Source: Dehalococcoidia bacterium (GTDB taxonomy: Bacteria; Chloroflexota; Dehalococcoidia; Lucifugimonadales; Australimonadaceae). Taken from it: a DNA stretch of 64,000 bases. Below the pieces are notes generated by a model. The model was given only the letters and a program-made list of their open reading frames with translations, did no database searches and was not told the origin of the DNA. The number at the start of each line of letters is the position of its first letter. Positions within the stretch are counted from its first letter, which is position 1. This document shows, one piece after another, positions 1-64,000 of this stretch. The position numbers and the translations under genes are program-made. The DNA lies in contig OZ241751.1 of NCBI GenBank assembly GCA_965201135.1, positions 1,780,248 to 1,844,247 of the forward strand. The letters are read 5' to 3'.

Positions 1-392
1 TACGCGTCATCGCTCCCGCCCTTCGCCTCCGGCGGGCGCTCCTGCCCGTCCAGCAGGCGCAGCCGCCGCGCAAGCGACCCGACCGTGCTCCGCAGCGTCG
101 CGTAGTCCGTGTTCGGCGTCTCCTTCCGCGCGATGATCAGCACGTCCCACCCGGGCTGAAACGCGACGGTTCGGACGGCCTCCTTGAGCCGCCGCCGGAT
201 CTTGTTCCGGGCGACCGCCAGCCGCGAGACCTTCTTGCTGATGATGAACCCGAAGCGGGAGCGCGGCAGCGCGTTGGGGAGCGCGCGCATCACCAAGAGC
301 GGATGCGCCCGGGAGTCGGCGCGCTCGCGCAGCGCCTCGAAATCCTTCCGGCGGCGAAGCCGCCGCTCGCGGCTGAGCCCTTGCCCCGTCAT
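1..392 (-). CDS. rnpA: Ribonuclease P protein component (3' end at or beyond window edge)
   Basis: Hand translation from ATG at 392: MTGQGLSRERRLRRRKDFEALRERADSRAHPLLVMRALPN..RFGFIISKKVSRLAVARNKIRRRLKEAVR.. This is the basic RnpA motif, and the gene sits directly downstream of rpmH. It is absent from the ORF track because no stop falls inside the window. Track ORF 7..552 is a shadow frame. Confidence 0.85.
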   Translation of the reverse strand, partial: MTGQGLSRERRLRRRKDFEALRERADSRAHPLLVMRALPNALPRSRFGFIISKKVSRLAVARNKIRRRLKEAVRTVAFQPGWDVLIIARKETPNTDYATLRSTVGSLARRLRLLDGQERPPEAKGGSDDA

Positions 393-428
393 GCGGCGGC
401 GATTCCCGCAAGGCGAAACCCCTGCGCC

Positions 429-566
429 CTAGACCGCAAGGCGACGGCGGCCCTTGAGCCGCCTCGCGCTCAGCACGCGCCGCCCGCCCGGCGTATGCAT
501 GCGCGCCATGAACCCGTGCCGCCGCTGCCGGCGCCGCTTCTTCGGTTGCCAAGTCCGCTTAGGCAC
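429..566 (-). CDS. rpmH: 50S ribosomal protein L34
   Basis: GTG start at 566 inside track ORF 429..698. [45 protein letters not shown] matches the L34 signature (KRT.QP...HGF..RM....GR.VL..RR.KGR..L). Confidence 0.9.
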
Positions 567-688
567 GTCCCCGCGACCCTCCGCTCGGGCGAAACGCCCA
601 ACGACAGAGTATAGCCCCGCGCCCCGCGTTCTGTCAAAGCGAGGCGCGTCGCTCCCCGCCGCCTGCGGCCGCGCAGGCGGGAACTCAA

Positions 689-873
689 CGGCGCGCAAGC
701 GCCGAATCCGCCTCTCCTAGAAGGGGAGAGGACGCCGCGAATGCGGCGGGAGAGGGTACTGCGGACGGGGCGCAGCCCCGTCATTCCTGCGTAGGCAGGA
801 ATCCAGTCGGCGCCCCGTCTCCAAGGATCCACCGGGGCCGCGTCATTCCCGCGTAGGCGGGAACCTACCCCCA
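689..873. repeat. Palindromic repeat mosaic (modules B-C-D-E-A, type II tail)
   Basis: Contains GGCGCGCAAGCGCC, CCTCTCC-TAGAA-GGGGAGAGG, ACGCCGCGAATGCGGCG, GGAGAGGGTACTGCGGACGGGGCGC..GCCCCGTC, and GTCATTCCTGCGTAGGCAGGAAT / GTCATTCCCGCGTAGGCGGGAAC. The same modules recur throughout the window. Confidence 0.9.
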
Positions 874-937
874 TTTGCGGCGCGACCCTCGCCCCCTTGA
901 CCGTGCCCGCGAAGCCGGAACCTATCCCGCCCCGCCT

Positions 938-2170
938 TCACGGGCGGGCGGGGCGAGGGGCGGGAGCGCCGGGGCGCTTGACGAGCGTCTCGCGGGCGCC
1001 GAAGAGCAGCAGAGCCGCCGCGATCAGCAGAACGGGCGCGTAGACGAGAAACGCGAGCCCCGCGCCGTAGCCCACGGCGAGTATGCCGCCGAGCAGCGGG
1101 CCGCTGATGGCGCCCACCTCCGCGAACGTCCGCCGCGCCGCCTGCAACCGCGCCCGCGCCGCGTCCGGCACCACGTCGTAGGTGGACGTCGCCACCGACC
1201 CAAGCGACAGCCCGTTCGAGAAGCCCATTAGCGCCGCTATCGCCGCAAGCCCCGCGAAGCCGTCCGTCATCGGAATGAACAGGAACGCGACGCCGGGAAT
1301 CGCCGTGCTCGGCACCGTCGCCCACTTGCGCCCAATCTTGTCGACGACGAATCCCGCCGGGAGGATCATCACCAGCGAGCCCGCCGTCATCACGGAAAAG
1401 AGGAAGCCGATCTCTCCGGACGAAAGGCCGATCTCGTCCGCGTAGACGGGCAGCACGCCCTGATACGACATCCGGTAGAGCATCATCGCCATCGTGGCGA
1501 ACACGAGCGCGAGGTAGGTCGTCCGCAGAGAAGGGTCTATTTGCAGGAAGAGGCTCTTCAGCCGGACGAGCCAGTTCCCGCCTTGCGCCTCGGGGCGCGC
1601 CGCGCTCCGCTCCGGCGCTTGCGAGTTCGGAATGAACAGCCCTAGCGCGAAAACGGCGGCGGCGAGCGCCGTGTAGATGACGAACACGAGCCGGAAGCCG
1701 ACCTCGTCGCCGATGAGCCCGCCGGCGAGCGCGCCGATTCCCATGCCGACGGAGTTGAACCCCATAAAGCCGCTCATCAGCCTGCCGCGCTGCTCCGGCT
1801 TCACGAGATCGACGCCGGCCACCTCGCGCCCCAGCATCCACCCGCTGTCGGCGGCGCCGGCGACGAACAGCGCGGCGAGCAGCGGCCACAGCCACGGCGT
1901 CACGACGCCCGCGAACACGGCGAGCGTGATGACGACGGGGCCGAACGTCACCGCCGGGCGCGTTCCGAACTTGTCGATGAGCGCTCCGCCGAGCGGCTGC
2001 CCGACGAGGCGCCCCGCCGCGAACGCCGTCACCGTCTGCGCCGCGATCCCTCCTTCGACGCCGAACTCGCCCGCGATGAGCGGAATGACGGGGAAGAGCA
2101 TGCCGTGCCCGACGCCCATGAGGATGGTCGTCAGGTAGAGCATCGTCAGCCCGCGCGCAATCCGGCCCAT
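938..2170 (-). CDS. MFS transporter
   Basis: 410-aa ORF with about 12 hydrophobic segments. It has an MFS loop-like motif GRLVGQPLGGALIDKFGTRP. The overlapping 455-aa ORF 843..2210 is an Arg/Gly-rich shadow. Confidence 0.8.
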   Translation of the reverse strand: MGRIARGLTMLYLTTILMGVGHGMLFPVIPLIAGEFGVEGGIAAQTVTAFAAGRLVGQPLGGALIDKFGTRPAVTFGPVVITLAVFAGVVTPWLWPLLAALFVAGAADSGWMLGREVAGVDLVKPEQRGRLMSGFMGFNSVGMGIGALAGGLIGDEVGFRLVFVIYTALAAAVFALGLFIPNSQAPERSAARPEAQGGNWLVRLKSLFLQIDPSLRTTYLALVFATMAMMLYRMSYQGVLPVYADEIGLSSGEIGFLFSVMTAGSLVMILPAGFVVDKIGRKWATVPSTAIPGVAFLFIPMTDGFAGLAAIAALMGFSNGLSLGSVATSTYDVVPDAARARLQAARRTFAEVGAISGPLLGGILAVGYGAGLAFLVYAPVLLIAAALLLFGARETLVKRPGAPAPRPARP

Positions 2171-2276
2171 CGAGCCCTCCCGCTCCGCCCGCCGGAGCCG
2201 CCTGCCTCACTATACGCGCATTGCTCCCTGCGCGGGCTCACGCACAGCCTCCGAACGCCCCGCCGCGCCCAGCGCC

Positions 2277-2575
2277 GTCATTCCCGCGTAGACGAGAATC
2301 TCGCCTCCATTTGAGACGCGCAAGCACCGAATCCCTCTCTCCCTAGAAGGGGAGAGGACGCCGCGAACGCGGCGGGAGAGGGTACTGCGGTCGGGGCGCG
2401 CCGCGTTGGGGTAGGTTCCCCCTTTGCGCGTAGGCGAGGCGCTCTCCGGTAGGTTCCCGCTTTCGCGGGAATGACGATGCGCCTGAGGATACGGGGAGAC
2501 AGGGCGCGACGCGCCCCGTCCTATGGCGCTTGCGCGCCGGAATGGATTCCTGCCTACCGCAGGAATGACGGCGTA
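2277..2575. repeat. Palindromic repeat mosaic
   Basis: Modules A, B, C, D and E, plus a reverse-oriented type II unit (GGTAGGTTCCCGCTTTCGCGGGAATGAC ... GGAATGGATTCCTGCCTACCGCAGGAATGAC). Confidence 0.9.
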
Positions 2576-2608
2576 GGGGGCGCTGTGCGGTGAGGTGAAG
2601 GGGGTAGG

Positions 2609-2732
2609 TTACGACCCCAACTTCGCGTCCGCGAACGCGGCGGCGTAGAGGCGCGCCTCATCCTCCGTCGCGCCGTCATTGATCTGTGACATGTACGCTT
2701 CCTCGTAGGCAGTCGCGTAAGTCGCCGCGTCC
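2609..2732 (-). pseudogene. Orphan duplicate of the 3' end of the lipoprotein gene at 4510..5943
   Basis: About 124 bp aligns with 4510..4633, with about 9 mismatches by eye. It would encode ..[40 protein letters not shown] versus ..[40 protein letters not shown]. Similarity stops abruptly upstream. Confidence 0.8.
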
Positions 2733-2774
2733 ACGTTGGAGCGCCTCCTGTGTGCTTGGCGCTCCGCGCCGACC

Positions 2775-3080
2775 GGATTCCCGCCTACGCGGGAATGACG
2801 GGGCAGGGGGTAGGTTCCCGCTTTCGCGGGAATGACGCGGCGCGTTGCGCCCCGTCCGCAGTACCCTCTCCCGCCGCGTTCGCGGCGTCCTCTCCCCTTC
2901 TAGGAGACCTTTGCATAACCCCTCACTACAGAGCCGGGGCGCCCCAATTCACTCCTAGCATTAAGAGGAATTGCGGGCCGCAACTGAGTTATGCAAAGGT
3001 CTCTTATAGGGAGAGGGGGAATTCGGCGCTTGCGCGCCTCAATAGGGGCGAGGTTCCCGCTTTTGCGGGAATGACGGGCA
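2775..3080. repeat. Palindromic repeat mosaic interrupted by a MITE
   Basis: Modules A (x3), E, D, C and B in reverse orientation. Module C is split by the element at 2904..3003. Confidence 0.9.
2904..3003. mobile_element. MITE (~100 bp) carrying the terminal inverted repeats of the IS5-family element
   Basis: GAGACCTTTGCATAACC ... GGTTATGCAAAGGTCTC-type ends (here GAGTTATGCAAAGGTCTC) are identical to the ends of the IS at 32424..33629. The AT-richer ~65-bp core has no ORF. It is flanked by the two halves of repeat module C (CCTCTCCCCTTCTAG | TTATAGGGAGAGG). Confidence 0.8.
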
Positions 3081-3119
3081 GGGGGCGTCGCGCCGCACCG
3101 TGCGCCCGCATCCCGCCCG

Positions 3120-3566
3120 CTAGGGGCGGAACGGGTTCTCCCCGATAATCCGTGCGCCGTGCGCTTCCCATAGGAACACAATGGCGGGAACGAACGCGAA
3201 CGCGAGCAGCATTGGCCCCGTTTCGAGCCACCAGCGGGCGGAGAACGCGATCATCGGAAGGACGAGCGGCAATGAGAACGCGCCCGCTAACGATAGCGTA
3301 AGCCGTCGTCGCTTGCTTACGACCGCGAGCAATCCGAACGCGGCGACGGGCAGCGGAATGACCCAGTAAAGCGCGAGGAAGAGGCGCTGGATGCCCAGGT
3401 CAGGGACGCCCCACCGCGCCATTACGTAGACCGCGGCGCTCCATCCGATGTAGAGCGACATGCCGATCGCCGCGCCTACGCAAGGGGAGCCGCGCAGCCG
3501 ACGCCCAACGAAGAGCGCGCCTGCGCCGCAGGCCGCCGCGCCTCCGAGAAGCAGCAGGGCCGCCAT
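3120..3566 (-). CDS. Hypothetical membrane protein (about 4 TM helices)
   Basis: 148 aa with four hydrophobic stretches. The start lies 10 nt downstream of the PLD-like gene stop on the same strand, so an operon is probable. No family recognised. Confidence 0.55.
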   Translation of the reverse strand: MAALLLLGGAAACGAGALFVGRRLRGSPCVGAAIGMSLYIGWSAAVYVMARWGVPDLGIQRLFLALYWVIPLPVAAFGLLAVVSKRRRLTLSLAGAFSLPLVLPMIAFSARWWLETGPMLLAFAFVPAIVFLWEAHGARIIGENPFRP

Positions 3567-3575
3567 AGCCGGCGC

Positions 3576-4367
3576 CTATCCTACGGCTGTCGCGTAGCAG
3601 GCGGGGCAAAGCGGTTTGGCGTAAGTCGTCGGGGCGGACGCGCCGCACTTGTGGCAGTGCTTTTCGCGGTAGTTGGGGTTCCTAAAGCGGCTCCACTCCG
3701 CATAGCAGCGCTCGCATAGCGGCTTGTCCGACGGAGCGTATTTGATGACCTTTCGGCAACGAACGCAGCGCCCGCGCTTCAGCAGCGTCTGCGCCCGCTT
3801 CAGCGCCCTTAGCGCCTTGCCCGGCGCCTCCGCTCTGATCCGGTCGAGCCTGTCTCGAACGGAACCGTCGCCTTGCGGCTCTCGCGGACTCTCCTCCGCG
3901 CGGGCGCGTCCGTCTTCGGTTGGCCGCTCGACGCGCTCGCCGAGTTTCGTAAGGCGAACCGCGTAGTCGCGCAGGGCCGCGTAGGCGGCGCCGCCGTTCA
4001 CCAGCATGCCGACGTCCATCGAGTTTCTGCTGGAGCGCTCCGTCAAGTTCATCGACGAAAGCAGCGCGGCGGACTCGTTGAGGTACAACTTCGCGTGGAG
4101 GTTCGGCAGCCGGTAGACCGTCGCGCCCGTTCCCATAAGCCACTCGTTGCCGTCGCCGCGCGAGTAGCCGTTGGGGTTGTAGATGGCGGTGACGCGAACT
4201 TTCCGCTCTATGGCGAACGTGATCTCGTTCTTGAGGTGCGTCCAGAACGCGTTGTAGGGCGAGACCAAGACGACGTACTTTTTCGCCTCTCTGATGAGGG
4301 CGAGCGCCGTCTGAGCGACGGCGTCGTCCGTGACCACGTGAATGCCTGATTCGTTGCTTGCGCCCAC
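3576..4367 (-). CDS. PLD/HKD-family nuclease-like protein with C-terminal double zinc ribbon
   Basis: It has a single HKD-type motif, PNLHAKLYLNESAALLSSMNLT. The C-terminal ~70 aa carries four CxxC pairs (CVRC..CERC, CHKC..CPAC). GC is somewhat lower than in neighbouring genes. Confidence 0.7.
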   Translation of the reverse strand: MGASNESGIHVVTDDAVAQTALALIREAKKYVVLVSPYNAFWTHLKNEITFAIERKVRVTAIYNPNGYSRGDGNEWLMGTGATVYRLPNLHAKLYLNESAALLSSMNLTERSSRNSMDVGMLVNGGAAYAALRDYAVRLTKLGERVERPTEDGRARAEESPREPQGDGSVRDRLDRIRAEAPGKALRALKRAQTLLKRGRCVRCRKVIKYAPSDKPLCERCYAEWSRFRNPNYREKHCHKCGASAPTTYAKPLCPACYATAVG

Positions 4368-4509
4368 CGGCTTGCGCCTCGCCTTGCTCCGGGCGGCGAT
4401 TATAGCCTACGCCCGCTGGCCGACGCGAGGAGGATCCCGCGCGGATTACCGCTTGCGTCGGAGTCCGCGCTCCATGGGAACGGCTCGCCGCCCTCCGCCC
4501 TCCTTGCGC

Positions 4510-5943
4510 CTACGACCCCAACTTCGCGTCCGCAAACGCGGCGGCGTAGAGGCGCGCCTCCTCCTCCGTCGCGCCGCCATTGATCTGCGACGTGTACGCT
4601 TCCTCGTAGGCCGCCGCGTAAGTCGCCGCCTCCTGATCCTCGCGCCCCGCGAGTTTCGCGTCGGCGTAGGACGAGGCGTAGATGTGCGCCCGGTCCTCCG
4701 ACCAGCCGGCGAGGACTTTCTGGTTGAAATAGATGCGATAATAATCCCAGGCGTAAGAGTCATGCGCGTCCTCTGCTAGCCCCTTTTCAGTGGCATAGTG
4801 GACGCCTCTGAAGTACGAATCGGCATTAAGGTATGCAGATTGATCAGAAAATCCAAGATCCACTTTCCCTAAGGCAAATATCCTAGCGTATTCATACGCA
4901 GCATACCCAGGGTTGTCCCAGCCCCTGCTCTCGGCTCTACTTAGCCCTCGGCCATAGGCATCGGCGTAGGCCGCCGCCCAGACGTAAATCTGGTGTTCCT
5001 CGGTGTAGCCTTGCTCAGGCTCCGCCCTCCAAACTGCCTCTTCGTAGCCTCTCCGGTACGCTACTCCGTAATTGATCCGCTGCAGAACGTTCTTAGAACG
5101 CGACCTCTCATAGCCGCGCACAGACGCATCGGCAAGGTTGGCCGCTTCTTCTTCCATGTTCCCACTGTAAATATATCCTGCATAGACCGAAGCGTAGACG
5201 TGAGCAGTTATTCCTGTCGCATCCGTTTGCGCGAAGGCGACCGCATAGGTTTCCTCGAACGATGCTTCGGTGGAGTCATTTTCGGATGAGAACGGCCACC
5301 AGCCGTTGCGCCGCGCCGCCTCGCTTGCGCGCCCCAGCGCATCCGCCAGCGGCAAAGGCGAATCGCCGACCACCGCCTCTGCGAAGGCTGCGGTGTAGTC
5401 CGCAAGAGCGGCTTTGTCGTCCTCTTCGGTGAAACCATTGCGGGCAGCGACAGCCGAATGGTAGACGACGCCGCTGGCATAGGCGCGAGCGTCGGCGTTG
5501 CCCAGCCTCAACGCTTTCGCATCCGCAAACGCGCCAGCGTAAGTCTCCGCGTCGCCATCCTCCAATCCTTCCGCGCCGGCATAGCCGAGCCCGGCGGTGT
5601 ACTCGGGAGGGCGTGGCGTAGGCGTGGGCGTCGCCGCAGGAGTCGGCGTTGCGGTGGGACGCGGCGTCGCAGTTGGGGTCGGCGTTGGCCGCGGCCGAGG
5701 AGTTGCGGTCGGGCGAGGCGTTGGGGTCGCGGTGGGAGACGGCGTTGCGGTTGGCGTCGCCGTTGGTCGCGGCGTCAAGGTAGGCGTTGCCGTCGGCTGC
5801 GGCGTAGGCGTGGGAGTGGGTTCCGCCGTTGGCGTGGGCGGCGGCGTAGCCGTCGGTTCGGGCGTAGGCGTAGGCGAGGCGCACCCCGCGACGATGATGA
5901 GCAGAACGGACAGACCGACGACGGCAAACGCTTTGCAAGCCAT
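4510..5943 (-). CDS. Lipoprotein with Pro/Thr-rich linker and Tyr/Ala-rich helical-repeat domain
   Basis: Start set at ATG 5943, with AGGAGG 5 nt upstream. [21 protein letters not shown] is a signal peptide plus lipobox. It is followed by a ~100-aa PT linker and then a ~330-aa domain with recurring ..YA..Y..A.. periodicity. The 3' two-thirds is visibly lower in GC. Confidence 0.75.
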
Positions 5944-5976
5944 AGAACCCTCCTGTGACACGGAGCGAAGGTGCTT

Positions 5977-6088
5977 GCAACATGTCTTCAGCCCGACGTG
6001 GCTCGACAGGAGGGCGCACGGCCCTCCGTCCGCGATAACCGAGCCACAAGCGTGCGCACGGGGCGCAGCAAGGCCTCAGACATGTTGC
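5977..6088. other. ~112-nt nested inverted-repeat (multi-stem) element in the divergent intergenic region
   Basis: Perfect 11-bp closing stem GCAACATGTCT (5977..5987) / AGACATGTTGC (6078..6088). Inner stems are GTGGCTCG (5998..6005) / CGAGCCAC (6040..6047), GGAGGGC/GCCCTCC and TGCGC/GCGCA. Confidence 0.5.
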
Positions 6089-6130
6089 GGAGCGTACTCT
6101 AGCAGGCGGGGCGGGGGATGGCAAGGGGGG

Positions 6131-6160
6131 TTGACAGGGAATGGCCAGATCAGGTAAGGT
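6131..6160 (+). promoter_or_regulatory. Sigma70-like promoter candidate for the HEPN-motif gene
   Basis: TTGACA (6131..6136), an 18-nt spacer, then TAAGGT (6155..6160). AGGAGG and the ATG at 6181 follow. Confidence 0.4.
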
Positions 6161-6180
6161 GATGGTAGGAGGCTTGGACG

Positions 6181-7089
6181 ATGCTGATCCGTGCGGAGTA
6201 CGTTGTCCGGTTGTCTACACCGATATACATCTGCCCCGACTTGGAGGGACCTGTCCCTTCGATAAAGTTCGACCGCCAGGGCTTCGCCGTTGAGATTAAC
6301 AGGTGGGGCTTCACAAGCCATCAGCCTATTCCTGACGGCGGCTTCGACCCTGGGGAAATGTCCGCTGTCAGCGTGAGGATAACAGGGGACGAACCTGGGG
6401 GGTTGACAATCAAGGCTTTGCCAAGCGACATCCAGGAGAAGTACGAGGGGGTGTTGATTGCCAGCCTCATGGAATTCGTGAATTGGGTTCGCATAAGAAC
6501 GCAACAAACGCACCTGAACAATCGGTTCCCTGTGCGGGAGTATGACGTTGTATTTTTCTCTGAAGAGGGAATTATATCTCAACAGCAAACCGTCAAAAAT
6601 CCTAGGCGCGGCGCTTTCTCGATGCACCCAGATAACTTCGTTGGTTCATTAGGGTCATGCGAATGGCAAGACATAGGCGAGTCGCTTCGCCAAGGCGGAC
6701 CGCCGCATAGCGTGGACACCTTGGTATATCAGGCCAAGGCTTTGCTCAGTGAAGGGTTCAATGGCCCTGCGCTGATCATTGCGGTCACTGCTCTTGAATA
6801 CTATTGCTGGAACGCGATTCCTGAAGATAAGCGATTCCGTAACACACATAAGGGGAAATCGCCGAAAGGGGTTAAAGAGTTATTTAAAACGCTAGTGGAG
6901 ATGATTGGCAAGGACGCCATGCTCCCCATCGACGGTAAGCTTATTGGGCAAATCATAGAACGCCGTAATGCCGTAACACATGGAAGGGAAGACGAATCCA
7001 CCCGGTCAGATATAAACTACATTATCCGCGCCATACGCGCAATTCGGAGGGAACGTTCCGGCGGTAAGCGTTCGGTGAAGCAGTCCTAG
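6181..7089 (+). CDS. Hypothetical protein with C-terminal HEPN-type (Rx4H) motif
   Basis: 302 aa, roughly 50% GC against about 70% surroundings. The C-terminal LIGQIIERRNAVTHGRE contains R-N-x3-H, the HEPN RNase signature, and is preceded by helical segments. The N-terminal ~170 aa is unrecognised. Confidence 0.7.
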   Translation: MLIRAEYVVRLSTPIYICPDLEGPVPSIKFDRQGFAVEINRWGFTSHQPIPDGGFDPGEMSAVSVRITGDEPGGLTIKALPSDIQEKYEGVLIASLMEFVNWVRIRTQQTHLNNRFPVREYDVVFFSEEGIISQQQTVKNPRRGAFSMHPDNFVGSLGSCEWQDIGESLRQGGPPHSVDTLVYQAKALLSEGFNGPALIIAVTALEYYCWNAIPEDKRFRNTHKGKSPKGVKELFKTLVEMIGKDAMLPIDGKLIGQIIERRNAVTHGREDESTRSDINYIIRAIRAIRRERSGGKRSVKQS

Positions 7090-7158
7090 TAACAGGGTGC
7101 TTTCGGTGCTTGCGCGCCGCTGGGTTCCTGCCTACGCGGGAATGACGGTAGAGAGCCC

Positions 7159-8334
7159 CTACCGGGCGACGCCTTGCGCGGTTCGGTCGTCGCCTTGCGC
7201 GGCGAGGCGGGCGGCGGCGGACGCGATGAGGCTGCCCATCGCCGTCTCCGACCAGAACCAGCGCTGGCGGTCTTCCTCGCTTTCGTTGGGGCGCCGGCAG
7301 AGGCGCGCCTCCATAAAGAACGCCTTGAGGTCGTCGCAGGCGAGGCGGAGAAAGCGGGCGGACGGCGTTCCTTCGGGCGCGTCGGGATACGGCGCGTCGT
7401 CTCCGGCGGCGAACGCCTGCATCCACCGGACGAGACCGCGAAACCGGCGCTGGGGCGTTCCGCTGAGGCCGACCATCGTGCGGCCCTTCTCCGCGACCCA
7501 GCGCTCGTAGTAGCCGCGCAGCGCGGTGACCTCGCCGGCGGGGTCGCCGTCGCGGTTGGCGGCGTCCGCTTGCGCCACGCTCGCCTGCAGGAGGACGGGA
7601 GGCGCGTCGGCGTCCTCCGGGAACTCGGCGAGCGCGGGGACGGCCTGCGCCTGCAGCAGCCCGAGCGCGGCGGCGAGAACCTTATGCTGAAAGGCGGGGG
7701 CGTCCGGCTTGCCGAGCGCGAAACCGAAGGGGAACGGCGCCCAAAGCGCGCGGGGCGGCTTCACGCGCTGCGCGTGCTCCTTGACGAGCGCGATTGCGAC
7801 GGTGGGCAAGCCCGTCTCCTCTATGGCTCGCGCCAGCACACTGACCGTGTGCGTGCAGTTCGGTCAGGTGGGCGTGAGCAGCGCGGCGTCCGCGCCCTCC
7901 TCCAGCAGGAGGCGGCCGACCTCCGGCCCCGTCTCGCTTTCGATGCGGCGGGGGCTGCGCTGCGCGCCCATAAACGAATAACAGCGCTCCGCGAGCGAGC
8001 CGACCTCTCCGCGCTCGACGAGTTCCCGCATGCGGTCTATCGGAAACGTGACGTTCACGTCGCGCATAATGCCGGTGCGGTCGAACCCGATGCTCATATG
8101 GCTCTGGATGAGGTCGGCGGCTTGGGCGCCGGACGGAATGACGCGGTAGGACTCGTCGCCGGACGAGAAGGGAGCGTCGCCGCGCAAGTGCAGCCCGGCG
8201 GTGGTGACCAGCGCGACTTTGGCCTCGGCGAGCGGCTTCGAGAACGGCGCGAACGGGGCGTCGTCGTGGTCGAACGCGGGAAAGTTCAGCATCGCCTGCC
8301 GGGCTGCGTCGGGCAGATCTTCCAATCGCGGCAT
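7159..8334 (-). CDS. GRDB-family (glycine/sarcosine/betaine/D-proline reductase component B-like) protein with in-frame TGA, candidate selenoprotein
   Basis: Track ORFs 7864..8505 and 7159..7839 share one frame and are separated only by TGA at 7864..7866. The junction reads ..EEGADAALLTPT-U-PNCTHTVSVLARAIEETGLPTVAIALVKEH.., a UxxC motif. Start set at ATG 8334, with GGAG upstream. Confidence 0.7.
7836..7852 (-). promoter_or_regulatory. SECIS-like hairpin 3' of the in-frame UGA
   Basis: The mRNA reads GCACAC-GGUCA-GUGUGC, a perfect 6-bp stem with a GGUCA loop. The stem starts 12 nt after the UGA codon. Confidence 0.4.
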
Positions 8335-8476
8335 CGGCGTCTCCTTCGCTAGCGGAACGGATTTGCGGGGTATTGCGCCGCGCCGCATTTCGGCCTCGAC
8401 GGGACGAGTGCGACATTCGGCGCTTGCGCGGCGGCTTCCGCGCTCCCTATCGTAGCGCCCGCGCTTCGCAAAGCGT

Positions 8477-8788
8477 ATGCTAAACTCAGGGGAGGGCGAG
8501 GACATGGTTATGACGATGCAAGACCCGCGGGCAGCCGAAGACCGCCTCAGCAGGCTCGATGGAGCCTATGAGCAGGTGGACAAGCGCATGGCCGAGCAGA
8601 CGATGGCGACGGCGGCGCTTGCGGCGAAAGTGGACGCGCTCGGCGCGGAGTTGCGGCAGGAACTCCAGACGCAGTTTTCCGAGTTGCGCCGAGAGATCCG
8701 GGCCGACTTCAGAGTGCTGCGCCTCTTCGTGGGCGGCGCGTGGGTTTCGCTCGCCGCGCTCGTGGTCGGGCTCTACTTCGCGCGGTAG
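8477..8788 (+). CDS. Hypothetical coiled-coil protein with C-terminal membrane anchor
   Basis: 103 aa. An alternative start at 8504 follows GGGGAGGG. It has a heptad-like Ala/Leu/Glu/Gln region and then LFVGGAWVSLAALVVGLYF. Confidence 0.45.
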   Translation: MLNSGEGEDMVMTMQDPRAAEDRLSRLDGAYEQVDKRMAEQTMATAALAAKVDALGAELRQELQTQFSELRREIRADFRVLRLFVGGAWVSLAALVVGLYFAR

Positions 8789-8815
8789 GCTCAGGGAGCG
8801 GGGGCGGCGGACGGC

Positions 8816-9250
8816 CTACTCTTCCTCGTCCCCGTCGCCGGACAAGGGCGAGCGCGCTTTCTTGGCGCCGCCTCTGCGCCGCTTCTCCTCCAGCCTGCGC
8901 TCCGCCGCGGCCGGAGAGGGGCGCGTCGGTCGGCGCGTCGCTTGGGGCTCGGCGGCGCGCCGGAGGAGGCTCACGAGCCGCTCGACGGCGTCGTCGCGGT
9001 TGCGCTCCTGGCTGCGGTAGCGCTGCGCCTTGATGACGAGCGTTCCGTCGGAGGCGAGCCTGCGCCCGGCGACGCTTCGCAAGCGCCTCTTCACGTCGTC
9101 GGGCAGCGAGGGCGAGTTGGCGGCGTCAAAGCGCAGGTGGGCGGCGGCGGCCACGCGGTTCACGTTCTGCCCGCCGGGCCCGGAGGCCGTTACGTAGCGA
9201 AACTCCAACTCGCTCTCGGCGAGGCGAATGGCGCCGGTTACGGGGATCAT
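8816..9250 (-). CDS. arfB: Alternative ribosome-rescue factor / peptidyl-tRNA hydrolase ArfB
   Basis: 144 aa with the GGQ motif (ASGPGGQNVNRV) and a basic C-terminal tail, as in YaeJ/ArfB. Confidence 0.85.
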   Translation of the reverse strand: MIPVTGAIRLAESELEFRYVTASGPGGQNVNRVAAAAHLRFDAANSPSLPDDVKRRLRSVAGRRLASDGTLVIKAQRYRSQERNRDDAVERLVSLLRRAAEPQATRRPTRPSPAAAERRLEEKRRRGGAKKARSPLSGDGDEEE

Positions 9251-9316
9251 TTGCTCGAATCGTCCTGCGGGATGCCGGCTACAGGATAGCGGGGAGGCGC
9301 TCCATCCGCATACGGA

Positions 9317-10804
<1,488 letters not shown>

Positions 10805-10836
10805 ACGCTCCCGCTTCGAAGGCCGCTCCGATTCTA

Positions 10837-11247
10837 CTACGGGCGGGATTCTGCGCCGTCTTCCGACGGAAGGGCGACGGGATGGCCGTGGGGAGTAGCG
10901 AGGTAGGCGCGGCGCCAGGCTTCCTTGCGGCGCTCCGCCTCTTCCGAGGAGACGAGGCCGCGCTCGGCGCAGAGGTGCTCCAGGGCGCGCGTCCAGTGGC
11001 GGTAGTATCCGCCGCTGAGGTCCGGGTCGCCGGATTCCCCGGCGACGCGTATCTCCCCGGCGAGCGCGTCCGCCCACTCGCTCCACGTGAAGAGTCCCGC
11101 GGCGGAGAGGCGGACGGCGAGCGCGAACGCCGACGCTTCCCACGGCTCGGCGAACACTGGCGCGCCCTCGTCGTCGAGCGGAACGCCGCCGAGGATCGAG
11201 AGGTCGGCGGTCGGCGGGGACTCCCCGCCCTTATGAGGCGTTTGCAT
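10837..11247 (-). CDS. Nitrile hydratase accessory (activator) protein
   Basis: ..PVFAEPWEASAFALAVRLSAAGLFTWSEWADALAGEI.. is the typical motif of the NHase accessory protein family. The gene lies in the NHase gene string. Confidence 0.8.
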   Translation of the reverse strand: MQTPHKGGESPPTADLSILGGVPLDDEGAPVFAEPWEASAFALAVRLSAAGLFTWSEWADALAGEIRVAGESGDPDLSGGYYRHWTRALEHLCAERGLVSSEEAERRKEAWRRAYLATPHGHPVALPSEDGAESRP

Positions 11248-11280
11248 ATTCTCGGCTCCTGTTCGGCGGCGCCCTCTCCC

Positions 11281-12492
11281 TCAACTCCGCAGCGTCCCAC
11301 GCGAATTGTCTTCCGTCTCTTGCTCTTCTCCGCCGGATTCGAACTCCCCTTGCTTGTAGGATTGATCAACCAGGGGGGTGACCACCTCGATATATTGCCG
11401 GATCATGTCGGCGAACTTCTCTGCGAAGTCGTCCGTGAGTTCCTCAACTCCGAAAAGCAGCGTCCAATTGGCGTACTTCTGGATGTGTGCATCCACATGG
11501 ATGCCTTCTATGCCCTGTTTCACCGTTTCGTAAAGGCTACCGGGGAGACTGCGTTCGTGTCCGAGATGAATTGCAGCAAGCCATTCCTCTTCGACCATGT
11601 CGAGGGCTTTCTTGTCTAGCAACGATCGAGCGTCATTCTTCCTTCGCAGTATGATCCTATAGCAGCACACCTTGTTCTCCCAAGGTTTGCGTCCATACCA
11701 GAGACGCCACCATCCCCGTGCCGCCCCCCTGCGTTCCCATTGCGTCACGTTGATAGCTTCTAACCTGCCGTCGACTAAATTAAGTACGTTCTGTAAGACA
11801 TTTCGGATATCGTTGGCGTCAGGGTTGACGCGAGTCGGTCGCAAGCCCAGATTCTCGTCCCCAATCCCAATACGATAGCCTTCCGTGCCGGGGGCAGGGA
11901 TGATTGTGTTCGCTTGCAGGTAGAGGGAATCGCCGTCTTGGTAGGGCGTCAGTTGGACGCAGGCGATCACGTCCTCGCTCATCCTTTCGTTGAGCCAAAG
12001 GACGGCCGACGTCACTTCCCGCGCGAATCGGTGGCTGGCGATGATGATGCGCTGGCTGCGGTTAAGGCTGTCAAGGTCGCCCGTATCGAGGTGGCGGAGC
12101 AGTTTTTCCTGCGCCTCTTCTTCGGAAGCCCCGGTGTAGTCCGCGAGCATCCCGACTATGTCGGCGGCGTTGGCGCGGTGGAGGTAACTGGCGTACTTGA
12201 TGGACTGCCAGTGGACGTCCGCTCCCGTGTCGTCGCGCTTGAGTTCGATGATGACGAGGTTGCCGAGCCTGTCCACCGCCAGCAAGTCGAGCCGCTCGTT
12301 CGTCCAGTCGAACTTGTCGTACTCCTTGGCGATGATCAAGAGGTCGTCGCCGAGGATGGTCGGGTTCAAGGCTATCCATTCCTGGATGTCGTGGCGCTCC
12401 TGGAACCCAAGCGCGGCGAAATCCGCCTCACGGACTCGCTCGGAGGTCTTCTTGACGGCGTTGACGCGAAAGAGTTGGGGCGCGGGGCTCAT
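11281..12492 (-). CDS. PD-(D/E)xK nuclease-fold protein (NucS/DUF91-like N-terminus, DUF4268-like C-terminus)
   Basis: 403 aa with visibly lower GC. ERHDIQEWIALNPTILGDDLLIIAKEY..ERLDLLAVDRLGNLVIIELKRDD gives the D..(E)xK arrangement of NucS-type endonuclease domains. Confidence 0.65.
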   Translation of the reverse strand: MSPAPQLFRVNAVKKTSERVREADFAALGFQERHDIQEWIALNPTILGDDLLIIAKEYDKFDWTNERLDLLAVDRLGNLVIIELKRDDTGADVHWQSIKYASYLHRANAADIVGMLADYTGASEEEAQEKLLRHLDTGDLDSLNRSQRIIIASHRFAREVTSAVLWLNERMSEDVIACVQLTPYQDGDSLYLQANTIIPAPGTEGYRIGIGDENLGLRPTRVNPDANDIRNVLQNVLNLVDGRLEAINVTQWERRGAARGWWRLWYGRKPWENKVCCYRIILRRKNDARSLLDKKALDMVEEEWLAAIHLGHERSLPGSLYETVKQGIEGIHVDAHIQKYANWTLLFGVEELTDDFAEKFADMIRQYIEVVTPLVDQSYKQGEFESGGEEQETEDNSRGTLRS

Positions 12493-12570
12493 CGGGCCTC
12501 CATCGGATGGGCTAGGCGGGCAGCATAGCGCGGCCTGCGGTGTTCCGCAAGGCGAGCCGCCGCCCCGCGT

Positions 12571-13242
12571 TCACCCCGCAGGCTCGAGGTAGTCTTCCCA
12601 GAGGTCGACGTAGACGGCGGCGTTGGGGTTGGCGGACTCGCCCCACAGTTCGCGGGCGTCGAACCGGACGCTGTAGAGGTGGCGCCCCTCGTCAACGCCC
12701 TCCGCGCTGAGGTCGGGGAAGACCTGCGCGCCGTAATGCTCGCGGACGACGCCCTCGCGGCCTCTGACGTAGCGCGGCTCGCGGGTGTGGCCCCGCGGAT
12801 GGCGGTTGCGCGCGCGCACGCGGTCGCCCGGGGCGAATCGCGGGGGCGCGGATTCGGGGCGCGCGTAACTCGTGGTCATTATCGGCGCGGCGCGGACTTG
12901 CTCCGGGCGGACGGCGCGGGCGGCGATTTCCGGGGGCGCGGGAGAGGCGGCTTCGCCGCTCCGCAACTCGTCGAGGGAGACGAGGCCGCGCTCCGTCAAC
13001 TGCGTCTCCATCCCGGCGAGCCAACTCTCGTAGTACGAGCGGGCGAGGTAATCGGCGGGGCGCTGGCGCTCGCGGGCGTGGCGCGCCATATCCAAGTTCC
13101 ACAGCCCAAGCCGCCCGATGAGGCGCGCAAGGCCGTAGACGCGCCCCTCCCACGCGGCGTGAAAGACGGGCTCATCCGACTCCGGCTCCGGGACGACGGG
13201 GCCGAATCCGTCCATGCCGCCGAGGTCGTGGACGCCGTTCAT
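12571..13242 (-). CDS. nthB: Nitrile hydratase beta subunit
   Basis: Starts [19 protein letters not shown].. at ATG 13242, which overlaps the nthA stop (ATGA). The upstream part of track ORF 12571..13683 is a shadow. Confidence 0.9.
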
Positions 13243-13868
13243 CGCGCGGCGGCCATTTCCGGCGACTTGGCGGTCTCGACGCCGACCATCGAGTTGCGCG
13301 TCACGAGCGTTGCGAGGCGCTCCTCGTCCCAGCCGTCGGTTCCGTCGGGGCGTTGCGGGAGGACGAGGTAGCGCATCTCGGACGTGGAGTCCCACACGCG
13401 GACTTCGGCGTCTTCGGGCGCATCCTCGCCGAACGCCTTGAGGACGCCGCGAGGGTCGGCGACGGCCTGCGCGCGGTAGGGCGCGGACTTGTACCAAACG
13501 GGGGGCAGGCCGAGCAGCGGCCAGGGGTAGCAGGAGCAGAGCGTGCAGACGACGAGGTTGCGGACGGCGTCGGTGTTCTCGACGACGCGCATCTGCTCGC
13601 CCTGCGCCGCGACGTAGCCCATCGAGGCGACGGCTTCGACGGGCTCGGCGAGCAGGCGGCGCTTGAAGGCGGGGTCGGCCCACGCCCGGGCGACGACGCG
13701 CTTGCCGTTCGCGGGCCCGATCTTGTCCTCGTAGAGGTCGACGATCTCGTCGAGCGCGTCCGCGTCCACGAGCCCCTTCTCGATGAGGAGGGACTCCAGC
13801 GCCTTGACGCGCAGTTCTATGTCGGAGGGCGGCTCCGCGTGGTCGTGTCCGTTATGGCGGTCGCTCAT
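13239..13868 (-). CDS. nthA: Nitrile hydratase alpha subunit, cobalt type
   Basis: Metal-binding motif [11 protein letters not shown]. Thr in CTLCSC marks the Co type; the Fe type has Ser. Start at ATG 13868 with GGAG upstream. Confidence 0.9.
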
Positions 13869-13936
13869 TGGCTTCTCCGTTGCGGGCGTCAATAACCCCA
13901 AGCATACCCTACTGCCGTTGCCAGCGCCCTCTTGCC

Positions 13937-14188
13937 GTGATTCCCGCATAGGCGGGAATCACGTCCCATTTAAAGGCGCGCAAGCGCCTGCATCCCCCTC
14001 TCCCTAGAAGGGGAGAGGGCGCCGCGAACGTGGCGGGAGAGGGTACTGCGGACAGGGCGCAATGCGCCCCGTCATTCCCGCGAAAGCGGGAATCCCGCCC
14101 CCACTTGAGGCGCCCCAGCGCCGCAGACGGGGCGCAGCCCCGTCTCCATAGAATCCCCGGCGCATCGTCATTCCCGCGAAAGCGGGAA
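13937..14188. repeat. Palindromic repeat mosaic
   Basis: Modules A-B-C-D-E-A followed by a type II unit. The terminal GTCATTCCCGCGAAAGCGGGAA hairpin abuts the IS30 insertion. Confidence 0.9.
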
Positions 14189-15178
14189 TGTGGATCCACA
14201 TTCGAAGCGCAACACCTGCTGTTCGTTCCAGAATACCTCAACCGGCGTCCGGTAGCCCAGCGCCGCGCGCGGCGTGTTGTTGGAGCGCAACGCGCACAGC
14301 GTCAACTCCTCGTCCGACACCCCGTCCAAGTCCGTCTTCCGAGGCAACTCCCGCCGCAGCCGGCCTATCGCGTTCTCCACTCCCCCTTTCTGCCATGGCG
14401 ACCTCACGTCGCAGAAGAACGTCTCCGTCCCTATCGCGTGCAACTCGTAATGCCGCGCAAACTCCGTCCCGTTGTCGAACGTCACGCTCCGCCGCATCTC
14501 CAACGGCAGAGCCCCCAGCGTCGCCACCATCGCTTGCGCGACAGGCTCCGCCCCCTTGCTCTCAGGCCGCAACACGAGCGACAGCCGCGACGCGCGCTCG
14601 TGCAGGATCAGCAGCGCCTGCTTCCGAACGCCGAACAGCATCGTGTCCGCCTCCCAGTGGCCGAACTCGACCCGGCCGGCGGCCTCCGGAGGCCGCTCCG
14701 CCAGCGGGCGGCGCTCACGGATGAACACGGCGGAACTGCGCCCCTTGCGGGAGCGCCGGCCCCTCTTCGCCTTCGCCTGCGGCAGGTAATGCCGCCAGCC
14801 GTAGTCCTTCTTCCTCTTCACCTGGCCGTAGATGAACCGGTAGATCGTCTCGTCCGAAATCACCGGCCTGCCCATCTCCAACGCCAAGCGCCCGGCCACT
14901 TGCTCAGGCGACGCGCCCCACGCGAGCCGCCAAAGCACGGCCTCCCGCAGCAAGTCGTCGCGGTCGAGGCGCGGCCCGCGCCACCGCCGCGCCTGCGCCC
15001 GCTCGTTCGCCTGCACCGGCCTGTACTCGCCTGAGCTCAACCGGTTGCGGTTGATCTCGCGAGAGATTGCCGATGGCGAGCGATCCAGACTTGCAGCGAT
15101 TTGCCTGACCGCGGTCCCCGCTTTGAGTAGGCGGGCAATCTCACACCGCTCTTCGATCCCGATATGGCTGTATCCCAT
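14168..15178 (-). CDS. IS30-family DDE transposase
   Basis: 336 aa. It has an N-terminal HTH (ERCEIARLLKAGTAVRQIAASLDRSPSAISREI) and DDE-region motifs HWEADT, FDNGTEF and QKGGVEN. The ORF reads through the IS end and terminates 21 nt into flanking repeat DNA. Confidence 0.9.
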   Translation of the reverse strand: MGYSHIGIEERCEIARLLKAGTAVRQIAASLDRSPSAISREINRNRLSSGEYRPVQANERAQARRWRGPRLDRDDLLREAVLWRLAWGASPEQVAGRLALEMGRPVISDETIYRFIYGQVKRKKDYGWRHYLPQAKAKRGRRSRKGRSSAVFIRERRPLAERPPEAAGRVEFGHWEADTMLFGVRKQALLILHERASRLSLVLRPESKGAEPVAQAMVATLGALPLEMRRSVTFDNGTEFARHYELHAIGTETFFCDVRSPWQKGGVENAIGRLRRELPRKTDLDGVSDEELTLCALRSNNTPRAALGYRTPVEVFWNEQQVLRFECGSTFPLSRE

Positions 15179-15222
15179 GGCGCCACCTTACTCTGGTGTT
15201 GCGCTTCGTTTGGGAATCCAGT
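14189..15222 (-). mobile_element. IS30-family insertion sequence (~1.03 kb)
   Basis: The imperfect terminal inverted repeats are TGTGGATCCACATTCGAAGCGCAACACC (14189..) and the reverse complement of GGTGTTGCGCTTCGTTTGGGAATCCAGT (..15222). There is a 3-bp direct repeat GAA at 14186..14188 and 15223..15225. Removing the IS restores GCGGGAACCTACCCC, the canonical repeat-unit end. Confidence 0.85.
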
Positions 15223-15321
15223 GAACCTACCCCGCTCGCCGCCGGATACGTTGTTCCCGCGAAAGCGGGAACGACTGCAAGGGACGGCAGGGCGGCAAAG
15301 GGCGCTGCGCCGTAGGGGGTT

Positions 15322-15774
15322 CTAGCAGGCGGAGGGCTCCACCTTGGCGCGGAGGCGGTTGAAGAACTCGTCTATGACCTGCATGCCGGTGGCGCGGAGG
15401 ATCATATCGCCGACGATGCCGAGCCGGCCCTTGATGTTGACCTCGGCGGCGTAGGCGAGTTCGCAGCCGCCGTCCGCCTCGGCGAGCGTCATCTCTATCG
15501 CGGCGGTCATCGCGCTTTTCGTGAGGGAGTCCTCGCCTTCGACGCGGGCGGCGAGGCGGACGGGCTCCTCGGCCTCGACGATTTCGGCGCGGAAGGCGAA
15601 GTCGCCGGAGACGGGGCCGACCTTCGCGCTCATTCCGCCCTCGAAGGTTCGGTCGTCTATCTTGACGACGTTCTGGACGCCGGGCATGCACTCGGCGAAT
15701 TGCTCGATGTCGAGAGCGACGCGCCAGACGTCGGCGGGGGCAGCGCGGAAGTCGACTTTGCCGTGATATTTCAT
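15322..15774 (-). CDS. SRPBCC/CoxG-family protein
   Basis: 150 aa. ..AAPADVWRVALDIEQFAECMPGVQ..GPVSGDF.. is typical of carbon monoxide dehydrogenase subunit G-like proteins. Confidence 0.7.
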   Translation of the reverse strand: MKYHGKVDFRAAPADVWRVALDIEQFAECMPGVQNVVKIDDRTFEGGMSAKVGPVSGDFAFRAEIVEAEEPVRLAARVEGEDSLTKSAMTAAIEMTLAEADGGCELAYAAEVNIKGRLGIVGDMILRATGMQVIDEFFNRLRAKVEPSAC

Positions 15775-15853
15775 GCGTCTCCTCTCGCGGCGCGGATTGG
15801 CGCGAGGGGCAAGATTACCGCAACGAGAGCGCGGAGGGCAACGGCGGCGCGCC

Positions 15854-16951
15854 CTACAGCGCGTAGAGGCGGCGCGGGTTGTCGGAGAGGATCTTGCGCT
15901 TGGCGTCCTCGCCGATCCCGTAGTCGGCGGCGCGAAACACGCCGATGGCGTCCGTCTCGCTCGATATGTCCGTGTGGCCGTAGTCCGTGCCGATGACGAT
16001 GTTGTCCTCGCCCGCGTACTTGAGGATGAACTCCAGATCGTCGTCGGTCTCGCAGGCGGCGTATATCCGGTATTCGGGGAAGATGTCCCAGGGGACGTCG
16101 CGTCCCAGTTTGCGGGAGCGGCGGCGCGCCTCTTTGACGAGCCACGGCGCCCATTGCGCGCTCACCTCGATGAACCCCCAGCGCAACTGGGGGAAGAGCG
16201 ACGGAACCTCGCTCATAATGTACTCGTGGCAACTGGTGACGGTGGGGACGCGCAGGTGGGAGAAGGAGGAGCCGAGGTCGTACTGCGACTTCAGCCGGTC
16301 GGCGAGGAGAGCGTCGGCGTTGGAGACGTGCACGATGATGGCGAGGTCGAGGCGCTGGGCCTCTTCGTAGATCGGATAGAAGTAGGGGTCTATGAGGTGG
16401 CGGTTGGCCTCGTGGGCGCGGAGGCAGACGGCGACCGCGCCGTTCTCTTTCGCGCCGCGCATCTGGACGAGCGATTCCGAAATCGTCAGCGTGGGGAGCA
16501 CGCACGACCAGCGCAGGCGGCCCTGTCCGCGCCGGTGGACGTCGGCCATCCAGCGGTTCCAGCAGCGGCAGAGGACGGCCTCCGTGTCGGGGCGCTCGGC
16601 GACGTTGGTGATCCAGAGCGTGTTGTGGAGCACCTGCACGTCCACGCCCAACTCGTCCATATGGTTCAGGCGCAGTTCCACGTCGTCCATTTCGCGGGCG
16701 GCGACCGGAGTGACGACGTTGTAGCCGGAGCGGCGGGAGATCTCCTCCAGTTGCTTCTCGGCGAGCGTCGGCAGTTTCGTGCCGCGCGTCTTGCCGTCTA
16801 TGAACCAGAACTCCTGCTCCGGGCGCGTCGGCGAGCCGTAGAGCGCGGGGCGGCAGCGCTCCTCGTCCGGGTCCAGGAAGTCCCACGTGCGGGCGGACTC
16901 CACCACGTGCGCGTCCGCGTCTATGATCAGCGTCTCCGTTTGCGTCGCCAT
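15854..16951 (-). CDS. Amidohydrolase-2 (ACMSD-like) family metal hydrolase
   Basis: 365 aa. It has the N-terminal IIDADAHVVE..RTWDFLDP and C-terminal GTDYGHTD motifs. It is a paralog of 28753..29817. Confidence 0.75.
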   Translation of the reverse strand: MATQTETLIIDADAHVVESARTWDFLDPDEERCRPALYGSPTRPEQEFWFIDGKTRGTKLPTLAEKQLEEISRRSGYNVVTPVAAREMDDVELRLNHMDELGVDVQVLHNTLWITNVAERPDTEAVLCRCWNRWMADVHRRGQGRLRWSCVLPTLTISESLVQMRGAKENGAVAVCLRAHEANRHLIDPYFYPIYEEAQRLDLAIIVHVSNADALLADRLKSQYDLGSSFSHLRVPTVTSCHEYIMSEVPSLFPQLRWGFIEVSAQWAPWLVKEARRRSRKLGRDVPWDIFPEYRIYAACETDDDLEFILKYAGEDNIVIGTDYGHTDISSETDAIGVFRAADYGIGEDAKRKILSDNPRRLYAL

Positions 16952-16976
16952 CGCGGTCTCCTTTCTTCTCTCTCCG

Positions 16977-17777
16977 TCAGCCGGGGACGCGCCCGCCGTT
17001 GACGTCCAGCACGGCGCCGGTCACGTAGGACGCCTCGTCCGACGCGAGGTAGAGGACGGCGGCCGCGACGTCGGCGACGGTTCCGGCGCGTCGGACGGCG
17101 GTCGTCTGCTCGACGGGGGCGCGGCCTTGCGCGTAGGGATGGACGGCGGCGCGGTCGGGGTGCTCCACGCTGCCTGGTGCGACGGCGTTGACGCGGACGG
17201 GCGCCCACTCCGCCGCCATCGTGCGGGTGAGGGAGATGACGCCGGCCTTCGCCGCGCCGTAGGCGCCGTTGCCCGGGCTCGGCCCCTGGCCGGATATGGA
17301 CGCGAGGTTGACGATCGCGCCGCCTCCGCGCTCCAGCATCGCGGGGGCGGCGGCGCGCCCGCACAGAAACACGCTCGCCAGATTCAGCCGCAGGCACTCG
17401 TGAAAATCGGAGGGCGAGAGGTCGAGGAGCGGCGCCATTTTGAACGTCTCGCCCCAAGTCGCGCCCGCGTTGTTGACGAGGACATCGAGCCGTCCGAAGG
17501 CGGCGAGCGTCTGCTCGACGATGCGCTGCGCCTCATCGGGCTCGCGGACGTCGGCGAGAATGCCGACGGCCTTGCGGCCCATCGCCTCTATCTCGCGGAC
17601 GACGGGCTCGACGGGGCGGTGGATGCGCTCCGATCCGGCGGTCACGGCCTCCGGCGCGCGGGCGACGACGGCGACGTTCGCGCCATGCTCAGCGAGCGCG
17701 AGCGCGACGCCGCGCCCGATGCCCTGGCTCGCGCCGGTCACCACCGCGGCCTTTCCGGAGATGTCCAACGACGGCAT
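16977..17777 (-). CDS. SDR-family oxidoreductase
   Basis: Carries the TGASQGIGRG cofactor motif and the YGAAKAG (YxxxK) catalytic motif. Confidence 0.85.
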   Translation of the reverse strand: MPSLDISGKAAVVTGASQGIGRGVALALAEHGANVAVVARAPEAVTAGSERIHRPVEPVVREIEAMGRKAVGILADVREPDEAQRIVEQTLAAFGRLDVLVNNAGATWGETFKMAPLLDLSPSDFHECLRLNLASVFLCGRAAAPAMLERGGGAIVNLASISGQGPSPGNGAYGAAKAGVISLTRTMAAEWAPVRVNAVAPGSVEHPDRAAVHPYAQGRAPVEQTTAVRRAGTVADVAAAVLYLASDEASYVTGAVLDVNGGRVPG

Positions 17778-17977
17778 AGGGTCGCTGCGCTCCTTTCCCG
17801 CTTATGGGGACGCGGGCGGATGTTACGCTATTCGCTCTCAGCGCGCAGGCTCCGCGCTTGCGCCATCCGCCCCGCGCTCGCAAGAGCCCCTCGCGCTCCG
17901 CGCTGCAATGCTTTACCCTTAAGCCTTGCGGCGCCGCGAGGCGCCGAACACGCCAGCATAAGCGGAGGCGACCACAA

Positions 17978-18925
17978 ATGGCGATTCTCATCACCGGCGG
18001 AATGGGGTTCATCGGCCTGCACGCGGCCAAGGCGTTCGTGGACGCGGGCGAGGACGTCGTCGTCACCTACTACCAGACGTGGCGCGAGCCCTCCTTCATC
18101 AAAGACGAGTTCGGCAAGCGCGTCATCGTCGAGAAGGCCGACGTCTCCCAGCCCAGCGTCATCGAGGAACTCGCCAAGAAGCACAAGACGGAGCACATCG
18201 TCCACCTCGCCGTCCCCGGCGTCGCCGCGCTCGGCCCCTACGAGGACTACCGGGTCAATATGAACGGGCTCATCGGGGTTCTCGAGGCCGCCCGCAACGC
18301 CGAGGTCAAACGCCTCTCCCTCGCGTCCTCCATCGCCGTCTACCACAGCCTGCCCGCGGGCCCCTTCCGCGAGACCGATACGCTCCCCGTCGAGTCCAGC
18401 AACCCGACCGAAACGTTCAAGAAGGCGTGGGAGATCCTCGCCTTCCATTACGCCGACCGCACGGGGCTGGAGGTCGTCTCGATGCGGATCGGCGGCATCT
18501 GGGGGCCGCTCTACCACTCGATGATGAACCTCCCCAGCAGGCTGGCGCACGCCGCGATGAAGGGCGATGAGCCGGACTACTCGCGAGGCGGCGTCCCCTT
18601 CGCCGACGACCACTGGGACCTCTGCTACGTCAAGGACTGCGCGCAGGGGATCAGACTCGTCCAACTCGCCGACAACCTCAGCCACCGGATCTACAACGTC
18701 AGTTCCGGCTCCGCCGTCTCCAACCAAATGCTCGTGGACGCCGTGAAAGCCGCCAAGCCGGACGCGAATCTCCCGCTGCGGCAGGGCAAAGGCCCCGCCT
18801 ACAAGGAGAGCAACTACCTGGATATGAGCCGCGCCCGCGACGAACTCGGCTTCGCCAACGCCTACACGCCGCAAACCGCGATGGCCGACTACCTCGCGTG
18901 GCTCGGCGAGGGCAACGAGAAGTAG
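17978..18925 (+). CDS. NAD-dependent epimerase/dehydratase family protein
   Basis: Start at ATG 17978 after GGAGG. MAILITGGMGFIGLH is the Rossmann GxxGxxG motif. The upstream part of track ORF 17804.. is not coding. Confidence 0.8.
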   Translation: MAILITGGMGFIGLHAAKAFVDAGEDVVVTYYQTWREPSFIKDEFGKRVIVEKADVSQPSVIEELAKKHKTEHIVHLAVPGVAALGPYEDYRVNMNGLIGVLEAARNAEVKRLSLASSIAVYHSLPAGPFRETDTLPVESSNPTETFKKAWEILAFHYADRTGLEVVSMRIGGIWGPLYHSMMNLPSRLAHAAMKGDEPDYSRGGVPFADDHWDLCYVKDCAQGIRLVQLADNLSHRIYNVSSGSAVSNQMLVDAVKAAKPDANLPLRQGKGPAYKESNYLDMSRARDELGFANAYTPQTAMADYLAWLGEGNEK

Positions 18926-18950
18926 AGGCGCTCCTCATGGCTGCCCCATC

Positions 18951-19378
18951 CCCATAACCGTCATTCCGGCGTAGGCCGGAATCCAGAGGCGCGAAAGCGC
19001 CGCATTTCCCCTCTCCCTATAAGGGGAGAGGACGCCATAAGGGGAGAGGACGCCGCGAACGCGGCGGGAGAGGGTACTGTGGTCGGGAGGCGCAACGCGC
19101 CCCCCATAACCGTCATTCCGGCGTAGGCCGGAATCCAGAGGCGCGAAAGCGCCGCATCCCCTCTCCCTAGAAGGGGAGAGGACGCCGCGAACGCGGCGGG
19201 AGAGGGTGCTGTGGTCGGGAGGCGCAACGCGCCCCCCATAACCGTCATTCCGGCGTAGGCCGGAATCCAGAGGCGCGAAAGCGCCGCATTCCCCTCTCCC
19301 TAGAAGGGGAGAGGACGCCGCGAACGCGGCGGGAGAGGGTACTGCGGGCTGAGCGGCGGGGTTATGCAAGGGTCGCCT
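18951..19378. repeat. Tandem triplication of a composite repeat unit (152, 132 and ~115 bp), ending in a degenerate MITE right end
   Basis: The units start at 18951, 19103 and 19235 with CCCATAACCGTCATTCCGGCGTAGGCCGGAATCCAGAGGCGCGAAAGCGCC..CCCTCTCCCTA[T/G]AAGGGGAGAGGACGCCGCGAACGCGGCGGGAGAGGGT[A/G]CTGTGGTCGGGAGGCGCAACGCGCCCC. The array ends with GGGGTTATGCAAGGGTCGCC-TAGAAGGGGAGAG. Confidence 0.9.
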
Positions 19379-19432
19379 AGAAGGGGAGAGAACGCGGCGG
19401 GAGAAGGCGCTGCGGACAAGAGCGAAGAGGTT

Positions 19433-20245
19433 ATGCCAATGTCCCCGCTGAGCATAGGAGTCGTCGGATGCGGCGCGATAGGCCGCGCCATTCTCCGCGC
19501 CGCCGACGAAGGCGCGCTAGACGTCGAGGTCGCCGGCGCCGCGAGCCGCTCGGAACCCCCGGCCCGCGAGTTCCTCTCGACGCTCCGCGAGCCTCCGCCC
19601 TATCTGAGCGTCGGCGAGTTGATCGAGCAGGCCGACCTCATCGTGGAGGCCGCCGGCGCGTCCGCCGCCCCCGGCCTGGTGGACGCCGCGTTCGCCGCCG
19701 GCAAGGGCGCGATGGTCATCAGCGTCGGCGCCCTTATCGCCCATCCCGAGTTGCTGGAGAAGGCGCGCAAGACCGGCTGCCGCCTCCTGATGCCCTCCGG
19801 CGCCATTATCGGGCTGGACGGCGTCAAGGCCGCGTCGGAGGGCCGCGTAGACCGCGTCGTGATGGAGTCGCGCAAGGGCCCCGCCGCGCTCGACGGCGCC
19901 CCGCATATCGTCCAAAGCGGCCTCGACCTCTGGGCACTGGACGAGGAGAGCGTCGTCTTCTCCGGCTCCGCGCGCGAGGCGTGCGCCGCCTTCCCCGCCA
20001 ACCTCAACGTCTCCGCCGCCGTCAGTTTCGCCGGAATCGGCCCCGACCGGACCGAGGTCCGGATGATCGCCGTCCCAGGCCTCGAGCGCAACTGCCACGA
20101 CGTGGAGGTCGAGGGCGAATTCGGCCTGATGCGCCTCCACTTAGAGAACATCCCCGGCGAAAATCCCAAGACCGGGCGCCTCACCGCAATGTCCATCATC
20201 CGCGCCCTCCGCCAGGAAACCGACCCCGTCCGCTTGGGAACGTAG
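19433..20245 (+). CDS. nadX: L-aspartate dehydrogenase
   Basis: Starts MPMSPLSIGVVGCGAIGRA.. The C-terminal ..FPANLNVSAAVSFAG..NCHDVEVEGEFG..ENIPGENPKTGRLTAMSIIRAL is characteristic of NadX. Confidence 0.8.
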   Translation: MPMSPLSIGVVGCGAIGRAILRAADEGALDVEVAGAASRSEPPAREFLSTLREPPPYLSVGELIEQADLIVEAAGASAAPGLVDAAFAAGKGAMVISVGALIAHPELLEKARKTGCRLLMPSGAIIGLDGVKAASEGRVDRVVMESRKGPAALDGAPHIVQSGLDLWALDEESVVFSGSAREACAAFPANLNVSAAVSFAGIGPDRTEVRMIAVPGLERNCHDVEVEGEFGLMRLHLENIPGENPKTGRLTAMSIIRALRQETDPVRLGT

Positions 20246-20412
20246 CGCCTTCAAGCCTCTGCGCGCCCCATGCCGCCTCCCCGCCCATGCCGCCTCTCGT
20301 GCCCCCCTTGCCTCCTGCCCGCCCCAGGCCCCTGCGCGCCCCTTGTCCCGTCATTCCGGCGTAGGCCGGAATCCAGAGGCGCGCGAGCGCCGAATTCCCC
20401 TCTCCCCTTATA

Positions 20413-21930
20413 GAGACCTTTGCATAACCCCCAAATCGGCGCGATCGGCAGTTCCGCGCCCCCGGAACAGGCCATTCGCCCGCCTAAGTCCCTCCGAATG
20501 CGGCCTCCTCCGCCCCTTCTCGCCCCCAATTTAGGGGCTTCGCAGGGCCTCGTACCGCCAACGGACAGACCACGCCCTACCCATGCGCCGCGCAACCCTC
20601 TCAATCCTTCCGCCCGCCGAAAGTTGCACGCCAACGCCTTGAACGCCTCCGCCTCGTTCCTCATTAGCCCCATGCACCTCACCCGCCAGTACCCTTAGCA
20701 GCGCTTGAGCGTCCCTAGCGCCTGCTCCACAGGCGCCCGAACCTTCGACAGCAATCGCGCACAATAACCGCAACCCCCAACCGCGAGGAGACAGCTATGC
20801 GCCTCGAAGCCAGCGACCCCTCCTTCATCGACGCCTTCCTCCCTTCCAACGCAGGCCGCAACGACAGGCTCGACCGCATCGACGCCTCATCGATTGGCCC
20901 AAAGTCGCAGCCATCCTCGACGACGTCCACGCCGCCCCCGAAGGCCGCCCCGCGTACCGCCCAGTCACGATGGTCAAGACCATCGTCCTCCAGCAGTGGC
21001 ACGACACGTCCGACGTGGGCATGGAGGAGGCGCTCCAAGACCGGCTGTCGTTCCGGCGGTTCGCGGAGCTCACGCTGACGGACGCGGTTCCGGACCACTC
21101 GACGATCAGCCGGTTTCGGAAGAAGATCACGGAGCGGGGCTGGCGCGGGCGCTGTTCGCGGAAGTGAACCGGCAGTTGGAGGCGAAGGGCATGCTGGTGA
21201 AGCGCGGAACGCTGATCGACGCGACGATCATCGAGGCGCAGGCGCGGCGTCCGCAGTCGGAGGCTGGGGCGCGGAGCGGAACGGACCCCGACGCTGCGTG
21301 GACGCGGAAGAGGAAGAAGGCGCATTCGGCTGCAGGGTGCACATCGGCATGGACGCGGGGTCGGGGCTGATACGGGGGGTTGAGTTCACGCCAGCGAACG
21401 TAGCGGACACGGAGGCAGCGGACGCGCTGATCATGGGGGACGAGGAAGCGGTGCACGCGGACAAGGCGTATGAGTCGAAGGAGCGGCGTGAGCATCTGCG
21501 TTCGCAAGGCGTGAAGGATCGGATCATGCACAGGGGGCACAAGCATCAGACGGAGCTCCGCATTGGCAGCGGAGGAGGAATGGGCTGCTGTCGAAGGTGC
21601 GGGCGCCTGTGGAGCAGGCGCTAGGGACGCTCAAGCGCTGCTAAGGGTACTGGCGGGTTCGGTATATGGGTCTCGGGATGAACGAGGCGGAGGCGTTGTT
21701 CAAGGCGCTGGGGTGCAACTTGCGACGGGCGGACGGGTTGAGAGAGGGTTGCGCTGCGCATGGGTAGGGGCGTATTGCGCCCGTTGGCGGTTTGAGGCCC
21801 TGCGAGCCCCTGAGTTGGGGGCGGGTAGGGGAGGAGGAGGCCGCGTTCGGAGGACTTGGGCGGTCGAATGGCCTGTTCCGGGGGCGCGGAACTGCCGATC
21901 GCGGCGATGCGAGGGTTATGCAAAGGTCTC
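20413..21930. mobile_element. Scrambled, degenerate IS5-family copy with an inverted ~340-bp right-end fragment fused to a 5'-truncated copy
   Basis: 20413..~20753 is the reverse complement of an IS right end and starts with GAGACCTTTGCATAACC. From ~20751 a forward copy follows that lacks the first ~25 bp of the left end and runs to GGTTATGCAAAGGTCTC at 21930. The whole element is flanked by TATA inside repeat module C. Confidence 0.8.
20797..21767 (+). pseudogene. IS5-family transposase pseudogene
   Basis: It is collinear with the intact gene at 32491..33465. It carries at least two 1-nt deletions (near 20885 and 21140) and an in-frame TAA (..LKRC*GYWRVRY..). The translation is split over track ORFs 20797.., 20970.., 20894.. 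and 21298.. Confidence 0.85.
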
Positions 21931-22141
21931 TATAGGGAGAGGGGGATTGGGCGCTTGCGCGCCTCTGGATTCCGGCCTACGCCGGAATGACGGGACAAGG
22001 GGCACGGTGGCGCTGGGCTAAGGCGGGGCGGATACGCCCTGCGGCGGGGATTGCCTGCGGGCCGTGCGGCTACGCGCAAGGCGCGCGCTCTGCTATGCTA
22101 GGCGCTCCCAAACCCCTCGCCATTGCATGGAGGAGCCGCGG

Positions 22142-24370
22142 ATGACCACTCAGCCAAGCGTCGTCGGAATGCCCGTTCCCCGCGTGGACGGGCGCGACAA
22201 AGTGACCGGCGCGTCCGTCTACGGCGCGGACGTCGATATTCCCGGGACGCTGTGGGCGAAGACCGTCCGCAGCCCGTTCCCGCACGCGCGCATCTTGTCG
22301 TTGGACGCGTCCGCCGCCCGCGCGCTGCCGGGCGTCCACGCCGTGCTGACGGGCGCGGACATTCCCGCGAATATGCGCTGGGGCCGCCGCATCGCCGACG
22401 TTCCGGTGCTGGCGCAGGGCGAGGTCAGGTTCGTCGGCGAGCAGGTCGCGGCGGTCGTGGCGGACGACGAGGAGATCGCGCAACGCGGCGTCGAACTCGT
22501 GGACGTCGAGTACGAAGAGTTGCCGGCCGTAACCGACCCGGAAGAGGCGATGCGGAACGAGTTGCTCGTCAACCCGGATATGACGTCGTTCAAGGGTCTG
22601 CTCTACGAGACGCCGGAGCCGACGAACGTGGTCGTGCACTGGGAATGGAGCAGGGGCGACGTCGAGGCGGGAATGGCGGAGGCCGACCTGGTCGTCGAGA
22701 ACACGTACACGACGCCGTCGCAGCATCAGACGTATATGGAGGCGCACAACGCCACCGTGCGCGTCAACCCGGACGGCACGGCGGACGTTTGGACGCCTGG
22801 GAAAGCGCCCTACGCGGTGCGCTCGCAGATTTCGGGGCCGCTGGGCGCCGATCCGGAGAGCATCGTGTTTCATCCGGTGACGATTGGGGGGGACTTCGGG
22901 GGGAAGGGGTCGCCGATGAACGTCGCGCTGGGCTACCTCCTCTCCAAAGCGGTCGGCGGGCGCCCGGTGAAGATGGTGTTCGACTACAGCGAGGAGTTTA
23001 TGGCGGCCAATCCGCGCCACTACGCCAAACTGCGGATGCGGACGGGCGTCAAGCGGGACGGCTCCATCACGGCGCACGAGGCGCGGATCGTGTTCGACAG
23101 CGGCGCCTACGCGGGATTCAAGCCCGCCGGGCACTTGGGCGGGGCGAAAGCCGCCGGCGGGCCGTACCGGACGGCGAACGCCCGGGTCGTCGAGGATATG
23201 GTCTACACGCACAACACGCCGTGCGGCCATATGCGCGGCCCCGGCGAGCCGCAGGCGGTCTTCGCCCTGGAGTCGCACGTTGACGAGGTCGCCAAGGCTC
23301 TGGGCATGGACCCGGTCGAGTTCCGGCTGATGAACCTGGTGACGGACGGGGAGCCGACGGCGCTGGGGGACGTGTTCGTCGAGAACCGCGCGGCCCCCGC
23401 GCTCGAGGCCGCCGTCGAGGCGTCGGGCTACCGCGCGCCCAAAGCGCAAGGCGTGGGGCGCGGCGTGTCGGTCGGCGAGCGGCCTCCCGGCGGCGGGCGC
23501 ATCAACTCGCAGGTGTCGCTGGAGGCGGACGGCTCGGTCGTGATCACGACGCCGCTCTTCGAGCAGGGCGCGGGCGCGTACACCGTGCTGCAGCAGGTCG
23601 TCGCGGAGGACTTGGGGCTGCCGGCCGACGGCGTCCGCATCGTCGTCGCGGACACGGGGCTGTTCGATATGGACCAGGGCGTCGGGGGAAGCCGCGTCAC
23701 CAATCTGGGGACGGTCGCCACGCACGACGCGGTCGGGCAGGCGCAGGGCGAACTCTTCAAACTCGCTGCCGAACTGCAGAACTGGCCGGAGGAGCGGCTG
23801 GAGATTCGCGGGCCGATGCTGGTGCGGACGGACACCGGGGAGTCGCAGCCGTGGAGCGGCCTGATCGCGCGGGTGGGCGCGCCGGTCGTGGGGCGCGGCG
23901 TCGCGTCCGGGGGCTACGAGAACCCGGTGACGGGCTACTGCGCGCAAGTCGCGGAGGTGGAGGTGGACGAGGAAACCGGCCAAGTCCGCCTAACGAAACT
24001 GACCACCGCGCACGACACGGGGACGATCATCAACCCCATCGGGCATCAGGGGCAGATCAACGGCGGCGCGATTATGGGCGTCGGGTTCGGCCTGCAGGAG
24101 GAACTCGTCCGGGAGAACGGGTTCGTCTCCACGCTCTCGTTCGCGGACTACAAGATTCCGAACATTGCGGACATCCCGGAGTTGGAGACGGTGATCTTGG
24201 ACGAGCCGGCGCAGGGGGTTGGGCCGTACAATATCAAGGCGATTGGGGAGAGCCCGAACGCGCCGACCGCCGCCGCCATCGCCAACGCCATCGCCGACGC
24301 GGTGGGCGTTCGCGCCCGGGACTTGCCCGCGACCGCCGAGAAAGTCCGCGCCGCCCTCCGCAACGCCTAA
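22142..24370 (+). CDS. Xanthine dehydrogenase/aldehyde oxidase-family molybdopterin-binding large subunit
   Basis: Start at ATG 22142 after GGAGGA. The N-terminus reads VGMPVPRVDGRDKVTGASVYGADV, the protein is 742 aa, and the family layout is typical. No small or medium subunit gene is adjacent. Confidence 0.85.
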   Translation: MTTQPSVVGMPVPRVDGRDKVTGASVYGADVDIPGTLWAKTVRSPFPHARILSLDASAARALPGVHAVLTGADIPANMRWGRRIADVPVLAQGEVRFVGEQVAAVVADDEEIAQRGVELVDVEYEELPAVTDPEEAMRNELLVNPDMTSFKGLLYETPEPTNVVVHWEWSRGDVEAGMAEADLVVENTYTTPSQHQTYMEAHNATVRVNPDGTADVWTPGKAPYAVRSQISGPLGADPESIVFHPVTIGGDFGGKGSPMNVALGYLLSKAVGGRPVKMVFDYSEEFMAANPRHYAKLRMRTGVKRDGSITAHEARIVFDSGAYAGFKPAGHLGGAKAAGGPYRTANARVVEDMVYTHNTPCGHMRGPGEPQAVFALESHVDEVAKALGMDPVEFRLMNLVTDGEPTALGDVFVENRAAPALEAAVEASGYRAPKAQGVGRGVSVGERPPGGGRINSQVSLEADGSVVITTPLFEQGAGAYTVLQQVVAEDLGLPADGVRIVVADTGLFDMDQGVGGSRVTNLGTVATHDAVGQAQGELFKLAAELQNWPEERLEIRGPMLVRTDTGESQPWSGLIARVGAPVVGRGVASGGYENPVTGYCAQVAEVEVDEETGQVRLTKLTTAHDTGTIINPIGHQGQINGGAIMGVGFGLQEELVRENGFVSTLSFADYKIPNIADIPELETVILDEPAQGVGPYNIKAIGESPNAPTAAAIANAIADAVGVRARDLPATAEKVRAALRNA

Positions 24371-24385
24371 CGGAGCGAGCGCCCT

Positions 24386-26014
24386 ATGGACGAGTTGCGC
24401 CCCATCGCAGAGGTCGCCCGCGCCGCCGGCATCCCGCCGAAGCATCTCATTCCCTACGGCGCCTCGAAAGCGAAGGTCGCGCTCGACGCCGTCTTGCCGG
24501 AGCGGACGGGCAAACTGATCGTCGTCACGGGCGTAACGCCCACTCCGGCGGGCGAGGGCAAGACGACGACCACCGTCGCGCTGACGCAGGGGCTGGGCAA
24601 GATCGGCAAGAAGGCCGCCGCGACGCTGCGTGAGCCCTCGCTCGGCCCGATCTTCGGCATCAAGGGAGGCGGAACGGGCGGGGGGAAGTCGCGCGTCGTC
24701 CCCGAGGACGAGATCAACGTGCACTTCACGGGCGACGCGCACGCGGTGGGGTCGGCGCACAACCTGCTGGGGGCGATTGCGGAGAACGCGGCGCAACGCG
24801 GGCTCATTCCGGGCATTTCGCCGCAGGACATCACGTGGCGGCGCGTCGTGGACATCGAAGACCGGGCGCTCCGCAGCATCGTCTCCGGGCTAGGGGGCTC
24901 GGCGAACGCGCCCCTGCGCGAGAGCGGCTTCGACATCGTGACCGCGTCGGAGATTATGGCGACGCTGGCGCTGTCGTCCGACCTCGCGGACTTGCGGGCG
25001 CGGCTCGGCAGAATCACGGTGGCGTCAGGCGTGGGAGGCAAGCGCGCGACGGCCTCGGACGTCGGCGCGGTCGGGTCGCTGATGGCGCTGCTGCGGCACG
25101 CGCTGATTCCCAACCTCGTTCAGACGCTGGAGGGGCAGCCCGCCTTCGTGCACACGGGCCCGTTCGGCAACATCGCGCACGGCTGCAGTTCCGTCGTCGC
25201 CGACCGGCTGGCGCTGGGCTACGCCGACTACGTAGTGACGGAGGCCGGCTTCGGCGCCGATCTGGGATTCGAGAAGTTTATGCACATCAAATGCCGCTCG
25301 TCCGGCCTGCGGCCAAGCGCCGCCGTGCTGGTCGGCACCGCGCGGGCGATGAAGCATCACGGGGGCGTTCCCGCGAACAGTCTCGACCGCCCCGATCCCT
25401 TCTCCGTCCGCATCGGAACCGCGAATTTGCAGCATATGATCGGCATCATCCGCGCCTTCGGGCTTCCGGTGGTCGTCGCCGTCAACCACTTCCCGACGGA
25501 CACGCCGGAGGAGACGGTGATTATGCAGGACGTGGCGATCGAGGCGGGAGCGTCCGCCGCCGTGGTCTGCTCCGGCTTCGCCGACGGAGGCGACGGGGCG
25601 ACGGAACTCGCGGAGGCCGTCGTCCGCGCCGCCGACGGCGATCCGCCGGAGATAAGTTATCTCTATCCGACGGAGGCGCCGATCCGCGAGAAGGCGCTCG
25701 CGCTCGCCAAGACCGTCTACGGCGCCGCGGACGTCCGGTGGAGCCCGGAGGCGTCGCGGCGGCTCGACGGCTTCGAGCGGCAGGGGCTCGGCGGCCTGCC
25801 CGTCTGCATGGCGAAAACGCCGCTCTCCATATCGCACGACTCGTCGCTCAAGAACCGCCCGTCCGGCTACACGTTCGAGATATCGGACGTCCGCGCCTCG
25901 ACGGGGGCGGGCTTCGTGTACCCGGTCGCCGGAAACATCGTGACGATGCCCGGCCTGCCCAAAACGCCCCGCGCGCTCGACGTGGACGCGGAGGGGAACA
26001 TCGTCGGGCTGTAG
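24386..26014 (+). CDS. fhs: Formate--tetrahydrofolate ligase
   Basis: 542 aa with the P-loop-like TPTPAGEGKTTTTVAL and overall collinearity with FTHFS. Confidence 0.9.
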   Translation: MDELRPIAEVARAAGIPPKHLIPYGASKAKVALDAVLPERTGKLIVVTGVTPTPAGEGKTTTTVALTQGLGKIGKKAAATLREPSLGPIFGIKGGGTGGGKSRVVPEDEINVHFTGDAHAVGSAHNLLGAIAENAAQRGLIPGISPQDITWRRVVDIEDRALRSIVSGLGGSANAPLRESGFDIVTASEIMATLALSSDLADLRARLGRITVASGVGGKRATASDVGAVGSLMALLRHALIPNLVQTLEGQPAFVHTGPFGNIAHGCSSVVADRLALGYADYVVTEAGFGADLGFEKFMHIKCRSSGLRPSAAVLVGTARAMKHHGGVPANSLDRPDPFSVRIGTANLQHMIGIIRAFGLPVVVAVNHFPTDTPEETVIMQDVAIEAGASAAVVCSGFADGGDGATELAEAVVRAADGDPPEISYLYPTEAPIREKALALAKTVYGAADVRWSPEASRRLDGFERQGLGGLPVCMAKTPLSISHDSSLKNRPSGYTFEISDVRASTGAGFVYPVAGNIVTMPGLPKTPRALDVDAEGNIVGL

Positions 26015-26124
26015 GGCGCGCCCGCCACGTCCGGGGCACCGCCCCGGACGCATCGCCTGCCGCCCCGTCAGCCCATAATGAGCCTCGCGCAATGCGTCGC
26101 CTTGCCGCCCGTCGCGCGCCCATG

Positions 26125-26495
26125 ACCGTCATTCCCGCGTAGGCGGGAATCCCGCCCCATTGAGGCGCGCAAGCGCCTAATTCCCCCTCTCCCTACAAGG
26201 GGAGAGGACGCCGCGAACGCGGCGGGAGAGGGTACTGCGGTCGGGCGCAACCCGCGCCCCGTCATTCCCCCCCACCCTACCGTCATTCCTGCGTAGGCAG
26301 GAATCCATTCGGCGCGCCAGCGCCACAGACGGGGCGCGGGGCGCCCCGTCTCCCCTGATCCCCCGCCCCACGTCATTCCCGCGAAAGCGGGAACCTACTG
26401 GAACACATCCACGCGCCGCGCAAGCCCAGGCAGGCCTCGCCCCGCGCGACGGGGATGCGAGATTCCCGCCTATGCGGGAATGACGGGGCGCGTCG
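26125..26495. repeat. Palindromic repeat mosaic
   Basis: Modules A-B-C (CCCTCTCCCTACAAGGGGAGAGG)-D-E, a type II unit, and a terminal reverse module A. Confidence 0.9.
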
Positions 26496-26566
26496 CGCCT
26501 CGCCCCCAATCCTCCCCCCGCACCGCCCGCGCCCTCACCCGCCGCCGACCTCTTCCGTTCGAGTCC

Positions 26567-27364
26567 CTAATCCCAGCGGGTGGACGGCTTCGGCTCGAGC
26601 GCGCCGTCCACGTAGACGTCCGCCTTGCCTTGCGCGAAGCAGACGTAGCCCGCGATCTTCGCCGCCTCCGCCGTCGGATAGCGGTACGTCCACGCGGCGC
26701 TCTCGACCGTCGCGCCGCCCGCCTCGACGTGGAGCATCTCCGCCTCGCCCTTGTACGGCGACCCAACGACGCGCCCGCTCGGACGCAGCGCCTCCATGCG
26801 AACGTCGGCGCCGGGGATGTAGTAGCGATGCGGAAGCCCCGTCTCCAGCAGCAGCACGGGCGCGCTCGTCTCCGCGACGACCGCGCCGTTGACCTCGACC
26901 CTGACGCGGCGGGAACTCCGAAGGCAGTCGATCCGCGTGTACGGGTCTTTCGGCCCCGTGAAGACCTCCTCTTCCTCCTCGAACCAGGCGTCCATCTTGC
27001 CCCAGTAGAGCCCGACGTAGTCCCGCGCGTCCACGCAGCCCTCGAGCGGCTCCGGGTAGCGCCAGACCGCGTTCTCCTCGACGCGCTCGCCGACCTTGAC
27101 GCTCCAGTACTGGGCGTCTCCCTTGATTGGTCAGCGCGACGAGTGCGCCGTCTCCTCGAGGAACTCCCATCGGACGTCGCGCGTCGGGAGGTAGTACACG
27201 GGCTGATGGCGCGTCTCGTGCATAATGACGGCGCTCGTCGTGTCCGCGATCGTCTCGCCGCCGAAGACGGCGCGAATGCGCTTCGGCGTCGGCTCCAGGA
27301 ACGCGCGATGCTCCTCCGCCGCGCTCGCCGCGCCCGCCTCCCGCGCCCTAAACGCTTGCGTCAT
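26567..27364 (-). CDS. Two-domain DUF427-family protein with in-frame TGA at the conserved Cys position (candidate selenoprotein or point-mutated pseudogene)
   Basis: Track ORFs 27131..27415 and 26567..27034 share one frame, and the only stop between them is TGA at 27131..27133. The junction reads ..YYLPTRDVRWEFLEETAHSSR-U-PIKGDAQYWSVKVGER.., and DUF427 normally has ..C-P-x-K-G-x-A-x-Y.. here. Start at ATG 27364 after AGGAGA. Confidence 0.6.
27098..27118 (-). promoter_or_regulatory. SECIS-like hairpin 3' of the in-frame UGA of the DUF427 gene
   Basis: The mRNA reads GACGCCC-AGUACU-GG-A-GCGUC. This gives a 5-bp stem plus a 2-bp stem with one bulged A, and the loop contains GU. The stem starts 12 nt after the UGA codon, the same spacing as in the GRDB-like gene. 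Confidence 0.35.
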
Positions 27365-27413
27365 CGGCTCTCTCCTTTCCGTAGACCTTGCCTGCCCCCG
27401 TCCCTCCCAGAGC

Positions 27414-27511
27414 ACCCTCTCCCGCCGCGTTCGCGGCGTCCTCTCCCCTTCTAGGGAGAGGGGGATTCGGCGCTTGCGCGCCTCTGGATTCCGGCCTACG
27501 CCGGAATGACG
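27414..27511. repeat. Palindromic repeat unit (reverse orientation D-C-B-A)
   Basis: CCCTCTCCCGCCGCGTTCGCGGCGTCCTCTCCCCTTCTAGGGAGAGGGGGATTCGGCGCTTGCGCGCCTCTGGATTCCGGCCTACGCCGGAATGAC. Confidence 0.9.
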
Positions 27512-27562
27512 TCAGGTTTACGCAAGGTCTCTTTTGCGATTCCGCGCATCGTCCGCGCCCGG

Positions 27563-28621
27563 CTAGTTCCAGATCGTGACGCCCATCAGCACGTCGCCGT
27601 GGTGCACGTCCGCAATCGCCTCGTTGATCTGCTCGAATCCGTAGCGTTTCGTGATGAACGAGCCCAACTCGATGCGTCCCTGCGCCACGAGGTCGAGCAC
27701 CTCGGTGACGTCGCTCGTCCGGCGCATCGCCACCCCTGTCACTTTGATCTCCTTGAAGGGGAAGCGCGAATCGTTGATCGTGATCGGGCCGGGGGGCATC
27801 GCGCCGACGACGGTCGCCGTTCCGGTGGGGCGCGTCGCCCGCACGATCTGGTCGGCGGTCGCGGGGTTGCCGATCGCCTCGAACGTCTTGCGCGCCCCGC
27901 CTTTCGTGATCTCCACCGTCGCCTCGACGGGGTCCTCGGACGAGGCGTTGACGACGTGCGTCGCGCCGTAGGAGAGCGCCGCCTCCAACTTGGTTCCGAC
28001 GACATCGACGGCGACGATGGGGTAGGCGCCGAACAGCCGCAGCATCTGAATGATGTTCAGGCCGACGCCGCCGCAGCCGATCACCATCGCGGACTCGCCG
28101 GGGGCGAGTTGCGCGCCGTTCTTCACGGCGTTGTAGGCGGTCGTCACGCGGCAGCCGACGATGCTGGACTCCTCGAGGCCAACGCCGTCCGGCAGGTGAA
28201 AGACCATATAGGCGGGCACGGAGAGCGTTTGCGTGAAGCCCCCGACGTTCCAGCGCGTCACCTCCGCGCCGTTCGGCCTGACGTAGGGGGAGCCGAGCGG
28301 CATTTGCTGGCAGAGGTTCGGCAGCCCTGTTATGCAGAACTCGCACCGCCCGCAGCGGAAGCGCATGCCGACGGTGACGCGGTCGCCTTCCTTGAAATGC
28401 TCGCGCTGATTCTTGCCCGCGCCCGCGACGACGCCGGAGACCTCGTGCCCCAGCACGGCGGGCAGGCTGGTGGGGATGGAGCCGTCCTGCACCTTGAGGT
28501 CGGTGTGGCAGACGCCGCAGGCGGACACCTGCAGCAGCACGTCGTCGTCCTCCACGAGCGGGTCGCGGAAGTCTTCAATTGCGAGGTCCTGGTCGATGTC
28601 CTGCATCACGGCGGCTTTCAT
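27563..28621 (-). CDS. Zinc-dependent alcohol dehydrogenase (MDR family)
   Basis: Carries CGVCHTDL and GHEVSGVV zinc-ligand motifs and a GCGGVG Rossmann motif. Confidence 0.85.
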   Translation of the reverse strand: MKAAVMQDIDQDLAIEDFRDPLVEDDDVLLQVSACGVCHTDLKVQDGSIPTSLPAVLGHEVSGVVAGAGKNQREHFKEGDRVTVGMRFRCGRCEFCITGLPNLCQQMPLGSPYVRPNGAEVTRWNVGGFTQTLSVPAYMVFHLPDGVGLEESSIVGCRVTTAYNAVKNGAQLAPGESAMVIGCGGVGLNIIQMLRLFGAYPIVAVDVVGTKLEAALSYGATHVVNASSEDPVEATVEITKGGARKTFEAIGNPATADQIVRATRPTGTATVVGAMPPGPITINDSRFPFKEIKVTGVAMRRTSDVTEVLDLVAQGRIELGSFITKRYGFEQINEAIADVHHGDVLMGVTIWN

Positions 28622-28752
28622 CGCGGCGTCCCTCCTTGCGCGCGCAAGCGGCGCGGGCGGGATTCTAGCGCATCGCGCCGCGCGGGGGCGGGGGCGGGCG
28701 GGGGGGACGGCGCAAGACCGCTCCGCGCGTCAGGAGATAGGAAGGCGCGCCC

Positions 28753-29817
28753 CTAGACGGAGATACCGTAGAACTCCAGCGCGTTCCGCCCCAGGATGTC
28801 GTCCACGACCTCCGCGGGGACGCCGCCCTCCTCGCGGATGATCCGCAGCGCCTCAATCTCGCTCGACTGATCCTGGTGGCCGTAGTCCGTCCCGATGAGC
28901 AGATGGCGGTGGTTGACGTACCGCAGCACTTCCGGCAGGTTGTCGTCCGTTTGCGCCGTCACCCAGATGTTGTACGCTCCGAGCACGTCTTCCTCGAGTT
29001 CGCGGCCCCGCGTCTCCAGCCTGCGGCGGAGGTCGTGAATGGCGTAGGGAAGCCACTGGCTGCTCGCCTCGATGTAGCCCCACCGGAGGCTGGGGAACTT
29101 CTTCGGCGTCTCCGTCGTGACGAGTTGGTGGAACGACGCGACGGACATAAGGCGGAGGCCGCCGAACGTTCCGCCGATGCCGTCCTTCGCCATAAGCCCG
29201 CGGATGTAGGCGTTGGAGTTGCCGATGTGCACGGCGATGGGCTGGTTGAGGCGGGCGGCCTCTTCGTAGACGGGGTGGAAGTACTCGTCGATCAGCAGGC
29301 GCTCGTCCTCGATCGTCCGCATCGTGACGCCGCAGGCGCCGTGGTCGGCGGACCAGCGCAGTTGCTCCAGCGCCTCGTCCATCGTGGCGAGGGGAATGAT
29401 GGACGTCCAGCGGAGGCGCCCGCCGCTCTCCTCCCAGATGTCCGCGAGCCAGCGGTTGTAACTGCGGGCGAGCGCGGCCTCCGTGTCCGGGTCGTCGCAC
29501 ATTCGCCCGATGTACATCGTGGGGTAGAGCACCTGGACGTCGATGCCCAACTCGTCCATATGGGCGACGCGGCCGGGGATGTCCTCCATATACCGCTTGG
29601 CGTCGTCGGTGACCATATTGCGGGCGACCTTGGCGGAGAGCCCTTGCGCGGCGACGGGCCCGCGGGCGCGGGAGCGGATCTTGCCGTCGATCTTCCAGAA
29701 GAGCGCTCCGGTGCCGTCGTCCACGACTTGGGGGCGGCGCTTCTCGTCGCCCGGGTCCATATAGTCCCAGGTGCGTTCCGTCTCGACCACGTGCGCGTCG
29801 GAGTCTATGACCGGCAT
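28753..29817 (-). CDS. Amidohydrolase-2 family metal hydrolase
   Basis: MPVIDSDAHVVETERTWDYMDP.. and ..GTDYGHQD. It is a paralog of 15854..16951. Confidence 0.75.
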   Translation of the reverse strand: MPVIDSDAHVVETERTWDYMDPGDEKRRPQVVDDGTGALFWKIDGKIRSRARGPVAAQGLSAKVARNMVTDDAKRYMEDIPGRVAHMDELGIDVQVLYPTMYIGRMCDDPDTEAALARSYNRWLADIWEESGGRLRWTSIIPLATMDEALEQLRWSADHGACGVTMRTIEDERLLIDEYFHPVYEEAARLNQPIAVHIGNSNAYIRGLMAKDGIGGTFGGLRLMSVASFHQLVTTETPKKFPSLRWGYIEASSQWLPYAIHDLRRRLETRGRELEEDVLGAYNIWVTAQTDDNLPEVLRYVNHRHLLIGTDYGHQDQSSEIEALRIIREEGGVPAEVVDDILGRNALEFYGISV

Positions 29818-30008
29818 AGCGAGCCTCCTTGCCGTCCGCGTTCCGCTCGACGGCGCGAACGCTAGCGCTCCGGGCGCGGATTGTCAAAGGGGGCGCTTCG
29901 GCGCTTGCGCGCTTCAAATGGGGTAGGCTCCCGCTTGCGCGGGAATGACGGGGCGCCTGGGGTCACGGGAGACGGCGCGTGGCGCCCGTCTATGGCGCTT
30001 GCGCGCCG

Positions 30009-30301
30009 ATGATCGTCCTTGACACGAACGTCGTATCGGAGTTGATGCGGAGCGCCCGCAGCCGGAAGTTCTCGCTTGGGCGGACGGGCATCCGGCGAAC
30101 ACGCTGTTCACCACCGCCATCACCGAAGCGGAGGGCCGGGCGGGAATCGCCGTGCTGCCCGAAGGAACGCGTCGGCGATGGCTGGCCGAAGCGGCGGAGC
30201 GCCTCTTCGCCGTCGCCTTCGCCGAGCGCATCCTTGCCTTCGACAGCGAAGCGTCGCCCGTCCCCTCCACGCCGCTTGCCCTGCGCGGCGCGGAGGCGTA
30301 G
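30009..30301 (+). pseudogene. VapC/FitB-type PIN toxin remnant (frameshifted and C-terminally degenerate)
   Basis: MIVLDTNVVSELMRSA, then a +1 shift gives RPQPEVLAWADGHPANTLFTTAITEAEGRAGIAVLPEGTRRRWLAEAAERLFAVAFAERILAFD.. The N-terminal two-thirds is collinear with VapC. The expected distal acidic residue region is missing and there is no vapB upstream. Confidence 0.6.
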
Positions 30302-30335
30302 GCTTGCCCCCAGACGCCAGCGAGGAGGGCGCGCG

Positions 30336-32033
30336 ATGTACGACCTGCTGATCAGGAACGGCCGAGTCGCCGACGGATCGGGAATGCCGTCGTTCCACGC
30401 CGACGTCGGCGTCGTGGACGGGCGCGTGGCGGACATGGGGCGCCTCTCCGGTCCGACGCGCCGCGAGATCGACGCGGAGGAGCGCGTCGTCGCCCCCGGC
30501 TTCATCGACAATCACTGCCACTTCGACGCGCAGGCGACGTGGGACCCGCTCTGCACGTTCTCTCCGCAGCACGGCGTCACGTCCGTCATCTTCGGCAACT
30601 GCTCGCTCACGCTCGCGCCGGTCAAGCCCGACGACCACGACGCGCTTGCGATGATGCTCTCGCGGGTCGAGGCGATTCCGATGGAGAGCCTGCAGGCGGG
30701 CATTCCGTGGGAGTGGACGACGTTCGGGGGCTACCTGGACTATCTCGACCGGCGGCTGGGCGTGAACGCGGGCGCGCTCGTGGGGCACTCCGCCGTCCGC
30801 AGATGGGTTATGGGCGACGACGCCCATCAGCGCGCCGAGGCGACTCCCGCCGAAATGGAGGAGATGAAGAGCCTCGTCCGCGACTCCGTGCGGCAGGGCG
30901 CGCTCGGCGTTTCGTTCAACCGGAACAGCGGGCACATGGACTTGCTTGGGCGCCCGATTCCGGGCATCGTTCCGCCGGTCGACGAGTTGTACGAACTCGC
31001 GGGGGCGCTCCGTGACGTCGGGGCCGGGGTCGTGCAGTGCGGCGCGGCGTACCCGCTCGAGATCCGTGACGGCTTCGCCACGAAACTGGGCGAGCGGTCG
31101 CAGCGGCCGGTCGTCTACAACCAGATCGTGCACAACGCGAGCGAGCCCGACCGCTGGCGGACGCATATGGAGATCGTGGAGCGCGGCATCGCCGAGGGGC
31201 GGCAGGTGTACCCGGTGGTGAATCCGCGTCCGTCGGCGCAGCGGTTCACGATGCGGAACGCGCAGGTGTTCGACCGCCTTCCCGCGTGGCGCGAGGTGAT
31301 GCTGGGGTCGGTCGAGGAGAAGGCGGCGGCGTTCCGCGACCCGGCGACGCGGAGCCGTCTGCGGGCGGAGGCGGTCGAGGGGCGCGACTTGCCGACGGGG
31401 GCGCTGCCGATCAACTGGGAGCGCATCTTCATCACGCGGACGCTGAAGGAGCGCAACGCCGCCTACAAGGGCATGAGCGTCGCGCAGGTGGCGGCGGCGC
31501 AGAACAAGGACATGCTCGACGGCTTTCTCGACCTCGTGCTGGACGAGGATCTGGGCACGGGGCTGCAGAACAGCCAGTCGGGGGCGGACGGCGGCGTGAT
31601 GGGGCGGCTCGTGGCGAGCCCGCACACGGTGATCGGGCTGTCGGACGCGGGGGCGCACGTGGTGTTCGAGGCGGGCTACGGCTACAGCACGCTGGTGCTG
31701 GGGCACTGGGTTCGGGACGAGGGCGCGCTCTCGCTGGAGGAGGCCGTCCGCAAATTGTCGTTTATGCAGGCGTCGCTCTTCGGGCTGCACGACCGCGGCC
31801 TGTTGCGCCCGGGCTACGCCGCCGACGTCGTCGTCTTCGATCCGGAGACCGTCGCCGCGGAGGAGCCGGACGAGGTGAGCGACCTTCCCGGCGGGCTGAC
31901 GCGCCTGCGCCAGAAGGCGGTCGGCGTGGACTACACCATCGTCAACGGCGAGGTTCTGCTGGAGGCCGGGGAGCACACGGGGGCCTTCCCGGGGCGGACG
32001 CTCCGCAGCCGCGCGCCCGTCGCGGCGGGCTGA
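30336..32033 (+). CDS. N-acyl-D-amino-acid deacylase (D-aminoacylase) family amidohydrolase
   Basis: Start at ATG 30336 after GAGGAGGG. MYDLLIRNGRVADGSG..APGFIDNHCHFD is the HxH metal site. 565 aa. Track ORF 29979.. fuses it artificially to the vapC remnant frame. Confidence 0.8.
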   Translation: MYDLLIRNGRVADGSGMPSFHADVGVVDGRVADMGRLSGPTRREIDAEERVVAPGFIDNHCHFDAQATWDPLCTFSPQHGVTSVIFGNCSLTLAPVKPDDHDALAMMLSRVEAIPMESLQAGIPWEWTTFGGYLDYLDRRLGVNAGALVGHSAVRRWVMGDDAHQRAEATPAEMEEMKSLVRDSVRQGALGVSFNRNSGHMDLLGRPIPGIVPPVDELYELAGALRDVGAGVVQCGAAYPLEIRDGFATKLGERSQRPVVYNQIVHNASEPDRWRTHMEIVERGIAEGRQVYPVVNPRPSAQRFTMRNAQVFDRLPAWREVMLGSVEEKAAAFRDPATRSRLRAEAVEGRDLPTGALPINWERIFITRTLKERNAAYKGMSVAQVAAAQNKDMLDGFLDLVLDEDLGTGLQNSQSGADGGVMGRLVASPHTVIGLSDAGAHVVFEAGYGYSTLVLGHWVRDEGALSLEEAVRKLSFMQASLFGLHDRGLLRPGYAADVVVFDPETVAAEEPDEVSDLPGGLTRLRQKAVGVDYTIVNGEVLLEAGEHTGAFPGRTLRSRAPVAAG

Positions 32034-32063
32034 CGGCGGGAGGCGAGGGAGGAAATCCGGCGG

Positions 32064-32300
32064 ATGAGTTCGGGGGAAGAGACGAACGAATTGCGGGAGC
32101 GCGTGTTCGCGGTCGGCGCGGTCGTGCGCGAGTTGACGCGAGGCCGGACGCCTCTCCGGATGTCCGCCGAGGAGCAGGATTTGGAGAAGGCTGCGCGCGA
32201 CGCGCAGGCGTTCGTCAACGCGAACGCGAAGGAGATGCGCGCCGTCCGCGCCCGGCTGGCCTCGGTCCAGGCCGTCCTCGCCCGCCGCGCCTCCTCCTAG
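32064..32300 (+). CDS. Hypothetical small protein
   Basis: 78 aa, helical and charged, with non-shadow composition. It starts 30 nt after the preceding gene. No family recognised. Confidence 0.35.
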   Translation: MSSGEETNELRERVFAVGAVVRELTRGRTPLRMSAEEQDLEKAARDAQAFVNANAKEMRAVRARLASVQAVLARRASS

Positions 32301-32423
32301 CCGCGATGGGCGCGGGGGCATAGGGGTGGGTAGGTTCCCGCTTTCGCGGGAATGACGGGGCGCGTTGCGCCCCAACCGCAGTACCCTCTCCCGCCGCGTT
32401 CGCGGCGTCCTCTCCCCTTATAG

Positions 32424-33629
32424 GAGACCTTTGCATAACCTTCCGCAATCGCGCACAATGACCGCAACCCGCAACCGCGAGGAGACTGCTATGCATCTCG
32501 AAGCCAGCGACCCCTCCTTCATCGACGCCTTCCTCCCTTTCAACGCAGGCCGCAACGACAGACTCGACCGCATCGACCGCCTCATCGATTGGCCCAAAGT
32601 CGCAGCCCTACTCGACGATGTCCACGCCGCGCCCGAAGGACGGCCCGCCTACCGCCCGATCACGATGGTCAAGATCATCGTCCTCCAGCAGTGGTACGAC
32701 TCCTCCGACGTCGGCATGGAGGAGGCGCTCCAAGACCGGCTGTCGTTCCGCCGCTTCGCGGAGCTCACGCTGACGGACGCGGTTCCCGACCACTCGACGA
32801 TCAGCCGGTTTCGGAAGAAGATCACGGAGCGGGGGCTGGCGCGGGCGCTGTTCGCGGAAGTGAATCGGCAGTTGGAGGCGAAGGGCATGCTGGTGAAGCG
32901 CGGAACGCTGATCGACGCGACGATCATCGAGGCGCAGGCGCGGCGCCCGCATTCGGAGGCTGGAGCGCGGAGCGGAACGGACCCCGACGCCGCGTGGACG
33001 AAGAAGGGGAAGAAGTCGCATTTCGGCTACAAGATGCACATAGGGATGGACGCGGGGTCAGGGCTGGTGCGCGGGGTTGAGTTCACGCCTGCGAACGTTG
33101 CGGACACGGATGTTGCGGACGCGCTGATCATGGGGGACGAAGAGGCGGTGTACGCGGACAAGGCGTATGAGTCGAAGGAGCGTCGTGAGCGTCTGCGGGC
33201 GCAGGGCGTGAAGGATCGGATCATGCATCGGGGGCATAAGCATCAGACGGAGCTGCCGCATTGGCAGCGGCGGCGGAACGGGCTGCTGTCGAAGGTTCGG
33301 GCGCCGGTGGAGCAGGTGTTTGGGACGCTGAAGCGCAGCTATGGGTACTGGCGGGTTCGGTACATGGGGCTAATGAGGAACGAGGCGGAGGCGTTGTTCA
33401 AGGCGCTGGCGTACAACCTGCGGCGCGCGGACGGGTTGAGAGAGGGTTGCGCTGTGCATGGGTAGGGGCGTATTGCGCCCGTTGGGGGTACGAGGCCCTG
33501 CGAAGCCCCTAAATTGGGGGCGAGCAGGGGAGGTGGAGGCCGTTATCGGGGGATTTGGGCGGTTGAATGGCTGATTCCGGGGGCGCGGAACTGCCGATCG
33601 CGCTGATGCGAGGGTTATGCAAAGGACTC
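32424..33629 (+). mobile_element. Intact IS5-family insertion sequence (1206 bp)
   Basis: Terminal inverted repeats are GAGACCTTTGCATAACC (32424..) and GGTTATGCAAAGGACTC (..33629). There is a 5-bp direct repeat TATAG at 32419..32423 and 33630..33634. It is inserted in the loop of repeat module C (CCTCTCCCCT-TATAG / TATAG-GGAGAGGGGG). Confidence 0.9.
32491..33465 (+). CDS. IS5-family DDE transposase
   Basis: Start at ATG 32491. ..TMVKIIVLQQWYDSSDVGMEEALQDRLSFRRFA..LIDATIIEA..ADKAYES..VEQVFGTLKRSYGY.. are typical IS5-group motifs. Confidence 0.9.
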   Translation: MHLEASDPSFIDAFLPFNAGRNDRLDRIDRLIDWPKVAALLDDVHAAPEGRPAYRPITMVKIIVLQQWYDSSDVGMEEALQDRLSFRRFAELTLTDAVPDHSTISRFRKKITERGLARALFAEVNRQLEAKGMLVKRGTLIDATIIEAQARRPHSEAGARSGTDPDAAWTKKGKKSHFGYKMHIGMDAGSGLVRGVEFTPANVADTDVADALIMGDEEAVYADKAYESKERRERLRAQGVKDRIMHRGHKHQTELPHWQRRRNGLLSKVRAPVEQVFGTLKRSYGYWRVRYMGLMRNEAEALFKALAYNLRRADGLREGCAVHG

Positions 33630-33714
33630 TATAGGGAGAGGGGGAATGCGGCGCTTATGCGCCCGACTGGATTCCTTGCTACGCAGGCAGGCGGCGGGTT
33701 ATGCAAAAGTTCCG

Positions 33715-34818
33715 CTAACCGGAGCGCTGCTCCGGCGGGAAGACGGCGACCGGGCCGTTGACGCCAATCCGCAGCCGCTCGCCTGCCTCTATGGGAACGC
33801 CCGCGCCCACGCCCACGATGGACATGACCTCCGCGCCGCAAGCGAGGCGCAGAAAGACGGCCTTGTAGGCGCCCCGGAACTCGACGGACGTCGCTTCCGC
33901 CTCGACCGTCGGGCCCCTCTCAGGACGCAGGCGGATCGTTTCGGGGCGAACGGAGACTTTGACGGCGCCGTCAAGGGCGCCGGCGTTGGCGACGCGCAGC
34001 GTTCCCAACGCGCACGCCACGCTTCCGCCGACGCGCTCGCCGTCGAGGATGTTGGCCGCGCCGAGGAATCGCGCCGCCTCCAGCGAAACGGGCGAGAGGC
34101 ATACGTCCTCCGGCGGGCCGCATTGGACGACGGCGCCGCGCAGCATAATGCAGACGGCGTCGGCGAGGGCGAACGCTTCGTCCTGATCGTGCGTCACGAA
34201 TACGGCGGTCGCGCCGGCCTCGCGGAGGATCCGGCGCGTCTCGCCGCGGACGCGCTGCCGCAGGTCGGCGTCCAGGTTCGAGAACGGCTCGTCGAGCAGC
34301 ACGACGCTCGGCTTGGCCGCGAGCGCGCGGGCGAGGGCGACGCGCTGCTGCTGCCCGCCGGAGAGTTCGTGAGGCAGGCGCTCGGCCTCCGGGCGAACGC
34401 CGACGAGGTCGAGCGCGGCGTCCACGGCGCGGTCGCGCCCCTCTCCCCGCGGAACGCCGAACGCGACGTTTTTTCGGACCGTGAGGTGCGGGAAGAGCGC
34501 GTAGTCCTGAAAGACCATTCCGACGCGGCGGCGCTCCGGCGGCGTGAACGAGGTAGGCGACGCGACGACCGCGCCGTCCACCGACACGCTGCCGGCGTCG
34601 GGCGCCTCGAAGCCCGCGATGAGGCGGAGGATAGTGGTTTTGCCGCATCCGCTAGGGCCGAGGAGCGCCGTCATGCTTCCGCGGGCGGCCTCGAAGGAGG
34701 CGCCGGCGACGGCTTGCGCGTCGCCGAAGCGTTTGGCGAGCGCCTCGACGCGGACGGCGGGGCCGTCGAGGGGCGGTGCGGGGCGGGAGGCGCTCCGGCG
34801 GGAAAATACGACGCGCAT
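33715..34818 (-). CDS. ABC transporter ATP-binding protein (PotA/FbpC-like), orphan
   Basis: Walker A GPSGCGKTT, signature LSGGQQQRV, Walker B VVLLDEP, and a C-terminal TOBE-like extension. No permease or binding-protein gene is nearby. Confidence 0.85.
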   Translation of the reverse strand: MRVVFSRRSASRPAPPLDGPAVRVEALAKRFGDAQAVAGASFEAARGSMTALLGPSGCGKTTILRLIAGFEAPDAGSVSVDGAVVASPTSFTPPERRRVGMVFQDYALFPHLTVRKNVAFGVPRGEGRDRAVDAALDLVGVRPEAERLPHELSGGQQQRVALARALAAKPSVVLLDEPFSNLDADLRQRVRGETRRILREAGATAVFVTHDQDEAFALADAVCIMLRGAVVQCGPPEDVCLSPVSLEAARFLGAANILDGERVGGSVACALGTLRVANAGALDGAVKVSVRPETIRLRPERGPTVEAEATSVEFRGAYKAVFLRLACGAEVMSIVGVGAGVPIEAGERLRIGVNGPVAVFPPEQRSG

Positions 34819-34943
34819 ACCCTAACGATACGCGCATGCGATGCGCGGCGCAATGGACGGACGAAGCCTAACGCGCTCCGCGCGCTTTTGGCGGCGGGGC
34901 GGGGTCCGTCGCAGCGCAGGGAAGGGGCGTTCGCGCAAGAGGG

Positions 34944-35178
34944 TGGGGTAGGTTCCCGCTTTCGCGGGAATGACGCGGCCCCTGGGGATTGAGGAGACGG
35001 GCTACGCCCGTCTGTGGCGCCGTGGCGCCGAATGGATTCCTGCCTACGCAGGAATGACGGCAAGGAGGATGGAATGATGCGGCGCGTTGCGCCCCGTCCG
35101 CAGTACCCTCTCCCGCCGCGTTCGCGGCGTCCTCTCCCCTTCTAGGGGGGGCCATCATTCCCGCGAACGCGGAAATCC
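34944..35178. repeat. Palindromic repeat mosaic
   Basis: A reverse type II unit followed by reverse E-D-C modules and a degenerate module A. Confidence 0.9.
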
Positions 35179-35181
35179 GCT

Positions 35182-35313
35182 CTACTTCCCCGTCGCCTTG
35201 AGCGCGTCCACCTCGCTCTGCAGCGATGCGACCTGCGCCCGAAGCGAGGCCAGTTCCCCCCGCATCTGCTTGATCTCGACCTCGATGACCGTCAGTTCGG
35301 ATTTCGTAACCAT
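35182..35313 (-). CDS. Possible 43-aa coiled-coil peptide
   Basis: Hand translation gives MVTKSELTVIEVEIKQMRGELASLRAQVASLQSEVDALKATGK*. AGGAG lies 8 nt upstream, and the ORF is 23 nt downstream of the FmdB-like gene. It is below the ORF-track size cutoff. Confidence 0.35.
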   Translation of the reverse strand: MVTKSELTVIEVEIKQMRGELASLRAQVASLQSEVDALKATGK

Positions 35314-35336
35314 CCCATGCTCCTGGAGGCCGCGGC

Positions 35337-35543
35337 CTATCCCTGATTTCCCTGACCGGAGCGGAACGCCCCGCTCCGAGGCACGCGCAGCGTGTAGCCC
35401 TCTTTCGACGCGAACACCGACGGCAGACGCCCCGCCTCCTTACCGCACAACGGACACTCCGCCGGGCTGTCCGCCTCGCTCATCGGCTTGCGCCGCTCGA
35501 ACTCCTCGCCGCAGTCCGAGCAGCGGTATTCGTACAACGCCAT
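35337..35543 (-). CDS. FmdB-family zinc-ribbon protein
   Basis: MALYEYRCSDCGEEFE..CPLCG is the CxxC..CxxC putative regulatory zinc-ribbon signature. Confidence 0.75.
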   Translation of the reverse strand: MALYEYRCSDCGEEFERRKPMSEADSPAECPLCGKEAGRLPSVFASKEGYTLRVPRSGAFRSGQGNQG

Positions 35544-35672
35544 CTCTTCCGCTCCTTCCAATGTCGCCGAGCCTCGCCATCCGCCGGACGCATCATAGTC
35601 TACTCCCCAAGCCTGACGGCGGGCGAGGCGGCTTTGCTACAATCATCGCCCAGCGCAGGAGGACAATTCCCT

Positions 35673-36695
35673 ATGGGCGTGCCCGCGTCGCAGGCTTGGA
35701 CGGTCGCCGCCTACGTGCTCAAGCAGCGCGTCAGGCGCCGCGAGCGCTATCCGCTTGTCCTAATGCTGGAGCCCCTCCTGCGCTGCAACCTCGCCTGCGC
35801 CGGATGCGGCAAGATCCAGTATCCCCCGCATGTCCTCAAGCGCGCCCTCTCCGTCGAGCAATGCCTCGCCGCCGTCGAGGAGTGCGGCGCCCCCATCGTC
35901 AGCATCCCCGGCGGCGAGCCGCTCCTCTATCCCCATATCGGCGAACTCGTCAAGGAACTCGTCCGCCGCAAGAAATACGTCTACCTCTGCACGAACGCCC
36001 TGCTGCTGAGCGAAAAGTTGGCCGAGGGCGTGTTCGCGCCCTCCAAGCGCCTCACCTTCAGCGTCCATATGGACGGCCTCCGCGAGGAGCACGACGCGTC
36101 CGTCTGCCGCGCCGGCGTCTACGACATAGCGACCGACGCCATACGCGACGCCATACGCCGCGGCTTCCGCGTAACCACCAACACCACGCTCTTCAGCGCG
36201 TCCGAGCCCGCCCGCGTCCGCGACTTCTTCGACGCGATGACGGACCTCGGCGTCGAAGGAATGATGATCTCCCCGGGCTACTCCTACGAGAACGCGCCCG
36301 ACCAAAACTCCTTCCTAGAGCGCGAGAAAACCCGCGAACTCTTCGCCCAAGCGCTCGCCGGCAAGAAGAAGCGCTGGCGGTTCAACCAGTCCCCCCTCTT
36401 CCTGCAGTTCCTGATGGGCAAGCGCGAGTTCGAATGCCTGCCCTGGGGCAACCCCCTCTACACCATCTTCGGATGGCAGCGCCCTTGCTACCTCCTGCAA
36501 GACGGCTACGCCCCGACCTTCCGCCAACTGATGGACGAGACCCCGTGGGAGGAGTACGGGCGCGCCAGCGGCAACCCTCAATGCGCCGACTGCATGGTGC
36601 ACTCCGGCTACGAGCCCGCCGCCGTCCACGCGACGTTCGCCACCTGGCGCGGCCTCCGCGACGCCGCAGCCGCCACGCTCTCCGGCAGGCTCTAA
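35673..36695 (+). CDS. hpnH: Adenosyl-hopene transferase (radical SAM)
   Basis: Start at ATG 35673 after AGGAGGA. ..RYPLVLMLEPLLRCNLACAGCGKIQYP.. (CxxxCxxC), ..YLCTNALLL.. and ..WGNPLYTIFGWQRPCYLL..CADCMVHSGYE are collinear with HpnH. Confidence 0.9.
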   Translation: MGVPASQAWTVAAYVLKQRVRRRERYPLVLMLEPLLRCNLACAGCGKIQYPPHVLKRALSVEQCLAAVEECGAPIVSIPGGEPLLYPHIGELVKELVRRKKYVYLCTNALLLSEKLAEGVFAPSKRLTFSVHMDGLREEHDASVCRAGVYDIATDAIRDAIRRGFRVTTNTTLFSASEPARVRDFFDAMTDLGVEGMMISPGYSYENAPDQNSFLEREKTRELFAQALAGKKKRWRFNQSPLFLQFLMGKREFECLPWGNPLYTIFGWQRPCYLLQDGYAPTFRQLMDETPWEEYGRASGNPQCADCMVHSGYEPAAVHATFATWRGLRDAAAATLSGRL

Positions 36696-36742
36696 ATAGA
36701 CCTTCGCCCACCCTCAACAAGCCTCGCCAGCCGCCCGCCCAT

Positions 36743-37150
36743 GACCGTCATTCCCGCGCAAGCGGGAATCTCGCCCCATTGAGGCGCGCAAGCGCCGAAT
36801 TCCCCCTCTCCCTATAGGGGAGAGGACGCCGCAAACGCGGCGGGAGAGGGTACTGCGGACGGGGCGCGTAGCGTCCCGTCATTCCCCACCCTTACCGTCA
36901 TTCCGGCGTAGGCCGGAATCCATTCGGCGCCCCAGCGCCACAGACGGGCGCAAGCCCGTCTCCATAGATCCCCCGGGCGCCTCGTCATTCCCGCGAAAGC
37001 GGGAACCTACCCCCGCGCCGCTTCCCCTCTACCGTCATTCCGGCGTAGGCCGGAATCCATTCGGCGCCCCAGCGCCACAGACGGGCGCAAGCCCGTCTCC
37101 ATAGATCCCCCGGGCGCCCCGTCATTCTCGCGAAAGCGGGAACCTACCCC
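36743..37150. repeat. Palindromic repeat mosaic containing a tandem duplication of a ~120-bp type II unit
   Basis: Modules A-B-C-D-E are followed by two near-identical copies (36894..37014 and 37031..37150) of ACCGTCATTCCGGCGTAGGCCGGAATCCATTCGGCGCCCCAGCGCCACAGACGGGCGCAAGCCCGTCTCCATAGATCCCCCGGGCGCC.CGTCATTC.CGCGAAAGCGGGAACCTACCCC. Confidence 0.9.
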
Positions 37151-37174
37151 TCGCCCCACCCCCATCGTGCTACG

Positions 37175-37492
37175 ATGATCCCTATGAACGAGCGCATAGC
37201 ATCGCCTTCCGCCACGGAAGAAGAGAGACGCGGCGAAAGCGCCCCCGTCGCCGATCTCATCGAGCGCGCCTTCCGCTTCCGCGGCGACGTAACCCTCACG
37301 ACGGCGGACGGCGCCGAGATCACCGGCTATCTCTACAACCGCGACGGCGCAAGCGTCCAACTCTTCGAAACCGCCACCGGCCGCGACCTCTCCCTGCCCT
37401 ACTCCGCCCTAACCGCCGTCCGCCTCACCGGACGCGACACGGCGACCGGCAAGCATTTCGAATCCTTCCAGCGCCGCCGCGCCCGGCAATGA
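37175..37492 (+). CDS. Hypothetical protein in the hopanoid cluster
   Basis: 105 aa. Its stop overlaps the hpnG start (ATGA). Composition is non-shadow (..RFRGDVTLTTADGAEITGYLYNRDGASVQLFE..). No family recognised. Confidence 0.45.
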   Translation: MIPMNERIASPSATEEERRGESAPVADLIERAFRFRGDVTLTTADGAEITGYLYNRDGASVQLFETATGRDLSLPYSALTAVRLTGRDTATGKHFESFQRRRARQ

Positions 37493-38538
37493 CCTCCCCC
37501 GCCATCCTCATCGTCGCCCCCACGAAGCGCGAACTCGGCGGCCTGCGCGAAACGAACGCCCGCTCTTCCCTCTCCGCAGCGAAACGCGAAGAGAACGCCC
37601 GCGCCCCTATTCGCGAAACAGAACGCGATGAAGACGCCTACGCCGCCGAACGCGAGATCGAGCGCGAGACGGACGACCGCGCTCGAATTGCCCTTTGCGG
37701 AATCGGGCGCGAAGCCGGAGAGCGCGTCGCCGCCCTCCTGGACGCCGCCCCATGCTCCCTGGTCGTCTCGCTTGGCTTCGCAGGCGCCCTCGACCCCGCC
37801 CTCCGCCCCGGCGCCCTCATCGTCGCCGACGCCTTCCTCTACGCCGACGCGCCCCCTCTAGCCCCGCCCGCCCCCCTCTCCCTACAGAGACCTTTGCATA
37901 ACATACCGTCATTCCGGCGTAGGCCGGAATCCAGAGGCGCGCAAGCGCCGAATCCCCCTCTCCCTATAAGGGGAGAGGACGCCGCGAACGCGGCGGGAGA
38001 GGGTACTGCGGACGGGGCGGCGGGGTTATGCAAAGGTCTCCTACAAGGGGAGAGGGCGGGGGAGAGGGTACTGGCGACAGGAGATGAGCGAAGCATTGAC
38101 GGGGCGCAGCCCCGTCTCCACGATGAATCATCGGGCCGCGTCATTCCCGCGAAAGCGGGAACCTACCCCTCCGGCGCGCTCCTCACCGTCGACGCGCCCC
38201 TCCTTACGCCCGCCGCCAAGCGCCGCGCGCGAGCCGCATCCGGCGCCGCCGTCGTGGATATGGAGGGGCGCCGCATCGCCGAGGCCGCAGCCGAGCGCGG
38301 CGTCCCCATCGTCGCCGTCCGCGCCGTGATCGACGAGGCCGACTTCGCGCTCCCGCCGTTCGCCGCCGAAATCGCCGCCGCACGCGGACACGACGAACGG
38401 GCGCGCGCGTTCCGCGCCGCCGCCAACCCCCGCGAGGCCGCCGGCATGCTCCTCCTCGCGCTCCGCGCCCGAAAAGCCGCCCGCAGCCTCCGCCGCGCCG
38501 CCGACGCCATCCTCGCCGCCCAGCCGGAGCGCCCGTGA
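37489..38538 (+). CDS. hpnG: Hopanoid-associated phosphorylase (HpnG-like) carrying a ~100-codon in-frame repeat/MITE insertion
   Basis: The N-terminal part reads ..ALCGIGREAGERVAALLD..LVVSLGFAGALDPALRPGALIVADAFL. The C-terminal part reads ..GALLTVDAPLLTPAAKRRARAASGAAVVDMEGRRIAEAAAERGVPIVAVRAVIDEAD. Both match the nucleoside-phosphorylase-like HpnG layout. The segment ~37870..38168 between them is made of the intergenic repeat modules. Confidence 0.7.
   Translation: MTSPAILIVAPTKRELGGLRETNARSSLSAAKREENARAPIRETERDEDAYAAEREIERETDDRARIALCGIGREAGERVAALLDAAPCSLVVSLGFAGALDPALRPGALIVADAFLYADAPPLAPPAPLSLQRPLHNIPSFRRRPESRGAQAPNPPLPIRGEDAANAAGEGTADGAAGLCKGLLQGERAGERVLATGDERSIDGAQPRLHDESSGRVIPAKAGTYPSGALLTVDAPLLTPAAKRRARAASGAAVVDMEGRRIAEAAAERGVPIVAVRAVIDEADFALPPFAAEIAAARGHDERARAFRAAANPREAAGMLLLALRARKAARSLRRAADAILAAQPERP
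37887..38030. mobile_element. MITE (144 bp) with IS5-family terminal repeats, inside the hpnG reading frame
   Basis: GAGACCTTTGCATAAC ... GTTATGCAAAGGTCTC ends. There is a 5-bp direct repeat CTACA at 37882..37886 and 38031..38035, and the flanks reconstitute module C (CCCTCTCC-CTACA-AGGGGAGAGG). The interior consists of modules A-B-C-D-E. Confidence 0.85.
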
Positions 38539-39521
38539 CGCGCATCCTCGTAACCGGAGCGTCCGGCTTCATCGGTCGCCACGCGGCGGCCGCCGCCGCG
38601 GCCCGAGGCTACGAGGTCGTCGCGCTCGTCCGCGACCCCCAAACCTACCGCCTGCCCGACCATCCCGTCATCGTCGCGGAGGGCGACGCGCGCGACCCCA
38701 TAGCCGTCCGCTCCGCCCTCGACGGCTGCGGCGCGCTCCTCCATATCGCCGGGCTCTACACGTTCGATCCCGCGAAAGCCGCGCTGATGCGCGAGGTCAA
38801 CGTCGGCGGAACGCGCAACGTCCTCCGCCAAGCGCTCGCCGCCGGAGTCGAGCGGATCGTCTACACCGGCACCGTCGGCGGCTCCGCCTTCTCCGACGAC
38901 CGCCTCGCCGACGAGCGCGACCTCGCCGGGCCCGAGGCGATGCGCGGCCCTTACAAACGCTCCAAGTTCGAGGCCGAGCGCGTCGTCCGGCGAATGGCCG
39001 CGCAAGGCGCCCCCATCGTCACCGTCTGCCCCACCGCGCCTATAGGCCCCGGCGACGAGAAGCCCACGCCCACGGGCAAAATCACGCTGGACTTTATGCG
39101 CCGACGCCTTCCCGCCTACGTGGATACCGGCCTCAATTTCGTCCACGTGCGCGACGTCGCCGAGGGGCACCTCCTCGCGCTGGAGCGCGGCGCGCCGGGA
39201 GGCCGCTACCTGCTGGGGAACGCCGACGGCAACCTCACGCTCGCCGAGGCGCTCCGCATCCTCTCCGCGATCACCGGCCTCCCCGCGCCGCGCCTTCGCG
39301 TCCCCCGCGCCGCCGCGCTCGCCGCCGCCCGCGCAACCGCCGCCGTCGCCGGAGCGCTCCGCCGCCCGCCTCCCATCCCGACGGAAGCCGCGCAAATGGC
39401 CTCCCAGCGTATGTGGGTTGACCCCAGCCGCAGCGTCCGCGAACTCGGGCTGCCCCAAACGCCCGTCCGCCAAGCCTTCCGCGAAGCCGTCGAATGGTTC
39501 GCGCAGCATGGCCTTGCGTAG
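38535..39521 (+). CDS. hpnA: Hopanoid-associated sugar epimerase (NAD-dependent epimerase family)
   Basis: MTRILVTGASGFIGRH.. is the Rossmann motif. 328 aa, translationally coupled to hpnG (GTGA overlap). Confidence 0.8.
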   Translation: MTRILVTGASGFIGRHAAAAAAARGYEVVALVRDPQTYRLPDHPVIVAEGDARDPIAVRSALDGCGALLHIAGLYTFDPAKAALMREVNVGGTRNVLRQALAAGVERIVYTGTVGGSAFSDDRLADERDLAGPEAMRGPYKRSKFEAERVVRRMAAQGAPIVTVCPTAPIGPGDEKPTPTGKITLDFMRRRLPAYVDTGLNFVHVRDVAEGHLLALERGAPGGRYLLGNADGNLTLAEALRILSAITGLPAPRLRVPRAAALAAARATAAVAGALRRPPPIPTEAAQMASQRMWVDPSRSVRELGLPQTPVRQAFREAVEWFAQHGLA

Positions 39522-39637
39522 CGCGGCGGCGCGCCTGCCCGCGCCCCCGAATCGCGTATCCTACCGCCGATGTCCCGCAACGAAGCCGACACCAGAGCGC
39601 AACTCATCGCTAGGCCGGCAGGGCGAATGATGGAATA

Positions 39638-42301
39638 ATGATGCTGCTACGACATACCCCCCCCCCGAATTTTCGCCGGGGTTCCGCTATGAGAGCGCTC
39701 GCGCCGCACTGGGGCGCGCTGCTTGGGCTTGCGCTGTTTCTTATCGCGGGGCTCGCCGTTCTCGACGACTACGGCGCTCACTGGGATGAGTTCGTTCACC
39801 GGCAAACCGCCGAGGCGAGTCTGCGTTATCTCACGGACGGCGACTTCGGCGCTTTCACAAGCGGGCTCTATGTAGACCATGAGAAGTTCTACGGTATGGC
39901 GTTCGAGGCGCCTCTTCCGCTGATCGAGCGCGCGTTCGGCATAGACGACGCCCCGCGCGCAGTCCATATAAGCCGGCATTTGCACTCTCGCCTGCTCTTT
40001 CTCGCAGGCGGACTCTTCGCCTACCTGCTGGCCCTCCGGCTGTCCGGCAGCCGGTTGCTTGCCCTTGCGGCGATGCTGCTGTTTCTGCTGCATCCGCGCC
40101 TCTACGCGCATTCGTTCTTCAACAGCAAAGACATTCCGTTCCTCGTGATGTTCGTCATCGCGCTCTATCTGACGCATCGGGCGTTCAGAAGGGACAAGGT
40201 TTCCGCGTTCGTTCTGCTGGGCGTTGGGGTTGGGCTGCTGGTGAATCTCCGCATTATGGGCGTCGTTCTGCTTGCGGCGGTTCCCGCGCTGCGAGCGCTG
40301 GACTTCGCGCTGGCGTCGGGCTGGGCGGAGCGCAAGCGCATTCTTCTTACGACCGGGGGATTCGCGTTTGCCGGCGCGCTAACCGTCTACGCGTTGCTGC
40401 CGTATCTATGGGGCGACCCGATCGGGCGCGCGGCGGAGTGGTGGACGACGCTCTCCAATCATCCCAACGTCGTCTCGGAACTGTTTCGCGGAACATTGTA
40501 TCACAGCGACGGCTTCCCCGTCGAGTATTTGCCGGTCTGGTTCTCCATCACGAGTCCGCCGTTCGCGCTGCTGCTGGGAGCCGTCGGGGCCGCAAGCGTC
40601 CTCGTCCATGCGGCTCGGGCTCCGCGCAACGCGCTGCGGAGCGGAAGGCTGCGGTTCGCGCTGCTGCTCGTCGCCTGCTTCGCGCTGCCTGTCTTGGCGG
40701 TGATGCTGCCCGGCGGCAACATCTACAACGGCTGGCGGCAGACGTACTTTCTGTGGGCGCCGTTCGCGCTGCTATCCGCGTTGGGGCTCCGGTGGATGGC
40801 TAGCGCGCTCGGCGGAAGGGCGCGAATAGCGGTCTACGGGGCGGCTGGCGCGGGATTCGCGGCGACGGTCATTTCGATGGCGTTGATCCATCCGAACCAG
40901 CAGACCTATTTCACTTTCTTCGTGGACAGGGTTGCGCCGGATCATCTGCGCTCGCAATACTCGATGGCCTATTGGGATCATACGATCCGGCAGGGACTCG
41001 AATGGGTTGTCATGCGTTCGGCGCAATCTTCGGACGGGCCGCGCCTGGGAACGGCGAACCGCTCATCCTGGGTTGTCGAGAATGCGCTGGTTCTGCCGGA
41101 GTCCGCGCGTGAACGCTTGGCCAACGCGGCTCCGTTCACTACCGCTCCGGGACGACCCGCTATGTCGTGGGCGCGCTCCGCCCGCGAATTGCATCGGGTG
41201 GAAGTCTACGGGAACACGCTGTGGACCGTTGAGTCGCAGGACAACCTCCGCAGCGTCTACGAATCTGTCCACGGGCGGGAGCCTGCGGTTGACGGCGCGT
41301 TCGACGTCCATCGCATTGACGGGGCGCTGGCGCTCGTGATGGAGCCGTGCGCTCCGGCGTTCGTGGAGAGGCGGGGATGGTTGACCGCGCGCGCGTTTCC
41401 CGTCGATCCCGCCGACCTGCCGCCCTGGCGGCGCGGCGAGACGTTCGAGCCGCGCAGTTTTTGGCTGGCGGACTACGGGGCGCACTTCGACGGCAAGTGC
41501 GTCGCGTCGCTCCCTCTTCCGGCGTACCCCGTCGCCGATTTCGAGTTGCGCTGGCCGCAGCCGGAACTGCTGGACGCCGGCGAGGCGCGGGAGAAAGCGC
41601 GGCGGGCGAGAGAGCAAGGGCGTCTGCTGGCGAGCGCCGAGTATGACGTTTACCTGGCGGACGGCGAGTTGGTCTACGTCAACGATGCGTGCGATCCGCT
41701 CGATACGGAGCAGCCGTTCGAACTGATCGCGCACCCGGAGCGGGCGGAGGACTTGCCGGAGGCCCTGCGGAGACAGGGCTACGAGTGGTTCGGACTCTAT
41801 TTCCACAAGTACGGCGCGTTCGTGGACGGCGGATGCGTCGCGTTCTTCCCCTTGCCGGACTACCCCATCGCGTCCATTCGGACGGGGCAATCCATAGAGG
41901 GCGGCGGGGAGTGGAGAGCAGGGTTCGCGTTGAACGCCGAACCCTACCGCTTGGCGTATGATGCCGCCGTATCCGGCGAGCCGCTGGCGCAGGGCGCGTT
42001 CGACGTCTACCTATCGGACGGGGCGTTGGTCTACGTCAAAGAGCCGTGCGCGCAGTCGGATACGGACGCCAAGTTCTTCTTGCATATCAGGCCGGAGCAA
42101 GTCGCCGATTTGCCTGAGGAGCGGAGAGAGAGCGGGTTCGACAACTTGGACTTCGATTTCTTTCCGAACGGGGCGCTGTTCGATGGACGATGCGCGGCGC
42201 GGGTTCCTCTGCCGGAGTACGTCGTCGCGTCCATACGGACGGGGCAGTACGTAGGCGGCGTTGGGGAGATATGGAGCGCGGAGTTCGCGGTCGGGAGGTG
42301 A
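39638..42301 (+). CDS. GT-C-fold (ArnT/PMT-like) membrane glycosyltransferase with triple C-terminal repeat domain
   Basis: 887 aa. The N-terminal ~450 aa is polytopic, with the early loop AVLDDYGAHWDEFVHR as in GT-C enzymes. The C-terminal ~400 aa holds three ~100-aa repeats (..FDVYL.DG.LVYVKEPC...DT.A.FFLHI.PE...DLPEERR.SGFDNLDFDFFP.GALF.G.C.A..PLP.Y..ASIRTGQ..). Confidence 0.7.
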   Translation: MMLLRHTPPPNFRRGSAMRALAPHWGALLGLALFLIAGLAVLDDYGAHWDEFVHRQTAEASLRYLTDGDFGAFTSGLYVDHEKFYGMAFEAPLPLIERAFGIDDAPRAVHISRHLHSRLLFLAGGLFAYLLALRLSGSRLLALAAMLLFLLHPRLYAHSFFNSKDIPFLVMFVIALYLTHRAFRRDKVSAFVLLGVGVGLLVNLRIMGVVLLAAVPALRALDFALASGWAERKRILLTTGGFAFAGALTVYALLPYLWGDPIGRAAEWWTTLSNHPNVVSELFRGTLYHSDGFPVEYLPVWFSITSPPFALLLGAVGAASVLVHAARAPRNALRSGRLRFALLLVACFALPVLAVMLPGGNIYNGWRQTYFLWAPFALLSALGLRWMASALGGRARIAVYGAAGAGFAATVISMALIHPNQQTYFTFFVDRVAPDHLRSQYSMAYWDHTIRQGLEWVVMRSAQSSDGPRLGTANRSSWVVENALVLPESARERLANAAPFTTAPGRPAMSWARSARELHRVEVYGNTLWTVESQDNLRSVYESVHGREPAVDGAFDVHRIDGALALVMEPCAPAFVERRGWLTARAFPVDPADLPPWRRGETFEPRSFWLADYGAHFDGKCVASLPLPAYPVADFELRWPQPELLDAGEAREKARRAREQGRLLASAEYDVYLADGELVYVNDACDPLDTEQPFELIAHPERAEDLPEALRRQGYEWFGLYFHKYGAFVDGGCVAFFPLPDYPIASIRTGQSIEGGGEWRAGFALNAEPYRLAYDAAVSGEPLAQGAFDVYLSDGALVYVKEPCAQSDTDAKFFLHIRPEQVADLPEERRESGFDNLDFDFFPNGALFDGRCAARVPLPEYVVASIRTGQYVGGVGEIWSAEFAVGR

Positions 42302-42446
42302 GGCGCTGGGGGAAGGCGGGATACGAGATTCCGCCTTCGCGGGAATGACGGCAGGTCAATGCGAGGTCTCTGTCGGGAGAGGGAATGCGGCGCTTGCGCC
42401 GGCGCATAAAGGGCGCGGCCCAGCCGCCCGCGCCGGGCGAGACCGC

Positions 42447-43412
42447 CTACGGACGCAGAACGATGCGCCCGTAGACCTCGCGGCGCTTGAGCGCGCGGTA
42501 AGCGGAGGCGACGGACTCAGCGGACAGCGGGAGCGCATCGTGAATGACGGGAGCGACTAGCCCATCCCGCATCAATTGCATAGCGCGCTCCGCGTGGCGG
42601 CGCTCCGCGCCGAGGCTGCCTATGATCGAGAGTTCGCGGAAGACGGCCTCGGCTGGGGCGAACGGGGCGCCGCTCCGCTCCACCTGCCCGACGAGCGCAA
42701 TGCGCCCCCCGCGCCGGAGCGACGCAGCGAGGCGTCCGAGCGCAGTTCCCGTCGCGTCGAGCGCGGCGTCCGCGCCTTCGCCGTCCGTGAGCGCGGCGAC
42801 GGCCTCCCCCCATGGCTCGTCGTCAAGGAGAACGGCGTGGAGCCAGGGCTCGCCCTGCAAGCGGCGCGCTTTCTCCGGCAAGCCGGTTATCCCGATGACG
42901 CGGGCGCCGAGCGCGGCTGCGGCTTGCGCGGCAAGTCCCCCTACTCCGCCGCTGACGCCGGTGACGACGAGCGTTTGGCCTTCGGCGAGACCGCAGACCT
43001 CCAGCGCCTTGAGCGCGACGCCGGCAGGCGAGACGAGCAGCGCGCCGCTCGCGGCGTCCATGTCCGCAGGCAACGGAATGAGGGAATCGGCGGGCGCGGT
43101 GAGCATTTCGGCGAATCCGCCGTCGCGCCGGTGTCCGATTTCGCCGAGGATAACGGCGGCGCGCTCGCCGAGGAGTCGGGGGTCCGCGCCCTCGCCGACG
43201 GCGCAGACGACGCCTGCGGCCTCGTGGCCGAGCGCGCGGGGAAGAGTGACGCCCCGCCGGAGGACGCCCTCCATAATGAGCGCGTCGTGATGGGAGAAGC
43301 CGCACGCCTCGACGCGCAGCAGCGCCTCGCCGGGGCCGGGCGCAGGGTCGGGGAGCAGCGCGTCGCGCAGGGACGGCTCAGGCCCGGGCGCGTCTAGGAC
43401 GACGGCTTTCAT
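42447..43412 (-). CDS. MDR-family zinc-binding/quinone oxidoreductase
   Basis: GHEAAGVV motif and a GVSGGVG Rossmann motif. 321 aa. Confidence 0.8.
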   Translation of the reverse strand: MKAVVLDAPGPEPSLRDALLPDPAPGPGEALLRVEACGFSHHDALIMEGVLRRGVTLPRALGHEAAGVVCAVGEGADPRLLGERAAVILGEIGHRRDGGFAEMLTAPADSLIPLPADMDAASGALLVSPAGVALKALEVCGLAEGQTLVVTGVSGGVGGLAAQAAAALGARVIGITGLPEKARRLQGEPWLHAVLLDDEPWGEAVAALTDGEGADAALDATGTALGRLAASLRRGGRIALVGQVERSGAPFAPAEAVFRELSIIGSLGAERRHAERAMQLMRDGLVAPVIHDALPLSAESVASAYRALKRREVYGRIVLRP

Positions 43413-43535
43413 AGAGCGTATCGTAGGGGATTGAGGGCGCCGCCGCCTAGCGGCGGCGCGGGCGAGGGGGCGGGATTCCCGCCTACGCGGGAACGACGGT
43501 TGTGGGGCGTGGACGGGGCGCGGTCAGGCGATAGG

Positions 43536-44858
43536 CTATGCGCTTCTGCCGGAGACGGCGCCGCGCCGCCGCCGGGCAAAGGACTTCGTTGGAGACGGCG
43601 CGGGGGCGCCGTTGGCGAGCGCGCCCATCAGGCGGAGGTGGTCGTTCAGGAGGCGCGTGGTGAGGAATTGGTCGCGGACGCGCTCTTTGCCCGCGCGGCC
43701 AAGCCGCTTGCGCGCGCCGGGGTCGTCGAGGAGGCCGCCGATGGCGTCCGCGAACTCCTGCGTGGTTCCGGCGATTGCGCCGGCGCGCCCGTAGTCCAGT
43801 TGGAGCGGAATGCCGCCGGCCTCGCTGCCGACGAGAGCCTTCGCCTTCCATAGGGCTTCCGATATGACGAGCCCAAAGCCCTCGCGGATGGACTTTTGCA
43901 GCAGCACGTCGGCGGCGCGCTGGAAGGCGTTGACCTCCAGATTGCCGACGCCGTTGAGATTGGTGAGCACGTGAATGTCGAAGTCCTCGCCCGCTTTGCG
44001 GACGATGCGCTCGTAGAACGACCATGCTTCGGGGTCGTCGTTGGCCATCGCCGCGACCATCAGCAGTTGGAGGCCGGGGCGCCGCTCTTTGAGGATGCGG
44101 TAGACGTCGAGGACGCCGAGCGGGTCTTTCCACGGGTCGAAGCGCGAGATTTGGGCGATGATGGGCCGGTCCGGGTCGATCTCGTACCGGGCGAGGATGT
44201 CGCGCACGACGGGCGCGGGTATCTCCGAGTTTTTGGCGCTGGCGGGGTCTATGGCGGGCCAGATGATCTCGAGGAGCGGGCCGGGTATGGGCTCCTTGAC
44301 GTATTCGGGGAGCGTGAACACGAGGGCGTCGTAGCCGGAGACGTAGCCTTTGAGGAAGTTCCAGACTTCGGGGAGAGCGTCGGTGGTGTCGAGGTGGCAT
44401 CGCCAGAGCCACTTGGCGCCGAGCGCGTCCGGGTCGCGTTCGCGGAGATGCGCGAGGACGCCGGCGGGCTGGGGGTCGTGGACGTAGACGAAGTCGTAGG
44501 CGCCGTCGAGCGTTTCGGCGTTGGCGGCATTAGTCTCGCGCCAGAGGTCGGCCATCGCCTTGTTCCAGGGAATGTACATACCCTGGAGGGCGTTGTGCAT
44601 ACTCTTGGAGACGTTGAAGAACTCGGCGGAGGCTTGCATCACGCGCCATTCGGCGTCGACGCCCAAGTCGCGGAGGAGGGGGATGAAACTGTTGAGGATT
44701 TCGGCGACGCCTCCGCCGAACGAGGTTGCGTTCAGGTGCAGGACGCGGGCGCCTTCGAGGGGCGCGGCGAGCGCGCGGAGTTCGGCCAGCCGCTCCGCGC
44801 CGACGTGGGCCTCGTACTCGTCCAGCGCTTTGGGGGCGACGAAAACGGGAACGGTCAT
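43536..44858 (-). CDS. TreT-like trehalose synthase (GT4 glycosyltransferase)
   Basis: Start at ATG 44858, overlapping the upstream stop. ..VLHLNATSFGGGVAEILNSFIPLLRDLGVDAEWRVM..FFNVSKSMHNALQG.. and REGFGLVISEALWK are typical of TreT-type enzymes. Confidence 0.75.
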   Translation of the reverse strand: MTVPVFVAPKALDEYEAHVGAERLAELRALAAPLEGARVLHLNATSFGGGVAEILNSFIPLLRDLGVDAEWRVMQASAEFFNVSKSMHNALQGMYIPWNKAMADLWRETNAANAETLDGAYDFVYVHDPQPAGVLAHLRERDPDALGAKWLWRCHLDTTDALPEVWNFLKGYVSGYDALVFTLPEYVKEPIPGPLLEIIWPAIDPASAKNSEIPAPVVRDILARYEIDPDRPIIAQISRFDPWKDPLGVLDVYRILKERRPGLQLLMVAAMANDDPEAWSFYERIVRKAGEDFDIHVLTNLNGVGNLEVNAFQRAADVLLQKSIREGFGLVISEALWKAKALVGSEAGGIPLQLDYGRAGAIAGTTQEFADAIGGLLDDPGARKRLGRAGKERVRDQFLTTRLLNDHLRLMGALANGAPAPSPTKSFARRRRGAVSGRSA

Positions 44859-46126
44859 CGGCGCCCCGCCGCGGGCCGTCGCTTCAGCATTCGCTGGAAG
44901 ACGCGGAGGTAGCCGGCCAGGTAGTGCGTGATGAGGGAGCGCTTGGCGACGTGGGCGTGAGCGGCGCGTCCGAGCCGCGCGGCCTCCCTCGGCTTGGCGA
45001 GCAGGCGCTCCAGGGCGGCCGCCTGCTCCTCCGCGCCGTCGGCGAGGAGCGCGGTCTTGCCGTCCAGCAGCATCGTCTCGGCGACGGAACTGCGCGCGCT
45101 GACGATAGGGCGCGACTGCCACATCTCCTCGAGCAACTCCATCGAGATGCCGCGCGGATAGCCTTCGTGAATGAGGACGTGCGCCTCCTCGCGGAGGGCG
45201 GAGAGTTCGACGTTGCCGACGCGGTCCATTTCGGAGAGCACGAGGACGTCGCCGATGTCGCGGGCGCGTTCGCGGAGCGCGGTCAGTTTCTCGACGAGGG
45301 CGGGCGCGTGAGGGACGAGGTTGGTGATGACGAGTTGCACGTCGGGGCGACGGCGCTTGACGAGCGCGTAAGCGTCGAGGACGCGGTCGGGGTCGTCCTC
45401 GCGCATACTGAGCACGATCTGCCCGATGACGGGGCGGTTCACGTCGACGCCGCGCTGCGTGAGGATCGTCTCCTGCACTTCGCTGGAGACGGGGCGCGCG
45501 CTGGGGCTAAGGGGATCGACGCCCGGAGGGATGACGAACGTCGGCTGCTCGGGGGCGTCGGGGCGGATGAAGGGCTTGTAGTCGTAGACGGACGCGGCGA
45601 AGTTGTCGGCTTGCTGGCGCACGAGCGACCACGATTGCGGCGTCGCGGAGCGGTAGTCGCGGTGGGAGTTCCAGATCCAGACGCCTTCCGGTGAGCGTCC
45701 GCGCAGTTGAGTGAGAGCGGCGCGCAGGCCGACGGAGCCGGCGTGATGGACGACGACGACGTCGAAGTCCTCGTCGAAGAGTTGGGCGTTGGCCTGGTTG
45801 AACTCCCACCACTCGCGCTCGTGGTGGTCGCGCCATCCGCCGCCGTAGCCGGAGAGGGCGCGGCGGAGTTCGCGGTCCATCGCGACGTGCTCGGCGCCGA
45901 CGCGCACTTGCTGCCAGTGTACGTCGAGGCCGAGGTCGGCGAGGAGCGGGACGGCGCCGCCGAGCATGCCGCGGACGGCGTTGCTCGCGGCGGGAGAGGA
46001 GAGGTGCAGAACGCGGACGCCTTGGAGGGGGGCGGCGGCGGCGCGAAGAGCCTCCGCCGCCTGCTCGCCGGCGTAGGGAGCGTACTGGTCTATGGAGCGT
46101 CCGCTCGCGGCGACGCCGCCGAACAT
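44855..46126 (-). CDS. Divergent TreT-like GT4 paralog
   Basis: 423 aa, collinear with the downstream gene (..VLHLSSPAASNAVRGMLGGAVPLLADLGLDVHWQQV..) but much more diverged (HEGYPRGISMELLEEMW in place of REGFGLVISEALW). Confidence 0.65.
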   Translation of the reverse strand: MFGGVAASGRSIDQYAPYAGEQAAEALRAAAAPLQGVRVLHLSSPAASNAVRGMLGGAVPLLADLGLDVHWQQVRVGAEHVAMDRELRRALSGYGGGWRDHHEREWWEFNQANAQLFDEDFDVVVVHHAGSVGLRAALTQLRGRSPEGVWIWNSHRDYRSATPQSWSLVRQQADNFAASVYDYKPFIRPDAPEQPTFVIPPGVDPLSPSARPVSSEVQETILTQRGVDVNRPVIGQIVLSMREDDPDRVLDAYALVKRRRPDVQLVITNLVPHAPALVEKLTALRERARDIGDVLVLSEMDRVGNVELSALREEAHVLIHEGYPRGISMELLEEMWQSRPIVSARSSVAETMLLDGKTALLADGAEEQAAALERLLAKPREAARLGRAAHAHVAKRSLITHYLAGYLRVFQRMLKRRPAAGRR

Positions 46127-46250
46127 CGCGCAGCCTCTCTCCCTTCCTGGGGATTTCGCGGGAACTTGGGAATCGCCGGAGCGTCCCGGCGCGCCGCTAA
46201 TTATCGGCTATGGGGGCGTGGAGGTCAACAGGGGAGGGGCGCGTCGCCGG

Positions 46251-46781
46251 TTACGCGGGCGCGCCTACGCGCTCCTGCGCGGCGGGAGGCTTGAGGGCGA
46301 TGGTCCCGCGCAGGTCGCGGAGGCTGAGGGCGCCGCTCTCGAGGAGGGCGCCGCGAACGCCGGGGCGGCGGCGCGGACGGACGTCGACCGCGACGAGCGA
46401 GTAGCCCTCGGCGAGCAGCCCCTCGTATTCGGCGGCGCGCTCGTCGTCCAGCCCTTGCTCTCCGGCGGACATCGCGCCGAGCCACGCGCCGAAGCCCGCG
46501 CCGAACTTCCAGAGCGTCGCGCCCAGCAAAACCTTGACGTTGATGTCCAGGGGAACGAGGAGCAGCGCGATGAGCGTCGGAATCTCCACGATGAGCGAGC
46601 CCAAGACGCACCACTTGATCGCGGCGCGCAGCATCCGCTCGCCCCGACGGGCAAGCCGGGGCGGTGCGCCGACCGGGGGATGCGCCGCGCTCGTCCGCTC
46701 GCCCAAGCCCGCGTCGTCGAGCAGGCGTTCGGCGGCTTCGGCGCAGGCGCGGTCGTCGAACACGCCGACGACGGCGGTCAT
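46251..46781 (-). CDS. Hypothetical membrane protein
   Basis: Start at ATG 46781, overlapping the stop of the DLH gene. MTAVVGVFDDRACAEAAERLL.. is followed by two or three hydrophobic helices. Only the last 176 aa of track ORF 46251..47402 look coding. Confidence 0.5.
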   Translation of the reverse strand: MTAVVGVFDDRACAEAAERLLDDAGLGERTSAAHPPVGAPPRLARRGERMLRAAIKWCVLGSLIVEIPTLIALLLVPLDINVKVLLGATLWKFGAGFGAWLGAMSAGEQGLDDERAAEYEGLLAEGYSLVAVDVRPRRRPGVRGALLESGALSLRDLRGTIALKPPAAQERVGAPA

Positions 46782-47542
46782 CGCGGGGCCTGCCGCGTCT
46801 TGAGCGCGCCGTCGAAGAAGGCGATGAGTTTCGGCCAGGCGTCCGCCGAAACCTCCGGGTCGTAGCGGACGGGGTTGTAGGGGTCGTTGAAGGCGTGCTG
46901 CGCGTTGGGGTAACGGTGAAACTCGAAGGGCTTGCCGTGCTCGCGGAGGGCGGCCTCGAGTTTGTCGACGTCGGCGGGCGTCGGGTTGGCGTCGAGGTCG
47001 CCGAAGAAGCCTGCGAGGGGGCAATTCAGGTTGGCCGTGAGGCTCAGCGGGTCGGGCTCGCCCTCGCCCCAGGGGAGGTCGACGTCCACGCCGTAGAAGT
47101 CGGCGCAGGCGGCGAACTCGCGCGTCCGAACGGCCATCATATAGGCGATGCGCCCGCCGATGCAGAAGCCGGTTACGCCGAACGGCCCGGAGACGTCGGG
47201 CAAAGCGCGGAGCGCGTTCAGTCCGGCGCCCATGTCGGCGATCAATTCGGAGTCGCGCAGGGCGTCCTTGAGGGGCATCGCAATCTCGCGCCGGGCGGGG
47301 TCTTCGAAGGCGTAGGCGGTGAGTTGGGCGTTGGAGACGCCGGAGCGGTGGAAGAGGTAGGGCGCGACGGCGGCGTAGCCTGCGACGGCGAGTTCGTCGC
47401 ACTTCTCCTGCACGAAGCGGTCTATCCCGAAGACGTGCATCGCCACGACGACGCCCGGATGCGGCCCGGGGCCGTCCGGCAGCGCGAGGTAGGCGTCCGC
47501 CGGCTCGCCGTCAACGTCGATGCGCGTCCACTGAGAAGGCAT
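46778..47542 (-). CDS. Dienelactone hydrolase family protein
   Basis: ..HPGVVVAMHVFGIDRFVQEKCDELAVAGYAAVAPYLF.. and the nucleophile motif GFCIGG. Confidence 0.8.
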   Translation of the reverse strand: MPSQWTRIDVDGEPADAYLALPDGPGPHPGVVVAMHVFGIDRFVQEKCDELAVAGYAAVAPYLFHRSGVSNAQLTAYAFEDPARREIAMPLKDALRDSELIADMGAGLNALRALPDVSGPFGVTGFCIGGRIAYMMAVRTREFAACADFYGVDVDLPWGEGEPDPLSLTANLNCPLAGFFGDLDANPTPADVDKLEAALREHGKPFEFHRYPNAQHAFNDPYNPVRYDPEVSADAWPKLIAFFDGALKTRQAPR

Positions 47543-47643
47543 GCGCCCATCGTAGCGTCGCGTCGCGCGTATGGCAAGCGGCGGGCTCCGGCTTACTCCC
47601 GCGCGCGGACGTCGAAATTAGCGCAGGCGCCGGCCGGCGGGCG

Positions 47644-48375
47644 CTACCGGCGGAAGGCGACGCGACGGAAGACCTCCGCGTAGGCGAAGGAATGCCCATG
47701 CTCGGCGGCGCGCTCGGCGGCGGCCTCCGCCCGGCGTTTCACGAACCCCTCGACGCGGGCGAAGTCCGCCGAGAGTTGGCTCTCGTGCGCGGCGAGCGCT
47801 CGCATCTTCGTCTCCACCGTCTCACCGATGTCCACGACCGCGTTGGGCGACTCCGTTCCCCACAGCAGCATCGCGCCCGTCTTGTGGGGCTCCAGGCCGC
47901 TTGCGGCGTGCTCCGGGTAGTGGAGCCGGTCGCGGGCGTAGGGGAAGCATGCGTCCATCGCCGCTTGCCCCGACACGCGATGGTCGCGGTGCCCGTGCGA
48001 CTCCTTGCGGACGGGGTCCATCGCCAGCACGACGTCGGGCTTCCAGCGGCGCACCTGCTCGACGAGGCGGCCCCTGAACTCTCGCGTGTCCTCGAGTTCG
48101 CCGTCGCCGTAGCCCAGAAAGACGACCTCCTCCGCGCCCGCGACGGCCGCCGCCTTGCGCTGCTCCTCTTCCCGTATTCCCGCAAGACGCTCGCTCGTCA
48201 TCTCAGGGTCGGACGCGCCCTTGTCGCCGTTCGTGCAGACGACGTAGAGAACGCGGCAGCCCTCTCGCGCCCACTTGGCGACGCTCCCCGCCGCGCCGGA
48301 CTCGCCGTCGTCCGGGTGGGGAATCACGAGCATCGCCCGTTCGGGAGTCTCCGCTATCTCCATACGCCTCCGCAA
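47644..48375 (-). CDS. PIG-L/LmbE-family deacetylase
   Basis: Carries the PHPDDGE and HRDH metal-binding motifs. Confidence 0.8.
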   Translation of the reverse strand: MRRRMEIAETPERAMLVIPHPDDGESGAAGSVAKWAREGCRVLYVVCTNGDKGASDPEMTSERLAGIREEEQRKAAAVAGAEEVVFLGYGDGELEDTREFRGRLVEQVRRWKPDVVLAMDPVRKESHGHRDHRVSGQAAMDACFPYARDRLHYPEHAASGLEPHKTGAMLLWGTESPNAVVDIGETVETKMRALAAHESQLSADFARVEGFVKRRAEAAAERAAEHGHSFAYAEVFRRVAFRR

Positions 48376-48422
48376 AGCCGCAACTTGGCGCTGCTATGAT
48401 AGCGCCGCGTCCCGCCCCGCTT

Positions 48423-49322
48423 ATGACAAACCCTGTCAGCATACGGTCCTACGCGCCCGATGACTTGCGGACGCTGGCGGGCTTGCGGCTGGGCCGCGCT
48501 CCGTCCGGCGAGGACGCCGCCGCGCTCGCCCGATGGCTTGGGCAGCCGAACCTCGACCCCGAGCGCGACTGCATGCTCGCGTTCGACGCGGCGGGCGCGC
48601 CCGCGGGGTACGCCGTTCTCACGCGGGAGCCGGCGGTAGGCCGCGGCGCGCTGGAGATTCAGGGCGGCGGAACGCATCGCGGAGGCGGCGCGGGCGACGC
48701 GCTGTTGCGCGAGGCGGCGGCGCGGGCGCGGGCGGCGAATCTGGACGTTCTGCACGTGGACGTTCCCGAGGCGGACGAGGCGCGTCAGGCCGCGTTCGCC
48801 GAGCGCGGATGGACGCATATTCGAACGCACCTGCATCTCCGCAGAGACCGCGCTCCCCGCGCCGGCGTCGGCGTTCCGGCGGGCGCGGCGCAGGGGCAGG
48901 CGGAGCGCGGGGACGCGGCGGAGGTCGCCGCCTTGCAAAACGCCGCGTTCGCCGGCAGTTGGGGCTACGCCCCGAACACGGCGGAGGAGATCGCCTACCG
49001 CGTCTTCGATCTGCACGCGCGCCCCGACCGCGTCGTCACGCTGAGGGACGCGGACAGCGCAGACCTCATCGCCTACTGCTGGAGCCGTCTCGATGGCGGG
49101 CGGGGCGTCGTCGGGATGGTGGGCGTCGCGCCGGAGCGGCAGGGGCAAGGGCTGGGGCGCGTCGTCACGGGGCTCGGCGTCAACGATCTCATCGACCTCG
49201 GGGCGGAGACGCTCGAAATCACGGTGGACAGCGAAAACCCCGCCGCTATCCGCGTCTACGAGAGCCTCGGCTTCACGCGGGACTGGCGCTCGCTCTGGCG
49301 CGAACTGCGGCTCGCGGGCTAG
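48423..49322 (+). CDS. Two-domain GNAT N-acetyltransferase (MshD-like architecture)
   Basis: About 300 aa with two acetyltransferase-like halves. The second carries GVAPERQGQGLGRVV (the Q/RxxGxG/A acetyl-CoA motif). The start could also be 48396. Confidence 0.65.
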   Translation: MTNPVSIRSYAPDDLRTLAGLRLGRAPSGEDAAALARWLGQPNLDPERDCMLAFDAAGAPAGYAVLTREPAVGRGALEIQGGGTHRGGGAGDALLREAAARARAANLDVLHVDVPEADEARQAAFAERGWTHIRTHLHLRRDRAPRAGVGVPAGAAQGQAERGDAAEVAALQNAAFAGSWGYAPNTAEEIAYRVFDLHARPDRVVTLRDADSADLIAYCWSRLDGGRGVVGMVGVAPERQGQGLGRVVTGLGVNDLIDLGAETLEITVDSENPAAIRVYESLGFTRDWRSLWRELRLAG

Positions 49323-49372
49323 GCGCTCAGCGCAAGAGGCGCGTGGGCGCACCCGCTCCCCCCAACCTGCGC

Positions 49373-49400
49373 TATAATGGCGCTCCGCATAGGAGCGCAG
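49373..49400 (+). promoter_or_regulatory. TATAAT box overlapping a 7-5-7 inverted repeat upstream of hrcA
   Basis: TATAAT at 49373..49378, then GCGCTCC-GCATA-GGAGCGC. The second arm supplies AGGAG 8 nt before the TTG at 49404. Confidence 0.3.
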
Positions 49401-50477
49401 CGCTTGAACAAGCCAACCGCCACTCAACCCGCGACGTCGCTCAACACGCGCAGGCAGACGCTGCTGGAGATCATCGTCAGCGACTACATTGAGACCGCCG
49501 TCCCCGTCGCTTCCCAGCAACTCGCCCGCCGCTACGAACTGCGCCTGAGCCCCGCGACGATCCGCAACGATATGGCCGAACTCGAGGAGATGGGCTATAT
49601 CTCGCGTCCGCACTCCTCCGCCGGAGGCGTGCCGTCCGACCCCGGCTACCGCTTCTACGTGGAGCGCGCGGGAGGGGACGCCCCGCCCTCTCGCCGCTTT
49701 CGGGAGCAGGCCCGGGGAGCGATCGACTTCGACGAGGCCGACCCGGCCGCTTGGGCGCGCAGCGCCGCCCGCCTCCTCGCCGGCGCGCTGGGCAACCTCG
49801 CCATCGCCACCACGGTCAAGCCCGCCGTCGCCCGCGTCAAGCACGCGCAACTGGTGCATTTGCGCGACCGCGAGGCGCTGCTCGTCGTCGTGATGCAGGA
49901 AGCGCGGCTCGGCCAGCGCATCATTCACCTCGAGGCGGACGCGACGCAGGACGAGCTCAGCGAGGCCGCCGTCCGCCTCAACCGCATCGCCGCGGGGAGA
50001 AGCGCCGCCGAACTGCAGGCGCTTGCCGAATCCGGCCAGCCGCTGCCTATCGCGGTCGCCGCCGCCCTCGCGGAGACGATTCGCATCCTCTCCGACGAAG
50101 GGCGCGACGAAACGCGGGAGCGCTACCTCAACGGCCTCAGCCTGATGCTGAATCAGCCGGAGTTCCAATCCAGCAAGAGCGCGCAGGACGCCGCCGAGGT
50201 ATTGGACGACGACTCGCTCACGCGCCTCTTCGAGGAGTCCGCGGAGCCCGCCGAGGTGCGCGTCGTCATCGGAGAGGAGAGCCGCGACGAGCGCTTGCGG
50301 CCGTACAGCGTCGTCTACGCGACCTACGGCGCGCCCGACGGAGCGACCGGCGTCGTCGGGGCTATGGGGCCAACCCGAATGGACTACGCCCGCGCGATGT
50401 CCAGCGTCCGCTATCTCGCGGCGTTCCTCAGCGAGTTCGTGCAGGCGTTGAACGCGCCCGATTCCGGGCAGGCGTGA
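49377..50477 (+). CDS. hrcA: Heat-inducible transcription repressor HrcA
   Basis: ..[71 protein letters not shown].. is the HrcA winged-helix N-terminus. The true start may be TTG at 49404. Confidence 0.85.
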
Positions 50478-50482
50478 CGGCG

Positions 50483-51559
50483 ATGGCGGCGAAGCGCGAC
50501 TACTACGAGACGCTCGGCGTCAGCCCGCAAGCGTCCGAGGAGGAGATCCGCAAAGCCTTCCGCAAGAAGGCGATGGAGCATCACCCCGACCGCAACAAAG
50601 CGAGCGACGCGTCGGAGCGGTTCAAGGAAGTCAACGAGGCGTATCAGACGCTGAGCGACCCGGAGCGGCGGAGCAATTACGACCGTTTCGGACACGCCGC
50701 TTCGAACGGCGGAGGCGCCGGGCCCGGCGGATTCGACGGCTTCGATCTGTTCGGCGGGTTCGGCACGATCTTCGACTCGTTTTTCGGCAGCGCGGGGGGC
50801 TCGCGCTCGCGGACGCGGGCGGGAAGCGACCGCCACGTCGAGATGAGCGTCACGTTCGAGGAGGCGGCGTTCGGGGTCTCGCGCGAGGTCGCCGTCGGGC
50901 GCGTCGAACTGTGCGGCGCGTGCAAAGGGTCCAAATCAGAGCCCGGCTCGGAGCCGGAGACGTGCGGGAATTGCCGGGGCAGCGGGCGCGTCCGCCGCTC
51001 CCAACGCTCCGTGTTCGGGCAATTCGTTACGGAGGCCTACTGCAACGTCTGCGGCGGCGGCGGCCAGCGCGTCGTCAATCCGTGCAAGCAATGCCGGGGG
51101 ATCGGGCGCGAGGAAGCGAGACGCCGGATCGAGGTCGCCGTGCCGGCGGGCGTCCACGACGGCGCGACGCTGGAGTTGCGCGGGCAGGGCGACGCCGGGC
51201 TGGGCGGCGGCCCTCCGGGGAGCCTGCTTGTGACCGTCAACGTTCAGAGACACCCCGAGTTTCGCCGACGCGAAAACAGCGCGGACGTGCTCTTCGATTT
51301 AGACGTGACGTTCCCGGCGGCGGCGATGGGCATCGAAGTGGAGGTTCCGACGCTCGACGGCGGCGCGAAACTCAAAGTCCCCGCCGGAACGCAATCGGGC
51401 AGCGTGCTCCGCATGAAGGGCAAAGGCATCCCGCACCTCGGGCGCGACGGGCGGCGCGGCGACCAACTCGTCGCCGTCCGCGTCCGCACTCCGGAGAAAC
51501 TCTCCAAGGACCAGAAGCGCCTGCTCGAGGAATTGCAGCGCTCGTTTGAGAGGAATTAG
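50483..51559 (+). CDS. dnaJ: Molecular chaperone DnaJ
   Basis: J-domain [19 protein letters not shown], a G/F-rich linker, and four CxxCxGxG repeats ([32 protein letters not shown]). Confidence 0.9.
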
Positions 51560-51663
51560 GGAGGGGCGGGCGCCGCGAACGCGGCGGGAGAGGGTACTGC
51601 GGACGGGGCACGTCGCGCTCCGTCCCCCATCCCCAGGCGCCGCATCATTCCCGCTCGTCAGCC

Positions 51664-52245
51664 CTACCCCAGCAGTCCATTGTGCGGTTCGCGGAGACAG
51701 AGATACGCCCGGTAGTGCTCCTGCCATAGGCTGAAGTCGTTTATCACCGACTCGATTTGAATGGCGTTGCCGCCGTAGCATTCCACGAAAATGTACCACG
51801 CAAGCGGGGTCCTTCCGTCGCTGATGTAGGTGTACAGACGGCCGCCGCGCTCCTCCAGCCTGTAGTGGCGCTGCCCTTCGAACCACGCGGGAGTAGGCGT
51901 AAGCGTCGGCGTCGGCGTGAACGTAGGAGTAGGCGTAAGCGTCGGCGTCGGCGTGTTCGTGGGAACCGGCGTCGGCGTAGGCTGAGGAGTCCACGTGGGC
52001 GCGGGCGTAGGCGTAGGCGTCCACGTGGGAACCGGCGTCCACGTGGGGACGGGAGTCCAAGTCGGCTGCGGGGTGGGCGTCGGGGCGGGAGTGGCCGTCG
52101 GGACGGGGGTCGCCGTGGGGACGGGAGTCCAAGTCGGCTGCGAGGTGGGCGTCGGGGCGGAGGTGGCCGTCGGCGCCGGAGCCTGGGCCGTGGTGCACGC
52201 GGCCAGCAGGATAGTCACCGCTCCCGCGACGGCGATCATCTTCAT
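51664..52245 (-). CDS. Lipoprotein with Pro/Thr-rich linker
   Basis: Start at ATG 52245 after [24 protein letters not shown] is a signal peptide plus lipobox. It is followed by a ~90-aa (PT/TP)n linker and an ~80-aa C-terminal globular domain. Confidence 0.7.
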
Positions 52246-52646
52246 GACATCCTCCCCTTCAGCGCTTGTCTGAGCGGAGCCGCCAGCCGTACAGCGCGAG
52301 GTTAGGATACACCAGGCGGTCGGAGGGCGTTGGGCGGGAGTAGGTTGCCGCTTTCCCCGCGGGAATGACGGACATGGGCGCGGGCAGGGCGGTAGGCGCG
52401 CCGTCGCGAAGCCTGCCCCGAACGCTCCCAGTCGGCGCGGGCGACCTCCATGAGGATGAAGTTGCGGCTGCCAACGGCGGACTGGCCTCGCTTCGCGGAA
52501 GCCGCAGGCGGCGAAGCAGCGGCGCGCGCGGACGTTTAGGAATGCCGATGTCCCAACCGGAGACATAGGTAACGCTAGCCCGGATACATGGGGTAACGCC
52601 CTGACGGGGGATTATACGCAGGGCGTAGCCCATCCCAGGGCGCCGC

Positions 52647-52875
52647 GTCATTCCCGCGCCATTCCCGTCATCCCGCGCCCTCTACCGTCATTCCCGCGTA
52701 GGCGGGAACCCCGCCCCATTGGAGGCGCGCAAGCGCCGCATCCCCCTCTCCCTATAAGGGGAGAGGACGCCGCGAACGCGGCGGGAGAGGGTACTGCGGA
52801 CGGGGCGCAATCGCGCCCCGTCTCCTTATACCGCAAGTGCCTCGTCATTCCCGCATAGGCGGGAACATACCCCCT
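52647..52875. repeat. Palindromic repeat mosaic
   Basis: Modules A-B-C (CCCTCTCCCTATAAGGGGAGAGG)-D-E-A. Confidence 0.9.
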
Positions 52876-52950
52876 ACCCCTTGTCCCCTCTCCCGCCAAA
52901 TGCCCCCACCCCCAGTTGACCCCGCGCCCCGGCGCGCCTACACTCCCACT

Positions 52951-55014
52951 ATGGCCATCTACCGCTACTCCCAATGGGACGGCTCGCAGGATGTCGCCCT
53001 CCCGTCCGCCGACGACCTGTTCGACCGCCTCTCCGAGCAGATCCTGCAAGGCGACGACCTCCGCAGCGCGCTGAACAGGATGATGCGCCACGGTATGCGC
53101 GGCGAAGGCCAGCGCGGCGCCGGCCTCCAGGAACTGCTGGAGCGCCTCCGCGACGCCAGAGAGCGCAACCTCGACCGCTACAACCTCTCCTCGATGTTCG
53201 ACGGCGTCCAGGAGCGGCTCGACGAGATCGTCAAAAAGGAGCGCGAGGGCATCGCGGAGCGCCTCAGGGAGATCGAGCCGCCCGCCGAGAGCGCCGGCGA
53301 AGGCGGCGAGCCCGGCGCGCAAGGCGGCGAGGCTCCCCCGGACGACCTCGCGGATATGCTGCGGAAGATGGCCAACCGCCGCCTCGAGCAGTTGGACGCG
53401 CTCCCCCCCGGACCGGGAGGCCGCGTCAAGCAGTTGCGCGACTACGACTTTATGGACGCCGGCGCCCGCGAGGACTTCGACGCGCTGATGAAGGAACTGC
53501 AAGGGCAACTCCTCCAGCAGTACTTCCAGGGCATGCAGGAGAGCCTCCGGAATATGACGCAGGCCGACCTCTCCCAAATCGCGGAGATGGTGCGCGACCT
53601 CAACGAACTCGTGAAGCGCAAGTTGCAGGGCGAAGACCCGGACATCGCCCCGTTTATGGCCAAGTGGGGCGCAATGTTCCCCCCCGGCATCGAGACGTTC
53701 GACCAGTTGATGGACTATATGTCCCGCCAAATGGCGCAGATGCAGTCGCTGATGAACTCGATGACCCCCGAGATGCGCCGCCAGTTGGAAGAGATGATGG
53801 ACGGCCTGATGCAGGACAACCGCCTCGCGTGGGATATGTTCGAATTGGGCGTCAACCTAGAGCGGCTGAACCCCAGCCGGTTCCCCGACAACGAGTTCCG
53901 AATGTTCGGCGACGAGCCCGTCACGCTGCAGGACGCGCTCCGGCTGATGGGCGATTTGAACGACATCGAGGAGTTGGAGTCCCAGGTGCGCCGCGCCATC
54001 CGCTCCAACGACGCCACGCAGATAGACGCGGACGCGCTCGGCGACGCGCTCGGCGAGGAGGCGCGCCGCTACGCCCAAGACCTCCAGCGCCTCACGAAGG
54101 AACTCGAAGAAGCCGGCCTCATCCGCAAAGGCGGGCAGGGCTGGGAACTCACGCCCCAGGCCATGCGGAAGATCGGCGACAAAGCGCTCACGGACATCTT
54201 CAACCGCATCCGCGGCGACGGCCTCGGCGACCACAACCGCGACAAAAGCGGCGTCGGCGTCGAAATCACGGACGAGACGAAGCGCTGGGAGTTCGGCGAC
54301 CCCCTCCACCTCAACACGCTCCGCACCGTCAGCAACGCCGTGATGCGCCAGGGGCAAGGAACGCCCGTCCGCGTGCGCCCCGACGACTTCGAGATCGACC
54401 GGACCATCTCGCAAACCCGCGCCTCCACCGTCATCGCCATAGATATGTCCTACTCGATGTTCTGGGACGGCGCCTTCCAAGCCGGCCAGCGCGTCGGCCT
54501 CGCCCTCGACACGCTCATCCGCTCCAAGTACCCGAAAGACCAGGTGAGCGTCGTCGCGTTCTCCTACTTCGTGCTGCCCCTGCAGTCCAATATGCTGCTC
54601 GACAACTACTGGGTCGAGTTCGGGGGCGGCACGAACTTCGAGGAAGTCCTGCGGCAGTCGCGCCGCATCCTCGGCAGGCAAGGCGGAACGAACAAGCAGA
54701 TCATCCTCATCACCGACGGCGAGCCGACCACCTACAACTGGGCGGAAGGCGGGCGCTCCGGCTACGAAGGCCGCAGACGCCGCAGCCGGCGCGACGGCGG
54801 CCTCCTCGAGGCGACGATGCGCGAGGTGATGCGCTGCACCCGCGACAACATCACCATCAACACCTTTATGCTCGACCAGAGCCCGTCGCTGCTGCGCTTC
54901 GTCCAACTGATGACCAAGATCAACAAAGGCCGCGCGTTCGTCGCGAGCCCCCATAGCCTCGGCTCCTACGTCGTCTCCGACTACGTCGCCAACCGCAACC
55001 GCGTCATCCGCTAG
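52951..55014 (+). CDS. von Willebrand factor type A (VWA) domain protein
   Basis: Start at ATG 52951 (MAIYRYSQWDGSQD..). It has a long acidic, helical N-terminal region and a C-terminal VWA domain with the MIDAS motif VIAIDMSYSM (DxSxS). No MoxR-type ATPase gene is adjacent. Confidence 0.8.
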   Translation: MAIYRYSQWDGSQDVALPSADDLFDRLSEQILQGDDLRSALNRMMRHGMRGEGQRGAGLQELLERLRDARERNLDRYNLSSMFDGVQERLDEIVKKEREGIAERLREIEPPAESAGEGGEPGAQGGEAPPDDLADMLRKMANRRLEQLDALPPGPGGRVKQLRDYDFMDAGAREDFDALMKELQGQLLQQYFQGMQESLRNMTQADLSQIAEMVRDLNELVKRKLQGEDPDIAPFMAKWGAMFPPGIETFDQLMDYMSRQMAQMQSLMNSMTPEMRRQLEEMMDGLMQDNRLAWDMFELGVNLERLNPSRFPDNEFRMFGDEPVTLQDALRLMGDLNDIEELESQVRRAIRSNDATQIDADALGDALGEEARRYAQDLQRLTKELEEAGLIRKGGQGWELTPQAMRKIGDKALTDIFNRIRGDGLGDHNRDKSGVGVEITDETKRWEFGDPLHLNTLRTVSNAVMRQGQGTPVRVRPDDFEIDRTISQTRASTVIAIDMSYSMFWDGAFQAGQRVGLALDTLIRSKYPKDQVSVVAFSYFVLPLQSNMLLDNYWVEFGGGTNFEEVLRQSRRILGRQGGTNKQIILITDGEPTTYNWAEGGRSGYEGRRRRSRRDGGLLEATMREVMRCTRDNITINTFMLDQSPSLLRFVQLMTKINKGRAFVASPHSLGSYVVSDYVANRNRVIR

Positions 55015-55069
55015 CCCGCTCAGTGCCCCGGAAAGCGCGGCGGCCTCTTCTCGCGGAACGCGCGCGCCC

Positions 55070-55456
55070 TCACTCCACCACGGCCACCACCTCGATCTGC
55101 GCCTTCATCCCTCCGGGCGGCGGATCGTACTTCATGGTGTGCCGCGCGGGGCGGTCGTTCTCGTCCGGGTACATCTCCAACCACGGCTCGTTCAGCGCGG
55201 GGCGGTCCGCCAAATCCGCGAGGAAGCACGTCATCCGCACCACGTCGTCCGGCGACGCCCCCGCGCGCTCCAAGAACGTCCGCAAGTTGCGGAAGCACTG
55301 CCGCGCCTGCTCGTACACGTCCTCCGGCAATTCGCCGGTGTCCGCGTTTATGCCCTGAATCGCCGAACTATAGACCACGCCCCCGACGCGCGCGCCGTAG
55401 GGAATGGGCGCGCTGTGCCGAACCCCGGGAATGTGAATCGTTCGCCGTCTGCCCAT
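55070..55456 (-). CDS. RidA/YjgF-family protein
   Basis: 128 aa. ..YSSAIQGINADTGELPEDVYEQARQCFRNLRTFLERAGASPDDVVRMTCFL.. is the typical RidA layout. Confidence 0.8.
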   Translation of the reverse strand: MGRRRTIHIPGVRHSAPIPYGARVGGVVYSSAIQGINADTGELPEDVYEQARQCFRNLRTFLERAGASPDDVVRMTCFLADLADRPALNEPWLEMYPDENDRPARHTMKYDPPPGGMKAQIEVVAVVE

Positions 55457-55768
55457 CGCCTCGTCCTCCTTGCCGCGCGAGGTCTCCCCTCGCGGCGTCG
55501 CAATAGTACCCTAGGCGGCAACTGCGGGAAGCCGCCCCCGGAGGTCGATGCGCTGGAGACGCTCGCCGAAGCGGTGGTTCGCTGCGAAAAAGGCGGGCGA
55601 ATTCGGAACGCGCGCTATCCTAGATGTTATGGTGCGCGACGAGGCACGTCGGCTGGCTGGAGACGTAGACTGAGGCGGTCGGACAGGTCGGGATCGAGAA
55701 CCACCTGGCGCAGAATATCCGGGAGTAGCGCAAACCCGGACGAGCGCAGCCCCGGAACGAGGAGCGCG

Positions 55769-56305
55769 ATGTCCCCCGAAATCAATCCGTTCGAACTGCC
55801 GGACGAGCGCAAGGGCTGGCGCGGTCTGGAAATCTCCGGACGCCCGCGCAGGCGCGTCTACACCGTGCTGGAGACGGAGCACGTGCTCGTGACGGCGCTC
55901 CTGCAGATCCCCGGCGAGCCCGGCGTGCGCCACAGCCACGAGAGCGGCGAACTCTCCTTCCGCTGGGGCGGCGATATGGCCCCGTTCATCACGTGGCATC
56001 CCCCCGGCGAATGGCACGGCGGCATGGCGGAGGCCAAAGCCGACAAGTCCAAAGAGGTCGCGGAGGGCGTCGCGCTCCTGCGCTCGCAACTCGAGACCGG
56101 CGCGGCGGAGGTCAAAGCGCTCCTCGACGTCGCGGAGACGCTGCAAGAGCAGATAGACGCATTGCGGCATCAGGCGCGCAACGCGACGGGCCCGGCGGGC
56201 GGCCCCGGCCTGCTGATAGACCTCCTCTTCCCGCCCTTCCGCACTACGATAGACGACCCCGCCTACCCGGAGCCCCGCGTCATCACCGGCCAGTGGTACG
56301 ACTAA
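55769..56305 (+). CDS. Cupin-domain protein with C-terminal coiled-coil extension
   Basis: Start at ATG 55769 after GGAG. PGEPGVRHSHESGE is the cupin motif 1 (G.5HxH..E). The upstream part of track ORF 55139.. is antisense to ridA. Confidence 0.6.
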   Translation: MSPEINPFELPDERKGWRGLEISGRPRRRVYTVLETEHVLVTALLQIPGEPGVRHSHESGELSFRWGGDMAPFITWHPPGEWHGGMAEAKADKSKEVAEGVALLRSQLETGAAEVKALLDVAETLQEQIDALRHQARNATGPAGGPGLLIDLLFPPFRTTIDDPAYPEPRVITGQWYD

Positions 56306-56482
56306 GCGGCATCCTGTCTGCCCGCCGCAGGTATTGTGGAGACGAGACTGGCGCCCGACGGGATTCCCGCCTGCGCGGGCAGGGAGGACCAAGGCGGTTC
56401 CGCAAGGGCGGCAAGGAGGCGGCGAAAGCGAGCGGCGCGGGGGCGGTATACTCGTTGGGCCGGCAGGGAGAATAATGGAATA

Positions 56483-59182
56483 ATGACGCTGCTACGACAT
56501 ATTCACCCCACGCAAATTTCGCAGAGTTCCGTTAGGAAGGCGCTCGCCCCGCATTGGGGGGCGCTGCTCGCGCTTGCGCTGTTCTTGATCGCGGGGCTCG
56601 CCGTTCTCGACGACTACGGCGCTCACAGGGATGAGTCCGCGCAGCGCACAAACGCCGATGTGAATCTGCGTTACCTTGCGGACGGCGACTTCGGCGCTTT
56701 CACAAGCGGTCTCTATGTGGACCATGACAAGTTCTACGGGATGGCGTTTGAGGCGCCTCTTCTGCTGACTGAGCGCGCGTTCGGCATAGACGACGACCCC
56801 CGCGCAGTCAATCTGAGCCGGCATTTGCACTCCCGTCTGCTCTTTCTCGCCGGGGGGCTCTTCGCTTATCTGCTGGCGCTCCGGCTGTTCGGCAGTCGGT
56901 TGCTTGCGCTCTTCGCAATGGGGTTCTTTCTGCTGCATCCGCGTCTCTACGGGCACTCGTTCTTCAACGCCAAAGACATTCCGTTTCTCGTGATGTTCGT
57001 CATCGCGCTCTTCCTAGCGCATCGAGCGTTCAGAAGGGACGGCATAGCCGCGTTCGCGCTCCTTGGCGCGGCTGTTGGTATGCTGATCAACCTCCGCGTA
57101 ATGGGCGTCGTTCTGCTGGCGGCGGTTCCGTCGCTGCGGGCGCTCGACCTCGCGCTAGCGTCAGGTTGGGCGGAGCGCAAGCTCATTCTGCTAACGTCCG
57201 GAGCGTTCGCGCTTGCGGCGGCGCTGACCGTCTACGCGCTGCTGCCGTATCTGTGGGGCGATCCGATCGGGCGCGCGGCGGAGTGGTGGTCGACGCTCTC
57301 CAATCATCCCAACGTCGTCTCGGAACTGTTTCGCGGAACGTTTTATATCAGCGATGATTTCCCCGTCGAGTATTTGCCGGTCTGGTTCTCGATCTCGAGT
57401 CCTCCGTTCGCGCTGCTGCTAGGCGCCGTCGGGGCCGCAAGCGTCCTCGTCCGCGCGGCCCAGGCTCCGCGCAAGGCGCTGCGGAACGGAAGGCTGCGGT
57501 TCGCGCTGCTGCTCGTCGGTTGCTTCGCGCTGCCCGTCTTGACGGTGATGCTGCCCGGCGGCAACATCTACAACGGGTGGCGGCAGATGTACTTCCTGTG
57601 GGCGCCGTTCGCGCTGCTCGCCGTATTCGGGCTCCATAGGCTGGCGGGCGCGCTCGGCGGGAGGGCGCGAATGGCGGTCTACGGGGCGGCGGGCGCGGGG
57701 TTCGCGGCGACGGTCATTTCGATGGCGCTCATCCATCCGAACGAGGACTTCTATTTCAACCTTCTGGCGGACAGGGTTGCGCCGGATCATCTGCGTTCGC
57801 AATACCCGATGGCCTATTGGGATCATACGATCCGGCAGGGACTCGAATGGGTTGTCATGCGTTCGGCGCAATCTTCGGGCGGGCCGTCCGCGGCGACGGC
57901 GAATCCCCGCCCTAACTGGGTTGTCGAGAATGCGCTGGTTCTGCCGGAGTCCGCGCGCGAGCGCTTGGCCAACGCCGCTCCGTTCCGCATCGCTCGCGGC
58001 GTTCCATCTCTGTCCTGGTCGCGCTCCGCCCGCGAATTGCATCGAGTGGAAGTCTACGGGAACGCGCTGATGATCGTTGAATCGCGGGACGACCTCCGCA
58101 GCGTCTACGAGGCCGTTCGCGGGCGGAAGCCGCTGGTGGACGGCGCGTTCGACATCCACCGCATTGACGGGGCGCTGGCGCTCGTGAAGGAGCCGTGCGC
58201 TCCGGCGGTCGTGGAAAGGCGGGGATGGTTCACCGTGAACGCGTTCCCCGACGACCCCGGCGACCTGCCGGCCTGGCGGGAAGGCGAGGCGGACGAGCCC
58301 CGCCTCTTCCCTCTGCTGGACTATGGAGCGTATTTCGACGGCAAGTGCGTCGCGTCGATTCCCCTTCCGGCGTACCCCGTCGCCGGCGTCGTCATTGTCC
58401 AAACAGGGCAGCGCGATGGAGAGGAAGGCGATTTGTGGCGCGCGGAGTTCTTGCTGGAGCCTGCGCGGCGATGGTCGGAGGCGATGGACGGAGCGTCGGG
58501 AGAGCCCCTCGCGCATGGGGCGTTTGACGTCCTATTGGCGGAGGGCGCGCTGGTGTACGCTAAGGAGCCGTGCGCGCCGTCGGACACGGATGCTCGGTTC
58601 TTCTTGCACGTCGTTCCGGAGAGCGCGAATGATCTGCCGGAGGCGCGGAGGGGGAGCGGGTTCGCCAACTTGGATTTCGATTTCTTCCCGACCGGGGCGC
58701 TGTTCGAGGGGAAGTGCGCGGCGCGGGCGGCGCTGCCGGACTATCCCATCGCGTCCGCGCGGACGGGGCAGTCCGCGGAGGGCGGCGTGGAGTTGTGGCG
58801 GGCGGAGTTCGCCTTGAACGCCGAACCCTACCGCTTGGCGTATGAGGCCGCCGTATCCGGCGAGCCGCTGGCCCGGGGCGCGTTCGACGTCTACTTGGCG
58901 GACAGGGCGCTCGTGTACGCGAAGGAGCCGTGTGAGCAGGGGGACGCGCAGGCGCGGTTCTTTCTGCATATCGTCCCCGAACGGGTGGGTGATTTGCCTG
59001 AGGAGCGTCGGGGGAGCGGGTTCGACAATTTAGATTTCTATTTCTTCTCGAACGGCGCGCTGTTCGAGGGGAGTTGCGCGGCGCGTGTTCCGCTGCCGGA
59101 CTACGCCGTCGCGTTCATTCGGACGGGGCAGTACGCGGGCGAAGGCGAGATATGGAGCGCGGAGTTCGAAGTTGGGAGGTAG
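56483..59182 (+). CDS. GT-C-fold membrane glycosyltransferase, paralog of 39638..42301
   Basis: Start at ATG 56483 (MTLLRHIHP..ALAPHWGALLALALFLIAGLAVLDDYGAHRDE..). It is collinear with the first copy, including three C-terminal ~100-aa repeats. About 45 nt of 5' leader is also conserved. Confidence 0.7.
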   Translation: MTLLRHIHPTQISQSSVRKALAPHWGALLALALFLIAGLAVLDDYGAHRDESAQRTNADVNLRYLADGDFGAFTSGLYVDHDKFYGMAFEAPLLLTERAFGIDDDPRAVNLSRHLHSRLLFLAGGLFAYLLALRLFGSRLLALFAMGFFLLHPRLYGHSFFNAKDIPFLVMFVIALFLAHRAFRRDGIAAFALLGAAVGMLINLRVMGVVLLAAVPSLRALDLALASGWAERKLILLTSGAFALAAALTVYALLPYLWGDPIGRAAEWWSTLSNHPNVVSELFRGTFYISDDFPVEYLPVWFSISSPPFALLLGAVGAASVLVRAAQAPRKALRNGRLRFALLLVGCFALPVLTVMLPGGNIYNGWRQMYFLWAPFALLAVFGLHRLAGALGGRARMAVYGAAGAGFAATVISMALIHPNEDFYFNLLADRVAPDHLRSQYPMAYWDHTIRQGLEWVVMRSAQSSGGPSAATANPRPNWVVENALVLPESARERLANAAPFRIARGVPSLSWSRSARELHRVEVYGNALMIVESRDDLRSVYEAVRGRKPLVDGAFDIHRIDGALALVKEPCAPAVVERRGWFTVNAFPDDPGDLPAWREGEADEPRLFPLLDYGAYFDGKCVASIPLPAYPVAGVVIVQTGQRDGEEGDLWRAEFLLEPARRWSEAMDGASGEPLAHGAFDVLLAEGALVYAKEPCAPSDTDARFFLHVVPESANDLPEARRGSGFANLDFDFFPTGALFEGKCAARAALPDYPIASARTGQSAEGGVELWRAEFALNAEPYRLAYEAAVSGEPLARGAFDVYLADRALVYAKEPCEQGDAQARFFLHIVPERVGDLPEERRGSGFDNLDFYFFSNGALFEGSCAARVPLPDYAVAFIRTGQYAGEGEIWSAEFEVGR

Positions 59183-59240
59183 AGCGGCGGCGCGACCAGC
59201 AAGTTCCGCGTTGGTGGAAGGCCATTCGCCCGCACCCCCC

Positions 59241-59284
59241 CGCCAACAAAAGGCGGGCCCCGGGGACGAATCCGTCGGGGCCCG
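59241..59284 (-). terminator. Candidate intrinsic terminator (minus strand)
   Basis: 9-bp GC stem CGGGCCCCG / CGGGGCCCG (59254..59262 and 59276..59284), followed on the minus strand by CCTTTTGTTGG. Confidence 0.4.
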
Positions 59285-59413
59285 GTTGGCCCGCTCCCGT
59301 GGCGCGTCGAGAGGGGCCGACGGAGGGGAGACATCCGGAAGCGCGGACGAAGCCGCGCCCTCCGGGAGTCATGCGTCGTGATCGCCGTCTCCGGCAATCC
59401 GTCCACAGCGCAG

Positions 59414-59580
59414 TAGGAGACGGGCTTGCGCCCGTCTTGCGGGGCGTCCTGCGGGGCGTTATTCCCGCCTACGCGGGAATAACGGCAAGGCGTGGGAATG
59501 ACGTGGCCGGCTGGGATATAGGAGACGGGCGCTGCGTCCGTCTTGCGGGCGGGATTCCCGCCTACGCGGGAATGACGGCA
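59414..59580. repeat. Palindromic repeat units (reverse type II-like, two copies)
   Basis: GGAGACGGGC..GCCCGTCTTGCGGG....ATTCCCGCCTACGCGGGAATAAC and a second copy ending GATTCCCGCCTACGCGGGAATGAC. Confidence 0.8.
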
Positions 59581-59603
59581 GGGGGGCGACGCGTGGGGAA
59601 GCG

Positions 59604-60170
59604 TTACGACAGCGCGGCGGGCTGCGTGATGCGCGGCCGGCGCCCTCTGCGTCCGGGGCGCTTGGCCGGAACCGCGAACGCGTTCGGGATCAGTTCCAGT
59701 TGGCCCGGAGAGTCCGCCGACGGAGGCTCGGACTGGAAGCCCTGCGCCTCCTTGATGAACCCCTCCAGCGAGTCGAAGTCGCGGTAGACGCTCGCGTAGC
59801 GCACGTAGGCGACGGGGTCGAGTTCGCGGATGCGCGCCAGCGCCGTGTCGCCGATGACCGACGTCGGAATGTCGGCGCGCCCCAACTCGCGCAGGTCGCT
59901 CTCGATTTCGCCCGCGAGTTTCTCGAGCGTCCCGGAGGGAATCGGGCGCTTGGCGCACGCGAGCCTGACGCTCCGAAGCAGTTTGTCGAGGTCGAAATCC
60001 TCGCGCCGCCCGTCGCGCTTGACGACTTGCAGGCTCGCCTGCTGGAGACGCTCGTAGGTCGTGAACCGCGCCCCGCAATGTCCGCACTCGCGCCGCCTCC
60101 GAACCTCCTGGCCGGAGTTGCGCGAGTCCGCGACATGCGTGTTGGAGTCCCCGCACTGAGGGCATTGCAT
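59604..60170 (-). CDS. nrdR: Transcriptional repressor NrdR
   Basis: MQCPQCGDSNTHVADSRNSGQEVRRRRECGHCGARFTTYE is the zinc ribbon, followed by an ATP-cone (..VVKRDGRREDFDLDKLLRSV..). The start was set by codon count within track ORF 59604..60272. Confidence 0.9.
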   Translation of the reverse strand: MQCPQCGDSNTHVADSRNSGQEVRRRRECGHCGARFTTYERLQQASLQVVKRDGRREDFDLDKLLRSVRLACAKRPIPSGTLEKLAGEIESDLRELGRADIPTSVIGDTALARIRELDPVAYVRYASVYRDFDSLEGFIKEAQGFQSEPPSADSPGQLELIPNAFAVPAKRPGRRGRRPRITQPAALS

Positions 60171-60504
60171 AAGGTCGTTCCGCCCGTCCCGCGTTCGGAA
60201 GCCGCGACCAGCGCGGCATCCGATGCCGGAGACAACGATATAGGCGATGTTAAGGCGCGAGCCCCGCCGCATAAAGCGCTTTCGCTAGCGGGAACCGCAT
60301 TCTTTGCGAACGCGCGCGAAATGTCAAGGGGTAATTCGGGGCTTTCCCCAACCAGGGGCGCAATCCGGTGCCATCGAGCGCTAGATATACGCTAATTGAG
60401 CGCTTGCGCGCCGACCGCCGGGCGCAAAACGGCGACTTGCCCGAATTTGCCGGACTCTCCCCCCTCCCGTCCACCCCGCCTTGCCCCCCTCCCCCGCGCA
60501 ACGC

Positions 60505-60533
60505 GAAAAGCCCCCGGACGTTCGTCCGGGGGC
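60505..60533 (-). terminator. Intrinsic terminator downstream of ftsZ
   Basis: Perfect 10-bp stem GCCCCCGGAC-GAAC-GTCCGGGGGC followed on the minus strand by TTTTCG. It lies ~110 nt after the ftsZ stop. Confidence 0.65.
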
Positions 60534-60644
60534 TCGATTCCGTCGCTTGCGGAGCGCGCCTGGGGATGCGCCGCCCCGCGCCCGCCGCGCCGTTAGGGGA
60601 ACGGCGCGCGCGGATTGCGGACTGGCTGCTGTGCGGCGCCGCGC

Positions 60645-61736
60645 CTACGCGCTCATCGCAGGCCGCGAGGCGCGCAGGAACGGCGGAAGGTCGAAATCCG
60701 CCTCGTCGCTGATCGCCCGGCGCAAAAACTCCGCGATGCTGTCGTCGTTCAGACTCATCCGCTCGATGCTCGGCAGACCCGTCGCGATGATCGTCACGCA
60801 GATCTCGTCCTCCATCTTCGGATCCGTCACCATCCCGAAGATAATGTTCGCGTCCGGGTCGACCGACTCCGCGATCACGCCCGCCGCCTTCTGCACTTCC
60901 TTCAGCGTCATGTTCATGCCGCCCGTGATGTTCAGCAGCACGCCGCGCGCGCCCTCTATGTTCACGTCCAGCATCGGGCTGTTGATCGCGCTCTTCGCCG
61001 CCTCCGCCGCCCGGTCGGCCCCGTGAGCCGAGCCGATCGACATCCACGCGGGGCCCGCCCCGCTCATAATCGTCTTGATGTCCGCGAAGTCCAAGTTGAT
61101 CTCCCCGGGCACCGTCACCAACTCCGCGATGGACTTCACCCCGAGCCGGAGCACGTCGTCCGCCAGACGGAACGCGTCCTCCGCCGAGATGCTGTCGTCG
61201 CACATCGCGCCCAGCCGGTCGTTCGGCACGACGATCAGCGTGTCCACGACCTCGCGCAGGCGCGCCAGCCCGTCGTCCGCGTTCTTGCTGCGCCGGCGCC
61301 CCTCGAAACTGAACGGCTTCGTCACCACCGCGATCGTCAGGGCTCCCGTCTCTCGCGCGACCTCCGCCACCACGGGCGCCGCGCCGGTGCCCGTGCCTCC
61401 GCCCATTCCCCCCGCGATGAACAGCATGTCCGCGCCGCGCACCGACTCGTAAATCTCCTCGCGGGACTCGTCCGCCGCGGCCCGACCGACCTCGGGGTCG
61501 CCCCCCACGCCCAAGCCCCGCGTCAGCGTGTCGCCGATGCGAATCTTCACCGGAACGTCCAGCCGCACCAAGTGCTGCGCGTCCGTGTTCACCGCCAGGT
61601 ACTCCACGTGCGGCACCCGCTCCCGGTACATCCGGTTGACCGCGTTCGACCCCCCTCCGCCGACCCCGATCACCTTGACGCGCGCGATCCCGTCAACCTC
61701 GGGTCTGTGCTCGTTGCCGAAAAGCTCCATTGTCAT
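60645..61736 (-). CDS. ftsZ: Cell division protein FtsZ
   Basis: ..VIGVGGGGSNAVNRM.. and the tubulin signature GGMGGGTGTGAAPVVA. Confidence 0.95.
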   Translation of the reverse strand: MTMELFGNEHRPEVDGIARVKVIGVGGGGSNAVNRMYRERVPHVEYLAVNTDAQHLVRLDVPVKIRIGDTLTRGLGVGGDPEVGRAAADESREEIYESVRGADMLFIAGGMGGGTGTGAAPVVAEVARETGALTIAVVTKPFSFEGRRRSKNADDGLARLREVVDTLIVVPNDRLGAMCDDSISAEDAFRLADDVLRLGVKSIAELVTVPGEINLDFADIKTIMSGAGPAWMSIGSAHGADRAAEAAKSAINSPMLDVNIEGARGVLLNITGGMNMTLKEVQKAAGVIAESVDPDANIIFGMVTDPKMEDEICVTIIATGLPSIERMSLNDDSIAEFLRRAISDEADFDLPPFLRASRPAMSA

Positions 61737-61858
61737 AGCGGTTCCCCTCGCTTCGCCGTTGGCGTCTTCTGTTCGCTTGCGCCCGCTCCGACGGAGCGAA
61801 CGCGAAATGTTCCTCGTCCGCGGCGCCCCCGCCCGGCAAGCCGGCGAGGCGCGCCCTG

Positions 61859-61876
61859 TCTCTCTCTCTCTCTCTC
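61859..61876. repeat. (TC)9 / (GA)9 dinucleotide microsatellite
   Basis: tctctctctctctctctc abuts the ftsA stop codon (61876..61878) in the ftsA-ftsZ intergenic region. Confidence 0.9.
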
Positions 61877-63144
61877 TATGCGTTCGCCCCCGCCGGCTGC
61901 CGCCCCATAAGCCTGGAGAGCCAGCCCCCGGAGCGTGGAGCGCTCGCCGCGGGTTGCGCCTTCCGGTCCGCCGCCCGCGCCGCGTTACGCTGCCGGATCG
62001 CCCACAGCAGCAGGCCCACCGAAGTGGAGTACGCCGCGTTGGACAACTCCTCCGGCAAACCCCACACGCTCGACGGAACGCCGATCCGAACGGCGCACTT
62101 CCCGTAGTCCGCCACGATCTCGGAGAGCCCCGGCAGCGCCGCGCTCCCCCCCGTCAGCACCACCCCGCCCGACGGAATCCGGATGACTCCGTTGGACGCC
62201 AGCCGCTGCATCATCAGACGCACCAGTTCGACGGCGCGGTCGTGCAATAGGCGGTTCAGCGCCTTCCGATTCACCGGGCGCGCGTGCCCCCCGGGCCCCG
62301 ACTGCGCCTCCACCGTCTCCTTCGCGTCGACTTCCTCGAACCGCGTGGAGCCGTACAGCAACTTCAGCCGCTCGGCGGCGTTCGGCGGCGTCCCTAGTCC
62401 GGCGGCCACGTCGTTCGTGAAGTGCTGCCCCGCCACGGGAATGCTCCCCGTCAGCCAAACCGACCCCTCGCGGTAGGCGGCGATGTCCGTGGACCCGCCC
62501 CCGATGTCCGCCAATATCACGCCCACCAGCCGCTCCTCCGACGTCAGAACCGCCTCCGAACTCGCCAGGTGCTCCAGCGCCAGGCTGTGCACCTGCACTC
62601 CGGCCGACCGGATCGTCGAGAGCAGCGTGTCCACCGACACGACGTCGCCCATCACAATGTGCGAGCCCTGCGCCGCGCTCTTCCCGAACGCGCCCGGCGA
62701 GTCGGAGCCGTCGAAGCCGTTCGCGCCGCTTCCTCTCGGCGCCTCCTGCACCACGCGCATCCCAATCGAGTCCGCGAGACGCGCCGGGGACTGCAGGGCG
62801 TTCCCCGACGACCCCTTGAAATGCCCATTCTCCGGCAGGCCGCTCACCGGAAAAGTCACCGGGTCGTCGCTGTTGCGCGACTTCAGATGGCTTCCCGTTA
62901 TGCCCGCGACGACGGGCGGAATCTTCCGCTTCAGCGACGTCTCCGCCTGCCGGACCGACGCCGCGATGGACTCGCGCACCGCCTCCGGGCTCACGACCAT
63001 CCCCTTCCGCATCCCCACGGACGGCGCGTAGCCCTCCGCCACGATGTCCAGCGAGCCGCTCGGTTTCGCCTTCCCCACCAGCGTCACCACCTTCGTGGTG
63101 CCCACGTCCAGGGCGGCGTAGAGTTGTTCGCGCGCGTTGCCCAT
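61876..63144 (-). CDS. ftsA: Cell division protein FtsA
   Basis: Actin-fold motifs ALDVGTTKVVTLVG, ADIGGGSTDIA and VVLTGGSAALPGL. 422 aa. Confidence 0.9.
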   Translation of the reverse strand: MGNAREQLYAALDVGTTKVVTLVGKAKPSGSLDIVAEGYAPSVGMRKGMVVSPEAVRESIAASVRQAETSLKRKIPPVVAGITGSHLKSRNSDDPVTFPVSGLPENGHFKGSSGNALQSPARLADSIGMRVVQEAPRGSGANGFDGSDSPGAFGKSAAQGSHIVMGDVVSVDTLLSTIRSAGVQVHSLALEHLASSEAVLTSEERLVGVILADIGGGSTDIAAYREGSVWLTGSIPVAGQHFTNDVAAGLGTPPNAAERLKLLYGSTRFEEVDAKETVEAQSGPGGHARPVNRKALNRLLHDRAVELVRLMMQRLASNGVIRIPSGGVVLTGGSAALPGLSEIVADYGKCAVRIGVPSSVWGLPEELSNAAYSTSVGLLLWAIRQRNAARAADRKAQPAASAPRSGGWLSRLMGRQPAGANA

Positions 63145-63161
63145 ATCTTTCCCTCCGCGCC

Positions 63162-64000
63162 CTAGACCCGCTCGGCGACGCGCATCCGCGCGCTCCGGCT
63201 CCGCCTGTTCCGGGCGGCCTCGTCCTTGTCCGGCCTAATGACGCGCTTGTTCACGGGGCGAACGCCCCCTCCGCCGATGAACCGCTTGATCTCCCGATCC
63301 TCCAGCGAGTGGTACGCAATAGTCACCAGCCGCCCGCCCGACGCGAGAACCGACGCCGCGTGCGCGAGCCCTCGCCGCAAATTCCCTATCTCGTCGTTCG
63401 CCGCGATGCGGAGCGCCTGAAACGTCCGCGTCGCCGGATGCGTCCGCCCCCGGCGGTAGCCCGACGCCCGCGCCGCGACCTCCGCCAGTTGCAGCGCCCC
63501 CGTGATGGGACGCTCCGCGACGATCGCCCGCGCGATGCGCCTCGACCTCGGCTCCTCGCCGTAGGCGTAGATCAAATCCGCCAACTCGCCCTCCGGCAAA
63601 GCGTTGACCAAGTCCCCGGCGGACTCGCCCTCCGGCGTGAACCTCATATCCAGCGGCGCGTCCCGCCGGAAACTGAACCCGCGGTCCTCCGCGTCCAACT
63701 GCCGCGACGACACGCCCAAGTCGAACAGCGCCCCGTCCGCAGGAACGAAGCCGCGCGCCCGAGCGTGAACGTCCAGCGACCCGAAGTTGCCGTTGACCAC
63801 GCAAGAGCGCTCCCCGTAAGAGCGCAGTCGCGCCGACGCGGGCCCGATAGCCTCCGGATCGGCGTCCAAGCCGAGCAGACGCCCGTCCGGCGCCGACGCA
63901 TCCAGAATCGCGCAGGCGTGCCCCGCGTCCCCCAGCGTGCAATCGAGATACGCTCCGCCGGGGCGCGCGGCGAGCCCCGCGACGACTTGCGCGGTCATCA
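63162..64000 (-). CDS. rsmH: 16S rRNA (cytosine1402-N4)-methyltransferase RsmH (5' end beyond window)
   Basis: ..YLDCTLGDAGHA.., ..DGALFDLGVSSRQLD..RGFSF.. and ..SLEDREIK.. are RsmH/MraW motifs. The usual N-terminal H.PVL segment is missing, so the frame probably continues past 64000. Confidence 0.85.
   Translation of the reverse strand, partial: MTAQVVAGLAARPGGAYLDCTLGDAGHACAILDASAPDGRLLGLDADPEAIGPASARLRSYGERSCVVNGNFGSLDVHARARGFVPADGALFDLGVSSRQLDAEDRGFSFRRDAPLDMRFTPEGESAGDLVNALPEGELADLIYAYGEEPRSRRIARAIVAERPITGALQLAEVAARASGYRRGRTHPATRTFQALRIAANDEIGNLRRGLAHAASVLASGGRLVTIAYHSLEDREIKRFIGGGGVRPVNKRVIRPDKDEAARNRRSRSARMRVAERV

Follow-up and report, generated by a model that had tools for sequence, protein, structure and literature searches.

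Palindromic intergenic repeats of a Dehalococcoidia genome as probable arrays of Ssn-type recognition hairpins

Results

Short GC-rich palindromic repeats are scattered through the intergenic regions of a 64-kb stretch (the window) of a 2.94-Mb contig from a lineage of the Dehalococcoidia (Chloroflexota) with 69% GC. These are probably arrays of Ssn recognition hairpins of the NTS/SRM type, which are separated by families of spacers and put together much as the Neisseria intergenic mosaic elements (NIMEs) are. Ssn is a GIY-YIG endonuclease that recognises a folded hairpin of single-stranded DNA (ssDNA) in an oriented manner and cuts a few bases upstream of it (PMC11893778). The window provides a new example of this known Ssn/hairpin system, not a new kind of element.

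A dispersed family of palindromic repeats

GC-rich palindromic repeats between genes had been predicted for the window, and they are real: in a self-BLAST of the window, self-similar intervals cover every locus that the original prediction gave as an example. Searching with GTCATTCCNGCNNNNGCNGGAA and tolerating up to two mismatches, we found 50 strand matches to module A at about 40 sites, where dinucleotide shuffles lead one to expect 0.05. By the same measure module B occurs 20 times against 1.0 expected, and a 33-mer of module D 15 times against 0 expected. Repeat DNA amounts to 4,026 bp, or 6.3% of the window, in close agreement with the predicted ~4 kb (~6%), but the claim that the repeats fill almost every intergenic gap was overstated, as they are present in 18 of the 29 gaps of at least 100 bp that a crude gene map defines. 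The clusters are listed in Table 1. Two stretches are tandem arrays, one with a period of 132 at 19039-19344 and one with a period of 137 at 36889-37150. The pseudo-peptides IPAYAGMT, SFPRKRE and PSPAAFAASSPLL, which had been attributed to the repeats, can be read from the sequence as direct translations of modules A and D/C.

A CRISPR array was rejected because the 'spacers' turn out to be repeats as well and lie at irregular intervals. An assembly artefact was rejected as well, since independent assemblies carry the same units, among them the circular long-read genome of a relative.

Table 1. Repeat clusters and associated IS5 sequences in the window
Positions	Strand	Content
690-884	+	Cluster B-C-D-E, then A at 780 (T-variant, GTAG loop) and A at 842
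2277-2575	.	Cluster: degenerate A(+) at 2277, C and D(+); then inverted type-2 unit, A(-) 2454, E, B, A(-) 2548
2775-3087	-	Reverse type-1 unit: A 2778, A 2815, E, D, split C, B, A 3054
2904-3003		100-bp IS5-derived miniature element interrupting the module C loop of the 2775-3087 unit
7102-7153	-	B-like hairpin and A at 7125; C/A mismatch at the covarying stem pair
13924-14189	+	Palindromic A variant 13937, B-C-D-E, A 14071, B', A 14167; type-1 joined to type-2-like
15250-15275	.	Solitary, nearly perfect palindromic A variant, GTCGTTCCCGC-TTTC-GCGGGAACAAC
18950-19399	+	Three tandem type-1 units (A G-variant and B-C-D-E), period 132, 98% matches
19361		Degenerate IS5 end closing the 18950-19399 array
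20338-22003	.	Degenerate, internally rearranged IS5 copy; IS ends at 20413 and 21930
20350-20412 and 21931-21991		Inverted A-B-C-arm on both sides of the 20338-22003 IS5 copy
26105-26499	.	Type-1 unit (A 26128) and type-2 unit (A 26282 to A 26372), then opposite-strand A 26463
27407-27511	-	Reverse type-1 unit D-C-B-A (G-variant)
29897-30009	-	Reverse type-2-like unit: B, A 29928 (GCAA loop), E', B
32328-33707	.	Reverse type-1 unit: A 32335, E, D; C loop split by intact IS5
32424-33629		Intact 1.2-kb IS5 element (transposase ORF 32365/32458-33465)
33630-33690		Remainder of the IS5-split unit: C arm, B, degenerate A
34944-35178	.	Reverse type-2 unit (A 34953, B, A 35037), reverse D/C and degenerate A(+) 35154
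36725-37157	+	Type-1 unit (A 36747), then two tandem type-2 units (A 36897/36984, 37034/37121), period 137, 97% matches
37865-38171	+	In-frame repeat cluster in PNP_UDP_1 (HpnG-like) ORF 37489-38538
within 37865-38171	+	IS5 terminal repeats at 37887 and 38040 enclosing A-B-C-D unit; A 38140 after
42328-42349	-	Solitary degenerate hairpin A
43466-43509	-	Solitary hairpin A, GTCGTTCC variant
51568-51654	+	Fragment with modules D and E, then truncated A head (ATCATTCCCGC)
52647-52880	+	Truncated A heads, type-1 unit (A 52687, B-C-D-E), A 52844
59416-59588	-	Two E'-plus-A units (A 59458 palindromic; A 59555)

Hairpin A matches the Ssn-related motif

The consensus of module A is CGTCATTCC[C/G/T]GCG-NANG-CG[G/C/A]GGAA[T/C]C, and it contains the core that dRS3 and NTS of Neisseria share. 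The published expressions are ATTCCC-N8-GGGAAT for dRS3, CGTCATTCCCGCGMAVGCGGGAATCYRG for NTS and HGTCWYN(0-2)YYVSBRHN(0-5)WNVSBRGN(0-2)RNCYNB for the Ssn-related motif (SRM) (PMC11893778). The SRM expression matches the window 29 times, against 0.74 +/- 1.0 (maximum 4) in 50 dinucleotide shuffles, an enrichment of about 39-fold, and all but one of these matches (28/29) are copies of module A. Exact matches to the dRS3 expression are found at 9 sites; in the remaining A copies either the covarying base differs (ATTCCG/ATTCCT) or the final one does (GGGAAC). Conservation extends beyond the palindrome. The head of the hairpin is CGTCAT, at least 38 of 40 A copies retain the GTC upstream of the palindrome (within CGTC) and 35 of 40 the C directly after the palindrome, and the conserved flank positions are those critical for binding and cutting by SsnA (PMC11893778). 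The 3' flank takes two forms, AATCC and AACCTAC.

The stem of hairpin A is 8 bp long and 93.8% paired. The covariation that had been claimed for it is real, with a score of 0.126 against 0.045 in shuffles; none of 500 shuffles scores as high, and no signal is left when the partners are slid. It is restricted, however, to a single one of the eight pairs, which is C-G in 26 distinct copies, G-C in 6 and T-A in 3, with 1 mismatch.

On its sequence, module A is this lineage's version of the NTS/SRM hairpin. Because the hairpin belongs to an already described family, the novelty of the repeats is largely removed; the original prediction had anticipated that such a match would take away their novelty and leave their existence untouched, and this is what was found. 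The likeness to the NTS/SRM-SsnA system (Nat Commun 2025, PMC11893778) comprises the core with its oriented flanks (CGTCATTCCCGCG-loop-CGCGGGAA-C), the fit to the published SRM expression and the conservation of the positions shown to matter. There are also differences. The host here is a member of the Dehalococcoidia, whereas the Ssn family occurs mainly in Pseudomonadati, with only the Neisseria and Wolbachia enzymes characterised (PMC11893778). The stem exists in three compensated variants and the 3' flank in two forms, and the strict Neisseria NTS is matched by few copies, with one mismatch. The density is very high, at 0.44 SRMs per kb in the window and 0.6, 1.5 and 0.5 per kb in the related loci L001, L197 and L122 respectively, and such densities would extrapolate to more than 1,000 hairpin copies per genome.

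Fixed units in direct arrays

The modules are assembled into two composite units, type-1 with the order A-B-C-D-E (~132-150 bp) and type-2 with the order A-B'-E'-A (~137 bp), which are concatenated, truncated or inverted as in NIMEs. The variable module order of the original prediction was not borne out: the order of modules inside a unit does not vary, being A-B-C-D-E on one strand and the reverse on the opposite one, and the mosaic look is due to concatenation, truncation, inversion and IS insertion. The stretches between successive A hairpins are taken up by hairpin-rich spacer families, namely modules B, C, D and E and the type-2 core; modules B-E may also have roles in their own right, in RNA or as binding sites. 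Within arrays the A hairpins are direct-oriented and 37-240 bp apart, as at 18960/19112/19244 and at 36747-37121. Both unit types end in direct, not inverted, copies of A; with such ends, and with IS5 terminal repeats only at the elements at 2904-3003 and 37887-38040, the units were rejected as MITEs.

With DNA parameters, complete units are predicted to form strings of hairpins, with z-scores of -4.5 and -5.4.

An alternative explanation is that the units act mainly at the RNA level, where hairpin chains that are transcribed by read-through from adjacent genes and stabilise 3' ends, attenuate transcription or give processing sites would be maintained for these effects. REPs of E. coli stabilise upstream mRNA, and the hairpins here are stable, have GNRA-like loops (GAAA, GCAA) and preserve stem pairing by compensatory change; there is also a mild co-direction with flanking genes (21 of 28 copies, though only about 10 of 15 independent loci, in gaps between co-directional genes). 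However, no hairpin is followed by a T run, and a terminator scan gave 6 sites, where 9.5 were expected, all of them outside the repeats; intrinsic terminators were rejected for lack of T tails. An Rfam scan, which the original prediction had proposed, returned no family either at gathering thresholds or at E <= 1. Copies of A lie in both orientations relative to genes, and within coding sequence. Moreover, the non-palindromic flanks (CGTC upstream, C downstream) determine cutting and binding by Ssn on ssDNA, and SsnA is inactive on RNA (PMC11893778). We consider a mainly RNA-level role unlikely.

The original prediction had likened the repeats to REP/BIME elements, and the general part of this comparison stands, in that they form an intergenic family of hairpin mosaics with pairing kept by compensatory change; the specific link to REP-RAYT does not. 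That link would require mobilisation by a RAYT, an IS200/IS605-like Y1 transposase, encoded elsewhere in the genome. It is consistent with GC-rich intergenic palindromes in mosaic clusters at many loci, with a GTAG adjoining the GC stem in 25 of 40 A copies, and with the resemblance of NTS-ssnA-NTS to REP-RAYT that the Ssn paper noted (PMC11893778). A REP palindrome, however, has GT[AG]G as its 5' head, and here GTAG is found only as the loop of hairpin A, where the other copies have GAAA, GCAA or ATAG; and successive A hairpins are direct, unlike the alternating hairpins of BIMEs. The window has no RAYT gene, as had been stated. With E. coli RayT as query, 767 kb of sequence (the window and related loci) gave 0 matches at E <= 10, whether tblastn was used or phmmer on six-frame ORFs, searches of limited sensitivity to distant RAYTs, and the Pfam family Y1_Tnp is absent from the gene tables of the related loci that were fetched. 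The REP/BIME and RAYT systems of enterobacteria and pseudomonads resemble the present one in their abundant imperfect intergenic palindromes arranged in mosaics, in a small cognate nuclease gene that has its own repeats on either side, and in the use of the repeats as IS targets, but RAYT is an HUH/Y1 transposase and the gene flanked by hairpins here (see below) encodes a GIY-YIG nuclease. Mobilisation by a RAYT is very unlikely in our judgement.

A counterpart to arrays of Ssn-type hairpins with spacers is found in the NIMEs, in which 20-bp dRS3 repeats flank RS families of ~50-150 bp in dynamic arrays with IS insertions (PMC1797815). Here too, 20-bp ATTCCC-N8-GGGAAT inverted repeats (the exact dRS3 sites) bound repeat families of tens to ~150 bp, as A-B-C-D-E-A and A-B'-E'-A, both single and tandem; the number of units differs between strains, and the arrays host IS and adjoin recombinationally fluid gene neighbourhoods. 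The two differ in phylum and base composition. The spacers here are chains of perfect GC hairpins, the window has two main unit types against more than 100 RS families in Neisseria, and there are no DNA uptake sequences and no known competence context. We refer to the architecture as NIME-like, and not to the repeats as NIMEs, because the host belongs to the Dehalococcoidia, not to Neisseria, and because module D was not among the matches listed in scans of representative genomes, nor was it found in JGI metagenomes.

An ssn gene between hairpin arrays in relatives

Searches for ssn used tblastn and a profile built from 137 homologues. The profile search found no ssn in the window or in 65 kb of three ~97% identical contigs (L001, L194 and L196). 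A relative (L137, OZ251500.1) has two ssn copies between hairpin arrays, in L197 and L198 inverted arrays of hairpin A lie on either side of ssn, and ssn with the hairpin motif on both sides is also present in the relatives L190-L193. A 103-aa homologue matches Pfam GIY-YIG with E = 1.8e-16. Residues Y6, Y17 and E64 are the catalytic residues that were mutated in SsnA (PMC11893778), a 94-aa protein, and by a hand count they correspond to Y15, Y26 and E73 of the homologue with identical spacing. We therefore assign this single-domain GIY-YIG protein, from its Pfam match and Y/Y/E spacing, as a putative Ssn homologue; a hairpin-flanked single-domain gene of this kind, encoding ~100 aa, would be a further likeness to the NTS/SRM-SsnA system.

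Like the window, L197 and L198 carry module D, and L197 shares its sample of origin with L194, a contig 97% identical to the window. Module D is absent from 558 kb of contigs plus L122, almost all from two related Dehalococcoidia genomes. An exact scan with a 29-mer of module D gave 0 loci among the matches listed in representative genomes and 0 in JGI metagenomes, and because the 29-mer was not found in these scans, in agreement with the absence from the contigs, we regard module D as lineage-specific. The shared lineage-specific repeats and the shared sample link ssn to the window's own genome, and suggest that the source genome itself has ssn. Its predicted Ssn would cut the hairpin sites described here. 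It is also known that 19% of genomes with more than 200 SRMs have no ssn homologue (PMC11893778), so hairpins can persist without the enzyme.

IS5 insertions and strain variation

The TA-rich loop of module C is the specific insertion site of an IS5 element. Of the IS5 ends, all 8 in the window and 61 of the 75 found in related loci adjoin a module C arm. The C arms are not simply part of the IS5 terminal repeat, because the intact IS and the 100-bp element each split a unit whose D-side and B-side halves continue normally. The miniature element with IS5 terminal repeats at 37887-38040 carries a whole A-B-C-D unit as cargo. These insertions are compatible with a reading in which the main role of the hairpins is to offer landing pads or att-like sites to other mobile elements, IS5 in this lineage and IS110-type recombinases or filamentous phages in Neisseria, and in which the arrays are by-products of repeated insertion and excision. 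In Neisseria, filamentous prophages do integrate at dRS3 (PMC11893778, PMC1797815). It is nevertheless module C that IS5 targets, not the conserved hairpin A, the units far outnumber the IS copies, and most C loops are intact. Nor would this reading account for why hairpin A is conserved across phyla or why it is linked to ssn, and we think it highly unlikely. A precedent for the insertions may lie in IS1397 and ISKpn1, which reportedly insert into the loops of REP palindromic units (work of Bachellier, Wilde, Clement and co-workers). There, as here, the specific target of an IS is the loop of an intergenic hairpin that occurs in many copies, although those IS belong to the IS3 family, not to IS5, and the target here is a spacer hairpin and not the hairpin recognised by the enzyme.

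Strains differ at the repeats. L194 has an extra ~72-bp piece with hairpin A that is missing from L001, in an identical gene order, and the proposed check of orthologous gaps for presence/absence polymorphism thus gave a positive result. Synteny with L001 stops exactly after the A at 26372 plus CCTACTGGA, and between ~97% identical strains the gene neighbourhood differs at repeat-bearing gaps. The in-frame insert of the phosphorylase gene ranges from 0 to about 140 aa among homologues. Rickettsia palindromic elements, which Ogata et al. reportedly described in 2000, are said to be in-frame repeat insertions in protein genes that are kept as peptide segments, and the insert of variable length in the PNP_UDP_1 gene (37489-38538) is of a similar kind; the window has one such coding insertion, however, and the sequences are apparently unrelated. 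Rickettsia is among the SRM-rich genera (PMC11893778).

Discussion

In the mechanism that we propose, hairpin A would be the oriented ssDNA recognition site of Ssn, a single-domain GIY-YIG endonuclease of ~100 aa, which would bind the folded hairpin and cut a few bases upstream of it. As the near-identical tandem units indicate, duplication and recombination from one A hairpin to another probably lengthen and shorten the arrays. Units would reach new sites, coding sequence included, probably with the help of ssDNA intermediates and of the ssn-hairpin cassette, itself similar in appearance to a small mobile element. GIY-YIG nucleases are not known to catalyse strand transfer. By analogy with Neisseria, the consequences may include cleavage of hairpin-bearing ssDNA, whether incoming or made by recombination, and recombination hotspots that reshuffle gene neighbourhoods.

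A stronger version, which we put forward tentatively and regard as doubtful, is that the hairpin-bounded units are non-autonomous mobile elements spread via ssDNA by Ssn. They would then form a second, mechanistically independent counterpart of REP-RAYT, with an activity that includes in-frame entry into coding sequence, a preferred landing site for IS5 and the reshuffling of gene order between ~97% identical strains.

Neisseria is the only group in which the biology of the Ssn/NTS system, described in 2025, is known. The lineage studied here is uncultured, GC-rich and far from Pseudomonadati and, if the density of the window holds genome-wide, which is an extrapolation, it would have one of the densest hairpin loads so far. 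The ssn cassettes in inverted hairpin arrays, together with the three compensated stem variants, constitute a natural data set that bears on the co-evolution of Ssn specificity with its site and on the selfish spread of repeats. The annotation of such MAGs is affected too, because the repeats give rise to numerous spurious ORFs and to peptide 'families' such as SFPRKRE and IPAYAGMT, and because they interrupt short-read assemblies. Finally, variable in-frame inserts in a conserved enzyme, a loop-targeting IS and neighbourhoods scrambled between near-identical strains tie these repeats to the plasticity of the genome of an environmental bacterium.

Organization of the repeats

The original prediction described short GC-rich palindromic modules recurring between genes, and the repeat family is real: the same modules recur at the example loci, self-comparison of the window recovered every locus that had been named, and the counts are far above those of dinucleotide-preserving shuffles of the window. 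Module A (GTCATTCCNGCNNNNGCNGGAA, with up to two mismatches) gives 50 strand hits at about 40 sites against 0.05 expected, module B is observed 20 times against 1.0 expected, and the 33-nt module D 15 times against 0 expected. Repeat DNA totals 4,026 bp (6.3% of the window), matching the earlier estimate of about 4 kb (~6%). Repeats had also been said to fill almost every intergenic gap; they are present in most gaps of at least 100 bp, but in 18 of 29 rather than nearly all, counted on our own crude, codon-usage-based gene map.

The modules do not occur in variable order, as had been thought. Order is fixed within each of two units, a type-1 unit reading A-B-C-D-E (132–150 bp) and a type-2 unit reading A-B'-E'-A (~137 bp), both read on either strand, and the mosaic appearance results from concatenation, truncation and insertions of these fixed-order units. 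Tandem Repeats Finder identifies two tandem arrays (see table), and whole units are predicted with DNA parameters to fold as chains of hairpins (z = -4.5 and -5.4 against shuffled controls). A separate run of short tandem repeats is unrelated to the hairpin family and is overlapped by two putative coding ORFs. A 41-aa ORF lying alone between two repeat clusters has a GTG start with AGGAGG ~8 nt upstream, and has no Pfam match.

The core hairpin matches a described nuclease recognition motif

Hairpin A with C at its variable position is ATTCCC-N8-GGGAAT, the dRS3 repeat of Neisseria. About half of dRS3 copies are part of a longer oriented element, NTS (CGTCATTCCCGCGMAVGCGGGAATCYRG); SsnA, a 94-aa single-domain GIY-YIG protein, binds the NTS hairpin and cuts upstream of it, in ssDNA only, and Ssn-related motifs (SRM) border ssn homologues in many bacteria (PMC11893778). 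The published SRM expression matches the window at 29 places, 28 of them in module A, compared with 0.74 for shuffled sequence. CGTC just upstream of the palindrome is kept in at least 38 of the 40 copies and a C directly 3' of it in 35 of 40, and these conserved flanks are the positions that the study of SsnA found to matter most (PMC11893778). Rfam holds no family for any of these repeats; the core hairpin belongs to the family described, with the Ssn nucleases, in 2025 (PMC11893778), and the novelty hoped for it is largely lost.

Pairing was compared among 36 distinct copies of hairpin A. In the 8-bp stem 93.8% of alignment cells are paired, and the covariation score of 0.126 (0.045 in shuffles) was equalled by none of 500 shuffles, the signal vanishing when the stem partners are slid. 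The predicted stem covariation thus holds against shuffles but is confined to one stem position, where all of the compensatory change is found (C-G in 26 copies, G-C in 6, T-A in 3 and one mismatch). The G and T variants form sub-families, so few events probably account for the change.

The repeats had been likened to REPs mobilised by a RAYT, a reading with which several observations disagree. The GTAG sits in the hairpin loop, and 15 of 40 copies lack it; successive hairpins in an array point the same way instead of alternating; the E. coli RayT has no match in 767 kb of window and related loci, and a Y1 transposase domain is absent from all gene tables of the related loci examined. Since a very distant RAYT is hard to detect and the search covered 767 kb, we keep a small probability for a REP-RAYT system. 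Canonical terminators were also considered and rejected: the hairpins have no T tails, and a terminator scan found 6 sites where 9.5 were expected, with none in the repeats. The repeats may have a role at the RNA level, in keeping with a mild orientation bias in which about 10 of 15 independent loci run in the direction of their flanking genes, but such a role leaves both the conserved asymmetric flanks and the linkage to ssn unexplained.

The ssn gene in related genomes

The window's formate-tetrahydrofolate ligase has an exact match on a 297-kb ENA metagenome contig (L001; 97–98% nucleotide identity) and close homologues on complete Dehalococcoidia MAG chromosomes. The window itself lies on a contig of 2.94 Mb. 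Searches by tblastn and with a profile based on 137 homologues found no Ssn-type GIY-YIG gene in the window or in three ~97%-identical contigs. The relative OZ251500.1 has a 103-aa GIY-YIG gene in two copies, which lie between hairpin arrays, and the same type of gene is present on contigs L197 and L198, with six hairpins in one orientation upstream and two to five reversed hairpins downstream. Module D and the G-variant hairpin are likewise present on both contigs, as are type-1 and type-2 units with 80–87% identity to the window's own. A search of 558 kb of related loci (L122 included), almost all from two related Dehalococcoidia genomes, found no module D, and a scan of representative genomes gave no module D stretch among the matches listed. 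L197 and L194, the latter a contig 97% identical to the window, come from one JGI sample. By hand count, a 9-residue N-terminal extension precedes the SsnA-like part of the 103-aa homologue, and the residues mutated in SsnA (Y6, Y17 and E64; PMC11893778) correspond to Y15, Y26 and E73 with identical spacing. We conclude that the Ssn enzyme is present in this lineage, and the window's own genome likely carries ssn.

A Rhodocyclaceae protein shares 74% identity with the Dehalococcoidia homologue; the exact 28-mer CGTCATTCCCGCGAAAGCGGGAACCTAC, found many times in the relatives OZ251500.1 and OY282355.1, also matches a few times in Devosia, Halieaceae and Magnetococcales; and over 120 IMG/VR contigs contain the same hairpin, six with ssn homologues flanked by it. 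Taken together, these sequence comparisons suggest that the ssn-hairpin cassette has spread horizontally.

Insertions into repeats, and of repeats into a gene

An IS5-family element in the window (NCBIfam transpos_IS5_4, 316 bits) encodes a transposase of 366 aa that has DDE_Tnp_1 and DUF772 domains. In every case the element, or a miniature derivative of it, occupies the TA-rich module C loop (CCCTCTCCC-TAGAA-GGGGAGAGG). The ends adjoin the CTCTCC arm in 8 of 8 cases within the window and, among related loci, in 61 of 75. Where a unit is split by IS5, both halves continue normally on either side, and the copy at 37887–38040 has a whole A-B-C-D unit between IS5 terminal repeats.

A repeat cluster also lies in frame within a PNP_UDP_1 (HpnG-like) phosphorylase gene. 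Homologues in the clade are 274–375 aa long and have one to three repeat-encoded segments at the same point, reading SFPRRRESS... and VIPAKAGT...; more distant homologues of 225–245 aa are without the insert, and the protein outside it is highly conserved. Rickettsia palindromic elements are likewise in-frame insertions in coding sequence. The same ORF has a second variable insert, acidic and arginine-rich, near its N-terminus.

Repeat dynamics and gene neighborhoods

Comparison of relatives reveals presence/absence differences of the kind proposed: where gene order is shared, L194 has ~72 extra bases, including one hairpin A, relative to L001. In L001 the block shared 3' of the ligase gene stops exactly after a hairpin A (26398 plus CCTACTGGA). 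The related contigs L001, L194, L196 and L200, which come from other samples, have gene blocks in common with the window, each one to a few genes long and mostly at ~96–98% nucleotide identity, with neighbors differing in each contig; the L200 match falls to ~89% across the repeat-bearing stretch. Since repeats occur in most of the window's gaps, agreement between breakpoints and repeats is by itself weak evidence. The differing neighborhoods could reflect true fluidity of the genome, or could stem in part from metagenome assembly.

Two large paralogous genes with PMT_2 glycosyltransferase-like domains share 86% nucleotide identity over 1.9 kb, and the 3' end of the second contains an internal duplication. 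A stretch of lower G+C includes ORFs that match nothing in Pfam, along with one of 302 aa that has weak HEPN-type hits; the stretch may have been acquired or may form an island related to defence.

Features of the window and related contigs
Feature	Coordinates	Strand	Remarks
Tandem array	19039-19344		Period 132, 98% matches
Tandem array	36889-37150		Period 137, 97% matches
IS5 element and miniature derivatives	32424-33629; 20413-21930; 2904-3003; 37887-38040; 19361-19376		
PNP_UDP_1 (HpnG-like) phosphorylase ORF	37489-38538	+	In-frame repeat cluster 37865-38171, ~300 bp
Second variable insert of PNP_UDP_1 ORF	~37560-37690		
Blocks shared with L001, L194, L196, L200	933-2223; 22060-26402; 30285-32373; 37080-39546; 60493-62753		Mostly 96-98% nucleotide identity
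41-aa ORF	2609-2734	-	
Low-G+C stretch	4000-8000		G+C 0.63 vs ~0.69
ORFs with no Pfam match	4510-5961		
302-aa ORF	6181-7089		
PMT_2-type paralogue, first	39638-42301		887 aa
PMT_2-type paralogue, second	56336-59182		~948 aa; duplication 58520-58778 vs 58880-59138
Unrelated tandem repeats	51895-52181		18-, 30- and 36-bp repeats
Putative coding ORF over tandem repeats	51664-52566	-	
Putative coding ORF over tandem repeats	51995-52273	+	
IMG/VR contigs listed for hairpin and ssn			L036, L079, L003, L109, L110, L112
Further loci listed for hairpin and 28-mer			L125, L162, L173, L176

Relationship to Neisseria mosaic elements

In Neisseria, intergenic mosaic elements consist of dRS3 inverted repeats flanking RS families of ~50–150 bp, and their arrays vary between strains and also gather IS insertions (PMC1797815). 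The arrays described here similarly have direct-oriented A hairpins spaced by a B-C-D-E block or a type-2 core, but host and spacer sequences are not the same and the likeness is only architectural. The array architecture belongs to a family described in 2000. Nearly all of what the original prediction set out is borne out. Ssn could hypothetically drive spread of the units, as a GIY-YIG counterpart of REP-RAYT, although we consider this unlikely. The novel part is the host: this Dehalococcoidia lineage combines a very high density of hairpins with spacer families of its own, one of which is the target of an IS, and with insertions into coding sequence.

Follow-up and report, generated by a model that had tools for sequence, protein, structure and literature searches.

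An active insertion sequence of the IS5 group, together with short non-autonomous elements that have the same ends, very probably inserts into one REP-like repeat of its host, here called module C, in the 64-kb stretch of DNA analysed (hereafter the window). From comparison of the sequences, we count as demonstrated the insertion point, the target duplication, the use of both orientations, the recent activity and the specificity for module C. Transposition would follow the ordinary DDE mechanism, with 17-bp ends shared by the IS and the non-autonomous elements, and target choice would be confined to this one palindromic host repeat. Staggered cuts are proposed at CCCTCTCC^CTAnA^AGGGGAGAGG, which would convert the loop pentamer into a 5-bp target duplication, occasionally one of 6 bp. 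The transposase, probably via its N-terminal DUF772 DNA-binding region, would read module C as a duplex (the CCCTCTCC arm and the CTAnA loop), and such duplex reading appears more likely than recognition of an extruded hairpin.

The intact copy of the IS occupies 32424..33629 on the plus strand (1206 bp), with a left terminal repeat at 32424-32440 and a right one at 33613-33629 that agree at 16 of 17 positions. Its transposase gene (32491..33465, plus strand) encodes 324 aa with the DUF772 and DDE_Tnp_1 domains according to Pfam and NCBIfam; the Pfam matches are PF01609 at 1.5e-32 and PF05598 at 1.1e-25, the NCBIfam model for IS5 family transposases, NF033581, gives 317 bits (cutoff 140), and identity with P0001 is 98%. 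The match to a DDE transposase model, the single ORF, a length of ~1-1.5 kb and the short terminal inverted repeats place the element in the IS5 family. Like IS5, it measures ~1.2 kb, encodes a single DDE transposase of ~325 aa (DUF772 + DDE_Tnp_1), has terminal repeats of ~16-17 bp and uses a CTA-containing target. IS5 itself makes a 4-bp duplication at YTAR (ISfinder), whereas the 4-bp duplication of the IS5 group is replaced in the present lineage by one of 5 bp, sometimes 6, and the lineage is confined to repeat hairpins in GC-rich hosts. As the first-pass annotation had reported, TATAG stands on each side of the intact IS; it closes the left half of a split module C (32409..32423, minus strand; TATAG at 32419-32423) and opens the right half (33630..33644, minus strand; TATAG at 33630-33634). 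A megablast search of PLSDB plasmids with the IS gave no match.

Module C is the palindrome CCCTCTCC-CTAnA-AGGGGAGAGG. In the form CCCTCTCCC-N5-GGGGAGAGG it is intact at 9 places in the window against 0 expected, including those at 26185, 52744 and 37956, so that the uninterrupted targets previously placed at ~26186 and ~52744 do exist. The copy at 26185..26207 (plus strand; CCCTCTCCCTACAAGGGGAGAGG) exemplifies the intact target, further unoccupied copies lie at 2335, 13996, 19009, 19159, 19292, 27439 (minus strand) and 52744, and unoccupied variants were seen at 711 and 36804; the window tally is about 11 intact and 6 occupied copies (~17 in all). Being a short, GC-rich, imperfect palindrome that occurs in many copies and in variable mosaics with other modules, module C is a repeat of the REP/BIME type. 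A/G-type hairpins, about 39 in 64 kb, join it in variable combinations. No Rfam family reached the gathering score when the window was scanned, and hence the modules are not a known RNA.

A single 17-bp terminal repeat, GAGACCTTTGCATAACC, is common to the elements, as had been proposed; allowing up to 3 mismatches, the window contains 11 matches where 0.06 would be expected (2904, 3003, 19376, 19445, 20413, 21930, 32424, 33629, 33713, 37887 and 38040). All nine window ends with at most 2 mismatches adjoin one half of the module C palindrome, and the claim that the insertions sit in the module C loop holds for these nine as well as for seven of seven intact IS copies; the very degenerate ends at 19429-19445 and 33697-33713 have no module C half alongside. 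When copies of the repeat were extracted and their flanks tabulated over the window and ~60 kb from close relatives (~125 kb in all), 21 of 22 well-preserved ends adjoined a module C half, and a perfect solo end, L005 701-717, stood without one. A literature search with the terminal-repeat string turned up no paper. Within this genome, targeting is specific to module C. None of the 116 CTANA pentamers on both strands of the window is occupied outside module C, nor is any of the roughly 39 ATTCCnGC-type hairpins.

Decayed copies are also present. A rearranged IS lies at 20413..21930 (plus strand), in which 20740-21930 corresponds to IS positions 14-1206 (91% identity, 10 gaps), with IS positions 861-1206 repeated in inverted form ahead of it (20413-20753). 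Its right junction reads GGTCTC, then TATAG + GGAGAGG. The left TATA of the earlier description is no independent target duplication: 20335-20753 is an inverted copy of 21586-22006 (88% identical, flank included), and the left TATA was copied with the inverted segment, so that the right junction alone is informative. The solo degenerate right end suspected at ~19350..19378 is confirmed at 19360..19376 (minus strand) as that of an A-B-C-D-E-type MITE, adjoining CTAGA + AGGGGAGAG, which is a module C 3' half. Another degenerate solo right end (42354..42370, minus strand; GGTCAATGCGAGGTCTC), which is followed by TGTCG + GGAGAGGG and module B, marks a sixth occupied module C that the earlier list lacks. 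The degenerate terminal repeat with 3 mismatches at 33697..33713 (minus strand) stands beside a degenerate module A and recurs at the orthologous site in L124. This is the only close contig at the site of the intact IS; it ends exactly in the module C loop, and what it has between its degenerate end and its module C differs from the window.

Six more full copies of the IS were found in two related metagenome assemblies, all at the same module C nucleotide, and the position is thus identical in 7 of 7 intact copies from three genomes. The copies make a 5-bp target duplication, once 6 bp, which is matched within a copy and differs between copies (TATAG, TGTAG, CTATA, CTAGA), and the reconstructed empty sites are intact module C. 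The transposase gene runs antiparallel to module C in four copies and parallel in three, and the flanks beyond module C swap with IS orientation, module B being on one side and D-E on the other. Since the IS is found facing either way with respect to the asymmetric B-C-D context, the module C halves are target and not element. The copies occupy unrelated gene neighbourhoods. The window IS is 96.8% identical to five copies in one related genome, and these five are 99.7-100% identical to each other; from such near-identical copies in one genome we judge the IS to be recently active. With 7 of 7 copies and 21 of 22 ends at module C in the ~125 kb covered, the association is of type 1 in the sense used for REP-targeting elements by Tobes & Pareja. 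The target duplication lies off the palindrome centre, with the arm directly adjoining it (0 nt) on one side and at a distance of 3 nt on the other, and a simple symmetric-dimer reading is therefore unfit for this genome, although it does fit CCCTCTCC-CAGAG-GGAGAGGG in OZ251500.

Two elements of 154 and 100 bp qualify as MITEs, having IS-type 17-bp ends, duplications of 5-6 bp and module C as target. The 154-bp MITE (37887..38040) comprises a terminal repeat, modules A-B-C-D-E and a second terminal repeat, and sits in a split module C between perfect CTACA duplications (37882-37886 and 38041-38045); the duplication had been recognised before, and the element, formerly given as 144 bp ending at 38030, extends to 38040. 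It also carries its own module C, as had been claimed, which a palindrome search found intact at 37956..37978 (plus strand). The 100-bp MITE (2904..3003) has an unrelated interior and is likewise flanked within a split module C; its flanks, TTCTAG (2898-2903) and TTATAG (3004-3009), are best read as a 6-bp duplication with one mismatch, a correction to the earlier description. Each MITE type is complete once in the window; the A-B-C-D-E type is further represented by partial copies (19250-19376, 19377-19445 and L005 636-717), and a homologous 142-bp MITE is multi-copy in OZ251500.

The 154-bp MITE lies within the coding ORF of a PNP_UDP_1 gene, in a repeat mosaic already inside the gene, and together with its duplication it lengthens the protein by exactly +53 codons compared with a relative. 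At the orthologous site this relative, L125, whose synteny with the window is limited to PNP_UDP_1 and the next gene downstream, has an uninterrupted module C hairpin containing one CTACA, while in the window 154 bp separate two copies of CTACA. L125 has an extra 69 bp (modules A0-B0) at this site that is missing from the window, and the comparison is therefore not that of a clean empty site; as far as the sequences tell, the 69 bp must have been deleted in the window lineage, between 14-nt direct repeats.

Contigs from other genomes were scanned with the same terminal repeat, and the matches listed come mostly from other species. Among these listed matches, 25 of the 37 elements with a clean duplication in genomes of GC at least 0.55, mostly Chloroflexota, lie in hairpin loops (perfect stem of 6 bp or more), compared with 1.7% of random sites, and a hairpin of the same type is often carried inside the elements as well; the corresponding number in low-GC genomes is 0 of 10. 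The duplication is 5 bp in 21 and 6 bp in 14 of the 47 clean-duplication elements listed, and 5 bp in 10 of the 10 low-GC ones. In these related elements the specificity may have shifted to whichever repeat hairpin abounds in the host.

It is unlikely, but conceivable, that the transposase recognises a DNA structure (a hairpin, a cruciform, a bent or meltable palindrome, perhaps ssDNA at replication forks) instead of the module C sequence, in which case the repeat chosen would depend solely on which hairpins extrude best. Such recognition would suit the presence of relatives with the same terminal repeat in the loops of two unrelated hairpins, CCCTCTCC/GGAGAGGG and ATTCCCGC/GCGGGAAT, the variable loop pentamers (CAGAG, TTCTG, CGAAAG, CTAnA), always with the loop covered by the duplication, and the differing pentamer and stem sequences over the wider lineage. 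However, the ~39 stable ATTCCnGC hairpins in the window are never occupied whereas 6 of the ~17 copies of module C are, the register of the cuts is tied to one arm and not hairpin-centred, and elements of the same lineage in low-GC hosts are inserted without a hairpin (0 of 10 among the matches listed). Moreover, a 5-bp stagger in DDE strand transfer requires a double-stranded target.

We regard as improbable the idea that there is no module specificity, and that the elements either prefer A/T-containing pentamers (CTAnA, IS5-like), which in a 68% GC genome would lie mainly in repeat loops, or survive only in neutral intergenic repeats. IS5 itself favours YTAR-type sites, and the duplications of the low-GC relatives are A/T-rich (e.g. 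TAAAT, ACTAA, TTAGA and TTTAA), but finding 6 of 6 insertions in ~17 module C copies has by rough arithmetic a chance of about (17/122)^6 or 1e-5, and TA is missing from the pentamers of other Chloroflexota relatives (CAGAG, CTCTG). Nor is neutral intergenic survival the filter, since one of the MITEs is found within a coding ORF. It seems very improbable that the elements spread through homologous recombination or gene conversion between arrays, each occupied module C being copied as one block. The mosaics are highly similar and recombining (e.g. the tandem arrays and the 84-bp x3 array in L049), several L065 MITEs have mismatched flanks and the L124 orthologous site has a different interior; conversion would, however, carry over the donor duplication and orientation, whereas the copies differ in their internally matched duplications, their orientation relative to B-C-D and their gene neighbourhood. 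That the palindrome halves are the element's own long terminal inverted repeats, as the mutually complementary sequence following the two ends of each copy might imply, is already refuted by the many uninterrupted module C copies in the same B-C-D-E context, the different loop variants around identical IS copies, the asymmetric outer context that flips relative to the IS, and the relative with an intact module C at the MITE site.

Insertion into module C has parallels, as hairpin-targeting IS are already known from other bacteria and other transposon families. REP-targeting IS have been described in five IS families, IS5 included (PMC1525189). Among them, IS1397 and ISKpn1 (IS3 family) insert loop-specifically into enterobacterial palindromic units/BIMEs, a specificity that a passage of this source attributes to the transposase (PMC1525189). 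The element described here resembles them in its insertion in the loop region of a REP-type palindrome within mosaic arrays, but theirs is an IS3 transposase from two ORFs with a frameshift. Their duplication is 3-4 bp, and we know of no target-carrying MITE described for them. A further set is formed by ISPsy8, ISPa11, ISPpu9/10, ISRm22, ISRm19 and ISNm1106 (IS5 family), REP-targeting IS reported by Tobes & Pareja 2006 (PMC1525189), with which our element shares the location of all or most copies at one fixed REP nucleotide, often the symmetry axis, and a duplication derived from the REP. ISNm1106 shows partial association (4/7 and 7/14 copies) compared with 7/7 here; this set further differs in that our host is an uncultured Chloroflexota and the MITE derivatives have the same specificity. 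IS621, ISPpu9 and ISPpu10 (IS110 family) also insert site-specifically into REP sequences, but use a DEDD recombinase and a bridge or seek RNA guide and lack terminal inverted repeats (PMC11208160, PMC11187229), unlike our element with its DDE transposase, terminal inverted repeats and 5-bp duplication. Rickettsia palindromic elements and other intragenic MITEs (QMITE1, ERIC) occur in-frame in protein-coding genes (PMC10969869), as does the 154-bp MITE that with its duplication adds 53 codons to PNP_UDP_1, although this insertion hit a repeat mosaic already within the gene.

With these elements, REP-targeted transposition comes to include a lineage of the IS5 group from uncultured Chloroflexota, as well as MITEs of the same specificity that can carry the target. 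The related transposases, whose elements have the same ends while their hairpin targets differ, form a natural series that could help to identify the determinants of target choice in an IS5-type DDE transposase. In practical terms, the elements break short-read assemblies exactly at repeat loops and generate in-frame gene insertions, and the translated repeats give recurrent peptide motifs in metagenomic protein sets.

Every new copy of the MITE family carrying module C would be an added potential target, and such MITE-borne targets may allow occasional nesting without being the main source of the mosaic arrays. It is possible, if doubtful, that hairpin modules (module C and ATTCCnGC-N4-GCnGGAAT) serve one widespread IS5-group lineage as cargo and as target alike, and that this lineage builds the mosaics. 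MITEs with a hairpin beside the terminal repeat would then seed new targets where they land, and loop insertion with unequal recombination between MITE-borne and resident modules would yield BIME-like mosaics without RAYT; if true, repeat landscapes of the REP/BIME type would have a route of origin through a DDE transposase.

The first-pass annotation had proposed nested, self-amplifying insertion as an explanation of the arrays. The internal module C of the 154-bp MITE (37956-37978) holds no inserted element, but two composites are suggestive of insertion into a MITE-borne module C. In one, the right end at 19360-19376 adjoins CTAGA and 19377..19445 (plus strand), which by alignment with MITE 37950-38045 and L005 636-722 contains the module C 3' half, modules D and E and, at 19429-19445, a degenerate right end of greater age; this segment is suggestive of the right-hand portion of an earlier MITE, a member of the same family, into which the insertion went. 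In the other, the unit that encloses the intact IS opens with a degenerate terminal repeat, and modules A and B come next. Nesting did not account for the tandem array of the A-B-C-D-E-F mosaic at 19039..19344 (plus strand; period 132, 2.3 copies, 98% matches) and was rejected as its origin, because it predicts stacked left parts and then stacked right parts, whereas whole units are seen. The array looks like a simple tandem duplication, and the CATAACC ahead of each module A within it is plausibly a remnant of the left terminal repeat.

The element at 32424-33629 (1206 bp, with TATAG duplicated on either side) is an insertion sequence (IS) of the IS5 group. Its 17-bp terminal repeats agree at 16/17 positions, and its ORF (32491-33465) encodes a 324-aa transposase with DUF772 and DDE_Tnp_1 that scores 317 bits against the NCBIfam model NF033581 "IS5 family transposase" (cutoff 140). 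The nearest annotated plasmid relatives of this protein are IS5-family transposases with an identity of at most 48%. The window has a GC content of about 68%, and the protein relatives of its genes come from metagenome-assembled genomes (MAGs) of Chloroflexota and Dehalococcoidia.

The 17-mer GAGACCTTTGCATAACC has 11 matches in the window at ≤3 mismatches (0.06 expected), and the palindrome CCCTCTCCC-N5-GGGGAGAGG, a REP-like host repeat with a CTAnA loop here called module C, has nine intact sites (0 expected). A module C half adjoins 9/9 window ends with ≤2 mismatches; none adjoins the heavily decayed ends at 19429-19445 and 33697-33713. We read the junctions of the window elements one by one. 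The short non-autonomous element (MITE) at 37887-38040 is flanked by duplicated CTACA, as the first-pass annotation had stated, but it is 154 bp long and not 144 bp, the earlier end coordinate being 10 bp short. The 100-bp MITE at 2904-3003 lies between TTCTAG and TTATAG, a 6-bp duplication with one mismatch. Degenerate right ends are found at 19360-19376, followed by CTAGA and AGGGGAGAG, and at 42354-42370, followed by TGTCG and GGAGAGGG; the latter was absent from the earlier list. The decayed and rearranged ("scrambled") IS at 20413-21930 contains IS positions 14-1206, with positions 861-1206 repeated in inverted orientation ahead of them. It is bracketed by a 420-bp inverted duplication with 88% identity (20335-20753 versus 21586-22006) that spans the IS right end and about 75 bp of flanking repeat mosaic, and hence only its right junction is usable as evidence.

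Related copies elsewhere point to the same target. The closest transposase, 98% identical to that of the window, is encoded by five genes on one 2.96-Mb assembly, ERZ25070167 ctg394339, and another assembly carries a gene for a 93% relative. The insertion nucleotide is identical in 6/6 of these extra copies (in CCCTCTCC, CTAnA, AGGGGAGAGG), with matched duplications of TGTAG, TGTAG, TATAG, CTATA, CTAGA and one 6-bp CTATAA. Since the sequence outside module C, with module B to one side and D-E to the other (modules A-F are parts of the repeat mosaic), swaps with the orientation of the IS in the seven copies, the module C halves belong to the target and not to the element. Relative to module C, the transposase gene runs antiparallel in 4/7 copies and parallel in 3/7. 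The earlier proposal that the IS and its MITEs insert in the module C loop therefore holds, the same nucleotide being used in 7/7 intact copies and in both orientations. That the IS was recently active is indicated by the 99.7-100% identity of the five copies within one genome.

A perfect solo right terminal repeat (GGTTATGCAAAGGTCTC), followed by CGTAGAGAC, is present at one locus of the 2.96-Mb relative (L005, 701-760). It is the sole well-preserved end found without an adjoining module C half, and the sequence beyond it resembles, as judged by eye, the 3' end of an opposite-strand tRNA gene. Just past the stop codon of a gene for an ABC-transporter ATPase, the window (33630-33713) and the orthologous site of another relative (L124, 8241-8314) carry the same degenerate terminal repeat. 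Between this repeat and the module C loop lie A-B in the window and E'-D' in L124, a short-read contig that stops exactly in the loop (…CCCCTTATA). The difference suggests an in-place flip or IS-mediated rearrangement, plus an assembly break at the IS.

A scan for GAGNCCTTTGCATAAC with one genome per species returned at least 117 stretches. Among the matches listed, the majority are from Chloroflexota and Dehalococcoidia MAGs, with Desulfobacterota, Nitrospinota, Gammaproteobacteria and other groups as further hosts, and most form pairs of MITE size (100-200 bp). Clean duplications measure 5 bp in 31/47 cases and 6 bp in 14/47. For genomes with GC ≥0.55, 25/37 of the listed elements sit in a loop closed by a perfect stem of ≥6 bp (random-site control: 1.7% of 13,600), and two hairpin types are targeted, CCCTCTCC-loop-GGAGAGGG and ATTCCCGC-GAAAG-GCGGGAAT. 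For genomes with GC <0.55, 0/10 listed elements occupy such a loop and their duplications are A/T-rich. A 142-bp MITE that shares the terminal repeat and has a conserved interior was observed in low-GC MAGs (loci L013, L025, L059, L060 and L093), of which those other than L093 are labelled Syntrophaceae, Desulfonema, Pseudomonadota and Deltaproteobacteria, in every case with a 5-bp, A/T-rich duplication. Its presence in differently labelled MAGs suggests horizontal spread of the terminal-repeat lineage.

As the junctions show, the IS appears to insert by the DDE mechanism, with cuts staggered by 5 bp at one fixed position of module C; both orientations occur, and the activity is recent. The cut register is constant and immediately beside the CCCTCTCC arm, the opposite arm lying 3 nt from the duplication; hence the insertion site is not the symmetry centre in this genome. 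The transposase probably reads duplex sequence, namely the CCCTCTCC arm plus the CTAnA loop, and its specificity seems to have drifted between sub-lineages towards whichever repeat hairpin abounds in the host. A less favoured alternative is that structure and not sequence is recognised, as the wide differences between the hairpins used across genomes might imply; however, hairpins in this genome are left unused, and low-GC hosts show hairpin-free insertion. A generic preference for hairpin loops is insufficient, because none of the about 39 ATTCCnGC-N4-GCnGGAAT hairpins in the window (for instance 14074-14093, 18963-18982 and 26375-26394) is occupied, compared with 6 of about 17 module C copies. 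A bare pentamer preference fails on the same comparison, all 116 CTANA on both strands being unoccupied. The ATTCCnGC-type hairpins, which are very abundant, are similar to the dRS3 repeat of Neisseria (ATTCCC-N8-GGGAAT).

Insertion sequences of the IS3, IS110, IS4, IS256 and IS5 families are established to target REP sequences (Tobes & Pareja 2006, PMC1525189), IS1397 and ISKpn1 being the experimentally studied cases, and IS110-family members target REP through bridge RNAs (PMC11208160). REP-type targeting is already known and the window IS is a further case of it. Its terminal-repeat string was in no paper of the literature searched. It stands out by a target association that is complete for an IS5-group element and by MITEs with a target of their own type inside them. 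The third standout feature is the duplication, which is 5 bp here and usually 4 bp in the IS5 group.

Among the matches listed, the interior hairpin of a MITE is of the same type as its target in 6/7 cases for ATTCCCGC-GAAAG-GCGGGAAT and in 12/21 for CCCTCTCC-loop-GGAGAGGG; in random 110-bp windows the rate is only about 3%. The window 154-bp MITE and a 142-bp MITE of OZ251500 have a common left part (terminal repeat, TA, CCGTCATTCCnGCGTAGGCnGGAATCCAG and module B). The transposase of OZ251500 is 76% identical to that of the window and targets CCCTCTCC-CAGAG-GGAGAGGG. The repeat modules are thus long-standing MITE cargo. A GTCATT motif, the start of the ATTCCnGC-type hairpin, adjoins the terminal repeat in 20/43 MITEs from GC-rich genomes and in 1/18 from low-GC genomes among the matches listed.

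Self-amplifying nesting, which the first-pass annotation had invoked for the mosaic arrays, is only partly retained. Two composites are consistent with an element having entered a module C borne by a MITE. In the first (19360-19445), a right end adjoins CTAGA, the module C 3' half, D-E and an older right end, and this unit can be aligned to the right part of the 154-bp MITE as well as to L005 636-717; in the second, the intact IS sits in module C of a unit that starts with a degenerate terminal repeat beside modules A and B. Within the 154-bp MITE itself, however, the internal module C is free of any inserted element, and the array at 19039-19344 (period 132, matches 98%) is read as plain tandem duplication and not as a product of nesting. 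An exact 18-bp tandem duplication (19019-19054; ATAAGGGGAGAGGACGCC twice) lies within the first module C/D of the array and copies the module C 3' half. In OZ251500.1 (L049, 2242-2551), three left ends spaced at 84 bp and sharing the identical flank gccctctccTTCTG precede a single right end. For this tandem triplication of left end, A-B, module C 5' half and duplication, the better explanation is probably that A-B modules of a MITE recombined unequally with resident ones.

The 154-bp MITE lies within an ORF matching the PNP_UDP_1 family (37489-38538), whose orthologues, each of them called as one ORF, are 225 to 375 aa long. At the equivalent position, the 2.96-Mb relative (L125) has an intact module C with one CTACA (...CCCCCTCTCCCTACAGGGGGAGAGGG...), where the window reads CCCTCTCCCTACA, MITE, CTACAAGGGGAGAGGG. 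This comparison confirms the target duplication at an orthologous target. The difference in protein length is fully explained: +53 codons (154 + 5 bp) and +4 elsewhere are set against -23 codons, the latter corresponding to a 69-bp segment (modules A0-B0) found in the relative and bounded there by the 14-nt direct repeat CGCCCGACCCCCTC. Because one extra deletion step is required, L125 is not a perfectly clean empty site. Besides the MITE, the ORF carries, likewise in frame, a repeat mosaic made up of modules C, E and F and of a hairpin whose translation is GRVIPAKAGTYP. The two indels that set it apart from L125, +159 bp and -69 bp, both have lengths divisible by three, which suggests that selection preserves the frame, as in the Rickettsia palindromic elements. 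Intragenic in-frame MITEs are already known (PMC10969869). A second variable region lies near the N-terminus (37561-37690, residues about 25-68); it is of low complexity, rich in E and R, and spans 0 to about 40 aa across the orthologues.

Follow-up and report, generated by a model that had tools for sequence, protein, structure and literature searches.

The tandem-DUF427 gene on the minus strand of the window (the whole 64-kb stretch of DNA analysed here) is very probably a functional selenoprotein gene, in which an in-frame UGA would be recoded as selenocysteine (Sec) by means of a putative SECIS element located downstream. A sequence-only reading of the window had proposed the locus as a possible new selenoprotein, and this proposal is now backed by a TGA/Cys pair that is conserved among homologues, dN/dS values of ~0.2 and a hairpin that is specific to the TGA-form genes.

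A tandem-DUF427 gene with a single in-frame TGA

The features of the gene are as follows.

26567..27364, minus strand: putative Sec-DUF427 gene, 265 codons plus a TAG stop (26569..26567), ATG at 27364..27362; tandem DUF427 with predicted Sec at residue 78
27372..27376, minus strand: Shine-Dalgarno-like AGGAG, 7 nt 5′ of the ATG, read from the sequence
27131..27133, minus strand: in-frame TGA (U78), followed by C; TGA column in 12 relatives, Cys in other tandem-DUF427 homologues
27002..27277, minus strand: first DUF427 domain, residues 30–121, with U78 within the turn U-P-I-K-G
26627..26911, minus strand: second DUF427 domain, ~residues 152–246 (limits approximate), with the Ser202 codon at 26761..26759

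The two ORFs that the sequence-only reading had placed in one frame, separated by one TGA, can indeed be read through as a single frame: the TGA at 27133..27131 is the sole interruption of the frame 27364..26567, and reading across it gives the junction ..LEETAHSSR-[TGA]-PIKGDAQYWSVKV.., as originally described. The assignment to DUF427 likewise stands, as the 265-residue product matches PF04248 in two stretches (Pfam: E value 3.8e-63, 209.8 bits against a cut-off of 22.1). The second domain carries Ser202 (GSPYKGEA) at the site of the second Cys in Cys-form proteins, which agrees with the Ser that had been noted at the equivalent position (SPYKGEA), and it can be aligned to PDB 3DJM over residues 158–244 (sequence match, E value 1.3e-09). 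The window has a G+C content of ~69 % and contains, within its 64 kb, 0 tRNA genes and 0 Rfam matches at gathering thresholds. TGA is the ordinary stop codon of ~13 other genes in the window, and ORFs read with the standard code give full-length Pfam matches; the genetic code is therefore not reassigned.

The TGA occupies the column of a conserved Cys

In Cys-form homologues, the region around the TGA column reads H-x-T-x-C-P-[FY]-K-G-D-A-x-Y-W. Full-length Cys-form homologues are ~274 aa long and 45–55 % identical to the window protein, the Rubrobacter tropicus example reading H-T-T-H-C-P-F-K-G-D-A-S-Y-W. In 160 related loci drawn from genomes and metagenomes, Cys fills the C-P-x-K-G column of either domain almost without exception; pooling both domains of the 80 metagenome loci gives C 99, H 7, S 4 and TGA 4. 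The family motif given in the initial claim was thus correct, and the TGA does replace a residue that is Cys in nearly all of the tandem homologues collected.

A TGA at exactly the same column was found in 12 relatives (55–85 % identical to the window protein), in all of which the N-terminal domain ahead of it is intact and no further stop or disabling mutation occurs. Five of these are Dehalococcoidia chromosomes assigned to different GTDB species (loci L001–L005, 69–85 % identity), four are metagenome contigs (L081, L082, L083 and L117, with identity down to 55 %) and three are contigs fetched by protein (L161–L163). The MTQ start is kept in 11 of the 12, while the reading frame of L082 was not trimmed to the MTQ start. 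A neighbour-joining tree that also holds 96 Cys forms groups the 12 full-length Sec forms into one monophyletic clade. Close relatives with TGC at this column would have spoken against the claim; all 12 readable relatives with at least 55 % identity carry TGA.

Within the Sec clade, the position in the second domain is Ser in all Sec forms except L161, which keeps Cys. Positions 110 and 147 often hold Cys in the clade, and these residues were considered as a clade-specific resolving Cys; this is not claimed, since each is missing from some Sec forms (both from L117, C147 from L082 and L083, and C110 from L161).

The conserved TGA has left its mark on the public databases. Among the matches listed, all protein matches above ~60 % identity are C-terminal fragments of 155–175 aa, because gene callers stop at the conserved TGA; 24 fragment clusters occur among the best 120 protein matches, with a tally of ~400 member sequences. 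These fragments are annotated as ‘DUF427 domain-containing protein’, and Sec is never flagged.

An alternative, raised together with the original claim, is that the locus is a pseudogene, a Cys-form gene inactivated by a point mutation of TGC/TGT to TGA. An error in sequencing could produce the same picture. A single base change suffices to turn TGC or TGT into TGA, and gene callers treat the locus as broken. However, the same TGA recurs in 13 sequences from independent assemblies, whose proteins are as much as 45 % different from one another, a divergence that also rules out an origin of the TGA in one contaminated assembly.

Selection acts on both sides of the TGA

The dN/dS values of the Sec forms, calculated by the Nei-Gojobori method, are as follows.

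Residues 20–77, N-terminal domain before the TGA: dN/dS 0.24
Residues 92–110, past the hairpin and ahead of the earliest downstream codon at which translation could start in the window: dN/dS 0.25
Residues 111–265, rest of the protein: dN/dS 0.20

On this sequence evidence, dN/dS of ~0.2 on either side of the TGA excludes a pseudogene: there are no added stops or frameshifts, the synonymous sites of the hairpin are themselves under selection and, with no relaxed selection, no other disabling mutations and relatives that keep the TGA, the point-mutation alternative is extremely improbable.

The same values bear on a second rival, in which the locus would be a split gene encoding a 77-residue N-terminal peptide and a separate C-terminal protein initiated at a GTG or ATG, with the hairpin serving some other purpose, for instance coupling or reinitiation. 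Gene finders do call two ORFs in every relative, and a hairpin alone is no proof of SelB binding. Against this, the stop lies exactly at the conserved Cys codon, where it would cut through the β-hairpin of the first domain, and the 32 codons that separate the TGA from the earliest candidate start in the window (GTG 27034) are under purifying selection, as seen in the dN/dS of 0.25 at residues 92–110. A split gene is argued against strongly because the stretch that it would leave untranslated evolves as protein. Moreover, the position of the first downstream start varies among relatives, giving fragments of 155, 166, 171, 174 or 175 aa. We therefore regard two separate products as very unlikely and a single 265-residue selenoprotein as the preferred reading.

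A putative SECIS element downstream of the TGA

A hairpin GACGCCC-AGUACU-GG(A)GCGUC had been predicted 12 nt past the TGA, and it could be located at 27118..27098. The corresponding RNA features are as follows.

27098..27118, minus strand: putative SECIS upper hairpin GACGC-CC[AGUACU]GG-(A)-GCGUC, 12 nt after the UGA, with a UGA-to-loop distance of 19 nt
27090..27130, minus strand: possible extended SECIS, with a lower helix CC(A/G)AUC / GGUCGG flanking the upper hairpin and one A.C mismatch in the window

The 13 TGA-form sequences share the pattern TGA CCN RTY AAR GGA GAC GCY CRG TAY TGG AGC GTC AAR GTY GG. In eight of them it forms a perfect 7-bp stem (GACGCUC/GAGCGUC) with the loop (A/C)GUA(C/U)UG, while the window sequence, L001, L083, L161 and L162 have C in place of U, so that CC pairs with GG, an A is bulged out and the loop reads (A/G)GUACU. 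The description of the hairpin as bulged consequently holds for the window and fails as the general form, most relatives having the perfect 7 bp. The stem GACGC/GCGUC is found in 12 of the 13 TGA-form genes; the remaining one, L163, has a GGCGC 5′ arm in which a D-to-G change in the peptide turns an A-U pair into G-U, so that pairing survives. In L161, a change of P-I-K to A-I-R in the peptide sits upstream of an unchanged hairpin.

We compared the hairpin by hand with the bSECIS criteria given in the legend of Fig. 2 of a recent review (PMC13188914), which also states that the G within the first two loop positions is usually followed by G or U. The hairpin falls within all of these published constraints.

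Apical loop: required 3–9 nt, found 6–7 nt
Upper stem: required 4–16 bp, found 7 bp
G within loop positions 1 and 2: required, found at position 2 with U after it
UGA to loop: required 16–37 nt, found 19 nt
Minimum free energy (MFE): required −7.5 kcal/mol or lower, found −11.7 kcal/mol

Judged by the window sequence alone, the hairpin is not exceptional (z = −1.68 against shuffled sequences, with 15 of 200 shuffles folding as well), and the evidence that it exceeds chance is comparative. Among the Sec forms, the hairpin codons have a dN/dS of 0.13, and dS over residues 79–91 is 0.36 versus 1.0–1.2 elsewhere; the gene-wide minimum of synonymous difference is the 12-codon stretch from residue 79 (0.19 versus 0.42 overall). 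The proposed conservation of the hairpin in relatives is therefore seen at synonymous sites. In addition, the hairpin is absent from Cys-form genes with the same encoded peptide: 19 Cys-form genes with the same PxKGDAxYWSV peptide use the codons GGC, TCG and GTG (AGC in 2 of the 19) and fold with a mean of −6.9 kcal/mol, versus GGA, AGC and GTC in 10/10 TGA-form genes matching the same peptide pattern, which fold with −11.7 kcal/mol. Three comparative results, the low synonymous change, the Cys-form control and the pairing kept in L163 and L161 despite their peptide changes, show that neither the peptide nor the G+C content accounts for the hairpin.

Base-pair covariation gave no better result than shuffled sequences, as the stem hardly varies: 95 % of cells pair, and the changes amount to one that is compensatory and one from A-U to G-U. 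The lower helix is paired in 94 % of cells and shows one compensatory change from C-G to U-A (L117), which is not statistically significant. Support for the RNA element consequently comes from conservation, i.e. suppressed synonymous change together with the Cys-form control, and not from covariation. A search of Rfam returned no match to the hairpin even at permissive thresholds; this is uninformative, because the control hairpin of the PrdB-like gene described below also had no match.

Indirect support for Sec decoding

No selA, selB, selD or tRNA-Sec was found in the 64-kb window (tRNA scan; Pfam on 41 ORFs), and aragorn together with tblastn (queries: E. coli SelA, SelB and SelD), run on 161 sequences, detected no sel gene or tRNA-Sec in the loci collected for the Sec clade. 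The only selB in these 161 sequences lies beside a Cys-form gene in L037. A SelB-like match in L003 was set aside as a TypA/BipA-type GTPase on the basis of its N-terminal motif, read by eye.

The window does contain a second gene with an arrangement of this kind.

7159..8334, minus strand: PrdB/GrdB-like gene (PF07355, E value 1.4e-10; TIGR04483, E value 1.1e-46)

The frame of this gene contains a TGA at 7866..7864. A homologue with 46 % identity carries Cys at this position (TPT-C-PFCTHT), and close relatives are also truncated at the TGA. Its hairpin, GCACAC-GGUCA-GUGUGC (loop GGUCA), starts 11 nt after the TGA. The DUF427 hairpin had been described as having the same spacing as this one; the arrangement is similar, whereas the exact spacing differs (11 nt versus 12 nt after the TGA). 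Two relatives of the PrdB-like gene share a chromosome or contig, matched on size, with Sec-DUF427 genes (L005, 2,799,163; L162, 121,716). Elsewhere in the window, a TGA joins two ORFs of one frame at 9317..9319 (amino-acid permease / RF-1-domain protein) and at 32031..32033 (amidohydrolase / small ORF). Both were rejected as selenoprotein candidates, each of them separating adjacent genes.

Dehalococcoidia metagenome-assembled genomes with 46–49 selenoprotein genes have been reported (PMC13326102, the BSepDB paper). Together, the PrdB-like TGA/Cys gene in the window, the co-occurrence of the two families and the Sec-rich Dehalococcoidia indirectly support Sec decoding in the source organism.

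These observations also weigh on a third rival, namely selenium-free readthrough, in which a near-cognate or suppressor tRNA would insert Cys or Trp at the UGA with the aid of the hairpin. UGA followed by C is a leaky context, a shortage of selenium can lead other bacteria to place Cys at Sec codons, and no Sec machinery was found in the window or in the fetched sequence of the Sec clade. However, readthrough of this kind would account neither for the replacement of the Cys codon nor for the retention of TGA throughout the clade, the hairpin fits the spacing and the G-U loop start of a SECIS element, and a classical selenoprotein family, the PrdB-like one, has the same arrangement in the same genomes. 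Selenium-free readthrough is accordingly a very unlikely reading, and Sec insertion remains the one that we favour.

Proposed mechanism

In the model that we propose, the UGA at 27133..27131 would be recoded as Sec during translation, with the stem-loop 12 nt downstream (7-bp stem and a 6–7-nt loop starting A/G-G-U) acting as a bacterial SECIS element. SelB-GTP-Sec-tRNA(Sec) would bind the apical part of this element and deliver Sec to the ribosome while the UGA occupies its A site; we infer this SelB dependence from the established bacterial mechanism. The predicted product has 265 residues and two β-tent DUF427 domains, with Sec78 in place of the conserved Cys of the C-P-x-K-G turn. The second domain has lost its Cys, now Ser, and only the N-terminal domain would be active in the Sec clade. 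Sec almost always replaces a catalytic, redox-active Cys, and on this rule Sec78 would be the reactive nucleophile or redox centre of DUF427, suggesting a redox role for residue 78.

Fold and comparison with known systems

The fold was assessed on a Cys homologue of the window protein (P0003), whose AlphaFold model has a pLDDT of 91.4 and places the equivalent Cys at the end of a strand, at the β-hairpin turn. The model agrees with the Rhodobacter sphaeroides DUF427 structure PDB 3DJM (Foldseek: E value 5e-10, TM 0.87–0.92 on target), and Mis18/yippee and RIG-I C-terminal domains were matched weakly. DUF427 has been placed in the β-tent fold together with MsrB, Mis18/yippee, the RIG-I C-terminal domain and the cereblon CULT domain, and described as being without the zinc site (PMC4287342).

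MsrB (selenoprotein R) shares this fold class, and in both proteins a single Cys/Sec is the candidate reactive residue. Identity with MsrB/SelR was nevertheless rejected: Pfam gives PF04248 alone, MsrB is not among the Foldseek matches to the P0003 model and DUF427, unlike MsrB, has no zinc site. There is also no sequence similarity between the two and nothing that points to methionine-sulfoxide reductase activity.

The closest counterparts of the window protein are the tandem Cys-form DUF427 proteins (such as P0003, from Rubrobacter tropicus), which likewise have two domains (45–55 % identity). The Sec and Cys tandem forms have in common the motifs E-T-x-L-P-x-R-Y-Y-I-P..D-V, [C/U]-P-x-K-G-x-A-x-Y and W-x-Y; the window gene differs from the tandem Cys forms in having Sec for Cys in domain 1 and Ser for Cys in domain 2.

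With respect to recoding, the gene resembles those with a SECIS element inside the ORF, of the E. coli fdhF type, in that the UGA stands at a conserved Cys and is immediately followed by a stem-loop with a small loop starting with G-U (19 nt from UGA to loop). In the fdhF element of E. coli the bulged nucleotide is a U in the 5′ arm, whereas those DUF427 hairpins that have a bulge carry an A in the 3′ arm. The similarity to the PrdB/GrdB-like gene of the window extends to the UGA-C context, a hairpin 11–12 nt downstream, a loop starting (G/A)-G-U and the existence of Cys homologues (~46 % identity for the PrdB-like gene); DUF427, however, is an unrelated family, while PrdB-like proteins are already known to contain Sec. 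As in catalogued Sec/Cys families, Cys homologues of DUF427 are widespread and the public annotation is cut at the UGA. The recoding arrangement itself is thus the ordinary bacterial one, and what is new is DUF427 as the protein family.

DUF427 as a candidate selenoprotein family

DUF427 (PF04248) is absent from the table of prokaryotic selenoprotein families in a May 2026 review (PMC13188914), and no report of a Sec form of DUF427, PF04248 or COG2343 was found in the literature searched. No NCBIfam model (June 2026) matches the window protein. The Sec form of DUF427 is very probably a genuine selenoprotein family, and one that has probably gone unreported.

Going further, we lean slightly towards a broader proposal, in which DUF427 is an uncatalogued selenoprotein family, the Cys of C-P-x-K-G has a catalytic redox or nucleophilic role throughout the family and the activity of the Sec clade resides entirely in the first domain, the second Cys having become Ser. 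If true, this would provide the first functional handle on a widespread domain that occurs in bacteria and fungi and has a solved structure, with the testable hypothesis that the C-P-x-K-G Cys is the active residue of DUF427; it also suggests that each domain of the tandem proteins carries a site. Reading the TGA as Sec would correct the annotation of the whole clade, and the family would be an addition to the large selenoproteomes reported for Dehalococcoidia.

Genomic neighbourhood

Two features lie immediately upstream of the gene.

27563..28621, minus strand: Zn-dependent alcohol-dehydrogenase-family gene (Pfam ADH_N and ADH_zinc_N), directly upstream of the DUF427 gene
27395..27539, no strand: copy of a dispersed modular repeat between the alcohol dehydrogenase and DUF427 genes, with the inverted-repeat pairs I1, I2, I9 and I10

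Across 163 loci, no neighbour is conserved family-wide (largest cluster 8). The Zn-dependent alcohol dehydrogenase is the only recurrent conserved neighbour within the Sec clade, being found in the same position in L001, L002, L004, L081 and L163 (78–93 % identity) and hence, with the window, in 6/13 Sec-clade loci. The repeat copy is outside the Sec mechanism. Its insertion accounts for the 200-nt spacer between the alcohol dehydrogenase and DUF427 genes, which is only ~30 nt long in L002 and L004.

A probable second selenoprotein gene in the window

The window appears to hold a second selenoprotein gene, which by its sequence is PrdB/GrdB-like:

7159..8334, (-) strand, predicted PrdB/GrdB-like selenoprotein gene
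7864..7866, in-frame TGA of this gene
7836..7852, hairpin of this gene

The predicted protein carries a U-x-x-C motif, and a 46 %-identical homologue has C-x-x-C at the same place. A SECIS-like hairpin (GCACAC-GGUCA-GUGUGC) begins 11 nt 3′ of the UGA. Pfam returned no domain in the C-terminal half (~230 aa) of the protein. As with the DUF427 gene, its relatives carry truncated-fragment annotation.

Two other TGA codons followed by a same-frame ORF were rejected as selenoprotein candidates, as each lies between adjacent genes. At TGA 9317-9319 an RF-1-domain (ArfB-like) protein comes after an amino-acid permease; at TGA 32031-32033 an 88-aa ORF comes after an amidohydrolase.

Variant forms and gene neighbourhood of the tandem DUF427 family

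In a subgroup of the tandem DUF427 proteins (L123, L128, L132, L136, L145, L149 and L154, all related loci), the Cys-Pro-x-Lys-Gly motif of the first domain is replaced by His-Pro-Gly-Lys-Gly, while the second-domain Cys is retained. The Sec clade (the DUF427 gene of the window and its TGA-containing relatives) shows the reverse pattern: it retains the first site and has lost the second.

Locus L037, which belongs to an Actinomycetota MAG, has a tandem DUF427 gene of the Cys form (3010-3807, +) convergent with a selB homologue (3833-5647, −) 26 nt away. The latter shares 33 % identity with E. coli SelB over 642 aa and was the sole Sec-machinery gene among all loci fetched; the adjacency is probably coincidental.

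Repeats, mobile elements and composition

Modular intergenic repeats of ~45-145 nt form a dense family with at least 12 copies in the window, occurring in either orientation. They are built of palindromic units (CCGTCATTCCSGCGTAGGCSGGAATCC, GGCGCGCAAGCGCC, CCCTCTCCCTAGAAGGGGAGAGG and CGCCGCGAACGCGGCG), and the family resembles a REP or MITE element. Repeat copies border the DUF427 gene on its flanks and give rise to spurious ORFs. Examples are as follows:

681-884, repeat copy
2275-2412, repeat copy
13935-14113, repeat copy
18958-19369, repeat copy
26126-26500, repeat copy
27395-27539, repeat copy
36745-37150, repeat copy
37906-38166, repeat copy
52685-52870, repeat copy

An insertion sequence bounded by terminal inverted repeats and encoding a DDE_Tnp_1/DUF772 transposase is present in two copies (20328-22013 and 32306-33644; ~90 % identical). 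A pair of large membrane proteins, paralogues of each other, is encoded at 39614-42301 and 56306-59182, both on the (+) strand. Each has a dolichyl-phosphate-mannose mannosyltransferase-like (PMT_2) domain, and their genes share 69-86 % DNA identity across long stretches. Finally, G+C is reduced at 4400-7150 (~0.63 versus 0.69), a stretch that adjoins a PLD-like gene (3576-4406) and contains no ORF with the high third-position G+C characteristic of this genome; it may be foreign DNA.

Follow-up and report, generated by a model that had tools for sequence, protein, structure and literature searches.

Background

Rickettsia palindromic elements (RPEs) are found inserted in frame in protein-coding genes (Ogata et al. 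2000, 2002, summarized in PMC10969869). By that summary, an RPE is one element of ~150 bp with one conserved peptide, and nearly half are in frame. Prokaryotic MITEs that derive from insertion sequences (IS) are reviewed in the same paper. The NTS/SRM hairpin repeats, which include the neisserial dRS3, are described together with the Ssn GIY-YIG single-strand nucleases in PMC11893778. NTS sequences are rarely present inside genes (2% in N. meningitidis), and a repeat-flanked GIY-YIG gene is the association that defined ssnA (PMC11893778). HpnG of Proteobacteria is an adenosylhopane nucleosidase/phosphorylase, according to Bradley 2010 and Liu 2014 as these are cited in PMC12583986.

An hpnG-like gene that carries dispersed repeats within its reading frame is described here. 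It is situated in a 64,000-nt stretch of DNA (termed the window) from an uncultured, sponge-associated Dehalococcoidia bacterium, whose 2.94-Mb genome was assembled from a metagenome as a single contig. The gene appears, with a probability of about 0.75, to be a working gene whose product has a long, intrinsically disordered and fast-evolving loop coded by selfish repeat DNA.

Judged by analogy, the closest known case is that of the RPEs, the likeness being in how the repeats work and not one of membership. In both systems dispersed, palindromic, non-autonomous repeats are found within unrelated housekeeping genes, several per genome, and are translated in frame without stop codons while the host gene is conserved on either side. 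There are five such genes here: hpnG and four other real genes, i.e. an MFS transporter, 6-phosphogluconolactonase (pgl), uvrC and an HTTM protein. Most of the long open reading frames over repeats that came from a first search of the genome are spurious GC-rich antisense frames, and only the MFS transporter among them is real.

Unlike the RPEs, the repeats are from the phylum Chloroflexota (Dehalococcoidia), their sequences differ from those of the RPE families, to which no homology is expected, and in-frame cases are rare (5 of 681 repeat clusters, against nearly half of the elements in the summary cited). In hpnG, several short hairpin modules and a nested MITE make up a mosaic insert, whose modules are read in different frames across lineages and whose site is hypervariable between closely related genomes. 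The insert takes the place of a native helix, where in RPE-bearing genes a loop is merely extended.

The hpnG locus

The features of the locus are shown in Table 1. The first-pass annotation had described a continuous hpnG open reading frame in the middle of an operon, with overlapping start and stop codons on both sides; the frame is open and the overlaps are confirmed. The small open reading frame orf105 has no Pfam or NCBIfam match. An open reading frame of 97–105 aa is present directly 5′ of hpnG in most of the relatives compared, and it overlaps the hpnG start where both are called full-length.

Table 1. Positions of hpnG, its neighbours and the repeat features in the window.
Feature	Position	Strand	Remarks
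IS, IS5-like	32424..33629		ORF is DDE_Tnp_1 + DUF772; both ends bounded by MITE end sequences
hpnH, adenosylhopane synthase	35634..36695	+	TIGR03470 515 bits, above cut-off; upstream of hpnG
orf105, conserved small ORF of unknown function	37175..37492	+	stop overlaps hpnG start (ATGA, 37489-37492)
hpnG-like nucleosidase/phosphorylase gene	37489..38538	+	349 aa, open frame end to end
N-terminal variable segment, residues 22-67	37552..37689	+	ERE..DAYA-like units
Variable middle segment, residues 121-231	37849..38181	+	between strand ..PGALIVADAFLYAD and strand LLTVDAPLL
Left half of hairpin module C (CCCCCTCTCCCTACA)	37872..37886	+	final 5 nt (37882-37886) are the CTACA target duplication
IS5-type MITE, 154 bp	37887..38040	+	in the loop of one module C hairpin; perfect 16-nt terminal inverted repeats (arms 37887-37902 and 38025-38040, 16/16, GAGACCTTTGCATAAC); NTS-like hairpin at 37907-37934
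Second CTACA copy, right half of module C and module D-like piece (AAGGGGAGAGGGCGGGGGAGAGGGTACTGGCGACAGG)	38041..38080	+	CTACA at 38041-38045
Module E, hairpin GGGGCGCAGCCCC + GTCTCC..	38098..38138	+	~330-350 genomic copies
Module A, NTS/SRM-type hairpin (CGTCATTCCCGCGAAAGCGGGAACCTAC)	38139..38166	+	right junction; translated as ..VIPAKAGTY..
hpnA, hopanoid-associated sugar epimerase-like	38535..39521	+	GTG start overlaps hpnG stop (GTGA, 38535-38538)

The hpnG product matches PF01048 (PNP_UDP_1) with 65.7 bits. Its best NCBIfam family is TIGR03468 (HpnG) at 117.1 bits, which is below the curated cut-off of 187.1. Orthologues in the genus that have no block reach just 105–119 bits, and the shortfall is thus due to divergence of the lineage and not to the block. 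Foldseek gives MTAN and futalosine hydrolase as the top matches of the modelled protein, with a probability of 1.00. Residues E15, D257-M258-E259, R278 and D282 are present and are invariant in 47 relatives; those that align with the catalytic Glu, Met-Glu, Arg and Asp of MTAN are among the residues kept.

The genomic association is with hopanoid side-chain genes. In addition to the flanking hpnH, whose enzyme makes the presumed substrate of HpnG, and hpnA, shc is found elsewhere in the genome (727 bits). There is a single copy of hpnG and no back-up paralogue; the sole other PF01048 gene of the genome is of a different type. The protein is therefore similar to proteobacterial HpnG and to MTAN/futalosine hydrolase in its PNP_UDP_1 fold, in the residues that align with catalytic ones and in its gene neighbourhood. 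It differs from proteobacterial HpnG in its TIGR03468 score, which is below the cut-off for all orthologues in the genus too, and from the HpnG/MTAN fold in lacking the helix between the sixth and seventh strands and in bearing two variable inserts. The assignment as a probable HpnG is based on the below-cut-off family score together with gene context, and removal of adenine from adenosylhopane is the putative activity of the block-bearing protein.

The repeat block

A BLAST search of positions 37860..38175 against the genome itself shows a coverage of 16–30 other copies, going up to ~100 at position 37872. Coverage by 100–760 other copies then extends as far as ~38168, where it drops. The block within hpnG (~37872..38168) consists of dispersed modules, each with 100–760 other copies in the genome. 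That repeat modules are read in frame at 37870..38168 had been proposed from the window sequence, and these limits prove to be right within 2–3 bases.

Module A differs at two positions from the 28-nt neisserial NTS motif CGTCATTCCCGCGMAVGCGGGAATCYRG (PMC11893778). The genome has 692 copies of this motif within 2 mismatches, and a reversed control gives 0. Three open reading frames of ~95 aa match the GIY-YIG family (PF01541, 53–64 bits) and have hairpins within 600 nt on both sides; they are ssnA-like by family match. The number of copies, the near identity of module A and the repeat-flanked GIY-YIG genes are all points of likeness to NTS/SRM repeats, but unlike the repeats of PMC11893778, two copies sit in one coding sequence, hpnG, and are translated. 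By analogy, Ssn-type cleavage at the window repeats and a link to transformation are putative. A classical REP/RAYT system was rejected: the genome has no Y1 transposase (PF01797), in a search whose control matched 6 of 14 well-known genomes.

Excision of the block as an intron, an intein or another RNA element was likewise rejected: Rfam gives no match at E ≤ 1, and a scan of the block shows neither a promoter-like nor a terminator-like site.

The MITE inside the block

The interior of the MITE contains an NTS-like hairpin, a GGCGCGCAAGCGCC hairpin, a module C hairpin and a module D hairpin. Its end sequence occurs 9 times in the window, where 0 are expected, and the ends also bound the resident IS. 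With the 5-nt duplication, the MITE adds 159 nt, which is exactly 53 codons.

Both filled and empty sites are found among relatives. The alleles P0004, P0005 and P0013 have the intact hairpin CCCCTCTCCCTACA(A/G)GGGGAGAGGG at the place where the MITE sits; in P0005 and P0013 it reads CCCCTCTCCCTACAAGGGGAGAGGG. The MITE is common to the window and P0002 and is not in the other eight clade I alleles compared, with P0018 showing only a left-end-like sequence at the site. Two nested events, in which a repeat block landed in the coding sequence and a MITE then landed in its module C with a CTACA duplication, had been deduced from the window alone; the unbroken hairpin and the second filled site bear this out.

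The element is similar to the IS-derived MITEs reviewed in PMC10969869 in its size (154 bp), in ends that a resident IS5-like element has in identical form, in its 5-nt target duplication, in having no open reading frame of its own and in its filled and empty sites. It is unlike them in its cargo, which consists of captured host hairpin repeats, and in its target, which is the loop of another repeat. It also landed in a coding sequence, where its length (159 nt, the duplication included) leaves the frame intact.

Orthologues and the lost helix

Ordinary orthologues, from 18 genomes of the genus, are 230–232 aa long and have a constant 35-aa middle segment that includes a helix. Alignment with orthologues had been suggested as a check, and ordinary ones are without the repeat segment. 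The native helix-containing segment (HTTRAAMLLRQSGISALE in relatives) is absent from the window protein and the block is in its place. By sequence comparison, the block is a replacement of the native segment and not a pure insertion; the earlier proposal that a block landed in the gene stands as to the repeat DNA at the site, but not as to a simple insertion.

The first-pass annotation also calculated that the protein without its block would be ~250 aa, taken as the normal size. This is a coincidence of two offsets, since the N-terminal variable insert adds 39 aa and offsets the ~20 native residues missing with the helix. The N-terminal segment is unique in the genome by self-genome BLAST, which rules it out as a dispersed repeat. 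It has only 7 codons in two close alleles and up to >60 in others.

At least 33 block-bearing alleles were found in related genomes and metagenomes. Their middle segments range from 36 to 175 aa and differ in module content, although a C-D module (..PLSLQGER.GERVL..) is present at least once in every one. The frame in which modules are read differs by lineage, e.g. VIPAKAGTYP in the window and SFPRKREPT in G008. Among the best 150 HpnG-like representatives out of 1.84 billion proteins, a split into at least two matched stretches is displayed only by this clade and by two 260-aa proteins. In one relative, G002, the helix is kept and 22 aa of decayed repeat remain at this position. From these sequences the site is old, hypervariable and common to the whole clade; a recent, one-off landing does not agree with at least 33 alleles at one site and the G002 remnant.

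An artefact of assembly or binning, with repeat DNA misjoined into the gene, has a very slight probability as the source of the block. The window does come from a single contig assembled out of a metagenome, and repeats are difficult for assemblers. However, a block between conserved, in-frame flanks recurs at this site in over 30 independent assemblies, which come from different samples and from short- as well as long-read projects.

Selection on the flanks

The GY94 omega for 192 flank codons of 10 block-bearing alleles is 0.059, a value that is probably an underestimate, as are other ML omegas under F3X4 in a 68% GC genome. The lnL is −1348.7 versus −1456.3 at omega = 1, which is rejected (2ΔlnL = 215). 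It is rejected for each half of the gene as well (omega 0.034 for the N half and 0.083 for the C half). Pairwise NG86 omega is 0.06–0.35 for hpnG. This is similar to hpnA, for which it is 0.07–0.15 among the six closest of the block-bearing alleles. In eight close alleles, 30 variable codon columns are synonymous only and 14 change an amino acid. The protein is presumably made and active.

A dead enzyme, in the window genome or in the whole block-bearing clade, is unlikely. The frame would then be kept open for coupling to hpnA or by chance in GC-rich DNA. The start/stop overlaps do imply translational coupling, and one helix of the fold is lost. Coupling, however, selects for an open frame and not for amino acid conservation, while omega is low in both halves (~0.03–0.08 by ML, ~0.17 by NG86) and the family-invariant catalytic residues are all kept. 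As to chance, ~35% of random 300-nt windows of the genome are open in an arbitrary frame, but 300-nt repeat windows (n = 942) are stop-free in a given frame in just 7.5–22.6% of cases (~15%), and a length that is a multiple of 3 is required in addition. The coding frame is also the sole stop-free frame of the six in 9 of 10 alleles checked at the DNA level; in the window block the other five frames hold 1–6 stops.

The terminal branch of the window genome shows 5 private changes, of which 3 are non-synonymous (L92V, D109A, G299R) and 2 synonymous. These speak for a dead enzyme as far as they go, D109 being Asp in 38 of 47 relatives. With only 5 changes the branch (3:2) is uninformative, and a recent relaxation in the window genome alone is compatible with it. 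There is no frameshift or stop, no loss of a catalytic residue and no omega near 1.

A search for broken alleles with the C-terminal 119 aa yielded 8 short proteins. The two of these on long contigs were checked, and both are intact full-length frames that the gene caller under-called; since most alleles were sampled as called proteins, broken ones could be under-sampled. The choice put forward at the outset was between a tolerated loop and an inactivated gene that remains open by luck. Omega of ~0.06 over the flanks argues for the tolerated loop and against the lucky pseudogene.

Predicted structure of the segment

In the AF2 model of the window protein, the MTAN-like core is intact and its pLDDT is >90, although this confidence comes from the alignment and says nothing on stability. 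The pLDDT is <50 for residues 142–152 and 157–220, and core confidence returns at about residue 225; the N-terminal variable segment has values of ~50–60. The block is placed as a disordered excursion from the core, and neither AF2 model shows a confident substitute for the lost helix. The shortest repeat-coded segment (36 aa, in P0016) was considered as one that might rebuild it, but its pLDDT is 62–69 with merely a 4-residue helix. The loop is thus predicted to be disordered, and it may well be harmless.

It is rather improbable that the segment has been co-opted, whether as an arm near the hopane pocket that binds the membrane or a partner, as a substitute for the helix, or as a regulatory mRNA structure in the operon. 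The segment is situated just before a strand and loop (LTVDxPLL) that align with the adenine-binding loop of MTAN, and in MTANs the loop preceding the adenine-binding loop helps to form the pocket for the 5′-substituent. Retention of a C-D module in every block allele is in keeping with a role, as is the RNA fold of the block (−183 kcal/mol, z = −7.3). A strong fold is nevertheless the expected output of palindromic repeats. Length and content vary nearly five-fold in close relatives, module frames differ by lineage, AF2 yields no confident structure, and ordinary orthologues manage without the segment.

It is similarly doubtful that the segment represents a recombination-driven diversity cassette, from which an arm would have arisen that replaces the lost helix or gains a new role such as membrane or hopane contact. 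The NTS-type hairpins, as Ssn-like nuclease targets, would together with the MITE form a hotspot of module swapping with other genomic copies, and selection would retain the in-frame products. If this were true, hpnG would be a case in nature where a free-standing metabolic enzyme has recruited selfish hairpin DNA as new protein sequence.

Proposed origin of the loop

For a working enzyme with a tolerated loop, the following order of events is proposed. Hairpin modules may have invaded the loop before the third helix of the MTAN-like fold in the ancestor of the repeat-rich sub-clade of the genus. G002 would be a surviving example of this stage. The DNA coding for the helix would have been lost next; the gene tree needs 2 changes for the helix loss, but its well-supported branches allow 1. 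The segment would then have been free for gain, loss and duplication of modules, and in the lineage of the window an IS5-type MITE would have inserted into a hairpin loop. Only in-frame, stop-free variants would survive, both because adenine must still be removed from adenosylhopane by HpnG and because hpnA is translationally coupled to the hpnG stop codon. The outcome would be a conserved enzyme core with a middle segment that ranges over 36–175 residues among relatives.

Significance

Selfish DNA in coding genes, known mainly from Rickettsia, is now found in sponge-associated Dehalococcoidia, with NTS/SRM-type hairpins and an IS5-type MITE. In more than 30 natural alleles, a well-known enzyme fold loses a regular helix and bears 36–175 repeat-coded residues while it is still under purifying selection. 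These alleles are a natural experiment on the loop insertion that is tolerated by the MTAN fold. They also carry a warning for annotation: two or more of the alleles were shortened by gene callers and the gene falls below the threshold of family models, so that the hopanoid side-chain capacity of these symbionts could be under-called.

The repeat block and its nested MITE

The 349 aa hpnG reading frame is open. Its product belongs to PNP_UDP_1 and, among curated families, fits HpnG best. Removal of adenine from adenosylhopane is given as the presumed role of HpnG in PMC12583986. The source genome is a single contig of 2.94 Mb (67.9% GC), and a squalene-hopene cyclase gene is found elsewhere in it. 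A BLAST search of positions 37860..38175 against this genome shows 37872 to ~38168 covered by 100–760 other copies, with unique flanks; each module has 8–14 copies inside the window alone. The first-pass annotation had placed repeat modules in frame within the open hpnG frame, and the confined coverage bears this out.

With at most two mismatches, module A fits the neisserial NTS motif of 28 nt given in PMC11893778. At this threshold the genome has 692 copies and the reversed control 0. Three ~95-aa GIY-YIG proteins are encoded in the genome, each flanked by module A hairpins. This arrangement of GIY-YIG gene and hairpin is the one by which the Ssn nucleases (ssnA-NTS systems) were defined. 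No RAYT transposase is found in the genome, and therefore the repeats are not classical REPs.

The MITE splits the loop of the hairpin CCCCTCTCCCTA-CA-AGGGGAGAGG and has CTACA on both sides. An IS5-like element in the window (DDE_Tnp_1 + DUF772) has identical ends. MITE and target duplication add 159 nt, exactly 53 codons. Allele P0002 of a relative carries the same MITE with one base altered in one end, and in alleles P0004, P0005 and P0013 the hairpin is unbroken at the MITE site. Because related alleles show both states of the site, the proposed order of events (block first, then the MITE in its module C) is correct. The hpnG block of the related genome G008 displays two MITE/IS left ends (GAGACCTTTGCATAAC) with no right end, and a 60-nt stretch in it is perfectly duplicated in tandem; this has the appearance of partial MITEs or of rearranged copies. 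The block RNA has a predicted fold of −183 kcal/mol (z = −7.3), a stability that palindromes give; no Rfam family, promoter or terminator was detected within the block.

Features of the hpnG region and of related loci (unprefixed positions are those of the window; G000 is its source genome; L-numbers are loci of relatives)
Feature	Position (strand)	Remarks
hpnH	upstream of hpnG	515 bits
orf105	37175–37492	conserved; overlaps hpnG start (ATGA)
hpnG	37489..38538	
hpnA		overlaps hpnG stop (GTGA)
Variable N-terminal insert of hpnG	37552..37689	
MITE	37887–38040	perfect 16-nt inverted ends
CTACA	37882–37886, 38041–38045	
IS5-like element	32424..33629	
Small GIY-YIG ORFs	G000:C1:718982–719302 (−), 388585–389139 (+), 1069961–1070380 (+)	hairpins both sides; two nearly identical
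MFS transporter	G000:C1:699770–701389 (−)	in-frame block
6-phosphogluconolactonase	G000:C1:520781–522505 (−)	in-frame block
uvrC	G000:C1:1451412–1453679 (+)	in-frame block
HTTM/VKGC-like	G000:C1:2216382–2218031 (+)	in-frame block
G008 hpnG block	L003 1880–2330 (−)	
L127 hpnG	1850–2917	open frame 355 aa; only last 138 residues called in public collection
L128 hpnG	1787–2791	open frame 334 aa; only last 96 residues called in public collection

Replacement of a native helix

In other species of the genus, hpnG is 230–232 aa (18 genomes; one further genome gave no hpnG match at threshold). The segment between the strands ..PGDLVVA.. and ..LTVDEPLL.. is a constant 35 aa in the orthologues examined. 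It includes the helix HTTRAAMLLRQSG and a short strand, ISALEG, and aligns with the MTAN helix between strands. The window protein is without this helix; the repeat DNA directly follows ..YADAPPLAPPAP and runs up to ..PSGALLTVD. The block is a replacement of the native segment and not a plain insertion. The earlier claim of an insertion into hpnG holds in that ordinary orthologues have no block, but not in the sense of a simple addition.

The calculation that the protein less ~100 aa has the normal size is accidental, because the helix is missing and a second variable insert is present near the N-terminus (7 to >60 codons among alleles). This is an acidic/basic segment of the ERE..DAYA type, with 46 codons in the window, 7 in P0010 and P0013, and >60 in P0009, P0014 and P0016. 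The segment occurs nowhere else in the genome, which sets it apart from the dispersed repeats, and it looks like a coding minisatellite.

An AlphaFold2 model using a 47-sequence alignment has a core of pLDDT >90 (residues 1–22, 63–130 and 225–349), with MTAN and futalosine hydrolase structures as top Foldseek matches. The N-terminal insert has pLDDT ~50–60, and the block (~131–225) is unstructured (pLDDT <50). The block is modeled as a loop off a confident core, but the native helix is absent. In the shortest allele, P0016 (36-aa segment), the model predicts no rebuilt helix.

A hypervariable site

A protein search yielded ~29 further variants of 245–375 aa from metagenomes; the search variants with G008 and two more loci make up 33 block-bearing alleles. 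Database records label the relatives uncultured Dehalococcoidia/Chloroflexota, some SAR202, and several appear to be of sponge-metagenome origin, going by isolate and sample labels. The middle segments are 36, 52, 58 and so on to 175 aa, with modules that differ in number and kind, and none of the 33 retains the helix. One hairpin is read in different frames by lineage: VIPAKAGTYP in the window and SFPRKREPT in G008. The protein of the related genome G002 (245 aa) keeps the helix and has 22 extra residues ahead of it, whose DNA is a visibly decayed repeat, CCCTCTCTCGCCCAACGGGAGAGAG then GGATTCCCGCCTACGCAGTCGGGAC. In the gene tree all block-bearing alleles and G002 form one clade (100/100), and helix loss is placed once or twice. 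Module A hairpin copies number 942 in the source genome, 802 in G002 and 740 in G008, and 1–86 in five other genus members counted. Among the best 150 HpnG-like representatives of 1.84 billion proteins, at least two matched stretches occur only in the block clade and two 260-aa proteins.

Functional gene or inactivated gene

The first-pass annotation left two readings, a tolerated loop or a recently inactivated gene. For the DNA of ten block-bearing alleles, with both variable zones left aside (192 codons), the Goldman-Yang omega is 0.059, and fixing omega at 1 costs 107.6 log-likelihood units. Taken separately, the 74 N-terminal codons give an omega of 0.034 and the 118 C-terminal codons, which follow the block, give 0.083; neutrality is rejected in both cases. 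Nei-Gojobori pairwise values for the six closest alleles are 0.06–0.35 for hpnG vs 0.07–0.15 for hpnA in the same pairs. Of the variable codon columns in eight close alleles, 30 differ by synonymous changes only and 14 differ in the residue. All family-invariant residues aligned with MTAN catalytic residues are present in the window protein.

The coding frame is the sole stop-free frame of six across the block in nine of ten alleles; repeat windows of the source genome are stop-free in a given frame in only 7.5%–22.6%. As a check on ascertainment, a search with the C-terminal third alone gave eight short "fragment" proteins, of which two come from long contigs (L127, L128). At both of these loci the frame is intact and full-length, and the gene caller had shortened it; public protein sets therefore under-call the repeat-bearing genes of this clade.

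On the terminal branch of the window genome, three of five private changes are non-synonymous (L92V, D109A, G299R). With only five changes, this single branch is uninformative. At residue 109, 38 of 47 relatives have Asp and the others Ala, Ser or Thr. The low omega, the retained residues and the open frame favor the tolerated loop over inactivation. We consider it likely, with a probability of roughly three in four, that hpnG is functional and tolerates a hypervariable, repeat-coded, disordered loop in place of a helix of the fold. Selection on the enzyme is the best-supported reading of how the frame is kept, and translational coupling to hpnA probably contributes.

Gene neighborhood

In most relatives whose DNA was compared, an orf105 of 97–105 aa lies directly 5′ of hpnG, and its end overlaps the hpnG start wherever both genes are fully called. 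Neither Pfam nor NCBIfam gives a match for orf105, and it may be an unrecognized hopanoid-cluster component of the lineage. The orf105-hpnG-hpnA trio is constant in L039–L048, and its neighbors vary by genome even at ~95% protein identity: hpnH in some relatives, and in others pheT-moeA, a CoA-transferase gene together with an MFS gene, or a gene of the PMT_2 or WD40 type. This variation between close genomes suggests frequent rearrangement at repeat arrays. Some relatives have uninterrupted hpnG in two to three copies (G031, two loci; OY759598.1, three: L067, L069, L072).

Other open reading frames with repeats

Of 681 repeat clusters scanned, five lie in a frame that has no stops and is flanked by coding-like sequence, hpnG included; the other four are also real genes. 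The block lies in the central loop of an MFS transporter, splits the PF01182 match of a 6-phosphogluconolactonase and PF08459 in uvrC, and lies between the two domains of an HTTM/gamma-carboxylase-like protein. Such in-frame blocks are thus rare (<1% of clusters), but they recur.

The nearest known phenomenon is the in-frame Rickettsia palindromic elements; the hpnG block works in a similar way but does not belong to those families. Unlike them, it is of another repeat class, is mosaic and nested, and occupies a hypervariable site in a protein that has lost a native structural element.
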